From Squalus acanthias (taxonomy: Eukaryota), in NCBI GenBank assembly GCA_030390025.1, contig JASTWF010000034.1, positions 4,960,001 to 5,024,000 of the forward strand: a DNA stretch of 64,000 nt, written 5' to 3'. Each line of letters opens with the position of its first letter. The first letter of the stretch is position 1. The notes under the pieces were generated by a model. That model was not told where the DNA came from. It did no database searches and was given only the letters and a program-made list of their open reading frames with translations. Positions 1 through 64,000 of the stretch are shown here, piece after piece. The position numbers and the translations under genes were made by a program.

Positions 1-1842
1 CCGGTTCTGTGTCCGATCATGGCCTTCGGCGTTTGAACGGTCCGCGGGGTGCGTCCGATCATCGACTTGGGCGTTTGACCAGTCCCCAGGGTGTGTCCGA
101 TCATGGACTAGAGCGTTTGACCTGTCCCAGGGCTGTGTCTGATCATGGACTCGGGTGTTTTACCAGTCCCAGGGATGTGTCTGATCATGGACTCGGGCGT
201 TTGAACAGTCCCCTGGGTGTGTCCGATCATGGACTCGGGTGTTTGACCAGTCACCGGGGTGTGTCCGATCATGGACTCGGGCGTTTGAACAGTCTTCGGG
301 GTGTGACCGATCATGGACTCGGGCGTTTGACCAGTACCCAGGGTGTGACCGATCATGGACTCGGGCGTTTGGCCAGCCCCGGTTCTGTGTCCGATCATGG
401 CCTTCGGCGTTTGAACGGTCCGCGGGGTGCGTCCGATCATCGACTTGGGCGTTTGACCAGTCCCCAGGGTGTGTCCGATCATGGACTAGAGCGTTTGACC
501 TGTCCCAGGGCTGTGTCTGATCATGGACTCGGGTGTTTTACCAGTCCCAGGGATGTGTCTGATCATGGACTCGGGCGTTTGAACAGTCCCCTGGGTGTGT
601 CCGATCATGGACTCGGGTGTTTGACCAGTCACCGGGGCTGTCTCCGATCATGGACTCGGGCATTTGACCAGTCCCAGGTGTGTGGTTCTGATCATGGACT
701 CTGGCGTTTGACCAGTCCCAGGTGAGTGTTTTTGATCATGGACTCGGGCGTTTGATCAGTCCCAGGTGTGTGTTTCTGATCATGGACTCGGGCGTTTGAC
801 CAGTCCCAGGTGACTGTTTCTGATCATGGACTCGGGCGTTTGACCAGTCCCAGGTGTGTGTTTCTGATCATGGACTCGGGCGTTTGACCAGTCCCAGGTG
901 AGTGTTTCTGATCATGGACTCGAGCGTTTGACCAGTCCCCGGGGTGTGTCCGATCATGGACTCGGGTGTTTGACCTGTCCCCGGAGTGTGTCCGATCATG
1001 GACTCGGGCGTTTGACCAGTCCCCGGGGCTTTGCCTGATCATGGACTCGGGCGTTTGACCAGTCCCCGGGTCTGTGTCCGCACATGGCCTCCGGCGGTTG
1101 ACCAGTCACCGGGGCTGTGTCTGATCATGGACTCGGGAGTTTGAACAGTCCCTGCGTGTGTGTCCGATCATGGACTCGGGCGTTTGACCAGTCCCTGCGG
1201 GTGTGTCCGATCATGGACTCGGTCGTTTGAACAGTCCCCGGGGTGTGACCGATCATGGACTCGGGCGTTTGACCAGTCCCCAGGGTGTGACCGATCATGG
1301 ACTCGGGCGTTTGGCCAGTCCCCGGGTCTGTGTCCGATCATGGCCTCCAGCGTTTGACCGGTCTGCGGGGTGTGTCCGATCATGGACTCGGGTGTTTGAC
1401 CAGTCCCCGGGGCGGTGTGACTGATCATGGACTTGGGCTTTTGACCAGTCCCCAGGGTGTGTCCGATCATGGACTAGAGCGTTTGTCCAGTCCCAGGGCT
1501 GTGTCTGATCATGGACTCGGGCGTTTTACCAGTCCCAGGGATGTGTCTGATCATGGACTCGGGCGTTTGAACAGTCCCCTGGGTGTGTCCGATCATGGAC
1601 TCGGGCGTTTGACCAGTCCCAGGTGTGTGTTTCTGATCATGGACTCGGGCGTTTGTCCAGTCCCCGGGTAGTGTCTGATCATGGACTCGGGCGTTTGACC
1701 AGGCCCCGGTGTGTCCGAACAAATACTCGGGTGGTTGACCAGTCCCCGAGGTGTGTACGATCATGGACTTGGGGGTTTGACCAGTCCCCGAGGTGAGTCC
1801 GATCATGGACTCGGGCGTTTGACTTGTCCCAGTGATGTGTCT

Positions 1843-2161
1843 GATCACGGAGCTGGGGGTTTGACCGGTCGTGATGGGTGTCCAATCACAGACCCGGGGT
1901 TTTGACTGGTCTCTGCAGTGTGTCTGATCATGGACCCAGGGAATTGACCTGTCCCGGGGTAGCAGCCGATCAGAGAAGCGAGTTTTGACTGGTTCTAGGG
2001 TTTTTGCCGATCCCTGGATTGTGTCCGATCACAGTCCCGGGTTTTTTTTACCGGTCCCTGGGTTGTGTCAGATCACAGTCCCGGGGATTTTTACTGGTCC
2101 CAGGGTTATATCCGATCACTGTCCCGGGGGTTTGACCAGTCCCGTTAATTACACCATTCCC
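1843..2161 (+). repeat. Diverged-monomer island (~318 bp), copy 1 of 7
   Basis: About 7 degenerate monomers (GATCACAGTCCCGGGG..., AGCAGCCGATCAGAGAAGCG) ending in GTTAATTACACCATT. Confidence 0.9.
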
Positions 2162-5100
2162 CGGGGTGTGTCCGATCATGGACACGGGCGTTTGACCGGT
2201 CCCGCAAGTGTGTCCGATCATGGACTCGGACGTTTGACCAGTCCCCGGGGTGTGTCCGCTCATGGACTCGGGCGTTTGACCAGTCCCCGGGGCGGTGTGT
2301 CTGATCATGGACTCGGGCGTTTGACCAGTCCCCGGGGTGGTGTGTCTGATCATGGACTCGGGCGTTTGACCAGTCCCCGGGGTATGTCCGATCATGGACT
2401 CGGGCGTTTGACCAGTCCCCGGGGTATGTCCGATCATGGACTCGGGCGTTTGGCCAGTTTCAGGGGTGTGTCTGATCATGGAATCGGGCGTTTTACCAGT
2501 CCACGGGGTGTGTACGATCATGGACGCGGGGGTTGGAGCAGTCCCCACGTGTGTGTCGGCTCATGGTCCCGATCGTTTGTCCAGTCCCCACGAGCGTTTC
2601 CGATCATGGAGTCGGGCGTTTGTCCAGTACCCGCGGGTGTGTGTCTGATCATGGACTCGCGCGTTGGAACAGTCCTCGTGGGTGTGTCCGATCATGGACT
2701 CGGGCGTTTGAACAGTCCCCGGGGCTGTGTCTGATCATGGACTCGGGAGTTTGACCTGTCCCCGGATTGTGTCTGATCATGGAATCGGGCGTTTGACCTG
2801 TCCCCGGATTGTGTCTGATCATGGACTCGGGCGTTTGGCCAGTCCCCGGGTCTGTGTCCGATCATGGCCTCCAGCGTTTGACCAGTCCCCGGGGTGTGTC
2901 CGATCATGTACTCGGGCGTTTGACCAGTCCCCGGGGCGGTGTGTCTGATCATGGACCCGGGCGATTGACCAGTCCCCGGGTTGTGTCCGATCATGGACTC
3001 GGGCGTTTGACCAGTCCCCGGGGCTATGTCTGATCATGAATTCGTGCATTTGACCAGTCTCCGTGGCTGTGCCCGATCATGGACTTGGGCGTTTGACCAG
3101 TTCCCGGTGTGTCCGGGCATGGACTCGGGCGTTTGATCAGTCCCCGGGGTTGTGTCCGATCATGGACTCGGGCGTTTGACCCGTCCCCAGGGTGAGCCCT
3201 ATCATTGACTCGGGCGTTTGAACAGTCCCCGAGATGAGTCCGATCAAGGATTCGGGCGTTTGACCTGTCCACAGGGTGTGTACGATCATGGACGCGGGGG
3301 TTTGACCAGTCCCCGCGAGTGTGTCTGATCATGGACTCGGGCGTTTGAACAGTCCCCGCGGGTGTGACCGATCATGGACTCGAGCGTTTGGACAGTCCCC
3401 GGGTCTGTGTCCGATCATGGCCTCCGGCGTTTGACCAGTCCCCGGGGTGTGTCCGATGATGGACTCGGGCGTTATACCAGTCCCCGGGGTGTGTACGATC
3501 ATGGATGCGGGTATTTGACAAGTCCCCGCGGGTTTGTCTGATCATGGACATGGTCGTTTGTCCAGTCCCCATGCATGTGTCCGATCATGGACTCGGGCGT
3601 TTGAACAGCACCCGGGGTGTGACTGATCCTGGACTTGGGCATTTGACCAGTCCCCGGGGTGTGTCCGATCATGGCCTCCGACGTTTGACCAGTCCCTGGG
3701 AGTGTCCGCTCATGGACTCGGGCGTTTGACCAGTCCCCGGGGCGGTGTGTCTGATCATGGACTCGGGCATTTGACCAGTCCCCGGGGTATGTCCGATCAT
3801 GGAATTGGGCGTTTGACCAGTCCCAGGGGTGTGTCTGATCATGGACTCGGGCGTTTTACCAGTCCCAGGGGTGTGTCTGATCATGGACTCGGGCGTTTTA
3901 CTAGTCCCAGGGGTGTGTCCAATCATGGACTCGGGAGTTTGACCTGTCCCCGGATTGTGTCTGATCAAGGACTCGGGCGTTTGACCTGTCCCCGGATTGT
4001 GTCTGATGATGGACTCGGGCGTTTGGCCATTCCCCGGGTCTGTGTCCGATCATGGCCTCCGGCGTTTGACCTGTCCCCGGGTGTGTGTCCGATCATGGAC
4101 TCGGGCGTTTGACCAGTCCCCGGGGCGGTGTGTCTCGATATGGACTCGGGCGTTTGACCAGTCCCTTGGGGTGTGTACCGATCATGGATTCGGGCGTTTG
4201 ACCAGTCCCCGGGGTGTGCTCGATCATGGACTTGCGTTTGACCAGTCCCCGGGGATGTGTCCGATCATGGACTCGGGCGTTTGACCAGTCCCCGGGGTGT
4301 GTCCGATCATGGACTCGGGCGTTTGACCAGTCCCCAGGGTGTGTCCGATCATGGACTCGGGCGTTTGGCAGTCCCTGGGGTGTGTCCGATCATTGATTCG
4401 GGCGTTTGCAGTCGCTGGGGTTGTGTCCTATCATGGACTCGGGGTTTGACCAGTCCCCGGGGTGTGTCCGATCTATGGACTCGGGCGTTTGACCAGTCCC
4501 CGGGGTGTGTCGATCATGGACTTCGGGCGTTTGGTACCGTCCCCGGTGTGTCCGATCAGGACTCGGGCGTTTGTCCAGTCCCAGGGTGTGTCCGATCATG
4601 GACTCGGGCGTTTGACAGTCCCCGGGGTGTGACCGATCATGGACTCGGGCGTTTGGCCAGTCCACGGGTCTGTGTCCGATCATGGCCTTCGACGTTTGAC
4701 CAGTCCGCGGGGCGGTGTGTCTGATCATGGACTCGGGCGTTTGACCAGTCCCCGGGGCGGTGTGTCTGATCATGGACTCGGGCGTTTGACCAGTCCCCGG
4801 GGTATGTCCGATCATGGAATTGGGCATTTGACCAGTCCCAGGGGTGTGTCTGATCATGGACTCGGGCGTTTTACCAGTCCCAGGGGTGTGTATGATCATG
4901 GACTCGGGCGTTTGACCAGGCCCCGGGGCTGTGCCTGATCATGGACTCGGGCGTATGACCAGTCCCCAGGTTGTGTCCGATCATGGACTCGGGCGTTTGA
5001 CCAGACCCCGGGGTTTTTCTGATCATGGACTCGAGCGTTTGACCAGTCCCCGGGGCTGTGTCCGATAATGGACTCGGCGTTTGAACAGTCCCAGGGGTTG

Positions 5101-6420
5101 TTTCGGATCATGGACTCAGGCATTTGACCAGTCCCCGGGGCTTTGTCCGATCATGGACTCAGGCCTTTGACCAGTCCCCGGGGCTTTGTCCGATAATGGA
5201 CTCGGGCGTTTGACCAGACCCCGGGGTTTGTCCGATCATGGACTCGAGCGTTTGACCAGTCCCCGGGGCTCTGTCCGATAATGGACTCGGACGTTTGACC
5301 AGTCCCAGGGGCTGTTTACGATCATGGACTCGGGCGTTTCACCAGTACCAGCGGGTGTGTCCGATCATGGACTCGGGCGTTTGAACAGTCCCCGGGGTGT
5401 TACCGATCATGAACTCGGCCGTTTGACCAGTCCCCGGGGTGTGTCCGATCATGGACTCGGGCGTTTGACCAGTCCCCGGGGCTCTGTCCGATAATGGACT
5501 CGGACGTTTGACCAGTCCCAGGGGCTGTGTACGATCATGGACTCGGGCGTTTTACCAGTACCAGCGGGTGTGTCCGATCATGGACTCGGGCGTTTGAACA
5601 GTCCCCGGGGTGTTACCGATCATGAACTCGGCCGTTTGACCAGTCCCCGGGGTGTGTCCGATCATGGACTCGGGCGTTTGACCAGTCCCCGGGGCTGTGT
5701 CCGATCATGGACTCGGGCGTTTGACCAGTTCCCGGGGCTGTGTCCGATCATGGACTCGGGCGTTTGACTAGTCTCCGGGGTGTCTCCGATCATAGACTCG
5801 GGCGTTTGACCAGTCCCCGAGGCTGTGTCCGATCATGGACTCCAGTGTTTGACCAGTCCCCGGGGTGTGTTCTATCATGGACTTGGGCATTTGACCAGTC
5901 CCCGGGGCTGTGTCCGATCATGGACTCCAGTGTTTGACCAGTCCCCGGGGTGTGTCCTATCATGTACTCGGGCGTTTGACCAGTTCCCGCTTCTTGTCCG
6001 ATCATGGACTCGGGCGTTTAACCAATCCCCTGGGTGTGTCTGACCATGGACTCGGGCATTTGACCAGTCACCGGGACTTTGTCTGAACATGGACTCGGGC
6101 GTTTGACCATTCCCCAGGGAGTGTCTGATCATGGACTCGGGCGTCTGACCACTCCTCAGGGTGTGTCCGATCATGGACTCGGGGGGTTTACAAGTCCAAG
6201 CGGGTTGTCTGATCATGGACTTGGGCGTTTGTCCAGTCCCCAGGGTGTGTCCGTTCATGGACTCGGGCGTTTGAACAGTCCCCGGGGTGTGTCCGATCAT
6301 GGACTCGGGCGTTTGAGCAGTCGCAGGGGTGTGTCCGATCATGGACTCGGGCGTTTGACCAGTCCCCGAGGTGAGTCCGATCATGGACTCGGGCATTTGA
6401 CTTGTCCCAGTGATGTGTCT

Positions 6421-6739
6421 GATCACGAATCTGGGGGTTTGATCGATCGTGGTGGGTGTCCAATCACAGACCCGTGGTTTTGACTGGTCCCTGCAGTGTG
6501 TCTGATCACGGACCCAGGGAATTGACCTGTCCCGGGGTAGCAGCCAATCAGAGAAGCGGTTTTTGACTGGTACTAGGGTTTTTGCAGATCCCTGGGTTGT
6601 GTCCGATCACAGTCCCGGGGTTTTTTTACCGGTCCCTGGGTTGTGTCAGATCACAGTCCCGGGGATTTTTACTGGTCCCTGGGTTATATCCGATCACAGT
6701 CCCGGGGGTTTGACCAGTCCCGTTAATTACACCATTCCC
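6421..6739 (+). repeat. Diverged-monomer island, copy 2
   Basis: GTTAATTACACCATT marker at 6722. Confidence 0.9.
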
Positions 6740-8986
6740 CGGGGTGTGTCCGATCATGGACACGGGCGTTTGACCGGTCCCGCGAGTGTGTCCGATCATG
6801 TACTCGGGCGTTTGACCAGTCCCCGGGGTGTGTACGATCATGGAATCGGCGTTTGACCAGTCTCCGGGGTGTGTACGATCATGGACTCCGGTGTTTGCCC
6901 AGTCCCTGGGGTGTGTACGATCATGGACTCGGGCGTTTGGCCAGTCCCCAGGGTGTGTCCATTCATGGACTCGGGCGTTTGAACAGTCCCCGGGGTGGTG
7001 TGTCTGATCATGGACTCGGGCGTTTGACCAGTCCACAGGGTGTGTCCGATCATGGTCTCGGGCGTTTGGCCAGTCCACAGGGTGTGTCGGATCATGGACT
7101 CGGGCGTTTGACCAGTCCCCAGGGTGTGTCCGATCATGGCCTCGGGCGTTTGACAAGTCCCCTCGGTGTGTCGGATCATGGACTCGGGCGTTTACCCTGT
7201 CCCCGGGGTGTGTCCGATCATGGACTCGGGCGTTTGACCAGACCCCGGATTGTGTCTGATTATGGACTCGGGCGTTTGACCAGTCCCCGGGTGTGTCCGG
7301 TCATATACTCGGGCGTTTGACCAGTCCCCGGCGTGTGTCCTATCATGGACTCGGGCGTTTGGACATTCCCCGGCGTGTGTCCGATCATGGACTCGGGTGT
7401 TTGACCAGTCCCCGGGGTGTGTCCGATCATGGACTCGGGCATTTGACCAGACCCCGGGTTGTGTCTGATCATGGACTCGGGCGTTTGACCAGTCTCCGGG
7501 GCTGTGTCCGATCATGGATTCGGGCGGTTCACCAGTCCCCGGGGCTGTCCCTGATCATGGACTCCGGCGTTTGACCAGTCCCCGGGTTGTGTCTGCTCAT
7601 GGACTCGGGCGTTTCACCAGTCCCCGGGGTGTGTCCGATCATGGACTCAGGCGTTTGACCAGTCCCCGGGGTTTGTGCGATCATGGCCTCGGGCGTTTGA
7701 CCAGTCCCCGGATTGTGTCTGATTATGGACTCGGCGGATGACCAGTCCCGGGGGTGTGTGTGATCATGGACTCGGGCGTTTGACCAGTTCCCGGGGTATC
7801 CCAACATATACTCGTGTGTTTGACCAGTCCCCGGGGTGTGTCCGATCATGGACTCGGGCGTTTGACCAGTCCAAGGAGTGTGTCCGATCATGGACTTGGG
7901 CGTTTGACCAGTCCCCGGGGTGTGTCTGATCATGGACTCGGGCGTTTGACCAGTCCCCGGGGTGTGTCCGATCATGGCCTCCGGCGTTTGACCAGTCCCC
8001 GGGGGTGTGTCCGATCATGGACTCGGGCGTTTGACCAGTCCCCGGGGCTCTGTCCGATAATGGACTCGGACGTTTGACCAGTCCCAGGGGCTGTGTACGA
8101 TCATGGACTCGGGCGTTTTACCAGTACCAGCGGGTGTGTCCGATCATGGACTCGGGCGTTTGAACAGTCCCCGGGGTGTTACCGATCATGAACTCGGCCG
8201 TTTGACCAGTCCCCGGGGTGTGTCCGATCATGGACTCGGGCGTTTGACCAGTCCCCGGGGCTGTGTCCGATCATGGACTCGGGCGTTTGACCAGTTCCCG
8301 GGGCTGTGTCCGATCATGGACTCGGGCGTTTGACTAGTCTCCGGGGTGTCTCCGATCATAGACTCGGGCGTTTGACCAGTCCCCGAGGCTGTGTCCGATC
8401 ATGGACTCCAGTGTTTGACCAGTCCCCGGGGTGTGTTCTATCATGGACTTGGGCATTTGACCAGTCCCCGGGGCTGTGTCCGATCATGGACTCCAGTGTT
8501 TGACCAGTCCCCGGGGTGTGTCCTATCATGTATCGGGCGTTTGACCAGTTCCCCGCTTCTTGTCCGATCATGGACTCGGGCGTTTAACCAATCCCCTGGG
8601 TGTGTCTGACCATGGACTCGGGCATTTGACCAGTCACCGGGACTTTGTCTGAACATGGACTCGGGCGTTTGACCATTCCCCAGGGAGTGTCTGATCATGG
8701 ACTCGGGCGTCTGACCACTCCTCAGGGTGTGTCCGATCATGGACTCGGGGGGTTTACAAGTCCAAGCGGGTTGTCTGATCATGGACTTGGGCGTTTGTCC
8801 AGTCCCCAGGGTGTGTCCGTTCATGGACTCGGGCGTTTGAACAGTCCCCGGGGTGTGTCCGATCATGGACTCGGGCGTTTGAGCAGTCGCAGGGGTGTGT
8901 CCGATCACGGACTCGGGCGTTTGACCAGTCCCCGAGGTGAGTCCGATCATGGACTCGGGCATTTGACTTGTCCCAGTGATGTGTCT

Positions 8987-9305
8987 GATCACGAATCTGG
9001 GGGTTTGACCGATCGTGGTGGGTGTCCAATCACAGACCCGTGGTTTTGACTGGTCCCTGCAGTGTGTCTGATCACGGACCCAGGGAATTGACCTGTCCCG
9101 GGGTAGCAGCCAATCAGAGAAGCGGTTTTTGACTGGTACTAGGGTTTTTGCAGATCCCTGGGTTGTGTCCGATCACAGTCCCGGGGTTTTTTTACCGGTC
9201 CCTGGGTTGTGTCAGATCACAGTCCCGGGGATTTTTACTGGTCCCTGGGTTATATCCGATCACAGTCCCGGGGGTTTGACCAGTCCCGTTAATTACACCA
9301 TTCCC
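8987..9305 (+). repeat. Diverged-monomer island, copy 3
   Basis: Marker at 9288. Near-identical to copy 2 (offset 2566). Confidence 0.9.
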
Positions 9306-11366
9306 CGGGGTGTGTCCGATCATGGACACGGGCGTTTGACCGGTCCCGCGAGTGTGTCCGATCATGTACTCGGGCGTTTGACCAGTCCCCGGGGTGTGTA
9401 CGATCATGGAATCGGCGTTTGACCAGTCTCCGGGGTGTGTACGATCATGGACTCCGGTGTTTGCCCAGTCCCTGGGGTGTGTACGATCATGGACTCGGGC
9501 GTTTGGCCAGTCCCCAGGGTGTGTCCATTCATGGACTCGGGCGTTTGAACAGTCCCCGGGGTGGTGTGTCTGATCATGGACTCGGGCGTTTGACCAGTCC
9601 ACAGGGTGTGTCCGATCATGGTCTCGGGCGTTTGCCAGTCCACAGGGTGTGTCGATCATGGACTCGGGCGTTTGACCAGTCCCCAGGGTGTGTCCGATCA
9701 TGGCCTCGGGCGTTTGACAAGTCCCCTCGGTGTGTCGATCATGGACTCGGGCGTTTACCAGTCCCCGGGGTGTGTCCGATCATGGACTCGGGCGTTTGAC
9801 CAGACCCCGGATTGTGTCTGATTATGGACTCGGGCGTTTGACCAGTCCCCGGGTGTGTCCGGTCATAGACTCGGGCGTTTGACCAGTCCCCGGGTGTGTC
9901 CTATCATGGACTCGGGCGTTTGACATTCCCGGCGTGTGTCCGATCATGGACTCGGGTGTTTGACCAGTCCCGGGGTGTGTCCGATCATGGACTCGGGCAT
10001 TTGACCAGACCCCGGGTTGTGTCTGATCATGGACTCGGGCGTTTGACCAGTCCCCGGGGCTGTGTCCGATCATGGATTCGGGCGTTTGACCAGTCCCCGG
10101 GGCTGTCCCGATCATGGACTCCGGCGTTTGACCAGTCCCCGGGTTGTGTCTGCTCATGGACTCGGGCGTTTCACCAGTCCCCGGGGTGTGTCCGATCATG
10201 GACTCAGGCGTTTGACCAGTCCCCGGGGTTTGTGCGATCATGGCCTCGGGCGTTTGACCAGTCCCCGGATTGTGTCTGATTATGGACTCGGCGGATGACC
10301 AGTCCCCGGGGTGTGTGTGATCATGGACTCGGGCGTTTGACCAGTTCCCGGGGTATCCCAACATATACTCGTGTGTTTGACCAGTCCCCGGGGTGTGTCC
10401 GATCATGGACTCGGGCGTTTGACCAGTCCACGGAGTGTGTCCGATCATGGACTTGGGCGTTTGACCAGTCCCCGGGGTGTGTCTGATCATGGACTCGGGC
10501 GTTTGACCAGTCCCCGGGGTGTGTCCGATCATGGCCTCCGGCGTTTGACCAGTCCCCGGGGGTGTGTCCGATCATGGACTCGGGCGTTTGACCAGTCCCC
10601 GGGGCGGTGTCTGATCATGGACTCGGGCGTTTGACCAGTCCCCGGGGTGTGTCCGATCATGGACTCGGACGTTTGACCTGTCCCCGGGATGTGTCTGATC
10701 ATGGACTCGGGCTTTTGACCGGTCCTGCGGGTGTGTCCGATCATGGACTCGGGCGTTTGACCAGTCCCCGGGTGTGTCCTGATCATGGACTCGGCGTTTG
10801 ACCAGTCCCCGGGGTGTGTCCGATCATGGACTCGGGCGTTTGACCAGTCCCCGGGGTGTGTCCGATCATGGACTCGGGCGTTTGACCAGTCCCCGGGGGT
10901 GTGTCCGATCATGGACTCGGGCGTTTGACAGTCCCCGGGGTTGTGTCCGATCATGGACTCGGGCGTTTGACCAGTCCCTGGGGTGTGTCCGATCATGGAC
11001 TCGGGCGTTTGACCAGTCCCCGGGGTGTGTCCGATCATGGACTCGGGCGTTTGACCAGTCCCGGGGTGTGTCCGATCATGGACTCGGGCATTTGACCAGT
11101 CCCCGGGGTGTGTCCGATCATGGACTCGGGGGTTTTACAAGTCCAAGCGGGTTGTCTGATCATGGACTTGGGCGTTTGGCCAGTCCCCCGGGGGGGGCCG
11201 GTCATGGACTCGGGCGTTTGACCAGTCCCCGGGATGTGTCCTTTCATGGACTCGGGCGTTTGACCAGTCGCAGGGGTGTGTCCGATCATGGACTCGGGCG
11301 TTTGACCAGCCCCGGGGTGTGTCCGATCATGGACTCGGGCGTTTGACTTGTCCCAGTGATGTGTCT

Positions 11367-11684
11367 GATCACGGAGCCGGGGGTTTGACCGGTCGTGGTG
11401 AGGTGTCCAATCACAGACCCGGGTTTTGACTGGTCCCTGCAGTGTGTCTGATCACGGACCCAGGGAATTGACCTGTCCCGGGGTTGCAGCCGATCAGAGA
11501 AGCGGGTTTTGACTGGTCCTAGTGCTTTTACCGGTCCCTGGGTTGTGTCCGATCACAGTCCCGGGGTTTTTTACCGGTCCCTGGGTTGTGTCAGATCACA
11601 GTCCCGGGGATTTTTACTGGTCCCTGGGTTATATCCGATCACAGTCGCGGGGGTTTGACCAGTCCCGTTAATTACACCATTCCC
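11367..11684 (+). repeat. Diverged-monomer island, copy 4
   Basis: Marker at 11667. Confidence 0.9.
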
Positions 11685-13543
11685 CGGGGTGTGTCCGATC
11701 ATGGACACGGGCGTTTGACCGGTCCCGCAAGTGTGTCCGATCATGGAATCGGGTGTTTGACCAGTCCCCGGGGTGTGTCCGTTCATGGACTCGGCGTTTG
11801 ACCAGTCTCCGGGGTGTGTACGATCATGGACTCCGGCGTTTGCCCAGTCCCTGGGGTGTGTACGATCATGGACTCGGGCGTTTGGCCACTCCCCAGGGTG
11901 TGTACGATCATGGACTCGGGCGTTTGACCAGTCCCCGGGTGTGTCCGGTCATATACTCGGGCGTTTGACCAGTCCCCGGCGTGTGTCCTATCATGGACTC
12001 GGGCGTTTGGACATTCCCCGGCGTGTGTCCGATCATGGACTCGGGTGTTTGACCAGTCCCCGGGGTGTGTCCGATCATGGACTCGGGCATTTGACCAGAC
12101 CCCGGGTTGTGTCTGATCATGGACTCGGGCGTTTGACCAGTCTCCGGGGCTGTGTCCGATCATGGATTCGGGCGGTTCACCAGTCCCCGGGGCTGTCCTG
12201 ATCATGGACTCCGGCGTTTGACCAGTCCCCGGGTTGTGTCTGCTCATGGACTCGGGCGTTTCACCAGTCCCCGGGGTGTGTCCGATCATGGACTCGGGCG
12301 TTTGACCAGTCCCCGGGGTTTGTGCGATCATGGCCTCGGGCGTTTGACCAGTCCCGGATTGTGTCTGATTATGGACTCGGCGGATGACCAGTCCCCGGGG
12401 TGTGTGTGATCATGGACTCGGGCGTTTGACCAGTTCCCGGGGTATCCCAACATATACTCGTGTGTTTGACCAGTCCCCGGGGTGTGTCCGATCATGGACT
12501 CGGGCGTTTGACCAGTCCAAGGAGTGTGTCCGATCATGGACTTGGGCGTTTGACCAGTCCCCGGGGTGTGTCTGATCATGGACTCGGGCGTTTGACCAGT
12601 CCCCGGGGTGTGTCCGATCATGGCCTCCGGCGTTTGACCAGTCCCCGGGGGTGTGTCCGATCATGGACTCGGGCGTTTGACCAGTCCCCGGGGCGGCCTG
12701 TCTGATCATGGACCCGGGCGTTTGACCAGTCCTCGGGTTGTGTCTGATCATAGACTCGGGAGTTTGACCAGTCCCCAGTGTGTGTACGATCATGGACTCG
12801 GGCGTTTGACCAGTCCCCGGGGTGTGTCCGATCATGGACTCAGCGTTTGACCGGTCCCGGAGTGTGTCTGATCATGGACTTGTGCGTTTGACCAGTCCCC
12901 GGGGTGAGTCCGATCATGGACTCAGGCGCTTGACCATTCCCGGGATTGTGTCTGATCATGTACTCGGGCATTTGACCAGTTCCCGGGGCTGTGTCCGATA
13001 ATGGACTCGGGCGTTTGACCAGTCTCCGGGGTGTCTCCGATCATAGACTCGGGCATTTGACCAGTCCCCGGGGCTGTGTCCGATCATGGACTCCAGTGTT
13101 TGACCAGTCCCCGGGGTGTGTCCTATCATGGACTCGGGCGTTTGACCAGTCCCTGCTTCTTGTCCGATCATGGACTCGGGCGTTTAACCAATCCCCTGGG
13201 TGTGTCTGACCAGGGACTCGGGCATTTGACCAGTCACCGGGGCTTTGTCTGAACATGGACTCGGGCATTTGACCATTCCCCAGTGTGTGTCCGATCATGG
13301 ACTCGGGGGTTTTACAAGTCCAAGCGGGTTGTCTGATCATGGACTTGGGCGTTTGGCCAGTCCCCCGGGGGGGGCCGGTCATGGACTCGGGCGTTTGACC
13401 AGTCCCCGGGATGTGTCCTTTCATGGACTCGGGCGTTTGACCAGTCGCAGGGGTGTGTCCGATCATGGACTCGGGCGTTTGACCAGCCCCGAGGTGAGTC
13501 CGATCATGGACTCGGGCGTTTGACTTGTCCCAGTGATGTGTCT

Positions 13544-13861
13544 GATCACGGAGCTGGGGGTTTGACCGGTCGTGGTAGGTGTCCAATCACAGACCCGGGG
13601 TTTTGACTGGTCCCTGCAGTGTGTCTGATCATGGACCCAGGGAATTGACCTGTCCCGGCGTAGCAGCCGATCAGAGAAGCGAGTTTTGACTGGTTCTAGG
13701 GCTTTTGCCGATCCCTGGGTTGTGTCCGATCACAGTCCCGGGGTTTTTTACCGGTCCCTGGGTTGTGTCAGATCACAGTCCCGGGGATTTTTACTGGTCC
13801 CTGGGTTATATCCGATCACAGTCGCGGGGGTTTGACCAGTCCCGTTAATTACACCATTCCC
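13544..13861 (+). repeat. Diverged-monomer island, copy 5
   Basis: Marker at 13844. Confidence 0.9.
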
Positions 13862-15722
13862 CGGGGTGTGTCCGATCATGGACACGGGCGTTTGACCGGT
13901 CCCGCAAGTGTGTCCGATCATGGAATCGGGTGTTTGACCAGTCCCCGGGGTGTGTCCGTTCATGGACTCGGCGTTTGACCAGTCTCCGGGGTGTGTACGA
14001 TCATGGACTCCGGCGTTTGCCCAGTCCCTGGGGTGTGTACGATCATGGACTCGGGCGTTTGGCCACTCCCCAGGGTGTGTACGATCATGGACTCGGGCGT
14101 TTGACCAGTCCCCGGGTGTGTCCGGTCATATACTCGGGCGTTTGACCAGTCCCCGGCGTGTGTCCTATCATGGACTCGGGCGTTTGGACATTCCCCGGCG
14201 TGTGTCCGATCATGGACTCGGGTGTTTGACCAGTCCCCGGGGTGTGTCCGATCATGGACTCGGGCATTTGACCAGACCCCGGGTTGTGTCTGATCATGGA
14301 CTCGGGCGTTTGACCAGTCTCCGGGGCTGTGTCCGATCATGGATTCGGGCGGTTCACCAGTCCCCGGGGCTGTCCCTGATCATGGACTCCGGCGTTTGAC
14401 CAGTCCCCGGGTTGTGTCTGCTCATGGACTCGGGCGTTTCACCAGTCCCCGGGGTGTGTCCGATCATGGACTCGGGCGTTTGACCAGTCCCCGGGGTTTG
14501 TGCGATCATGGCCTCGGGCGTTTGACCAGTCCCCGGATTGTGTCTGATTATGGACTCGGCGGATGACCAGTCCCCGGGGTGTGTGTGATCATGGACTCGG
14601 GCGTTTGACCAGTTCCCGGGGTATCCCAACATATACTCGTGTGTTTGACCAGTCCCCGGGGTGTGTCCGATCATGGACTCGGGCGTTTGACCAGTCCAAG
14701 GAGTGTGTCCGATCATGGACTTGGGCGTTTGACCAGTCCCCGGGGTGTGTCTGATCATGGACTCGGGCGTTTGACCAGTCCCCGGGGTGTGTCCGATCAT
14801 GGCCTCCGGCGTTTGACCAGTCCCCGGGGGTGTGTCCGATCATGGACTCGGGCGTTTGACCAGTCCCCGGGGCGGCCTGTCTGATCATGGACCCGGGCGT
14901 TTGACCAGTCCTCGGGTTGTGTCTGATCATAGACTCGGGAGTTTGACCAGTCCCCAGTGTGTGTACGATCATGGACTCGGGCGTTTGACCAGTCCCCGGG
15001 GTGTGTCCGATCATGGACTCAGCGTTTGACCGGTCCCGGAGTGTGTCTGATCATGGACTTGTGCGTTTGACCAGTCCCCGGGGTGAGTCCGATCATGGAC
15101 TCAGGCGCTTGACCATTCCCGGGATTGTGTCTGATCATGTACTCGGGCATTTGACCAGTTCCCGGGGCTGTGTCCGATAATGGACTCGGGCGTTTGACCA
15201 GTCTCCGGGGTGTCTCCGATCATAGACTCGGGCATTTGACCAGTCCCCGGGGCTGTGTCCGATCATGGACTCCAGTGTTTGACCAGTCCCCGGGGTGTGT
15301 CCTATCATGGACTCGGGCGTTTGACCAGTCCCTGCTTCTTGTCCGATCATGGACTCGGGCGTTTAACCAATCCCCTGGGTGTGTCTGACCAGGGACTCGG
15401 GCATTTGACCAGTCACCGGGGCTTTGTCTGAACATGGACTCGGGCATTTGACCATTCCCCAGTGTGTGTCCGATCATGGACTCGGGGGTTTTACAAGTCC
15501 AAGCGGGTTGTCTGATCATGGACTTGGGCGTTTGGCCAGTCCCCAGGGTGTGTCCGTTCATGGACTCGGGCGTTTGACCAGTCCCCGGGATGTGTCCTTT
15601 CATGGACTCGGGCGTTTGACCAGTCGCAGGGGTGTGTCCGATCATGGACTCGGGCGTTTGACCAGCCCCGAGGTGAGTCCGATCATGGACTCGGGCGTTT
15701 GACTTGTCCCAGTGATGTGTCT

Positions 15723-16040
15723 GATCACGGAGCTGGGGGTTTGACCGGTCGTGGTAGGTGTCCAATCACAGACCCGGGGTTTTGACTGGTCCCTGCAGTG
15801 TGTCTGATCATGGACCCAGGGAATTGACCTGTCCCGGCGTAGCAGCCGATCAGAGAAGCGAGTTTTGACTGGTTCTAGGGTTTTTGCCGATCCCTGGGTT
15901 GTGTCCGATCACAGTCCCGGGGTTTTTTACCGGTCCCTGGGTTGTGTCAGATCACAGTCCCGGGGATTTTTACTGGTCCCTGGGTTATATCCGATCACAG
16001 TCGCGGGGGTTTGACCAGTCCCGTTAATTACACCATTCCC
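15723..16040 (+). repeat. Diverged-monomer island, copy 6
   Basis: Marker at 16023 (offset 2179 from copy 5). Confidence 0.9.
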
Positions 16041-19000
16041 CGGGGTGTGTCCGATCATGGACACGGGCGTTTGACCGGTCCCGCAAGTGTGTCCGATCAT
16101 GGAATCGGGTGTTTGACCAGTCCCCGGGGTGTGTCCGTTCATGGACTCGGCGTTTGACCAGTCTCCGGGGTGTGTACGATCATGGACTCCGGCGTTTGCC
16201 CAGTCCCTGGGGTGTGTACGATCATGGACTCGGGCGTTTGGCCACTCCCCAGGGTGTGTACGATCATGGACTCGGGCGTTTGACAAGTCCCCGGGGCTGT
16301 GTCTGATCATGGACTTGGGCGTTTGACCAACCCCAGGGTGTGTCCGATCATGGCCTCGGGCGTTTGACCAGTCCCCAGGGTTTGTCGGATCATGGACTCG
16401 GGCGTTTGCCCAGTCCCCGGATTGTGTCTGATTATGGACTCGGGCGTTTGACCAGTCCCCGGGGTGTGTCCAATCATAGGCTCGGGCGTTTGACCAGTCC
16501 CCGGCGTGTGTCCTATCATGGACTCGGGCGTTTGGACATTCCCTGGCGTGTGTCCGATCATGGACTCGAGCGTTCGACCACTCCCCGGAGTGTGTCCAAT
16601 CATGGACACGGGCGTTTGACCAGACCCCGGGTTGTGTCTGATCATGGACTCGGGCAGTTGACCAGTCCCCGGGGCTGTGTCCGATCATGGATTCGGGCGG
16701 TTGACCAGTCGACGGGGTGTGACCGATCATGGACTCGGGCGTTTGAACAGTCCCTGCGGGTGTGTCCGATCATGGACTCGGGCGTTTGACCAGACCCGGG
16801 GTGTGACCGATCATGGACTCGGGCGTTTGGCCAGTCCCCGGGTCTGTGTCCAAACATGGCCTCCGGTGTTTGACCAGTGCGCGGGGTGTGACCGATCATG
16901 GACTCGGGCGTTTGACCAGTCCCCGGGTCTGTGTCCGATCATGGCCTCCGGCGTTTGACCGGTCCGCGGGGTGTGTCCAATCATGGACTAGAGCGTTTGA
17001 CCAGTCCCAGGGGTGTTTCTGATCATGGACTCGGGCATTTTACCTGTCTCAGGGGTGTGTCTGATCATGGACTCGCGCGTTTGACCAGTCACCGGGGCAG
17101 TCTCCGATCATGGACTCGGGATTTGACCAGTCCCAGGTGTGTGTCTGATCATGGACTCGGGCGTTTGACCAGTCACCGGGGCTGTGTCCGAACATGGACT
17201 CGGGCGTTTGACCAGTCCCCGGGGTGTGTCCGATCATGGACTCAGGCGTTTGACCAGTCACCGGGGCAGTCTCCGATCATGGACTCAGGATTTGACCAGT
17301 CCCAGGTGTATGTCTGATCATGGACTCGGGCGTTTGATCAGTCCCCGGAGTGTGTCCGATCATGGACTCGGGCGTTTGACCAGTCGCCGGGGCTGTCCCT
17401 GATCATGGACTCGGGCGTTTGACCAGTCCTCGGGGATGTGTCCGATCATGGACTCGGGCGTTTGACCAGTCCCCGGGTTGTGTCTGATCATGGACTCGGG
17501 CGTTTCACCAGTCCCCGGGGTGTGTCCGATCATGAACTCGGGCGATTGACCAGTCCCCAGGGTGTGTGCGATCATGGCCTCGGGCGTTTGACCAGTCCCC
17601 AGGGTGTGTGCGATCATGGCCTCGGGTGTTTCACCAGTCCCTCGGGTGTGTACTATCATGGACTCGGGCGTTTGACCTGTCCACGGCGTGTGTCCGATCA
17701 TGGACTCAGGCGTTTCACCAGTCCCAGGGGTGTGTCTGATCATGGACTCGGGCGTTTGACCAGTCCCCGGGGTGTGTCCGATCATGGACTCGGCTGTTTG
17801 ACCAGTCCCTGGGGTGTGTACTATCATGGACTCGGGCGTTTGACCTGTCCACGGCGTGTGTCCGATCATGGTCTCAGGCGTTTCACCAGTCCCCGGGGTG
17901 TGTCCGATCATGAACTCGGGCGTTTGACCAGTACCCTGGGTGAGTCCGATCATGGACTCGGGTGTTTGACCAGTCCCCGGGTTGTGTCTGATCATGGACT
18001 GGGGCGGTTGACCAGTCCACGGGGTGCGTACGAACATGGATGCGGGGATTTGACCAGTCCCCGCGGGTGTGTCGGATCATGGACACGATCGTTTGGCCAG
18101 TCCCCACGGGTGTGTCCGATCATGGACTCGGGCGTTTGACCAGTCCCCGGGGTGTGACCGATCATGGACTCGGGCGTTTGGCCAGTCCCCAGGTCTGTGT
18201 CCAAACATGGACTCCGGCGTTTGACCAGTGCGCGGGGTGTGTCCGATCATGGACTCGGGCGTTTGACCAGTCCCTGGGGCGGTGTGTCTGATCATGGACT
18301 CGGGCGTTTGACCAGTCCCTGGGGTGAGTCCGATCATGGACTCGGGCGTTTGACCAGTCCCTGCGGGTGTGACCGATCATGGACTCGGGCATTTGACCAG
18401 TCCCCGGGGTGTGTCCGATCATGGACTCGGGCGTTTGAACAGTCTTCGGGGTGTGACCGATCATGGACTCGGGCGTTTGACCAGTCCCCAGTGTGTGACC
18501 GATCATGGACTCGGGCGTTTGGCCAGCCCCGGTTCTGTGTCCGATCATGGCCTTCGGCGTTTGACCGGTCTGCGGGGTGCGTCCGATCATCGACTTGGGC
18601 GTTTGACCAGTCCCCAGGGTGTGTCCGATCATGGACTAGAGCGTTTGACCTGTCCCAGGGCTGTGTCTGATCATGGGCTCGGGTGTTTTACCAGTCCCAG
18701 GATGTGTCTGATCATGGACTCTGGCGTTTGACAGTCCCCTGGGTGTGTCCGATCATGGACTCGGGTGTTTGACCAGTCACCGGGGCTGTTCTCCGATCAT
18801 GGACTCGGGTGTTTGACCAGTCCCAGGTGTGTGGTTCTGATCATGGACTCTGGCGTTTGACCAGTCCCAGGTGAGTGTTTTTGATCATGGACTCGGGCGT
18901 TTGATCAGTCCCAGGTGTGTGTTTCTGATCATGGACTCGGGCGTTTGACCAGTCCCAGGTGACTGTTTCTTATCATGGACTCGGGCGTTTGACCAGTCCC

Positions 19001-20118
19001 AGGTGTGTGGTTCTGATCATGGACTCTGGCGTTTGACCAGTCCCAGGTGAGTGTTTTTGATCATGGACTCGGGCGTTGATCAGTCCCAGGTGTGTGTTTC
19101 TGATCATGGACTCGGGCGTTTGACCAGTCCCAGGTGACTGTTTCTGATCATGGACTCGGGCGTTTGACCAGTCCCCGGGTCTGTGTTCGCACATGGCCTC
19201 CGGCGGTTGACCAGTCACCGGGGCTGTGTCCGATCATGGACTCGGGAGTTTGAACCGTCCCTGCGTGTGTGTCCGATCATGGACTCGGGCGTTTGAACAG
19301 TCCCCGGGGTGTGACCGATCATGGACTCGGGCGTTTGACCAGTCCCCAGGGTGTGACCGATCATGGACTCGGGCGTTTGGCCAGTCCCCGGGTCTGTGTC
19401 CGATCATGGCCTCCGGCGTTTGACCGGTCTGCGGGTTGTGTCCGATCATGGACTCGGGTGTTTGACCAGTCCCCGGGGCGGTGTGACTGATCATGGACTT
19501 GGGCTTTTGACCAGTCCCCAGGATGTGTCCGATCATGGACTAGAGCGTTTGTCCAGTCCCAGGGCTGTGTCTGATCATGGACTCGGGCGTTTTACCAGTC
19601 CCAGGGCTGTGTCTGATCATGGACTCGGGCGTTTTACCAGTCCCAGGGATGTGTCTGATCATGGACTCGGGCGTTTGAACAGTCCCAGGTGTGTGTTTCT
19701 GATCATGGACTCGGGCGTTTGTCCAGTCCCCGGGTAGTGTCTAATCATGGACTCGGGCGTTTGACCAGTCCCCGGTGTGTCCGAACAAATACTCGGGTGG
19801 TTGACCAGTCCCCGAGGTGTGTACGATCATGGACTCGGGGGTTTGACCAGTCCCCGGGGTGTGTCCGATCATGGACTCGGGGGTTTTACAAGTCCAAGCG
19901 GGTTGTCTGATCATGGACTTGGGCGTTTGGCCAGTCCCCAGGGTGTGTCCGTTCATGGACTCGGGCGTTTGACCAGTCCCCGGGATGTGTCCTTTCATGG
20001 ACTCGGGCGTTTGACCAGTCGCAGGGATATGTCCGATCATGGACTCGGGCGTTTGACCAGTCCCCGAGGTGAGTCCGATCATGGACTCGGGCGTTTGACT
20101 TGTCCCAGTGATGTGTCT

Positions 20119-20437
20119 GATCACGGAGCTGGGGGTTTGACCGGTCGTGATGGGTGTCCAATCACAGACCCGGGGTTTTGAATGGTCCCTGCAGTGTGTC
20201 TGATCATGGACCCAGGGAATTGACCTGTCCCGGGGTAGCAGCCGATCAGAGAAGCGAGTTTTGACTGGTTCTAGGGTTTTTGCCGATCCCTGGGTTGTGT
20301 CCGATCACAGTCCCGGGGTTTTTTTACCGGTCCCTGGGTTGTGTCAGATCACAGTCCCGGGGATTTTTACTGGTCCCTGGGTTATATCCGATCACTGTCC
20401 CGGGGGTTTGACCAGTCCCGTTAATTACACCATTCCC
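20119..20437 (+). repeat. Diverged-monomer island, copy 7
   Basis: Marker at 20420. Most similar to copy 1 (GTGATGGG, GATCACTGTCC). Confidence 0.9.
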
Positions 20438-23400
20438 CGGGGTGTGTCCGATCATGGACACGGGGGTTTGACCGGTCCCGCAAGTGTGTCCGATCATGGA
20501 CTCGGGCGTTTGACCAGTCCCCGGGGTGTGTCCGTTCATGGACTCGGCGTTTGACCAGTCTCTGGGGTGTGTACGATCATGGACTCCGGCGTTTGCCCAG
20601 TCCCTGGGGTGTGTACGATCATGGACTCGGGCGTTTGGCCACTCCCCAGGGTGTGTACGATCATGGACTCGGGCGTTTGACAAGTCCCCGGATTGTGTCT
20701 GACTATGGACTCGGGCGTTTGACCAGTCCCCGGGGTGTGTCCGATCATAGACTCGGGCGTTTGACCAGTCCCCGGCGTGTGTCCTATCATGAACTCGGGC
20801 GTTTGGACATTCCCCGGCGTGTGTCCGATCATGGACTCGGGCGTTTGACCAGTCCCCGGGGTGTGTCCAATCATGGACTCGGGCGTTTGACCAGACCCCG
20901 GGTTGTGTCTGATCATGGACTCGGGCGGTTGACCAGTCCCCGGGGCTGTGTCCGATCATGGATTCGGGCGGTTGACCAGTCCACGGGGTGTGACCGATCA
21001 TGGACTCGGGCGTTTGAACAGTCCCTGCGGGTGTGTCCGATCATGGACTCGGGCGTTTGACCAGTCCCCGGGGTGTGACCTATCATGGACTCGGGCGTTT
21101 GACCAGTCCCCGGCGTGTGTCCTATCATGAACTCGGGCGTTTGGACATTCCCCGGCGTGTGTCCGATCATGGACTCGGGCGTTTGACCAGTCCCCGGGGT
21201 GTGTCCAATCATGGACTCGGGCGTTTGACCAGACCCCGGGGTGTGTCTGATCATGGACTCGGGCGGTTGACCAGTCCCCGGGGCTGTGTCCGATCATGGA
21301 TTCGGGCGTTTGACCAGTCCACGGGGTGTGACCGATCATGGACTCGGACGTTTGAGCAGTCCCTGTGGGTGTGTCCGATCATGGACTCGGGCGTTTGACC
21401 AGTCCCCGGGTGTGTCCGATCATGGACTCGGGCGTTTGACCAGTCCCCGGGGCTGTGTCCGATACATGGCCTCGGGTTTGACCAGTCGCGGAGTGTGTCC
21501 GATCATGGACTCGGGCGTTTGACCAGTCCCTGGGCGGTGTGTCTGATCATGGACTCGGGCGTTTGACCAGTCCCTGGGGTGTGTCCGATCATGGACTCAG
21601 GCGTTTGACCAGTCCCCGGGGTGTGACCGATCATGGACTCGGGCGTTTGACCAGTCCCCGGGGTGTGTCCGATCATGGACTCGGCGTTTGACCAGTCCCC
21701 GGGTCTGTGTCCGATCATGGACTCGGGCGTTTGACCAGTCCCCGGGGTGTGTCCGATCATGGACTCGGGCGTTTGACCAGTCCCCGGGGTGTGTCCTGAT
21801 CATGGACTCGGGCATTTTACCAGTCCCCGGGGTGTGTCCGATCATGGACTCGGGCGTTTGACCAGTCCCGGGGCTGTGTCCGATCATGGACTCGGGCGTT
21901 TGACCAGTCCCCGGGTGTGTCGATCATGGACTCGGGCGTTTGACCAGTCCCCGGGGCTGTGTCCGATCATGGACTCGGGCGTTTGACCAGTCCCCGGGTG
22001 TGTCCGATCATGGACTCGGGCGTTTGACCAGTCCCCGGGGCTGTGTCCGATCATGGACTCGGCGTTTGACCAGTCCCCGTGTGTGTCTGATCATGGACTC
22101 GGGCGTTTGACCAGTCCCCGGGTGTGTCCGATCATGGACTCGGGCGTTTGACCAGTCCCGGGGCTGTCCTGATCATGGACTCCGGCGTTTGACCTGTCCT
22201 CGCGGGATGTGTCCGATCATGGACTAGGGTGTTTGCCCAGTCCCCGGGTTGTGTCTGATCATGGACTCGGGCGTTTGACCAGTCCCCGGGGTGTGTCCGA
22301 TCATGGACTCGGGCGTTTGAACAGTCTTCGGGGTGTGACCAATCATGGACTCGGGCGTTTGACCAGTCCCTGGGTCTGTGTCCGCACATGGCCTCCGGCG
22401 GTTGACCAGTCACCGGGGCTGTGTCCGATCATGGACTCGGGAGTTTGAACAGTCCCTGCGTATGTGTCCGATCATGGACTCGGGCATTTGACCAGTCCCT
22501 GCGGGTGTGTCCGATCATGCACTCGGGCGTTTGAACAGTCCCCGGGGTGTGACCGATCATGGACTCGGGCATTTGACCAGTCCCCAGGGTGTGACCGGTC
22601 ATGGACTCGGCCGTTTGGCCAGTCCCCGGGTCTGTGTCCGATCATGGCCTCCGGCGTTTGACCGGTCTGCGGGGTGTGTCCGATCATGGACTCGGGAGTT
22701 TGACCAGTCCCCGGGGTGGTGTGACTGATCATGGACTTGGGCTTTTGACCAGTCCCCAGGGTGTGTCCGATCATGGACTAGAGCGTTTGTCCAGTCCCAG
22801 GGCTGTGTCTGATCATGATCTCGGGCGTTTGACCAGTCCCAGGTGTATGTCTAATCATGGACTCGGGCGTTTGATCAGTCCCCTGGTTGTGTCCGATCAT
22901 GGACTCGGGTGTTTGACCTGTCCCCGGAGTGTGTCCGATCATGGATTCGTGCGTTTGACCAGTCCCCGGGGCTGTGCCTGATCATGGACTCGGGTGTTTG
23001 ACCAGTCCCCGGGGATGTGTCCGATCATGGACTCGGGCGTTTGACCAGTACCCGGGTTGTGTCTGATCATGGACTCGAGCGTTTGACCAGTCCCCGGTGT
23101 ATCCGAACATGGAGTCGGGCGTTTCACCAGTCCCCGGGTTGTGCCCGATCATGGACTCGGGTGTTTGACCAGTCCCTGAGGTGTGTAAAATCATGGACTC
23201 GGGTGTTTGACAGTCCCCCGGGGTGTTCCGATCATGGACTCGGGCGTTTGATCAGTCCCCGGGGTGTGTCCGATCATGGACTCGGGCGTTTGACCAGTCC
23301 CCGGGGTGTGTGGCATCATGACTCGGGCGGTTGACCAGTCCCCGGGTGTGTACGATCATGGACTCGGGCGTTTGACAGTTCCCGGGTGTGTCCGAACATG

Positions 23401-26400
23401 ACTCGGGCGTTTGACCAGTCCCGGGGTGTGTCCGATCATGGACTCGGGCGTTTGACCAGTCCCCGGGGTGTGTCTGATCATGGACTCGGGCGTTTGACCA
23501 GTCCCTGGGTGTGTCCGAACATAGGACTCGCGGGTCTTGACCAGTCCACGGGGTGTGTACGATTCATGGACTCGGGCGTTTGACCAGTCCACGGGGTGTG
23601 TCTGTCATGGACTCGGGCGTTTGACCAGTCCCCGGTGGTGTGTCAGATCATGGACTTGGGCTTTGACCAGTCCCCAGGGTGTGTCCGATCATGGACTAGA
23701 GCGTTTGACCTGTCCCAGGTGTGTGTCTGATCATGGACTCCGGCGTTTTACCAGTCCCCGGGGTGTGTCTGATCATGGACTCGGGCGTTTGAACAGTCCC
23801 CGGGGTGTGTCCGATCATGGACTCGGGCGTTTGACCAGTCACCGGGGCTGTCTCGGATCATGGACTCGGGCGTTTGACCAGTCCCTGGTGTGTGCCCAAT
23901 CATGGACTCGGGCGTTTGATCAGTCCCCTGGTTGTGTCCGATCATGGACTCGGGTGTTTGACCTGTCCCCGGAGTGTGCCCGATCATGGACTCGGGCGTT
24001 TGACCAGTCCCCGGGGCTGTGCCTGATCATGGACTCGGGTGTTTGACCAGTCCCCGGGGATGTGTCCGATCATGGACTCGGGCGTTTGACCAGTACCCGG
24101 GTTGTGTCTGATCATGGACTCGGGCGTTTGACCAGTCCCCGGTGTATCCGAACATGGACTCGGGCATTTGACCAGTCCCGGGGTGTGTCCGATCATGGAC
24201 TCGGGCGTTTGACCAGTCCCCGGGGTGTGTCCGATCATGGACTCGGGCGTTTGACCAGTCCCCGGGGTGTGTCCGATCATGGACTCGGCGTTTGACCAGT
24301 CCCCGGGTGTGTCCGATCATGGACTCGGGCGTTTGACCAGTCCCCGGGTGTGTCCGATCATGGACTCGGGCGTTTGACCTGTCCCCGGGGTGTGTCCGAT
24401 CATGGACTCGGGCGTTTGACCAGTCCCCGGGTGTGTCCGATCATGGACTCGGGCGTTTGACCAGTCCCCGGGGTGTGTCCGATCATGGACTCGGGCTTTG
24501 ACCAGTCCCCGGGGTGTGTCCGATCATGGACTCGGGCGTTTGACCAGTCCCGGGTGTGTCCGATCATGGACTCGGGCGTTTGACCAGTCCCCGGGTGTGT
24601 CCGATCATGGACTCGGGCGTTTGACCAGTCCCCGGGGTGTGTCCGATCATGGACTCGGGCGTTTGAACATTCCCCGGGGCTGTGTCCGATCATCGACTCG
24701 GCCGTTTGACCAGTCCCCGGCGTGTGTCCGATCATGGACTCCAGCGTTTGACCAGTCCCCGGGGTGTGTCCGATCATGGACTCGGGCGTTTGACCAGTCC
24801 CCGGGGTGTGTCCGATCATGGACTCGGGCGTTTGACCAGTCCCCAAGGTGAGTCCGATCATGGACTCGGGTGTTTGACCAGTCCCCGGGGTGTGTGCGTT
24901 CATGGACTTGGGCGTTTGACCAGTCCCCGGAGTGTGTCTGATTATTGTCTCGGGCGTTTGACCAGTCCCTGGTGTGTCCGAACATATACTCGCGTGTTTG
25001 ACCAGTCCACGGGGTTTTTACGATTATGGACTCGGGCGTTTGACCAGTCCACGGGGTGTGTTCGATCATGGACTCGGCTGTTTGACCAGTCCCTGGGGTG
25101 TGTACGATCATGGACTCGGAGGTTTGAGCAGTCCCCGGCGTGTGTCCGATCATGGACTCAGGCATTTCACCAGTCCCCGGGTAGTGTCTGATCATGGACG
25201 CGGATGTTTGACCAGTCCCAAGGGTGAGTCCGATGATGAACTCGGGCGGTTGAACAGTCCACGGGTTGTGCACGATCATGGATGCGGGGATTTGACCAGT
25301 CCCTGCGGGTGTGCCGGATCATGGACATGGTCGTTTGTCCAGTCCCCGGGGCTGTGTCCGATCATGGACTCGGGCGGTTGGCCAGTCCACTGGGTGTGTA
25401 CGATCATGGATGTGGGGATTTGACCAGTCCCCGGGGAGTGACCGACCATGGACTCAGCTGTTTGACCAGTCCCCTGGGTGAGACCGATCATGGACTCGGG
25501 CGTTTGGCCAGTCCCCGGGTCTGTGTCCGATCATGGCCTCCGGCGTTTCACCGGTCCGCGTGGTGTGTCCGATCATGGACTCGGGCGTTTGACCAGTCCC
25601 CGGGGCGGTATGTCTGAACATGGACTTGGGCTTTTGACCAGTCCCCAGGGGGTGTCCGATCATGGACTCGGGTGCGTTGACCAGTCCCGGGTGTGTGTCG
25701 ATCATGGACTCGGGCGTTTGACCAGATCCCCGGGGTGTGTCCGATCATGGACTCGGGCGTTTGACCAGTCCCCGGGGTGTGTCCGATCATGGACTCTGGG
25801 CTGGGTTGACCAGTCCCCGGGGTGTGTCCGATCATGGACTCGGGTGTTTGACCAGTCCCTCGGGGTGTGGTCCGATCATGGACTCGGGTGTTTGACCAGT
25901 CCCCGGGGTGTGTCCGATCATGGACTCGGGCGTTGACAGTCCCGGGTGTGTATCGATCATGGATGCGGGCTTTTGACCAGAGCCCAGGGGTGTGTCCGAT
26001 CATGGACTCGGCGTTTGACCAGTCCCCCGGGGTGTGTCCGATCATGGACTCGGGCGGTTGACCAGTCCCGGGGTGTGTCGATCATGGACTCGGGAGTTTG
26101 ACCAGTCCCCGGGAGTGTCCGATCATGGACTTCGGGTCGTTTGACCAGTCCCCGGGGGTGTCCGATCATGGACTCGGGCGTTTGGCCAGTCCCCGGGTCT
26201 GTGTCCGATCATGGCCTCCGGTGTTTGACCGGTCCGCGGGGTGTGTCCGATCATGGACTCGGGCGTTTGACCAGTCCCCGGTGCAATGTGTCTGATCATG
26301 GACTTGGGCTTTTGACCAGTCCCCAGGGTGTGTCCGATCATGGACTAGAGCGTTTGACCTGTCCCAGGGGTGTGTCTGATCATGGACTCGGGCGTTTTAC

Positions 26401-29400
26401 CAGTCCCAGGGGTGTGTCTGATCATGGACTCGGGCGTTTGAACAGTCCCCGGGGTGTGTCCGATCATGGACTCGGGCGTTTGACCAGTCACCAGGGCTGT
26501 CTCCGATCATGGACTCGGGCGTTTGACCAGTTCCCGGGGTGTCCGAACATATATTCGGGTGTTTGACCAGTCGCCGGGGTGTGTACGATCATGGACTTGG
26601 GCGTTTGACCAGTCCCCGGAGTGTGTCTGATCATGGACTCGGACGTTTGACCAGTCCCCGGTGTTTCCGAACATATACTCGGGTGTTTGACCAGTCCACG
26701 GGGTTTTTACGATTATGGACTCGGGCGTTTGACCAGTCCACGGGGTGTGTCTGATCATGGACTCGGGCATTTGACCAGTCCCCGGGGTGTGTCCGATCAT
26801 GGACTCGGCTGTTTAACCAGTCCCTGGGGTGTGTACGATCATGGATTCGGACGTTTGAGCAGTCCCTGGCGTGTGTCCGATCATGGACTCAGGCGTTTGA
26901 CCAGTCCCCGGGGTGTGTCCGATCATGGACTCGGGCGTTTGACCAGTACCCAGGGTGAGTCCGATCATGGACTCAGGCGTTCGACCAGTCCCCGGGTTGT
27001 GTCTGATCATGGACTGGGGCGGTTGACCAATCCCCGGGTCTGTGTCCGATCATGGACTCAGGCGTTTGACCAGTCCCCGGGGTGTGTCCGATCATGGACT
27101 CGGGCGTTTGACCAGTACCCAGGGTGAGTCCGATCATGGACTCAGGCGTTCGACCAGTCCCCGGGTTGTGTCTGATCATGGACTGGGGCGGTTGACCAAT
27201 CCCCGGGTCTGTGTCCGATCATGGCCTCCGGCGTTTGACCAGTCCGTGGGGTGTGTCCGATCATGGACTCGGGCGTTATACCAGTCCCCGGGGTGTGTCC
27301 AATCATGGACTCGGGCGGTTGACCAGTCCCCGGGGTGGTGTGTCTGATCATGGACTCATGCGTTTGTCCAGTCCCCAGGGTGTGTCCGATCATGGACTTG
27401 GGCATTTGACCAGTCCCTGGGGTGTGTCCGATCATGGACTCTGGCGTTTGACCAGTCCCCAGGGTTTGTCGGATCATGGACTCGGGCGTTTGACCAGTCC
27501 CCAGGGTGTGTCCGATCATGGCCTCGGGCGTTTGACCAGTCCCCAGGGTTTGTCGGATCATGGACTCGGGCGTTTGCCCAGTCCCCGGGGCTGTGTCTGA
27601 TCATGGACTCAGGCATTTGACCAGTCCCCGGGGTGTGACCGACCATGGACTCAGCTGTTTGACCAGTCCCCTGGGTGAGACCGATCATGGACTCGGGCGT
27701 TTGGCCAGTCCCCGGGTCTGTGTCCAATCATGGCCTCCGGCGTTTCACCGGTCCGCGTGGTGTGTCCGATCATGGACTCGGGCGTTTGACCAGTCCCCGG
27801 GGCGGTATGTCTGAACATGGACTTGGGCTTTTGACCAGTCCCCAGGGGGTGTCCGATCATGGACTAGAGCGTTTGACCAGTCCCTGGGGTGTGTACGATC
27901 ATGGACTCGGACGTTTGACCAATCCCCGGCGTGTGTCCAATCATGGACTCGGGCGTTTCACCAGTCCCCGGCGTGTGTCCGATCATGGACTCAGGCATTT
28001 CACTAGTCACCGGGGTGTGTCCGATCATGGACTCGGGTGTTTGACCAGTCCCCGGGTTGTGCCTGATCATGGACGCGGATGTTTGACCAGTCCCCAGGGT
28101 GAGTCCGATGATGAACTCGGGCGGTTGAACAGTCCACGGGTTGTATACGATCATGGATGCGGGGATTTGACCAGTCCCCGGGGTGTGTCGATCATGGACT
28201 CGGGCGTTTGTCCAGTCCCCGGGGTGTGTCCGATCATGGACTCAGGCGTTTGACCAGTCCACGGGGTGTGTCCTATCATGGACTCGGGCGTTTGACCAGT
28301 CCCCGGGGTGTATCCGATCATGGACTCGGGCGTTTGAGCAGTCCCTGGGGTGTGTCCGATCATTGATTCGGGCGTTTGAGCAGTCCCCGGGGTGTGTCCG
28401 CTCATGGACTCGGGCGTTTGACCAGTCCCCGGGGCTGTGTCCGATCATGGACTCGGGCTTTTGACCAGTCCCCGGGGTGTGTCCGATCATGGACTTCGGG
28501 CGTTTGACCAGTCCCCGGGGTGTGTCCGATCATGGACTCGAGCGTTTGACCAGTCCCCGGGTGTGTCTGATCATGGACTCGGGCGTTTGACCAGTCCCCG
28601 GGGTGTGTCGATCATGGACTCGGGCGTTTGACAGTCCCCGGGGTGTGTCCGATCATGGACTCGGGCGTTTGACCAGTCACCGGGGCTGTGTCCGATCATG
28701 GACTCGGGCGTTTGACCAGTTCCCGGGGTGTCCGATCATAGACTCGGGTGTTTGACCAGTCGCCGGGGTGTGTCCGATCATGGACTCGGGCGTTTGACCA
28801 GTCCCGGAGTGTGTCCGATCATGGACTCGGACGTTTGACCAGTCCCCGGGTGTGTCCGATCATTGACTCGGGTGTTTGACCAGTCCCCGGGGTTTTTCGA
28901 TTATGGACTCGGGCGTTTGACCAGTCCACGGGGTGTGTCCGATCATGGACTCGGGCATTTGACCAGTCCCCGGGGTGTGTCCGATCATGGACTCGGCGTT
29001 TACCAGTCCCGGGGTGTGTCCGATCATGGACTCGGACGTTTGAGCAGTCCCTGGCGTGTGTCCGATCATGGACTCGGCGTTTGACCAGTCCCCGGGGTGT
29101 GTCCGATCATGGACTCGGGCGTTTGACCAGTCCCCAGGGTGTGTCCGATCATGGACTCAGGCGTTTGACCAGTCCCCGGGGTGTGTCTGATCATGGACTC
29201 GGGCGGTTGACCAGTCCCCGGGTGTGTCCGATCATGGACTCGGGCGTTTGACCAGTCCGTGGGTGTGTCCGATCATGGACTCGGGCGTTTGACCAGTCCC
29301 CGGGGTGTGTCCGATCATGGACTCGGGCGGTTGACCAGTCCCCGGGGGTGTGTCTGATCATGGACTCGGGCGTTTGTCCAGTCCCCAGGGTGTGTCCGAT

Positions 29401-30699
29401 CATGGACTTGGGCATTTGACCAGTCCCGGGGTGTGTCCGATCATGGACTCTGGCGTTTGACCAGTCCCAGGGTTTGTCCGATCATGGACTCGGGCGTTTG
29501 ACCAGTCCCCAGGGTGTGTCCGATCATGGACTCGGGCGTTTGACCAGTCCCCGGGGTGTGTCGATCATGGACTCGGGCGTTTGACCAGTCCCCGGGGCTG
29601 TGTCTGATCATGGACTCGGGCGTTTGACCAGTCCCCGGGGTGTGTCTGATCATGGACTCGGGCGTTTGACCAGTCCCCGGGGTGTGTCCTGATCATGGAC
29701 TCGGGCGTTTGACCAGTCCCCGGGGTGTGTCCGATCATGGACTCGGGCGTTTGACCATCCCCGGGGTGTGTCCGATCATGGACTCGGCGTTTGACCAGTC
29801 CCCGGGTGTGTCCGATCATGGATCGGGCGTTTGACCAGTCCCCGGGGTGTGTCCGATCATGGACTCGGGCGTTTGAGCAGTCCCTGGGGTGTGTCCGATC
29901 ATGGACTCGGCGTTTGACCAGTCCCCGGGGTGTGTCCGATCATGGACTCGGCGTTTGACCAGTCCCTGGGGTGTGTCTGATCATGGATTCGGGCTTTTGA
30001 CCAGTCCCCTGGGTTGTGTCGATCATGGACTCGGGCGTTTGACCAGTCCCCGGGTGTGTCCGATCATGGACTCGGGCGTTTGACCAGTCCCCGGGTGTGT
30101 CCGATCATGGACTCGGGCGTTTGACCAGTCCCCGGGGTGTGTCTGATCATGGACTCGGGCGTTTGACCAGTCGCCGGGATGTGTCCGATCATGGACTCGG
30201 GCGTTTGACCAGTCCCCGGTGTGTGTCCGATCATGGACTCGGGCGTTTGACCAGTCCCGGGGCTGTGTCCGATCATGGACTCGGGCGTTTGACAGTCCCC
30301 GCGGTGTGTCCGATCATGTACTCGGGCGTTTGGCCAGTCCCCGGGTGTGTCCGATCATGGACTCCGCGTTTGACCGTCCACAGGGGTGTGTCCGATCATG
30401 GACTTGAGCGTTTGACAGTCCCTGGGGTGTGTCTGATCATGGACTCGGGCGTTTTACCAGTCCCAGGTGTGTGTCTGATCATGGACTCGGGCGTTTGAAC
30501 AGTCCCCGGGGTGTGTCCGATCATGGACTCGGGCGTTTGACCAGTCTCCGGGGCTGTCTCGATCATGGACTCGGGCGTTTGACCAGTCCCAGGTGTGTGT
30601 CTGATCATGGACTCGGGCGTTTGATCAGTCCCTGGTTGTGTCCGATCATGGACTCGGGTGTTTGACCTGTCCCCGGAGTGTGTCCGATCATGGACTCGG

Positions 30700-33600
30700 G
30701 CGGTTGACCAGTCCCCGGGGCTGTGCCTGATCATGACTCGGGCGTTTGACCAGTCCCCGGGGATGTGTCCGATCATGGACTCGGCGTTTGACCAGTCCCA
30801 GGGGTGTGTCTGATCATGGACTCGGGCGTTTGAACAGTCCCCGGGGTGTGTCCGATCATGGACTCGGGCGTTTGACCAGTCACCGGGGCTGTCTCCGATC
30901 ATGGACTCGGGCGTTTGACCAGTTCCCGGGGTGTCCGAACATATATTCGGGTGTTTGACCAGTCGCCGGGGTGTGTACGATCATGGACTTGGGCGTTTGA
31001 CCAGTCCCCGGAGTGTGTCTGATCATGGACTCGGACGTTTGACCAGTCCCCGGTGTTTCCGAACATATACTCGGGTGTTTGACCAGTCCACGGGTTTTTA
31101 CGATTATGGACTCGGGCGTTTGACCAGTCCACGGGGTGTGTCTGATCATGGACTCGGGCATTTGACCAGTCCCCGGGGTGTGTCCGATCATGGACTCGGC
31201 TGTTTAACCAGTCCCTGGGGTGTGTACGATCATGGATTCGGACGTTTGAGCAGTCCCTGGCGTGTGTCCGATCATGGACTCAGGCGTTTGACCAGTCCCC
31301 GGGGTGTGTCCGATCATGGACTCGGGCGTTTGACCAGTACCCAGGGTGAGTCCGATCATGGACTCAGGCGTTCGACCAGTCCCCGGGTTGTGTCTGATCA
31401 TGGACTGGGGCGGTTGACCAATCCCCGGGTCTGTGTCCGATCATGGCCTCCGGCGTTTGACCAGTCCGTGGGGTGTGTCCGATCATGGACTCGGGCGTTA
31501 TACCAGTCCCCGGGGTGTGTCCAATCATGGACTCGGGCGGTTGACCAGTCCCCGGGGCGGTGTGTCTGATCATGGACTCATGCGTTTGTCCAGTCCCCAG
31601 GGTGTGTCCGATCATGGACTTGGGCATTTGACCAGTCCCTGGGGTGTGTCCGATCATGGACTCTGGCGTTTGACCAGTCCCCAGGGTTTGTCGGATCATG
31701 GACTCGGGCGTTTGACCAGTCCCCAGGGTGTGTCCGATCATGGCCTCGGGCGTTTGACCAGTCCCCAGGGTTTGTCGGATCATGGACTCGGGCGTTTGCC
31801 CAGTCCCCGGGGCTGTGTCTGATCATGGACTCAGGCATTTGACCAGTCCCCGGGGTGTGTCTGATCATGGACTGGGGCGGTTGACTAGTCCACGGGGTGT
31901 GTACGATCATGGATGCGGGGATTTGACCAGTCCCCGTGGGTGTGTCAGATCATGGACACGATCGTTTGTCCAGTCCCCACGGGTGTGACGGATCATGGAC
32001 TCGGGCGTTTGACCAGTCCGCGGGGTGTGTCCGATCATGGACTCGGGCGTTAGACCAGTCCCCGGGGCGGTGTGTCTGATCATGGACCCGTGCGTTTGAC
32101 CAGTCCCCAGGGTGTGTCCGATCATGGACTCGGGCGTTTGACTAGTCCCAAGGGTTTGTCGGATCATGGACTCGGGCGTTTGACCAGGCCCCAGGGAGTG
32201 TCCGATCATGACCTCGGGCGTTTGACCAGTCCCTAGGGTTTGTCGGATCATGGACTCGGGCGTTTGCCCAGTCCCCGGGGCTGTGTCTGATCATGGACTC
32301 AGGCATTTGACCAGTCCCCGGGGTGTGTCTGATCATGGACTCGGGCGTTTGACCAGTCCCCGGAGTGTGTCTGATTATGGACTTGGGCATTTGTCCAGTC
32401 ACCGGGATGTGTCCGATCATTGACTCGGGCGTTTGACCAGTCCCCGGTGTGTGTCCGATCAGGGACTCGGGCGTTTGACCAGTCCCCGGGGCTGTGTCCG
32501 ATCATCGACTCGGGCGTTTGACCAGTCCCCGCCGTGTGTCCGATCATGTACTCGGGCGTTTGGCCAGTCCCCGGGTCTGTGTCCGATCATGGCCTCCGCC
32601 GTTTGACCGGTCCACAGGGTGTGTCCGATCATGGACTTGAGCGTTTGACCAGTCCCTGGGTGTGTCTGATCATGGACTCGGGCGTTTTACCAGTCCCAGG
32701 TGTGTGTCTGATCATGGTCTCGGGCGTTTGAACAGTCCCCGGGGTTTGTCCGATCATGGACTCGGGCGTTTGACCAGTCACCGGGGCTGTCTCCGATCAT
32801 GGACTCGGGCGTTTGACCAGTCCCAGTTGTGTGTCTGATCATGGACTCGGGCGTTTGATCAGTCCCCTGGTTGTGTCCGATCATGGACTCGGGTGTTTGA
32901 CCTGTCCCCGGAGTGTGTCCGATCATGGACTCGGGCGTTTGACCAGTCCCCGGGGCTGTGCCTGATCATGAACTCGGGCGTTTGACCAGTCCCCGGGGAT
33001 GTGTCCGATCATGGACTCGGGCGTTTGACCAGTCCCCGGGGTGTGTCTGATCATGGACTCGGGCGTTTGAACAGTCCCCGGGGTGTGTCCGATCATGGAC
33101 TCGGGCGTTTGACCAGTCACCGGGGCTGTGTCCGATCATGGACTCGGGCGTTTGACCAGTCCCCGGGGTGTGTCCGATCATGGACTCGGGCGTTTGACCA
33201 GTCCCCGGGGTGTGTCCGATCATGGACTCGGGCGTTTGACCAGTCCCCGGGTGTGTCTGATCATGGACTCGGGCGTTTGACCAGTCCCCGGGGTGTGTCC
33301 GATCATGGACTCGGGCGTTTGACCAGTCCCCGGGGTGTGTCCGATCATGGACTCGGGCGTTTGACCAGTCCCCGGGGTGTGTCGATCATGGACTCGGGCA
33401 GTTTGACCAGTCCCCGGGGTGTGTCCGATCATGGACTCGGGCGTTTGACCAGTCCCGGGGTGTGTCCGATCATGGACTCGGCGTTTGACCAGTCCCTGGG
33501 GTGTGTCCGATCATGGACTCGGGCGTTTGACCAGTCCCCGGGGTGTGTCCGATCATGGACTCGGGCGTTTGACCAGTCCCCGGGTGTGTCCGATCATGGA

Positions 33601-35230
33601 CTCGGGCGTTTGACCAGTCCCGGGGTGTGTCTGATCATGGACTGGGGCGTTTGACCAATCCCCGGGTCTGTGTCCGATCATGGCCTCCGGCGTTTGACCA
33701 GTCCGTGGGTGTGTCCGATCATGGACTCGGGCGTTTTACCAGTCCCCGGGGTGTGTCCTATCATGGACTCGGGCGGTTGACCAGTCCCCGGGCGGTGTGT
33801 CTGATCATGGACTCAGGCGTTTGTCCAGTCCCCAGGGTGTGTCCGATCATGGACTTGGGCTTTTGACCAGTCCCTGGGTGTGTCCGATCATGGACTCTGG
33901 CGTTTGACCAGTCCCCAGGGGTTTGTCGGATCATGGACTCGGGCGTTTGACCAGTCCCCAGGGTGTGTCCGATCATGGCCTCGGGCGTTTGACCAGTCCC
34001 CAGGGTTTGTCGATCATGGACTCGGGCGTTTGCCCAGTCCCGGGGCTGTGTCGATCATGGACTCAGGCATTTGACCAGTCCCCGGGGTGTGTCTGATCAT
34101 GGACTGGGGCGGTTGACTAGTCCCACGGGTGTGTACGATCATGGATGCGGGGATTTGACCAGTCCCCGTGGGTGTGTCAGATCATGGACACGATCGTTTG
34201 TCCAGTCCCCACGGGTGTGACGGATCATGGACTCGGGCGTTTGACCAGTCCGCGGGGTGTGTCCGATCATGGACTCGGGCGTTAGACCAGTCCCCGGGGC
34301 GGTGTGTCTGATCATGGACCCGTGCGTTTGACCAGTCCCCAGGGTGTGTCCGATCATGGACTCGGGCGTTTGACTAGTCCCAAGGGTTTGTCGGATCATG
34401 GACTCGGGCGTTTGACCAGGCCCCAGGGTGTGTCCGATCATGACCTCGGGCGTTTGACCAGTCCCTAGGGTTTGTCGGATCATGGACTCGGGCGTTTGCC
34501 CAGTCCCCGGGGCTGTGTCTGATCATGGACTCAGGCATTTGACCAGTCCCCGGGGTGTGTCTGATCATGGACTCGGGCGTTTGACCAGTCCCCGGAGTGT
34601 GTCTGATTATGGACTTGGGCATTTGTCCAGTCACCGGGATGTGTCCGATCATTGACTCGGGCGTTTGACCAGTCCCCGGTGTGTGTCCGATCAGGGACTC
34701 GGGCGTTTGACCAGTCCCCGGGGCTGTGTCCGATCATCGACTCGGGCGTTTGACCAGTCCCCGCCGTGTGTCCGATCATGTACTCGGGCGTTTGGCCAGT
34801 CCCCGGGTCTGTGTCCGATCATGGCCTCCGCCGTTTGACCGGTCCACAGGGTGTGTCCGATCATGGACTTGAGCGTTTGACCAGTCCCTGGGGTGTGTCT
34901 GATCATGGACTCGGGCGTTTTACCAGTCCCAGGTGTGTGTCTGATCATGGTCTCGGGCGTTTGAACAGTCCCCGGGGTTTGTCCGATCATGGACTCGGGC
35001 GTTTGACCAGTCACCGGGGCTGTCTCCGATCATGGACTCGGGCGTTTGACCAGTCCCAGTTGTGTGTCTGATCATGGACTCGGGCGTTTGATCAGTCCCC
35101 TGGTTGTGTCCGATCATGGACTCGGGTGTTTGACCTGTCCCCGGAGTGTGTCCGATCATGGACTCGGGCGGTTGACCAGTCCCCGGGGCTGTGCCTGATC
35201 ATGAACTCGGGCGTTTGACCAGTCCCCGGG
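30700..35230 (+). repeat. Higher-order tandem duplication, ~2232-bp unit x2 (ends approximate)
   Basis: Matching entries 31907/34139, 32142/34374, 32299/34531. A further copy at ~47300-49600 and partial copies at 26440-27640 and 28540-30700. Confidence 0.82.
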
Positions 35231-35410
35231 GATGTGTCCGATCATGGACTCGGGCGTTTGACCAGTACCCGGGTTGTGTCTGATCATGGACTCGGGCGTT
35301 TGACCAGTCCCCGGTGTATCCGAACATGGACTCGGGCGTTTCACCAGTCCCCGGGGTGTGTCCGATCATGGACTCGGTTGTTTGACCAGTCCCTGAGGTA
35401 TGTACGAACA

Positions 35411-38332
35411 AATGTTAGAAGGGTGAGAAACAATAGGGGAAGGCCGAGTAAACAAAGGCAAGAAACACAAAGGGCCATACTAAATCATAAGTCTAAAAGG
35501 ACAAAGGATGTTAATAAAACAAGCCTAAAGGCTCTGTGTCTTAATGCAAGGAGTATCCGTAATAAGGTGGATGAATTGACTGTGCAAATAGATGTTAACG
35601 GATACGATGTGATTGGGATTACAGAGACGTGGCTCCAGAACAATCAAGGCTGGGAACTGAACATCCAGGGGTATTCAACATTCAGAAAGGATAGAATAAA
35701 AGGAAAAGGGGGTGGGGTAGCATTGCTGGTTAAAGAGGAGATTAATGCAATAGCTAGGAAGGACATCAGCTTGGAGGATGTGGAATCAATATGGGTTGAG
35801 CTGCAGAACACCAAAGGGCAGAAAACGTTAGTGGGAGTTGTGTACAGACCTCCAAACAGCAGTAGTGAGGTGGGGGAGGGTATGAAACAGGAAATCAGAG
35901 GTGCGTGCAAAAAAGGCACGGCAGTTATCATGGGTGACTTTAATATGCATATAGATTGGGCTACTCAAACTGGAAGCAATACGGTGGAGGAGGATTTCCT
36001 GGCGTGTTTAAGGGATGGTTTCCTAAACCAATATGTTGAGGAACCAACTCGAGGGGAGGCCATCCTGGACTGGGTGTTGTGTAATGAGGAAGGACTAATC
36101 AGCAATCTTGTGGTACGAGGCCCCCTGGGGAAGAGTGACCATAGTATGGTGGAGTTCTACATTAGGATGGAGAAGGAAACAGTTAAGTCAGAGACCATGG
36201 TCCAGAACTTAAATAAGGGCAACTTTGAGGGTATGAGGCGTGAATTGGCGAGGTTAAATTGGCAAGCGATATTTAAGGGGCTATCAGTGGAAGGGCAATG
36301 GCAGACATTTAGAGATCGCATGGATGAACTACAACAATTGTACATCCCGGTCTGGCGTAAAAATAAAAAAGGGAAGGTGGCTCAACCATGGCTAACAAGG
36401 GAAATCAGGGACAGTATTAAAACCAAGGAAGTTGCATACAAATTGGCCAGAAGTAGCAGCAAACCCGGGGACTGGGAGAACTTCAAAACTCAGCAGAGGA
36501 GGACGAAGGGTTTGATTAGGGCAGGGAAAATAAAATATGAAAGGAAGCTTGCAGAGAACATTAAAATGGACAGCAAAAGCTTCTATAAATATGTAAAAAG
36601 AAAGAGGTTAATAAAAAGAAACGTAGGTCCCCTGCAGTCGGAAACAGGGGAAGTCGTAATGGGGAACAAGGAAATGGCAGATCAATTGAACAAGTACTTT
36701 GGTTCGGTGTTTACTGTGGAGGACACACACAACCTGCCGGAAATAAAAGGGGTCAGAGGATCTGGTAAGAGGGAGGAGCTGAGGGAAATCCTTATTAGTC
36801 GGGAAAAGGTATTGGGAAAATTGATGGGACTGAAGGCTGAAAAATCCCCGGGGCCTGATGGTCTGCATCCCAGAGTACTTAAGGAGGTGGCCTTGGAAAT
36901 AGTGGATGCATTGACGATCATTTTCCAACATTCCTTAGACTCTGGATCAGTTCCGATGGAGTGGAGGGTGGCCAATGTAACCCCTCTTTTTAAAAAAGGA
37001 GGGAGGGAGAAAGCAGGGAATTATAGACCGGTCAGCCTGACATCGGTTGTGGGTAAAATGATGGAAACAATTATTAAAGATGTCATAACAGACCATTTGG
37101 AAAGTGGCGACATGATAGGTCCAAGTCAGCATGGATTTGTGAAAGGGAAATCATGCTTGACAAATCTTCTGGAATTTTTTGAGGATGTTTCCAATAGGGT
37201 GGACAGGGGGGAACCAGTAGATGTGGTGTATTTGGACTTTCAGAAGGCCTTCGACAAGGTTCCACACAAGAGATTGGTGAGCAAAGTTAAAGCACATGGG
37301 ATTGGGGGTAATGTGTTGACGTGGATTGAGAACTGGTTGGCACACAGGAAACAAAGAGTAGGAGTAAATGGGTACTTTTCAGAATGGCAGGCAGTGACCA
37401 GCGGGGTACCGCAGGGTTCGGTGCTGGGACCCCAGCTGTTTACATTATATATTAATGATTTGGACGAAGGGATTAAATGTAATATCTCCAAATTTGCGGA
37501 TGACACTAAATTGGGAGGCAGTGTAAACAATGAGGAGGATGCTAGGAGGCTACAGAGTGACTTGGACAGGTTGGGTGAATGGGCAAATGTATGGCAGATG
37601 AAGTACAATGTGGATAAATGTGAGGTTATCCACTTTGGTGGTAAAAATAGAGAGGCGGACTATTACCTGAATGGTGGCAGATTAGGGAAAGGGGAGGTGC
37701 AACGAGACCTGGGCATCATGGTACATCAGTCACTGAAGGTGGGAATGCAAGTGCAGCAGGCAGTCAAGAAAGCAAACGGAATGATGGCCTTCATAGTAAG
37801 GGGATTTGAGTACAGGAGTAGGGAGGTGATGCTACAGTTGTACAGGGCCTTGGTGAGGCCACACCTGGAGTATTGTGCGCAGTTTTGGTCTCCTAACTTA
37901 AGGAAGGATATTCTTGCTATTGAGGGAGTGCAGCGAAGGTTCACTAGATTGATTCCTGGGATGGCCGGACTGACATATCAAGAAAGATTGGGTCAACTGA
38001 ACTTGTATCCTCTGGAGTTCAGAAGAATGAGGGGGGATCTTATAGAGACATTTAAAATCCTGACTGGTTTAGACAAATTAGATGCGGGCAGAATGTTCCC
38101 AATGGTAGGGAAAACTAGAACCAGGGGTCACAGTCTAAGGATTAAGGGGAAGCCATTTAGGACTGAGCTGAGGAGGAACTTCTTCACCCAGAGAGTGGTG
38201 AATCTATGGAATTCTCTTCCACAGAAGGTTGTTGAGGCCAGTTCGCTAAATATATTCAAAAGGGAGTTAGATATAACACGCACAACTAGGGGGATCAAGG
38301 GGTATGGCGAGAAAGCAGGAATGGGGTACTGA
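35411..38332 (+). CDS. CR1 ORF2 (APE endonuclease + reverse transcriptase), 973 open codons, no AUG at its 5' end
   Basis: APE motifs: LNARS, ITETWL, YRPP, MGDFN, ILDWV, SDH. RT motifs: YRPVSLTSVVGK, QHGF, YLDFQKAFDKV, GVPQGSVLGP, FADD (37493-37504). CR1-type C-terminus (LVRPHLEYCAQFWSP, RGH...FFTQRVVNLWNSLP). The first 59 aa of the 1032-aa track ORF are satellite. Confidence 0.92.
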   Translation, partial: NVRRVRNNRGRPSKQRQETQRAILNHKSKRTKDVNKTSLKALCLNARSIRNKVDELTVQIDVNGYDVIGITETWLQNNQGWELNIQGYSTFRKDRIKGKGGGVALLVKEEINAIARKDISLEDVESIWVELQNTKGQKTLVGVVYRPPNSSSEVGEGMKQEIRGACKKGTAVIMGDFNMHIDWATQTGSNTVEEDFLACLRDGFLNQYVEEPTRGEAILDWVLCNEEGLISNLVVRGPLGKSDHSMVEFYIRMEKETVKSETMVQNLNKGNFEGMRRELARLNWQAIFKGLSVEGQWQTFRDRMDELQQLYIPVWRKNKKGKVAQPWLTREIRDSIKTKEVAYKLARSSSKPGDWENFKTQQRRTKGLIRAGKIKYERKLAENIKMDSKSFYKYVKRKRLIKRNVGPLQSETGEVVMGNKEMADQLNKYFGSVFTVEDTHNLPEIKGVRGSGKREELREILISREKVLGKLMGLKAEKSPGPDGLHPRVLKEVALEIVDALTIIFQHSLDSGSVPMEWRVANVTPLFKKGGREKAGNYRPVSLTSVVGKMMETIIKDVITDHLESGDMIGPSQHGFVKGKSCLTNLLEFFEDVSNRVDRGEPVDVVYLDFQKAFDKVPHKRLVSKVKAHGIGGNVLTWIENWLAHRKQRVGVNGYFSEWQAVTSGVPQGSVLGPQLFTLYINDLDEGIKCNISKFADDTKLGGSVNNEEDARRLQSDLDRLGEWANVWQMKYNVDKCEVIHFGGKNREADYYLNGGRLGKGEVQRDLGIMVHQSLKVGMQVQQAVKKANGMMAFIVRGFEYRSREVMLQLYRALVRPHLEYCAQFWSPNLRKDILAIEGVQRRFTRLIPGMAGLTYQERLGQLNLYPLEFRRMRGDLIETFKILTGLDKLDAGRMFPMVGKTRTRGHSLRIKGKPFRTELRRNFFTQRVVNLWNSLPQKVVEASSLNIFKRELDITRTTRGIKGYGEKAGMGY

Positions 38333-38366
38333 GGTAGCATGTTCAGCCATGAACGCATTGAATGGC

Positions 38367-38432
38367 GGTGCAGGCTCGAAGGACCGAATGGTCTACTCCT
38401 GTACCTATTTTCTATGTTTCTATGTTTCTATG
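38367..38432 (+). other. CR1 3'UTR stem-loop plus (TTTCTATG)3 terminal microsatellite, copy 1
   Basis: GGTGCAGG (38367-38374) pairs with CCTGTACC (38398-38405, one G.U). Inner hairpin GGACC-GAAT-GGTCT. Three 8-mers at 38409-38432. Confidence 0.88.
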
Positions 38433-41400
38433 ACTCGGGTGTTTGACCAGTCACCGGGGTGTGTACGATCATGGACTCGGGCGTTTCATCAGTCCCCAGT
38501 GTGTGTCCGATCATGGACTCGGGTGTTTGACCAGTTCCCGGTGTGTCCGAACATGTACTCGGGTGTTTGACCAGTCCCCGGGGTGTGTACGATCATGGAT
38601 TCGGGCGTTTGACCAGTCCCCGGAGTGTGTCTGATCATGGACTCGGGCGTTTGACCAGTCCCCAGGGTTTGTCGGATCATGGACTCGGGCGTTTGACCAG
38701 TCCCCAGGGTGTGTCCGATCATGGCCTCGGGCGTTTGACCAGTCCCCAGGGTTTGTCGGATCATGGACTCGGGCATTTGACCAGTCCCCGGGGTGTGTCT
38801 GATCATGGACTCAGGCATTTGACCAGTCCCCGGGGTGTGTCTGATAATGGACTCGGGCGTTTGACCAGTCCCCGGAGTGTGTCTGATCATGGACTCGGGC
38901 GTTTGACCAGTCCCCGGAGTGTGTCTGATTATGGACTGGGGCGGTTGACCAGTCCACGGGGTGTGTATGATCATGGATGCGGGGATTTGACCAGTCCCCG
39001 CGGGTGTGTCGGATCATGGACACGATCGTTTGTCCAGTCCCCGGGTCTGTGTCCGATCATAGCCTCCGGCGTTTGACCAGTCCGCGCGGTGTGTCCGATC
39101 ATGGACTCGGGCGTTTGACTAGTCCCCAGGGTTTGTCGGATCATGGACTCGGGCGTTTGACCAGGCCCCAGGGTGTGTCCGATCATGACCTCGGGCGTTT
39201 GACCGGTCCCCAGGGTTTGTCGGATCATGGACTCGGGCGTTTGCCCAGTCCCCGGGTCTGTGTCTGATCATGGACTCAGGCATTTGACCAGTCCCCGGGG
39301 TGTGTCTGATCATGGACTCGGGCGTTTGACCAGTCCCCGGAGTGTGTCTGATTATGGACTTGGGCATTTGTCCAGTCACCGGGATGTGTCCGATCATGGA
39401 CTCGGGCGTTTGACCAGTCCCCGGCGTGTGTCCGATCAGGGACTCGGGCGTTTGACCAGTCCCCGGGGTGTGTCCGATCATGGACTCGAGCGTTTGGACA
39501 TTCCCCGGGGCTGTGTCCGATCATGGACTCGGGCGTTTGACCAGTCCCCGGCGTGTGTCCGATCATGGACGCAGGCGTTTGGCCAGTCCCCGGGTCTGTG
39601 TCCGATCATGGCCTCCGACATTTGACCGGTCCGCGGGGTGTGTCCGATCATGGACTTGAGCGTTTGACCAGTCCCAGGGGTGTGTCTGATCATGGACTCG
39701 GGCGTTTTACCAGTCCCAGGTGTGTGTCTGACCATGGACTCGGGCCTTTGACCAGTTTCCGGGGTGTGTCCGATCATGGACTCGGGCGTTTGACCAGTCA
39801 CCGGGGCTGTCTCCGATCATGGACTCGGGCGTTTGACCAGTCGCAGGTGTGTGTCTGATCATGGACTCGGGCGTTTGATCAGTCCCCTGGTTGTGTCCGA
39901 TCATGGACTCGGGTGTTTGACCTGTCCCCGGAGTGTGTCCAATCATGGACTCGGGCGTTTGACCAGTACCCGGGTTGTGTCTGATCATGGACTCGGGCGT
40001 TTGACCAGTCCCCGGTGTATCCGAACAGGGACTCGGGCGTTTCACCAGTCCCCGGGGTGTGTACGATCATGGACTCGGGTGTTTGACCAGTCCCCGTGGT
40101 GTGTCCGATCATGGACTCGGGCGTTTGACCAGTCCCCGGGGTGTGTCCGATCATGGACTCGGGCGTTTGACCAGTCTTCGGGGTGTGTGCGATCATGGAC
40201 TCGGGCGTTTGACCAGTCTTCGGGCTGTGTACGATCATGGACTCGTGTGTTTGACCAGTCCCCGGGGTGTGTCCGATCATGGACTCGGGCGTTTGACCAG
40301 TCTTCGGGGTGTGTGCGATCATGGACTCGGGCGTTTGACCAGTCCCCGGGGTGTGTGCGATCATGGACTCGGGCGTTTGACCAGTCCCCGAAGTGTGTCT
40401 GATCATGGACTCGGGCATTTGACCAGTCCCCGGTGTGTCCGCACATATACTCGGGTGTTTGACCAGTCCACGGGGTTTTTACGATTATGGACTCGGGCGT
40501 TTGACCAGTCCACGGGGTGTGTCTGATCATGGACTCGGGCATTTGGCCAGTCCCCGGGGTGTGTCCGATCATGGACTCGGCTGTTTAACCAGTCCCTGGG
40601 GTGTGTACGATCATGGACTCGGACGTTTGGCCAGTCCCCGGCGTGTGTCCGATCATGGACTCAGGTGTTTGACCAGTCCCCGGGGTGTGTCCGATCATGG
40701 ACTGGGGCGGTTGACCAGTCCACGGGGTGTGTACGATCATGGATGCGGGGATTTGACCAGTCCCCGCGGGTGTGTCGGATCATGGACACGATCGTTTGTC
40801 CAGTCCCCACGGGTGTGACGGATCATGGACTCGGGCGTTTGACCAGTCCCCGGGGTGTGACGGATCATGCACTCGGGCATTTGGCCAGTCCCCGGGTCTG
40901 TTTCCGATCATGGCCTCCGGCGTTTGACCAGTCCGCGGGATGTGTCCAATCATGGACTCGGGCGGTTGACCAGTCCCCGGGGTGGTGTGTCTGATCATGG
41001 ACTCGTGCGTTTGACCAGTCCCCAGGGTGTGTCCGATCATGGACTTGGGCATTTGACCAGTCCTCGGGGTGTGTCCGATCATGGACTCGGGCGTTTGTCC
41101 AGTCCCCAGGGTTTGTCGGATCATGGTCTCGGGCGTTTGTCCAGTCCCCAGGGTGTGTCCGATCATGGCCTCGGGCGTTTGACCAGTCCCCAGGGTTTGT
41201 CGGATCATGGACTCGGGCGTTTGCCCAGTCCCCGGGGCTGTGTCTGATCATGGACTCAGGCATTTGACCAGTCCCCGGGTTGTTTCTGATCATGGACACG
41301 GGCGTTTGACCAGTCCCCGGTGTGTGTCCAATGATGGACTCGGGCGTTTGACCAGTCCCCGGGGTGTGTCCGATCATGGGCTGGGGCGTTTGACCAGTCT

Positions 41401-44400
41401 TCGGGGTGTGTGCGATCATGGACTCGGGCAGTTGACCAGTCCCCGGGGTGTGTACGATCATGGACTCAGGCTTTTGACCAGTTCCCGGTGTGTCCGAACA
41501 TATACTCGGGTGTTTGACCAGTCCCCGGGGTGTGTACTATCATGGAGTCGGGCGTTTGACCAGTCCCCAGAGTGTGTCTGATCATGGACTCGGGCGTTTG
41601 ACCAGTCCCCAGGGTTTTTCGGATCATGGACTCGGGCGTTTGACCAGTCCCCAGGGTGTGTCCGCTCATGGACTCGGGCGTTTGACCAGTCCCCAGGGTT
41701 TGTCGGATCATGGACTCGGGCAATTGACCAGTCCCCGGGGTGTGTCTGATCATGGACTCAGGCATTTGACCAGTCCCCGGGGTGTGTCTGATCATGGACT
41801 CGGGCGTTTGACCAGTCCCCGGAGTGTGTCTGATTATGGACTGGGGCGGTTGACCAGTCCACGGGGTGTGTATGATCATGGATGCAAGGATTTGACCAGT
41901 CCCCGCGGGTGTGTCGGATCATGGAAACGATCGTTTGGCCAGTCCCCGGGTCTGTGGCCGATCATGGCCTCCAGCGTTTGACCAGTCCGCGGGGTGTGTC
42001 CGATCATGGACTCGGGCGTTTGACCAGTCCCCGGGGCGGTGTGTCTGATCATGGACTCGTGCATTTGACCAGTCCCCAGGTTGTGTCCGATCATGGACTC
42101 GGGCGTTTGACTAGTCCCCAGGGTTTGTCGGATCATGGACTCGGGCGTTTGACCAGGCCCCAGGGTGTGTCCGATCATGGACTCGGGCGTTTGACCAGGC
42201 CCCAGGGTGTGTCCGATCATGGACTCGGGCGTTTGACCAGTCCCCAGGGTTTGTCTGATCATGGACTCGGGCGTTTGCCCAGTCCCCGGGGCTGTGTCTG
42301 ATCATGGAATCAGGCATTTAGCCAGTCCCCGGGGTGTGTCTGATCATGGACTCGGGCGTTTGACCAGTCCCCGGAGTGTGTCTGATTATGGACTTGGGCA
42401 TTTGTCCAGTCACCGGGATGTGTCCGATCATGGACTCGGGCGTTTGACCAGTCCCCGGCGTGTGTCCGATCAGGGACTCGGGCGTTTGACCAGTCCCCGG
42501 GGTGTGTCCGATCATGGACTCGAGCGTTTGGACATTCCCCGGTGCTGTGTCCGATCATGGACTCGGGCGTTTGACCAGTCCGCGGCGTGTGTCCGATCAT
42601 GGACTCAGGCGTTTGGCCAGTCCCCGGGTCTGTGTCGATCATGGCCTCCGGCATTTGACGGTCCGCGGGGTGTGTCCGATCATGGACTTCGGCGTTTGAC
42701 CAGTCCCAGGGGTGTGTCTGATCATGGACTCGGGCGTTTTACCAGTCCCAGGTGTGTGTCTGACCATGACTCGGGCCTTTGACCGTTCCGGGCTGTGTCC
42801 GATCATGGACTCGGGCGTTTTGACCAGTCCCCTGGTTGTGTCCGATCATGGACTCGGGTGTTTGACCAGTCCCCGGGTTGTGTCTGATCATGGACTCGGT
42901 GTTTTGACCAGTCCCCGGTGTATCCGAACATGGACTCGGGCATTTCACCAGTCCCCGGGGTGTGTCCGATCATGGACTCGGGCTGTTTGACCAGTCCCCG
43001 TGGTGTGTCCGTCATGGACTCGGGCGTTTGACCAGTCCCCGGGGTGTGTCCGATCATGGACTCGGGCGTTTTGACCAGTCTTCGGGGTGTGTGCCGATCA
43101 TGGACTCGGGCGTTTGACCAGTCTTCGGGCTGTGTACGATCATGCACTCGGGTGTTTGACCAGTCCCCGGGGTGTGTCCGATCATGGACTCGGGCGTTTG
43201 ACCAGTCTTCGGGGTGTGTGCGATCATGGACTCGGGCGTTTGACCAGTCCCCGGGGTGTGTGCGATCATGGACTCGGGCGGTTGACCAGTCCAATGGGTG
43301 TGTCCGATCATGGACTCGGGCGTTTGACCAGTCCCCGGGGTGTGTACGATCATGGACTCGGGCGTTTGACCAGTCCCCGAAGTGTGTCTGATCATGGACT
43401 CGGGCATTTGACCAGTCCCCGGTGTGTCCGAACATATACTCGGGTGTTTGACCAGTCCACGGGGTTTTTACGATTATGGACTCAGGCGTTTGACCAGTCC
43501 ACGGGGTGTGTCTGATCATGGACTCGGGCATTTGACCAGTCCCCGGGGTGTGTCCGATCATGGACTCGGCTGTTTAACCAGTCCCTGGGGTGTGTACGAT
43601 CATGGACTCGGACGTTTGGCCAGTCCCCGGCGTGTGTCCGATCATGGACTCAGGTGTTTGACCAGTCCCCGGGGTGTGTCCGATCTTGGACTCGTCCATT
43701 GGACCAGTACCCAGGGTGAGTCCGATCATGGACTGGGGCGTTTGACCAGTCCCCGGGTTGTGTCTGATCATGGACTGGGGCGGTTGACCAGTCCACGGGG
43801 TGTGTACGATCATGGATGCGGGGATTTGACCAGTCCCCGCGGGTGTGTCGGATCATGGACATGATCGTTTGTCCAGTCCCCACGGGTGTGACGGATCATG
43901 GACTCGGGCATTTGACCAGTCCCCGGGGTGTGACGGATCATGGACTCGGGCATTTGGCCAGTCCCCGGGTCTGTTTCCGATCATGGCCTCCGGCGTTTGA
44001 CCAGTCCGCGGGATGTGTCCAATCATGGACTCGGGCGGTTGACCAGTCCCCGGGGCGGTGTGTCCTGATCATGGACTCGTGCGTTTGACCAGTCCCCAGG
44101 GTGTGTCCGATCATGGACTTGGGCATTTGACCAGTCCCTCGGGGTGTGTCCGATCATGGACTCGGGCGTTTGACCAGTCCCCAGGGTGTGTCGATCATGG
44201 ACTCGGGCGTTTGACCAGTCCCAGGGGTGTGTCCGATCATGGACTCGGGCGTTTGACCAGTCCCCAGGGGTGTGTCGGATCATGGACTCGGGCGTTTGAC
44301 CAGTCCCCGGGGCTGTGTCTGATCATGGACTCGGCCGTTTGACCAGTCCCCGGGGTGTTTCTGATCATGGACTCGGGCGTTTGACCAGTCCCCGGGTGTG

Positions 44401-47400
44401 TCCGATCATGGACTCGGGCGTTTGACCAGTCCCCGGGTTGTGTCCGATCATGGACTCGGGCGTTTGACCAGTCCCCGGTGTGTGTCCGATCATGGACTCG
44501 GGCGTTTGACCAGTCCCCGGGTGTGTCCGATCATGGACTCGGGCGTTTGACCAGTCCCTGGGGTGTGTCCGATCATGGACTCGGGCGGTTGACCAGTCCC
44601 CGGGGTGTGTACGATCATGGACTCAGGCGTTTGACCAGTTCCCGGTGTGTCCGAACATATACTCGGGTGTTTGACCAGTCCCCGGGGTGTGTACGATCAT
44701 GGAGTCGGGCGTTTGACCAGTCCCCGGAGTGTGTCTGATCATGGACTCGGGCGTTTGACCAGTCCCCAGGGTTTTTCGGATCATGGACTCGGGCGTTTGA
44801 CCAGTCCCCAGGGTGTGTCCGATCATGGACTCGGGCGTTTGACCAGTCCCCAGGGTTTGTCGGATCATGGACTCGGGCATTGGACCAGTCCCCGGGGTGT
44901 GTCTGATCATGGACTCAGGCATTTGACCAGTCCCCGGGGTGTGTCTGATCATGGACTCGGGCGTTTGACCAGTCCCCGGAGTGTGTCTGATCATGGACTC
45001 GGGCGTTTGACCAGTCCCCGGAGTGTGTCTGATTATGGACTGGGGCATTTGACCAGTCCACGGGGTGTGTATGATCATGGATGCGGGGATTTGACCAGTC
45101 CCCGCGGGTGTGTCGGATCATGGACACGATCGTTTGTCCAGACCTCACGGGTGTGACGGATCATGGACTCGGGCGTTTGACCAGTCCGCGGGGTGTGACG
45201 GATCATGGACTCGGGCGTTTGGCCAGTCCCCGGGTCTGTGTCCGATCATGGCCTCCAGCGTTTGACCAGTCCGCGGGGTGTGTCCGATCATGGACTCGGG
45301 CGTTTGACCAGTCCCAGGGGCGGTGTGTCTGATCATGGACTCGTGCATTTGACCAGTCCCCAGGTTGTGTCCGATCATGGACTCGGGCGTTTGACTAGTC
45401 CCCAGGGTTTGTCGGATCATGGACTCGGGCGTTTGACCAGGCCCCAGGGTGTGTCCGATCATGACCTCGGGCGTTTGACCAGTCCCCAGGGTTTGTCGGA
45501 TCATGGACTCGGGCGTTTGCCCAGTCCCCGGGGCTGTGTCTGATCATGGACTCAGGCATTTGACCATTCCCCGGGGTGTGTCTGATCATGGACTCGGGCG
45601 TTTGACCAGTCCCCGGAGTGTGTCTGATTATGGACTTGGGCATTTGTCCAGTCACTGGGATGTGTCCGATCATGGACTTGGGCGTTTGACCAGTCCCCGG
45701 CGTGTGTCCGATCAGGGACTCGGGCGTTTGACCAGTCCCCGGGGTGTGTCCGATCATGGACTCGAGCGTTTGGACATTCCCCTGGGGCTGTGTCCGATCA
45801 TGGACTCGGGCGTTTGACCAGTCCCCGGCGTGTGTCCGATCATGGACTCAGTCGTTTGGCCAGTCCCCGGGTCTGTGTCCGATCATGGCCTCCGGCATTT
45901 GACCGGTCTGCGGGGTGTGTCCGATCATGGACTTGAGCGTTTGACCAGTCCCAGGGGTGTGTCTGATCATGGACTCGGGCATTTTACCAGTCCCAGGTGT
46001 GTGTCTGACCATGGACTCGGGCGTTTGACCAGTTTCCGGGGTGTGTCCGATCATGGACTCGGGCGTTTGACCAGTCACCGGGGCTGTCTCCGATCATGGA
46101 CTCGGGCGTTTGACCAGTCCCAGGTGTGTGTCTGATCATGGACTCGGGCGTTTGATCAGTCCCCTGGTTGTGTCCGATCATGGACTCGGGTGTTTGACCT
46201 GTCCGCGGAGTGTGTCCGATCATGGACTCGGGTGTTTGACCAGTCCCCGGGGTGTGTCCGATCATGGACTCGGGCGTTTGACCAGTCCCCGGCGTGTGTC
46301 CGATCATGGACTCAGTCGTTTGGCCAGTCCCCGGGTCTGTGTCCGATCATGGCCTCCGGCATTTGACCGGTCTGCGGGGTGTGTCCGATCATGGACTTGA
46401 GCGTTTGACCAGTCCCAGGGGTGTGTCTGATCATGGACTCGGGCATTTTACCAGTCCCAGGTGTGTGTCTGACCATGGACTCGGGCGTTTGACCAGTTTC
46501 CGGGGTGTGTCCGATCATGGACTCGGGCGTTTGACCAGTCACCGGGGCTGTCTCCGATCATGGACTCGGGCGTTTGACCAGTCCCAGGTGTGTGTCTGAT
46601 CATGGACTCGGGCGTTTGATCAGTCCCCTGGTTGTGTCCGATCATGGACTCGGGTGTTTGACCTGTCCGCGGAGTGTGTCCGATCATGGACTCGGGTGTT
46701 TGACCAGTCCCCGGGGTGTGTACGATCATGGACTCGGGCGTTTGACCAGTCCCCGAAGTGTGTCTGATCATGGACTCGGGCATTTGACCAGTCCCCGGTG
46801 TGTCCGAACATATACTCGGGTGTTTGACCAGTCCACGGGGTTTTTCCGATTATGGACTCGGGCGTTTGACCAGTCCACGGGGTGTGTCTGATCATGGACT
46901 CGGGCATTTGATCAGTCCCCGGGGTGTGTCCGATCATGAACTCGGCTGTTTAACCAGTCCCTGGGGTGTGTACCATCATGGAATCGGACGTTTGGCCAGT
47001 CCCCGGCGTGTGTCCGATCATGGACTCGTCCGTTTGACCAGTACCCAGGGTGAGTCCGATCATGGACTCGGGCGTTTGACCAGTCCCCGGGGTGTATCCG
47101 ATCATGGACTGGGGCGGTTGACCAGTCCACGGGGTGTGTACGATCATGGATGCGGGGATTTGACCAGTCCCCGCGGGTGTGTCGGATCATGGACATGATC
47201 GTTTGTCCAGTCCCCACGGGTGCGACGGATCATGGACTCGGGCATTTGACCAGTCCCCTGGTTGTGTCCGATCATGGACTCGGGTGTTTGACCTGTCCCC
47301 GGAGTGTGTCCGATCATGGACTCGGGCGGTTGACCAGTCCCCGGGGCTGTGCCTGATCATGAACTCGGGCGTTTGACCAGTCCCCGGGGATGTGTCCGAT

Positions 47401-49807
47401 CATGGACTCGGGCGTTTGACCAGTCCCAGGGGTGTGTCTGATCATGGACTCGGGCGTTTGAACAGTCCCCGGGGTGTGTCCGATCATGGACTCGGGCGTT
47501 TGACCAGTCACCGGGGCTGTCTCCGATCATGGACTCGGGCGTTTGACCAGTTCCCGGGGTGTCCGAACATATATTCGGGTGTTTGACCAGTCGCCGGGGT
47601 GTGTACGATCATGGACTTGGGCGTTTGACCAGTCCCCGGAGTGTGTCTGATCATGGACTCGGACGTTTGACCAGTCCCCGGTGTTTCCGAACATATACTC
47701 GGGTGTTTGACCAGTCCACGGGGTTTTTACGATTATGGACTCGGGCGTTTGACCAGTCCACGGGGTGTGTCTGATCATGGACTCGGGCATTTGACCAGTC
47801 CCCGGGGTGTGTCCGATCATGGACTCGGCTGTTTAACCAGTCCCTGGGGTGTGTACGATCATGGATTCGGACGTTTGAGCAGTCCCTGGCGTGTGTCCGA
47901 TCATGGACTCAGGCGTTTGACCAGTCCCCGGGGTGTGTCCGATCATGGACTCGGGCGTTTGACCAGTACCCAGGGTGAGTCCGATCATGGACTCAGGCGT
48001 TCGACCAGTCCCCGGGTTGTGTCTGATCATGGACTGGGGCGGTTGACCAATCCCCGGGTCTGTGTCCGATCATGGCCTCCGGCGTTTGACCAGTCCGTGG
48101 GGTGTGTCCGATCATGGACTCGGGCGTTATACCAGTCCCCGGGGTGTGTCCAATCATGGACTCGGGCGGCTGACCAGTCCCCGGGGCGGTGTGTCTGATC
48201 ATGGACTCATGCGTTTGTCCAGTCCCCAGGGTGTGTCCGATCATGGACTTGGGCATTTGACCAGTCCCTGGGGTGTGTCCGATCATGGACTCTGGCGTTT
48301 GACCAGTCCCCAGGGTTTGTCGGATCATGGACTCGGGCGTTTGACCAGTCCCCAGGGTGTGTCCGATCATGGCCTCGGGCGTTTGACCAGTCCCCAGGGT
48401 TTGTCGGATCATGGACTCGGGCGTTTGCCCAGTCCCCGGGGCTGTGTCTGATCATGGACTCAGGCATTTGACCAGTCCCCGGGGTGTGTCTGATCATGGA
48501 CTGGGGCGGTTGACTAGTCCACGGGGTGTGTACGATCATGGATGCGGGGATTTGACCAGTCCCCGTGGGTGTGTCAGATCATGGACACGATCGTTTGTCC
48601 AGTCCCCACGGGTGTGACGGATCATGGACTCGGGCGTTTGACCAGTCCGCGGGGTGTGTCCGATCATGGACTCGGGCGTTAGACCAGTCCCCGGGGCGGT
48701 GTGTCTGATCATGGACCCGTGCGTTTGACCAGTCCCCAGGGTGTGTCCGATCATGGACTCGGGCGTTTGACTAGTCCCAAGGGTTTGTCGGATCATGGAC
48801 TCGGGCGTTTGACCAGGCCCCAGGGTGCGTCCGATCATGACCTCGGGCGTTTGACCAGTCCCTAGGGTTTGTCGGATCATGGACTCGGGCGTTTGCCCAG
48901 TCCCCGGGGCTGTGTCTGATCATGGACTCAGGCATTTGACCAGTCCCCGGGGTGTGTCTGATCATGGACTCGGGCGTTTGACCAGTCCCCGGAGTGTGTC
49001 TGATTATGGACTTGGGCATTTGTCCAGTCACCGGGATGTGTCCGATCATTGACTCGGGCGTTTGACCAGTCCCCGGTGTGTGTCCGATCAGGGACTCGGG
49101 CGTTTGACCAGTCCCCGGGGCTGTGTCCGATCATCGACTCGGGCGTTTGACCAGTCCCCGCCGTGTGTCCGATCATGTACTCGGGCGTTTGGCCAGTCCC
49201 CGGGTCTGTGTCCGATCATGGCCTCCGCCGTTTGACCGGTCCACAGGGTGTGTCCGATCATGGACTTGAGCGTTTGACCAGTCCCTGGGGTGTGTCTGAT
49301 CATGGACTCGGGCGTTTTACCAGTCCCAGGTGTGTGTCTGATCATGGTCTCGGGCGTTTGAACAGTCCCCGGGGTTTGTCCGATCATGGACTCGGGCGTT
49401 TGACCAGTCACCGGGGCTGTCTCCGATCATGGACTCGGGCGTTTGACCAGTCCCAGTTGTGTGTCTGATCATGGACTCGGGCGTTTGATCAGTCCCCTGG
49501 TTGTGTCCGATCATGGACTCGGGTGTTTGACCTGTCCCCGGAGTGTGTCCGATCATGGACTCGGGCGGTTGACCAGTCCCCGGGGCTGTGCCTGATCATG
49601 AACTCGGGCGTTTGACCAGTCCCCGGGGATGTGTCCGATCATGGACTCGGGCGTTTGACCAGTACCCGGGTTGTGTCTGATCATGGACTCGGGCGTTTGA
49701 CCAGTCCCCGGTGTATCCGAACATGGACTCGGGCGTTTCACCAGTCCCCGGGGTGTGTCCGATCATGGACTCGGTTGTTTGACCAGTCCCTGAGGTATGT
49801 ACGAACA
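38433..49807 (+). repeat. 42-bp satellite array, segment 2
   Basis: Same monomer resumes in register (ACTCGGGTGTTTGACC) immediately after the LINE tail. Confidence 0.98.
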
Positions 49808-52729
49808 AATGTTAGAAGGGTGAGAAACAATAGGGGAAGGCCGAGTAAACAAAGGCAAGAAACACAAAGGGCCATACTAAATCATAAGTCTAAAAGGACA
49901 AAGGATGTTAATAAAACAAGCCTAAAGGCTCTGTGTCTTAATGCAAGGAGTATCCGTAATAAGGTGGATGAATTGACTGTGCAAATAGATGTTAACGGAT
50001 ACGATGTGATTGGGATTACAGAGACGTGGCTCCAGAACAATCAAGGCTGGGAACTGAACATCCAGGGGTATTCAACATTCAGAAAGGATAGAATAAAAGG
50101 AAAAGGGGGTGGGGTAGCATTGCTGGTTAAAGAGGAGATTAATGCAATAGCTAGGAAGGACATCAGCTTGGAGGATGTGGAATCAATATGGGTTGAGCTG
50201 CAGAACACCAAAGGGCAGAAAACGTTAGTGGGAGTTGTGTACAGACCTCCAAACAGCAGTAGTGAGGTGGGGGAGGGTATGAAACAGGAAATCAGAGGTG
50301 CGTGCAAAAAAGGCACGGCAGTTATCATGGGTGACTTTAATATGCATATAGATTGGGCTACTCAAACTGGAAGCAATACGGTGGAGGAGGATTTCCTGGC
50401 GTGTTTAAGGGATGGTTTCCTAAACCAATATGTTGAGGAACCAACTCGAGGGGAGGCCATCCTGGACTGGGTGTTGTGTAATGAGGAAGGACTAATCAGC
50501 AATCTTGTGGTACGAGGCCCCCTGGGGAAGAGTGACCATAGTATGGTGGAGTTCTACATTAGGATGGAGAAGGAAACAGTTAAGTCAGAGACCATGGTCC
50601 AGAACTTAAATAAGGGCAACTTTGAGGGTATGAGGCGTGAATTGGCGAGGTTAAATTGGCAAGCGATATTTAAGGGGCTATCAGTGGAAGGGCAATGGCA
50701 GACATTTAGAGATCGCATGGATGAACTACAACAATTGTACATCCCGGTCTGGCGTAAAAATAAAAAAGGGAAGGTGGCTCAACCATGGCTAACAAGGGAA
50801 ATCAGGGACAGTATTAAAACCAAGGAAGTTGCATACAAATTGGCCAGAAGTAGCAGCAAACCCGGGGACTGGGAGAACTTCAAAACTCAGCAGAGGAGGA
50901 CGAAGGGTTTGATTAGGGCAGGGAAAATAAAATATGAAAGGAAGCTTGCAGAGAACATTAAAATGGACAGCAAAAGCTTCTATAAATATGTAAAAAGAAA
51001 GAGGTTAATAAAAAGAAACGTAGGTCCCCTGCAGTCGGAAACAGGGGAAGTCGTAATGGGGAACAAGGAAATGGCAGATCAATTGAACAAGTACTTTGGT
51101 TCGGTGTTTACTGTGGAGGACACACACAACCTGCCGGAAATAAAAGGGGTCAGAGGATCTGGTAAGAGGGAGGAGCTGAGGGAAATCCTTATTAGTCGGG
51201 AAAAGGTATTGGGAAAATTGATGGGACTGAAGGCTGAAAAATCCCCGGGGCCTGATGGTCTGCATCCCAGAGTACTTAAGGAGGTGGCCTTGGAAATAGT
51301 GGATGCATTGACGATCATTTTCCAACATTCCTTAGACTCTGGATCAGTTCCGATGGAGTGGAGGGTGGCCAATGTAACCCCTCTTTTTAAAAAAGGAGGG
51401 AGGGAGAAAGCAGGGAATTATAGACCGGTCAGCCTGACATCGGTTGTGGGTAAAATGATGGAAACAATTATTAAAGATGTCATAACAGACCATTTGGAAA
51501 GTGGCGACATGATAGGTCCAAGTCAGCATGGATTTGTGAAAGGGAAATCATGCTTGACAAATCTTCTGGAATTTTTTGAGGATGTTTCCAATAGGGTGGA
51601 CAGGGGGGAACCAGTAGATGTGGTGTATTTGGACTTTCAGAAGGCCTTCGACAAGGTTCCACACAAGAGATTGGTGAGCAAAGTTAAAGCACATGGGATT
51701 GGGGGTAATGTGTTGACGTGGATTGAGAACTGGTTGGCACACAGGAAACAAAGAGTAGGAGTAAATGGGTACTTTTCAGAATGGCAGGCAGTGACCAGCG
51801 GGGTACCGCAGGGTTCGGTGCTGGGACCCCAGCTGTTTACATTATATATTAATGATTTGGACGAAGGGATTAAATGTAATATCTCCAAATTTGCGGATGA
51901 CACTAAATTGGGAGGCAGTGTGAACAATGAGGAGGATGCTAGGAGGCTACAGAGTGACTTGGACAGGTTGGGTGAATGGGCAAATGTATGGCAGATGAAG
52001 TACAATGTGGATAAATGTGAGGTTATCCACTTTGGTGGTAAAAATAGAGAGGCGGACTATTACCTGAATGGTGGCAGATTAGGGAAAGGGGAGGTGCAAC
52101 GAGACCTGGGCATCATGGTACATCAGTCACTGAAGGTGGGAATGCAAGTGCAGCAGGCAGTCAAGAAAGCAAACGGAATGATGGCCTTCATAGTAAGGGG
52201 ATTTGAGTACAGGAGTAGGGAGGTGATGCTACAGTTGTACAGGGCCTTGGTGAGGCCACACCTGGAGTATTGTGCGCAGTTTTGGTCTCCTAACTTAAGG
52301 AAGGATATTCTTGCTATTGAGGGAGTGCAGCGAAGGTTCACTAGATTGATTCCTGGGATGGCCGGACTGACATATCAAGAAAGATTGGGTCAACTGAACT
52401 TGTATCCTCTGGAGTTCAGAAGAATGAGGGGGGATCTTATAGAGACATTTAAAATCCTGACTGGTTTAGACAAATTAGATGCGGGCAGAATGTTCCCAAT
52501 GGTAGGGAAAACTAGAACCAGGGGTCACAGTCTAAGGATTAAGGGGAAGCCATTTAGGACTGAGCTGAGGAGGAACTTCTTCACCCAGAGAGTGGTGAAT
52601 CTATGGAATTCTCTTCCACAGAAGGTTGTTGAGGCCAGTTCGCTAAATATATTCAAAAGGGAGTTAGATATAACACGCACAACTAGGGGGATCAAGGGGT
52701 ATGGCGAGAAAGCAGGAATGGGGTACTGA
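49808..52729 (+). CDS. CR1 ORF2 (APE + RT), copy 2
   Basis: Translation in the ORF track matches copy 1. No stops or frameshifts. Confidence 0.92.
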   Translation, partial: NVRRVRNNRGRPSKQRQETQRAILNHKSKRTKDVNKTSLKALCLNARSIRNKVDELTVQIDVNGYDVIGITETWLQNNQGWELNIQGYSTFRKDRIKGKGGGVALLVKEEINAIARKDISLEDVESIWVELQNTKGQKTLVGVVYRPPNSSSEVGEGMKQEIRGACKKGTAVIMGDFNMHIDWATQTGSNTVEEDFLACLRDGFLNQYVEEPTRGEAILDWVLCNEEGLISNLVVRGPLGKSDHSMVEFYIRMEKETVKSETMVQNLNKGNFEGMRRELARLNWQAIFKGLSVEGQWQTFRDRMDELQQLYIPVWRKNKKGKVAQPWLTREIRDSIKTKEVAYKLARSSSKPGDWENFKTQQRRTKGLIRAGKIKYERKLAENIKMDSKSFYKYVKRKRLIKRNVGPLQSETGEVVMGNKEMADQLNKYFGSVFTVEDTHNLPEIKGVRGSGKREELREILISREKVLGKLMGLKAEKSPGPDGLHPRVLKEVALEIVDALTIIFQHSLDSGSVPMEWRVANVTPLFKKGGREKAGNYRPVSLTSVVGKMMETIIKDVITDHLESGDMIGPSQHGFVKGKSCLTNLLEFFEDVSNRVDRGEPVDVVYLDFQKAFDKVPHKRLVSKVKAHGIGGNVLTWIENWLAHRKQRVGVNGYFSEWQAVTSGVPQGSVLGPQLFTLYINDLDEGIKCNISKFADDTKLGGSVNNEEDARRLQSDLDRLGEWANVWQMKYNVDKCEVIHFGGKNREADYYLNGGRLGKGEVQRDLGIMVHQSLKVGMQVQQAVKKANGMMAFIVRGFEYRSREVMLQLYRALVRPHLEYCAQFWSPNLRKDILAIEGVQRRFTRLIPGMAGLTYQERLGQLNLYPLEFRRMRGDLIETFKILTGLDKLDAGRMFPMVGKTRTRGHSLRIKGKPFRTELRRNFFTQRVVNLWNSLPQKVVEASSLNIFKRELDITRTTRGIKGYGEKAGMGY

Positions 52730-52763
52730 GGTAGCATGTTCAGCCATGAACGCATTGAATGGC

Positions 52764-52829
52764 GGTGCAGGCTCGAAGGACCGAATGGTCTACTCCTGTA
52801 CCTATTTTCTATGTTTCTATGTTTCTATG
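52764..52829 (+). other. CR1 3'UTR stem-loop plus (TTTCTATG)3 tail, copy 2
   Basis: Same sequence as copy 1. Confidence 0.88.
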
Positions 52830-55800
52830 ACTCGGGTGTTTGACCAGTCACCGGGGTGTGTACGATCATGGACTCGGGCGTTTCATCAGTCCCCAGTGTG
52901 TGTCCGATCATGGACTCGGGTGTTTGACCAGTTCCCGGTGTGTCCGAACATGTACTCGGGTGTTTGACCAGTCCCCGGGGTGTGTACGATCATGGATTCG
53001 GGCGTTTGACCAGTCCCCGGAGTGTGTCTGATCATGGACTCGGGCGTTTGACCAGTCCCCAGGGTTTGTCGGATCATGGACTCGGGCGTTTGACCAGTCC
53101 CCAGGGTGTGTCCGATCATGGCCTCGGGCGTTTGACCAGTCCCCAGGGTTTGTCGGATCATGGACTCGGGCATTTGACCAGTCCCCGGGGTGTGTCTGAT
53201 CATGGACTCAGGCATTTGACCAGTCCCCGGGGTGTGTCTGATCATGGACTCGGGCGTTTGACCAGTCCCCGGAGTGTGTCTGATCATGGACTCGGGCGTT
53301 TGACCAGTCCCCGGAGTGTGTCTGATTATGGACTGGGGCGGTTGACCAGTCCACGGGGTGTGTATGATCATGGATGCGGGGATTTGACCAGTCCCCGCGG
53401 GTGTGTCGGATCATGGACACGATCGTTTGTCCAGTCCCCGGGTCTGTGTCCGATCATAGCCTCCGGCGTTTGACCAGTCCGCGCGGTGTGTCCGATCATG
53501 GACTCGGGCGTTTGACTAGTCCCCAGGGTTTGTCGGATCATGGACTCGGGCGTTTGACCAGGCCCCAGGGTGTGTCCGATCATGACCTCGGGCGTTTGAC
53601 CGGTCCCCAGGGTTTGTCGGATCATGGACTCGGGCGTTTGCCCAGTCCCCGGGTCTGTGTCTGATCATGGACTCAGGCATTTGACCAGTCCCCGGGGTGT
53701 GTCTGATCATGGACTCGGGCGTTTGACCAGTCCCCGGAGTGTGTCTGATTATGGACTTGGGCATTTGTCCAGTCACCGGGATGTGTCCGATCATGGACTC
53801 GGGCGTTTGACCAGTCCCCGGCGTGTGTCCGATCAGGGACTCGGGCGTTTGACCAGTCCCCGGGGTGTGTCCGATCATGGACTCGAGCGTTTGGACATTC
53901 CCCGGGGCTGTGTCCGATCATGGACTCGGGCGTTTGACCAGTCCCCGGCGTGTGTCCGATCATGGACGCAGGCGTTTGGCCAGTCCCCGGGTCTATGTCC
54001 GATCATGGCCTCCGACATTTGACCGGTCCGCGGGGTGTGTCCGATCATGGACTTGAGCGTTTGACCAGTCCCAGGGGTGTGTCTGATCATGGACTCGGGC
54101 GTTTTACCAGTCCCAGGTGTGTGTCTGACCATGGACTCGGGCCTTTGACCAGTTTCCGGGGTGTGTCCGATCATGGACTCGGGCGTTTGACCAGTCACCG
54201 GGGCTGTCTCCGATCATGGACTCGGGCGTTTGACCAGTCGCAGGTGTGTGTCTGATCATGGACTCGGGCGTTTGATCAGTCCCCTGGTTGTGTCCGATCA
54301 TGGACTCGGGTGTTTGACCTGTCCCCGGAGTGTGTCCAATCATGGACTCGGGCGTTTGACCAGTACCCGGGTTGTGTCTGATCATGGACTCGGGCGTTTG
54401 ACCAGTCCCCGGTGTATCCGAACAGGGACTCGGGCGTTTCACCAGTCCCCGGGGTGTGTACGATCATGGACTCGGGTGTTTGACCAGTCCCCGTGGTGTG
54501 TCCGATCATGGACTCGGGCGTTTGACCAGTCCCCGGGGTGTGTCCGATCATGGACTCGGGCGTTTGACCAGTCTTCGGGGTGTGTGCGATCATGGACTCG
54601 GGCGTTTGACCAGTCTTCGGGCTGTGTACGATCATGGACTCGTGTGTTTGACCAGTCCCCGGGGTGTGTCCGATCATGGACTCGGGCGTTTGACCAGTCT
54701 TCGGGGTGTGTGCGATCATGGACTCGGGCGTTTGACCAGTCCCCGGGGTGTGTGCGATCATGGACTCGGGCGGTTGACCAGTCCAAGGGGTGTGTCCGAT
54801 CATGGACTCGGGCGTTTGACCAGTTCCCGGGGTGTCCGAACATATACTCGGGTGTTTGACCAGTCCCCGGGGTGTGTACGATCATGGACTCGGGCGTTTG
54901 ACCAGTCCCCGAAGTGTGTCTGATCATGGACTCGGGCATTTGACCAGTCCCCGGTGTGTCCGCACATATACTCGGGTGTTTGACCAGTCCACGGGGTTTT
55001 TACGATTATGGACTCGGGCGTTTGACCAGTCCACGGGGTGTGTCTGATCATGGACTCGGGCATTTGGCCAGTCCCCGGGGTGTGTCCGATCATGGACTCG
55101 GCTGTTTAACCAGTCCCTGGGGTGTGTACGATCATGGACTCGGACGTTTGGCCAGTCCCCGGCGTGTGTCCGATCATGGACTCAGGTGTTTGACCAGTCC
55201 CCGGGGTGTGTCCGATCATGGACTGGGGCGGTTGACCAGTCCACGGGGTGTGTACGATCATGGATGCGGGGATTTGACCAGTCCCCGCGGGTGTGTCGGA
55301 TCATGGACACGATCGTTTGTCCAGTCCCCACGGGTGTGACGGATCATGGACTCGGGCGTTTGACCAGTCCCCGGGGTGTGACGGATCATGCACTCGGGCA
55401 TTTGGCCAGTCCCCGGGTCTGTTTCCGATCATGGCCTCCGGCGTTTGACCAGTCCGCGGGATGTGTCCAATCATGGACTCGGGCGGTTGACCAGTCCCCG
55501 GGGTGGTGTGTCTGATCATGGACTCGTGCGTTTGACCAGTCCCCAGGGTGTGTCCGATCATGGACTTGGGCATTTGACCAGTCCTCGGGGTGTGTCCGAT
55601 CATGGACTCGGGCGTTTGTCCAGTCCCCAGGGTTTGTCGGATCATGGTCTCGGGCGTTTGTCCAGTCCCCAGGGTGTGTCCGATCATGGCCTCGGGCGTT
55701 TGACCAGTCCCCAGGGTTTGTCGGATCATGGACTCGGGCGTTTGCCCAGTCCCCGGGGCTGTGTCTGATCATGGACTCAGGCATTTGACCAGTCCCCGGG

Positions 55801-57874
55801 TTGTTTCTGATCATGGACACGGGCGTTTGACCAGTCCCCGGTGTGTGTCCAATGATGGACTCGGGCGTTTGACCAGTCCCCGGGGTGTGTCCGATCATGG
55901 GCTGGGGCGTTTGACCAGTCTTCGGGGTGTGTGCGATCATGGACTCGGGCAGTTGACCAGTCCCCGGGGTGTGTACGATCATGGACTCAGGCTTTTGACC
56001 AGTTCCCGGTGTGTCCGAACATATACTCGGGTGTTTGACCAGTCCCCGGGGTGTGTACTATCATGGAGTCGGGCGTTTGACCAGTCCCCAGAGTGTGTCT
56101 GATCATGGACTCGGGCGTTTGACCAGTCCCCAGGGTTTTTCGGATCATGGACTCGGGCGTTTGACCAGTCCCCAGGGTGTGTCCGCTCATGGACTCGGGC
56201 GTTTGACCAGTCCCCAGGGTTTGTCGGATCATGGACTCGGGCAATTGACCAGTCCCCGGGGTGTGTCTGATCATGGACTCAGGCATTTGACCAGTCCCCG
56301 GGGTGTGTCTGATCATGGACTCGGGCGTTTGACCAGTCCCCGGAGTGTGTCTGATTATGGACTGGGGCGGTTGACCAGTCCACGGGGTGTGTATGATCAT
56401 GGATGCAAGGATTTGACCAGTCCCCGCGGGTGTGTCGGATCATGGAAACGATCGTTTGGCCAGTCCCCGGGTCTGTGGCCGATCATGGCCTCCAGCGTTT
56501 GACCAGTCCGCGGGGTGTGTCCGATCATGGACTCGGGCGTTTGACCAGTCCCCGGGGCGGTGTGTCTGATCATGGACTCGTGTATTTGACCAGTCCCCAG
56601 GTTGTGTCCGATCATGGACTCGGGCGTTTGACTAGTCCCCAGGGTTTGTCGGATCATGGACTCGGGCGTTTGACCAGGCCCCAGGGTGTGTCCGATCATG
56701 GACTCGGGCGTTTGACCAGGCCCCAGGGTGTGTCCGATCATGGACTCGGGCGTTTGACCAGTCCCCAGGGTTTGTCTGATCATGGACTCGGGCGTTTGCC
56801 CAGTCCCCGGGGCTGTGTCTGATCATGGAATCAGGCATTTAGCCAGTCCCCGGGGTGTGTCTGATCATGGACTCGGGCGTTTGACCAGTCCCCGGAGTGT
56901 GTCTGATTATGGACTTGGGCATTTGTCCAGTCACCGGGATGTGTCCGATCATGGACTCGGGCGTTTGACCAGTCCCCGGGGTGTGTCCGATCATGGACTC
57001 GAGCGTTTGGACATTCCCCGGTGCTGTGTCCGATCATGGACTCGGGCGTTTGACCAGTCCGCGGCGTGTGTCCGATCATGGACTCAGGCGTTTGGCCAGT
57101 CCCCGGGTCTGTGTCCGATCATGGCCTCCGGCATTTGACCGGTCCGCGGGGTGTGTCCGATCATGGACTTGAGCGTTTGACCAGTCCCAGGGGTGTGTCT
57201 GATCATGGCCTCGGGCGTTTTACCAGTCCCAGGTGTGTGTCTGACCATGGACTCGGGCCTTTGACCAGTTTCCGGGCTGTGTCCGATCATGGACTCGGGC
57301 GTTTGATCAGTCCCCTGGTTGTGTCCGATCATGGACTCGGGTGTTTGACCAGTCCCCGGGTTGTGTCTGATCATGGACTCGGGTGTTTGACCAGTCCCCG
57401 GTGTATCCGAACATGGACTCGGGCATTTCACCAGTCCCCGGGGTGTGTACGATCATGGACTCGGGTGTTTGACCAGTCCCCGTGGTGTGTCCGTCATGGA
57501 CTCGGGCGTTTGACCAGTCCCCGGGGTGTGTCCGATCATGGACTCGGGCGTTTGACCAGTCTTCGGGGTGTGTGCGATCATGGACTCGGGCGTTTGACCA
57601 GTCTTCGGGCTGTGTACGATCATGGACTCGGGTGTTTGACCAGTCCCCGGGGCTGTGTCTGATCATGGACTCAGGCATTTGACCAGTCCCCGGGGATGTG
57701 TCCGATCATGGACTCGGGCGTTTGACCAGTACCCGGGTTGTGTCTGATCATGGACTCGGGCGTTTGACCAGTCCCCGGTGTATCCGAACATGGACTCGGG
57801 CGTTTCACCAGTCCCCGGGGTGTGTCCGATCATGGACTCGGTTGTTTGACCAGTCCCTGAGGTATGTACGAACA
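52830..57874 (+). repeat. 42-bp satellite array, segment 3
   Basis: Same monomer. The variant order parallels 38433-~43150. Confidence 0.98.
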
Positions 57875-60796
57875 AATGTTAGAAGGGTGAGAAACAATAG
57901 GGGAAGGCCGAGTAAACAAAGGCAAGAAACACAAAGGGCCATACTAAATCATAAGTCTAAAAGGACAAAGGATGTTAATAAAACAAGCCTAAAGGCTCTG
58001 TGTCTTAATGCAAGGAGTATCCGTAATAAGGTGGATGAATTGACTGTGCAAATAGATGTTAACGGATACGATGTGATTGGGATTACAGAGACGTGGCTCC
58101 AGAACAATCAAGGCTGGGAACTGAACATCCAGGGGTATTCAACATTCAGAAAGGATAGAATAAAAGGAAAAGGGGGTGGGGTAGCATTGCTGGTTAAAGA
58201 GGAGATTAATGCAATAGCTAGGAAGGACATCAGCTTGGAGGATGTGGAATCAATATGGGTTGAGCTGCAGAACACCAAAGGGCAGAAAACGTTAGTGGGA
58301 GTTGTGTACAGACCTCCAAACAGCAGTAGTGAGGTGGGGGAGGGTATGAAACAGGAAATCAGAGGTGCGTGCAAAAAAGGCACGGCAGTTATCATGGGTG
58401 ACTTTAATATGCATATAGATTGGGCTACTCAAACTGGAAGCAATACGGTGGAGGAGGATTTCCTGGCGTGTTTAAGGGATGGTTTCCTAAACCAATATGT
58501 TGAGGAACCAACTCGAGGGGAGGCCATCCTGGACTGGGTGTTGTGTAATGAGGAAGGACTAATCAGCAATCTTGTGGTACGAGGCCCCCTGGGGAAGAGT
58601 GACCATAGTATGGTGGAGTTCTACATTAGGATGGAGAAGGAAACAGTTAAGTCAGAGACCATGGTCCAGAACTTAAATAAGGGCAACTTTGAGGGTATGA
58701 GGCGTGAATTGGCGAGGTTAAATTGGCAAGCGATATTTAAGGGGCTATCAGTGGAAGGGCAATGGCAGACATTTAGAGATCGCATGGATGAACTACAACA
58801 ATTGTACATCCCGGTCTGGCGTAAAAATAAAAAAGGGAAGGTGGCTCAACCATGGCTAACAAGGGAAATCAGGGACAGTATTAAAACCAAGGAAGTTGCA
58901 TACAAATTGGCCAGAAGTAGCAGCAAACCCGGGGACTGGGAGAACTTCAAAACTCAGCAGAGGAGGACGAAGGGTTTGATTAGGGCAGGGAAAATAAAAT
59001 ATGAAAGGAAGCTTGCAGAGAACATTAAAATGGACAGCAAAAGCTTCTATAAATATGTAAAAAGAAAGAGGTTAATAAAAAGAAACGTAGGTCCCCTGCA
59101 GTCGGAAACAGGGGAAGTCGTAATGGGGAACAAGGAAATGGCAGATCAATTGAACAAGTACTTTGGTTCGGTGTTTACTGTGGAGGACACACACAACCTG
59201 CCGGAAATAAAAGGGGTCAGAGGATCTGGTAAGAGGGAGGAGCTGAGGGAAATCCTTATTAGTCGGGAAAAGGTATTGGGAAAATTGATGGGACTGAAGG
59301 CTGAAAAATCCCCGGGGCCTGATGGTCTGCATCCCAGAGTACTTAAGGAGGTGGCCTTGGAAATAGTGGATGCATTGACGATCATTTTCCAACATTCCTT
59401 AGACTCTGGATCAGTTCCGATGGAGTGGAGGGTGGCCAATGTAACCCCTCTTTTTAAAAAAGGAGGGAGGGAGAAAGCAGGGAATTATAGACCGGTCAGC
59501 CTGACATCGGTTGTGGGTAAAATGATGGAAACAATTATTAAAGATGTCATAACAGACCATTTGGAAAGTGGCGACATGATAGGTCCAAGTCAGCATGGAT
59601 TTGTGAAAGGGAAATCATGCTTGACAAATCTTCTGGAATTTTTTGAGGATGTTTCCAATAGGGTGGACAGGGGGGAACCAGTAGATGTGGTGTATTTGGA
59701 CTTTCAGAAGGCCTTCGACAAGGTTCCACACAAGAGATTGGTGAGCAAAGTTAAAGCACATGGGATTGGGGGTAATGTGTTGACGTGGATTGAGAACTGG
59801 TTGGCACACAGGAAACAAAGAGTAGGAGTAAATGGGTACTTTTCAGAATGGCAGGCAGTGACCAGCGGGGTACCGCAGGGTTCGGTGCTGGGACCCCAGC
59901 TGTTTACATTATATATTAATGATTTGGACGAAGGGATTAAATGTAATATCTCCAAATTTGCGGATGACACTAAATTGGGAGGCAGTGTGAACAATGAGGA
60001 GGATGCTAGGAGGCTACAGAGTGACTTGGACAGGTTGGGTGAATGGGCAAATGTATGGCAGATGAAGTACAATGTGGATAAATGTGAGGTTATCCACTTT
60101 GGTGGTAAAAATAGAGAGGCGGACTATTACCTGAATGGTGGCAGATTAGGGAAAGGGGAGGTGCAACGAGACCTGGGCATCATGGTACATCAGTCACTGA
60201 AGGTGGGAATGCAAGTGCAGCAGGCAGTCAAGAAAGCAAACGGAATGATGGCCTTCATAGTAAGGGGATTTGAGTACAGGAGTAGGGAGGTGATGCTACA
60301 GTTGTACAGGGCCTTGGTGAGGCCACACCTGGAGTATTGTGCGCAGTTTTGGTCTCCTAACTTAAGGAAGGATATTCTTGCTATTGAGGGAGTGCAGCGA
60401 AGGTTCACTAGATTGATTCCTGGGATGGCCGGACTGACATATCAAGAAAGATTGGGTCAACTGAACTTGTATCCTCTGGAGTTCAGAAGAATGAGGGGGG
60501 ATCTTATAGAGACATTTAAAATCCTGACTGGTTTAGACAAATTAGATGCGGGCAGAATGTTCCCAATGGTAGGGAAAACTAGAACCAGGGGTCACAGTCT
60601 AAGGATTAAGGGGAAGCCATTTAGGACTGAGCTGAGGAGGAACTTCTTCACCCAGAGAGTGGTGAATCTATGGAATTCTCTTCCACAGAAGGTTGTTGAG
60701 GCCAGTTCGCTAAATATATTCAAAAGGGAGTTAGATATAACACGCACAACTAGGGGGATCAAGGGGTATGGCGAGAAAGCAGGAATGGGGTACTGA
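57875..60796 (+). CDS. CR1 ORF2 (APE + RT), copy 3
   Basis: Translation in the ORF track matches copies 1 and 2. Confidence 0.92.
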   Translation, partial: NVRRVRNNRGRPSKQRQETQRAILNHKSKRTKDVNKTSLKALCLNARSIRNKVDELTVQIDVNGYDVIGITETWLQNNQGWELNIQGYSTFRKDRIKGKGGGVALLVKEEINAIARKDISLEDVESIWVELQNTKGQKTLVGVVYRPPNSSSEVGEGMKQEIRGACKKGTAVIMGDFNMHIDWATQTGSNTVEEDFLACLRDGFLNQYVEEPTRGEAILDWVLCNEEGLISNLVVRGPLGKSDHSMVEFYIRMEKETVKSETMVQNLNKGNFEGMRRELARLNWQAIFKGLSVEGQWQTFRDRMDELQQLYIPVWRKNKKGKVAQPWLTREIRDSIKTKEVAYKLARSSSKPGDWENFKTQQRRTKGLIRAGKIKYERKLAENIKMDSKSFYKYVKRKRLIKRNVGPLQSETGEVVMGNKEMADQLNKYFGSVFTVEDTHNLPEIKGVRGSGKREELREILISREKVLGKLMGLKAEKSPGPDGLHPRVLKEVALEIVDALTIIFQHSLDSGSVPMEWRVANVTPLFKKGGREKAGNYRPVSLTSVVGKMMETIIKDVITDHLESGDMIGPSQHGFVKGKSCLTNLLEFFEDVSNRVDRGEPVDVVYLDFQKAFDKVPHKRLVSKVKAHGIGGNVLTWIENWLAHRKQRVGVNGYFSEWQAVTSGVPQGSVLGPQLFTLYINDLDEGIKCNISKFADDTKLGGSVNNEEDARRLQSDLDRLGEWANVWQMKYNVDKCEVIHFGGKNREADYYLNGGRLGKGEVQRDLGIMVHQSLKVGMQVQQAVKKANGMMAFIVRGFEYRSREVMLQLYRALVRPHLEYCAQFWSPNLRKDILAIEGVQRRFTRLIPGMAGLTYQERLGQLNLYPLEFRRMRGDLIETFKILTGLDKLDAGRMFPMVGKTRTRGHSLRIKGKPFRTELRRNFFTQRVVNLWNSLPQKVVEASSLNIFKRELDITRTTRGIKGYGEKAGMGY

Positions 60797-60830
60797 GGTA
60801 GCATGTTCAGCCATGAACGCATTGAATGGC

Positions 60831-60896
60831 GGTGCAGGCTCGAAGGACCGAATGGTCTACTCCTGTACCTATTTTCTATGTTTCTATGTTTCTATG
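60831..60896 (+). other. CR1 3'UTR stem-loop plus (TTTCTATG)3 tail, copy 3
   Basis: Same sequence as copy 1. Confidence 0.88.
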
Positions 60897-63800
60897 ACTC
60901 GGGTGTTTGACCAGTCACCGGGGTGTGTACGATCATGGACTCGGGCGTTTCATCAGTCCCCAGTGTGTGTCCGATCATGGACTCGGGTGTTTGACCAGTT
61001 CCCGGTGTGTCCGAACATGTACTCGGGTGTTTGACCAGTCCCCGGGGTGTGTACGATCATGGATTCGGGCGTTTGACCAGTCCCCGGAGTGTGTCTGATC
61101 ATGGACTCGGGCGTTTGACCAGTCCCCAGGGTTTGTCGGATCATGGACTCGGGCGTTTGACCAGTCCCCAGGGTGTGTCCGATCATGGCCTCGGGCGTTT
61201 GACCAGTCCCCAGGGTTTGTCGGATCATGGACTCGGGCATTTGACCAGTCCCCGGGGTGTGTCTGATCATGGACTCAGGCATTTGACCAGTCCCCGGGGT
61301 GTGTCTGATCATGGACTCGGGCGTTTGACCAGTCCCCGGAGTGTGTCTGATCATGGACTCGGGCGTTTGACCAGTCCCCGGAGTGTGTCTGATTATGGAC
61401 TGGGGCGGTTGACCAGTCCACGGGGTGTGTATGATCATGGATGCGGGGATTTGACCAGTCCCCGCGGGTGTGTCGGATCATGGACACGATCGTTTGTCCA
61501 GTCCCCGGGTCTGTGTCCGATCATAGCCTCCGGCGTTTGACCAGTCCGCGCGGTGTGTCCGATCATGGACTCGGGCGTTTGACTAGTCCCCAGGGTTTGT
61601 CGGATCATGGACTCGGGCGTTTGACCAGGCCCCAGGGTGTGTCCGATCATGACCTCGGGCGTTTGACCGGTCCCCAGGGTTTGTCGGATCATGGACTCGG
61701 GCGTTTGCCCAGTCCCCGGGTCTGTGTCTGATCATGGACTCAGGCATTTGACCAGTCCCCGGGGTGTGTCTGATCATGGACTCGGGCGTTTGACCAGTCC
61801 CCGGAGTGTGTCTGATTATGGACTTGGGCATTTGTCCAGTCACCGGGATGTGTCCGATCATGGACTCGGGCGTTTGACCAGTCCCCGGCGTGTGTCCGAT
61901 CAGGGACTCGGGCGTTTGACCAGTCCCCGGGGTGTGTCCGATCATGGACTCGAGCGTTTGGACATTCCCCGGGGCTGTGTCCGATCATGGACTCGGGCGT
62001 TTGACCAGTCCCCGGCGTGTGTCCGATCATGGACGCAGGCGTTTGGCCAGTCCCCGGGTCTATGTCCGATCATGGCCTCCGACATTTGACCGGTCCGCGG
62101 GGTGTGTCCGATCATGGACTTGAGCGTTTGACCAGTCCCAGGGGTGTGTCTGATCATGGACTCGGGCGTTTTACCAGTCCCAGGTGTGTGTCTGACCATG
62201 GACTCGGGCCTTTGACCAGTTTCCGGGGTGTGTCCGATCATGGACTCGGGCGTTTGACCAGTCACCGGGGCTGTCTCCGATCATGGACTCGGGCGTTTGA
62301 CCAGTCGCAGGTGTGTGTCTGATCATGGACTCGGGCGTTTGATCAGTCCCCTGGTTGTGTCCGATCATGGACTCGGGTGTTTGACCTGTCCCCGGAGTGT
62401 GTCCAATCATGGACTCGGGCGTTTGACCAGTACCCGGGTTGTGTCTGATCATGGACTCGGGCGTTTGACCAGTCCCCGGTGTATCCGAACAGGGACTCGG
62501 GCGTTTCACCAGTCCCCGGGGTGTGTACGATCATGGACTCGGGTGTTTGACCAGTCCCCGTGGTGTGTCCGATCATGGACTCGGGCGTTTGACCAGTCCC
62601 CGGGGTGTGTCCGATCATGGACTCGGGCGTTTGACCAGTCTTCGGGGTGTGTGCGATCATGGACTCGGGCGTTTGACCAGTCTTCGGGCTGTGTACGATC
62701 ATGGACTCGTGTGTTTGACCAGTCCCCGGGGTGTGTCCGATCATGGACTCGGGCGTTTGACCAGTCTTCGGGGTGTGTGCGATCATGGACTCGGGCGTTT
62801 GACCAGTCCCCGGGGTGTGTGCGATCATGGACTCGGGCGGTTGACCAGTCCAAGGGGTGTGTCCGATCATGGACTCGGGCGTTTGACCAGTTCCCGGGGT
62901 GTCCGAACATATACTCGGGTGTTTGACCAGTCCCCGGGGTGTGTACGATCATGGACTCGGGCGTTTGACCAGTCCCCGAAGTGTGTCTGATCATGGACTC
63001 GGGCATTTGACCAGTCCCCGGTGTGTCCGCACATATACTCGGGTGTTTGACCAGTCCACGGGGTTTTTACGATTATGGACTCGGGCGTTTGACCAGTCCA
63101 CGGGGTGTGTCTGATCATGGACTCGGGCATTTGGCCAGTCCCCGGGGTGTGTCCGATCATGGACTCGGCTGTTTAACCAGTCCCTGGGGTGTGTACGATC
63201 ATGGACTCGGACGTTTGGCCAGTCCCCGGCGTGTGTCCGATCATGGACTCAGGTGTTTGACCAGTCCCCGGGGTGTGTCCGATCATGGACTGGGGCGGTT
63301 GACCAGTCCACGGGGTGTGTACGATCATGGATGCGGGGATTTGACCAGTCCCCGCGGGTGTGTCGGATCATGGACACGATCGTTTGTCCAGTCCCCACGG
63401 GTGTGACGGATCATGGACTCGGGCGTTTGACCAGTCCCCGGGGTGTGACGGATCATGCACTCGGGCATTTGGCCAGTCCCCGGGTCTGTTTCCGATCATG
63501 GCCTCCGGCGTTTGACCAGTCCGCGGGATGTGTCCAATCATGGACTCGGGCGGTTGACCAGTCCCCGGGGTGGTGTGTCTGATCATGGACTCGTGCGTTT
63601 GACCAGTCCCCAGGGTGTGTCCGATCATGGACTTGGGCATTTGACCAGTCCTCGGGGTGTGTCCGATCATGGACTCGGGCGTTTGTCCAGTCCCCAGGGT
63701 TTGTCGGATCATGGTCTCGGGCGTTTGTCCAGTCCCCAGGGTGTGTCCGATCATGGCCTCGGGCGTTTGACCAGTCCCCAGGGTTTGTCGGATCATGGAC

Positions 63801-64000
63801 TCGGGCGTTTGCCCAGTCCCCGGGGCTGTGTCTGATCATGGACTCAGGCATTTGACCAGTCCCCGGGTTGTTTCTGATCATGGACACGGGCGTTTGACCA
63901 GTCCCCGGTGTGTGTCCAATGATGGACTCGGGCGTTTGACCAGTCCCCGGGGTGTGTCCGATCATGGGCTGGGGCGTTTGACCAGTCTTCGGGGTGTGTG
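60897..64000 (+). repeat. 42-bp satellite array, segment 4 (runs off the right edge)
   Basis: Same monomer. Matches 52830-55933 at offset 8067. Confidence 0.98.

Follow-up and report, generated by a model that had tools for sequence, protein, structure and literature searches.

The window analysed here is a stretch of 64,000 nucleotides in which a 42-bp satellite array is broken by three LINE copies and short diverged patches and by nothing else. The question raised by this locus is whether the LINE was inserted three times, or was inserted once and then copied together with the array around it, and whether all three copies exist outside the assembly. Coordinates are collected in Table 1.

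Table 1. Features of the window, with positions counted from its first nucleotide.
Feature	Position	Strand	Remarks
42-bp satellite array	8..64000	+	1,309 monomers, 657 distinct, one orientation
LINE copy 1, read as CR1-type, 5′-truncated	35411..38432	+	3,022 bp of non-satellite insert
ORF2, copy 1	35411..38332	+	973 open codons and stop; APE-type endonuclease, reverse transcriptase
3′ UTR, copy 1	38333..38432	+	100 nt; predicted stem-loop, then tail units at 38409-38432
LINE copy 2	49808..52829	+	3,022 bp; ORF end 52729
LINE copy 3	57875..60896	+	3,022 bp; ORF end 60796; identical to copy 2
Block B1	30631..43144	+	satellite and LINE 1; paralogous to B2; extra 2,232-bp unit
Error-like single-base indel patch	42636..43094		on B1, mostly homopolymers; low local consensus quality
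Spacer B1/B2	43145..47250	+	continues the 71-80-monomer period of the LINE downstream flank
Block B2	47251..57652	+	satellite and LINE 2; start in register inside a monomer
Junction of 8,067-bp duplication	57640..57695	+	56-bp patch; same sequence at 48897-48952 and at five more positions
Block B3	57678..64000	+	exact copy of 49611-55933 including LINE 3; leaves the window at its end

Monomers differed from the 42-bp consensus by 3.9 edits on average, and the reverse strand had zero 25-mers in common with the array. The higher-order period was ~50-58 monomers at 5-16 kb in the left part; at 26-35 kb it was 52-53 monomers and at 38-47 kb it reached 71-80, and this shift along the array gives it a layered pattern. 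A diverged segment of ~200 bp, found seven times within 1900-20450 (near 1973, 6539, 9105, 11520, 13674, 15853 and 20249) and missing from 21-64 kb, delimits higher-order units of 2.2-2.6 kb in the left part. The monomer has the appearance of an old dimer with halves of 20-22 bp, visible as many short-period rows. Because 42 is a multiple of three, the array contains many spurious ORFs of >200 codons on both strands. In the titles and abstract openings of the shark satellite and centromere literature that was covered, which leaves out most subscription journals, no paper describing this repeat was found.

The original prediction described three 3,022-bp copies with one truncation point, one tail, one position in the monomer and spacings of 14,397 bp (copies 1-2) and 8,067 bp (copies 2-3). 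All of this was confirmed in the sequence, and both junction k-mers occurred in the window exactly three times, at offsets of 14,397 and 8,067. Copies 2 and 3 did not differ from each other, and both differed from copy 1 at a single, synonymous position (37525). At the 3′ end of every copy, three 8-nt tail units were followed by satellite entered at one common monomer position, the tail overlapping the monomer boundary by 1-3 nt with 2-3 nt of the target gone; inspection of the junction sequence revealed no target-site duplication. The hairpin predicted in the 3′ UTR, upstream of the tail, had a z score of −1.97, and 8/200 shuffled sequences were equally stable, which is modest support. The prediction also held that the same monomer variants flank all copies. 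Downstream this was so for six monomers, the next best match in the window being at least 15 edits away; upstream, agreement extended over ~2.5 kb in copies 1 and 2 and over 197 bp only in copy 3 (from 57678). The nearest LINE-free homologue of the target and upstream monomers, at 22902-23195, is an empty site.

For comparison with other sequences, the stretch 35290-38555 was compared with 4 of 21 sequencing runs; three of the four are contig sets of short pieces. One of these, X6, resembles a low-depth run in which the LINE family has been collapsed into long contigs. The raw-read run X21, of which only 41 reads matched, 95% of them continuing unlike the stretch, gives no depth and is probably from another species. 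Contig depths added together do not measure copy number and were not taken as doing so. Several organism codes occurred among the runs; these were not accepted as proof that the element is present in several species.

One X6 family contig matched 35407-35740 with no difference and ran 469 nt further upstream, so the LINE copies are 5′-truncated, in agreement with the proposal that they lack ORF1. Since that match starts at 35407, the four nucleotides at 35407-35410 are a junction microhomology common to satellite and element. Two other readings of the junctions were considered and discarded. The last monomer before the LINE is odd, which would place the 5′ junction farther upstream, but a related LINE-free monomer variant occurs at 23154-23195, and the match to the family contig goes no farther upstream than 35407. 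Joints that skip from 353xx to 385xx, which would represent empty sites, are satellite contigs split over both flanks, with sides of 20-29 letters.

The open frame of the element matches Exo_endo_phos (E 7.4e-14) and then RVT_1 (E 6.6e-34) of Pfam, and the conserved motifs of the endonuclease and the reverse transcriptase align. Homologues at E 1e-50 or better numbered 408, of which 120 were listed; among those listed, the named ones most like the window protein were those of Mobula, at 58% identity, and Chiloscyllium, at 74% over part of the length, and those of turtles and birds were at 43-45%. In a protein tree built from the window protein and 20 chosen from the 120 listed hits, with no outgroup LINE clade and no hit named CR1, the window ORF2 fell in a 7-member clade with the Mobula and Chiloscyllium proteins (support 100/99). 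A protein labelled as Carnobacterium maltaromaticum (P0006, from a 3-kb contig) was 50% identical to ORF2 and was placed among vertebrate LINE proteins in the tree; it is probably host DNA inside a bacterial assembly. The turtle and bird LINE proteins matched here we take to be CR1, and CR1 elements end in an 8-nt tandem tail rather than poly(A). The element is read here as an elasmobranch CR1-type LINE. HER1, the CR1-clade LINE family of sharks and rays, has an APE endonuclease and RT in ORF2, a short 3′ UTR with a stem-loop and an 8-nt tail repeat. The LINE described here resembles HER1 in its APE and RT domains, stem-loop 3′ UTR and 8-nt tail, as compared by described features; it differs from HER1 and CR1 in that this copy has neither 5′ UTR nor ORF1 and has probably also lost the start codon of ORF2. 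In the part of PMC3747384 consulted, HER1/HE1 appears as a table row. CR1 elements are described in an available passage of PMC6007223 (citing Ichiyanagi and Okada 2008) as overlapping their target by a short stretch at the 3′ end, and such an overlap is also present at the junction of this LINE.

The copies had been described as carrying an intact EN/RT ORF. The frame is indeed open and the motifs of both domains are kept, but the first in-frame ATG is codon 158, inside the endonuclease and past its motifs at codons 45 and 70-74. The loose end of 30 letters on the X6 contig described above includes an ATG that lies 11 nt before 35407 and is in the ORF2 frame, with a stop in another frame just before it; from this single contig end we infer that the stop is that of ORF1 and the ATG the start of ORF2. 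The truncation probably removed the start codon, so that 'intact' is true only in part: the frame is open, and translation in the normal way could probably not begin. Each copy begins within the first codons of ORF2, without the 5′ UTR promoter and ORF1, and is thus a truncated and not an autonomous element. Because the monomer length is a multiple of three, a further 64 codons of upstream satellite can be read in the ORF2 frame without a stop at each copy (35219-35410, 49616-49807 and 57683-57874); at copy 1 these codons include no ATG and six in-frame GTG, TTG or CTG codons. Judged by their sequence, the LINE copies in this window are probably unable to make protein.

The history of the three copies was examined at the positions where they differ from the rest of the family. 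Contigs matching the stretch at ≥95% numbered 17,930 and 8,958 in the two deep runs, and the family is young and abundant. From 34 variable sites listed, 12 were kept at which both the collapsed X6 contigs and the majority depth in X1 and X3 show another letter. All but one of these (37525, private to copy 1) were common to all three copies. At 7/11 of the shared sites, ≥93% of the contig depth in each of the two deep runs carried the family major allele; at the remaining four, the source element may have had the letters of a subfamily. The 11 shared substitutions, the common junctions and the near-identical flanks imply that the three copies descend from one insertion; identities of this kind over 3 kb cannot be attained by chance. 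Protein-altering changes made up 7/11 of the shared substitutions, against 79% expected under neutrality, in a test without power, and the changes in ORF2 are compatible with neutral decay.

Three independent insertions of a CR1 aimed at one monomer position would also account for the single position and the single orientation of all copies. Site-specific non-LTR elements leave variable 5′ ends at one target; in the window a single 5′ end was found, and no copy shares the 3′ junction while differing at the 5′ end. Independent insertions would not be expected to share a truncation point, 11 substitutions and kilobases of near-identical flank, the closest LINE-free homologue of the target is unoccupied, and the family, very abundant in the deep runs, has many different loose ends there. 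The probability of site-specific retrotransposition is therefore negligible. Common junctions, flank variants, one strand and private mutations, the marks by which duplication after integration is recognised in sequence, were all found.

The duplications themselves were delimited by aligning the satellite on either side of the LINEs. Over the 8,405 bases aligned between their cores, B1 and B2 showed 5 substitutions (0.06%), and indels of 42, 124 and 2,232 bp, near whole monomers, also separate them. Two derived alleles were found on B1 and four on B2, with one site upstream of the core counted, so B1 and B2 are distinct molecules. After the spacer, of which the window contains no full-length near-identical copy, the array returns in register to the upstream type at ~47251, which fits a tandem duplication of 30.63-47.25 kb. 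B2 and B3 had 0 differences over 6,323 bp. The junction that begins B3 has three parts, the sequence being B1-like to 57652, followed by the 56-bp patch and then by the copy, with the switches in shared stretches of 13 bp and 18 bp. Both duplication breakpoints lie within satellite monomers in register and none in the LINE, and on the left side of each breakpoint identity with the corresponding sequence falls to 82-86%. The order of insertion, 14-kb event and 8-kb event was demonstrated, together with the breakpoints. Multiplication of a single retrotransposition by array recombination, as originally predicted, is thus supported by the private substitutions, the junctions, kilobases of flank and the in-register breakpoints. 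One higher-order unit of 8-14 kb, the other part of that prediction, was not found: the two duplications differ in length and breakpoint and account for three copies within the window, where the units of ~14.4 kb and 8,067 bp are present twice each and so do not form a regular higher-order repeat or macrosatellite.

Amplification of the LINE through the array had also been proposed, and nothing singles the LINE out. The two longest near-identical duplications of the window each include it, and elsewhere in the same array blocks without a LINE have been duplicated: one of 464 bp shows 0 substitutions, one of 2,177 bp differs by 0.28% and one of 2,566 bp by 0.35%, besides an older one at an offset of ~18 kb (3.7%). 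Since LINE-free blocks have been duplicated at similar ages, the LINE is probably a passenger of array turnover.

A different reading is that the LINE block is a genuine expanding macro-repeat, with many regular 8,067-bp units reaching well past 64 kb, and is favoured in recombination, for example because 3 kb of LINE offers long perfect homology for unequal exchange. Unequal crossing-over between existing copies adds repeat units, and exchange would do so here once two copies were present; inclusion of the LINE in the two longest duplications, and the departure of B3 through the end of the window, fit this reading. It is very unlikely, given that the two units are unequal in length, that both breakpoints lie in satellite and that the window-specific LINE alleles have almost no contig depth in two deep runs, the last being a weak test because contigs lose variants. 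Further-reaching still is a version in which the 8,067-bp unit marks the border of a large macro-repeat, now expanding in an undescribed and perhaps centromeric shark satellite, and in which read-through and a non-AUG start yield a near full-length ORF2. Array recombination would then multiply a trans-acting supply of reverse transcriptase; we regard this as highly improbable.

If one or both duplications were assembly artefacts, the genome would hold one or two LINE copies. Such artefacts could have arisen by head-to-tail joining of two haplotypes (B1/B2) or by walking twice around a repeat loop (B2/B3); a somatic variant, or a read derived from an excised satellite circle, may have started them. 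The absence of differences between B2 and B3 over their aligned length is what a loop walked twice would give, and the divergence of B1 from B2 would lie within the possible allelic range. Directly before the end of B1 lies the error-like patch, in which 11 single-base gaps and 5 substitutions separate ~640 bases of the B1 end from B2, mostly in homopolymers, the gaps breaking monomer length on B1. No piece bridging a satellite-LINE junction was present among the 24 contigs and reads listed (27,095 more matched), and short contigs cannot test spacings of 8-14 kb. Neither the contigs of three runs nor the two raw reads covering 37525 had the letter of copy 1 at that site; contigs lose rare variants.

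Several observations point the other way. The junction at B3 is a clean three-part sequence, unique in the window and without indel errors. At the breakpoints, flanks as little alike as those described above are too dissimilar for a misjoin by exact overlap and are unlike allelic flanks. The spacer prolongs the downstream repeat period, as expected of a true tandem duplication, and derived alleles lie on each of B1 and B2. A scan for private edits placed no one-base indels at 46-64 kb, though duplicated sequence conceals such indels by construction; all 109 that it found lie at 1-46 kb, which, with the dense patch at the B1 end, indicates thin local read support and counts on the side of an artefact. 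Patches rich in private one-base indels were seen at 4001-5000, 23001-24000, 30001-31000 and 42636-43094; these are probably consensus errors with thin read support. Taken with the evidence on both sides, an assembly artefact is unlikely, and we consider it probable that a single insertion was followed by two copyings by array turnover in which the LINE was passive.

On this account, the 42-bp array would have received a single insertion of a LINE that is young and belongs to an abundant CR1-type family of elasmobranchs. The junction sequence suggests priming at a monomer boundary, with a tail overlap of 1-3 nt and no target-site duplication. Truncation would have occurred through the 4-nt microhomology, a few codons into ORF2, with loss of ORF1 and probably of the ORF2 start. 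About 11 differences from the family would have been present before the first duplication, which would have been an in-register tandem event with a unit of ~14.4-16.6 kb (30.63-47.25 kb), probably by unequal exchange. The second would have been the 8,067-bp tandem duplication, with the 56-bp templated patch at its junction; it may have arisen by template switching during replication, or by exchange together with a 16-monomer deletion. Throughout, the LINE would have been a passive and probably untranslated passenger.

Comparable cases are known. In a centromeric satellite of Porphyrio hochstetteri, 11 copies of one LINE are ascribed to one integration followed by host recombination in the accessible text of bioRxiv 10.64898/2026.09.17.752431, in the main text of which 'shark' and 'CR1' do not occur. 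As far as that text describes it, the likeness to the present locus is that one LINE occurs repeatedly, with shared flanks, in the satellite array of a vertebrate; Porphyrio is a bird with the satellite bPorHoc1.190, and the array here is from an elasmobranch, has a 42-bp unit and three copies within the window and is only possibly centromeric. In Arabidopsis CEN180, five post-integration duplications of ATHILA elements, 8.9-538 kb apart, are attributed to the mechanism of higher-order-repeat formation in the consulted part of bioRxiv 10.1101/2021.05.30.446350. There too a retrotransposon was copied after integration; ATHILA are plant LTR elements, whereas the element here is a 5′-truncated non-LTR element with breakpoints readable to the base. 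The 41-bp CNM satellite of chicken forms higher-order units of 26-98 monomers according to the available portion of PMC9974502 and resembles the present array, likened by description, in its short monomer and large higher-order units (50-80 monomers here), but no embedded LINE is described in that portion. Rare young L1Hs elements are noted in human higher-order arrays in the available section of 10.1101/2021.07.12.452052; these were dropped as a precedent, as duplication of L1Hs is not described in that section.

Published work thus already shows transposons copied by satellite recombination, namely a LINE in a bird and LTR elements in plants and insects; the present case is an ordinary process and leaves existing knowledge unchanged. 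The predicted feature is real at the level of the assembly and was correctly read as a single insertion that the array copied, and its description as a macro-repeat amplifying an intact gene is overstated. Provided that the assembly is correct, the LINE usefully marks the turnover of this array, in a lineage with little-described satellites: it gives the order of the insertion and of the 14-kb and 8-kb duplications, and it gives breakpoints at base level, of which one carries a templated patch.
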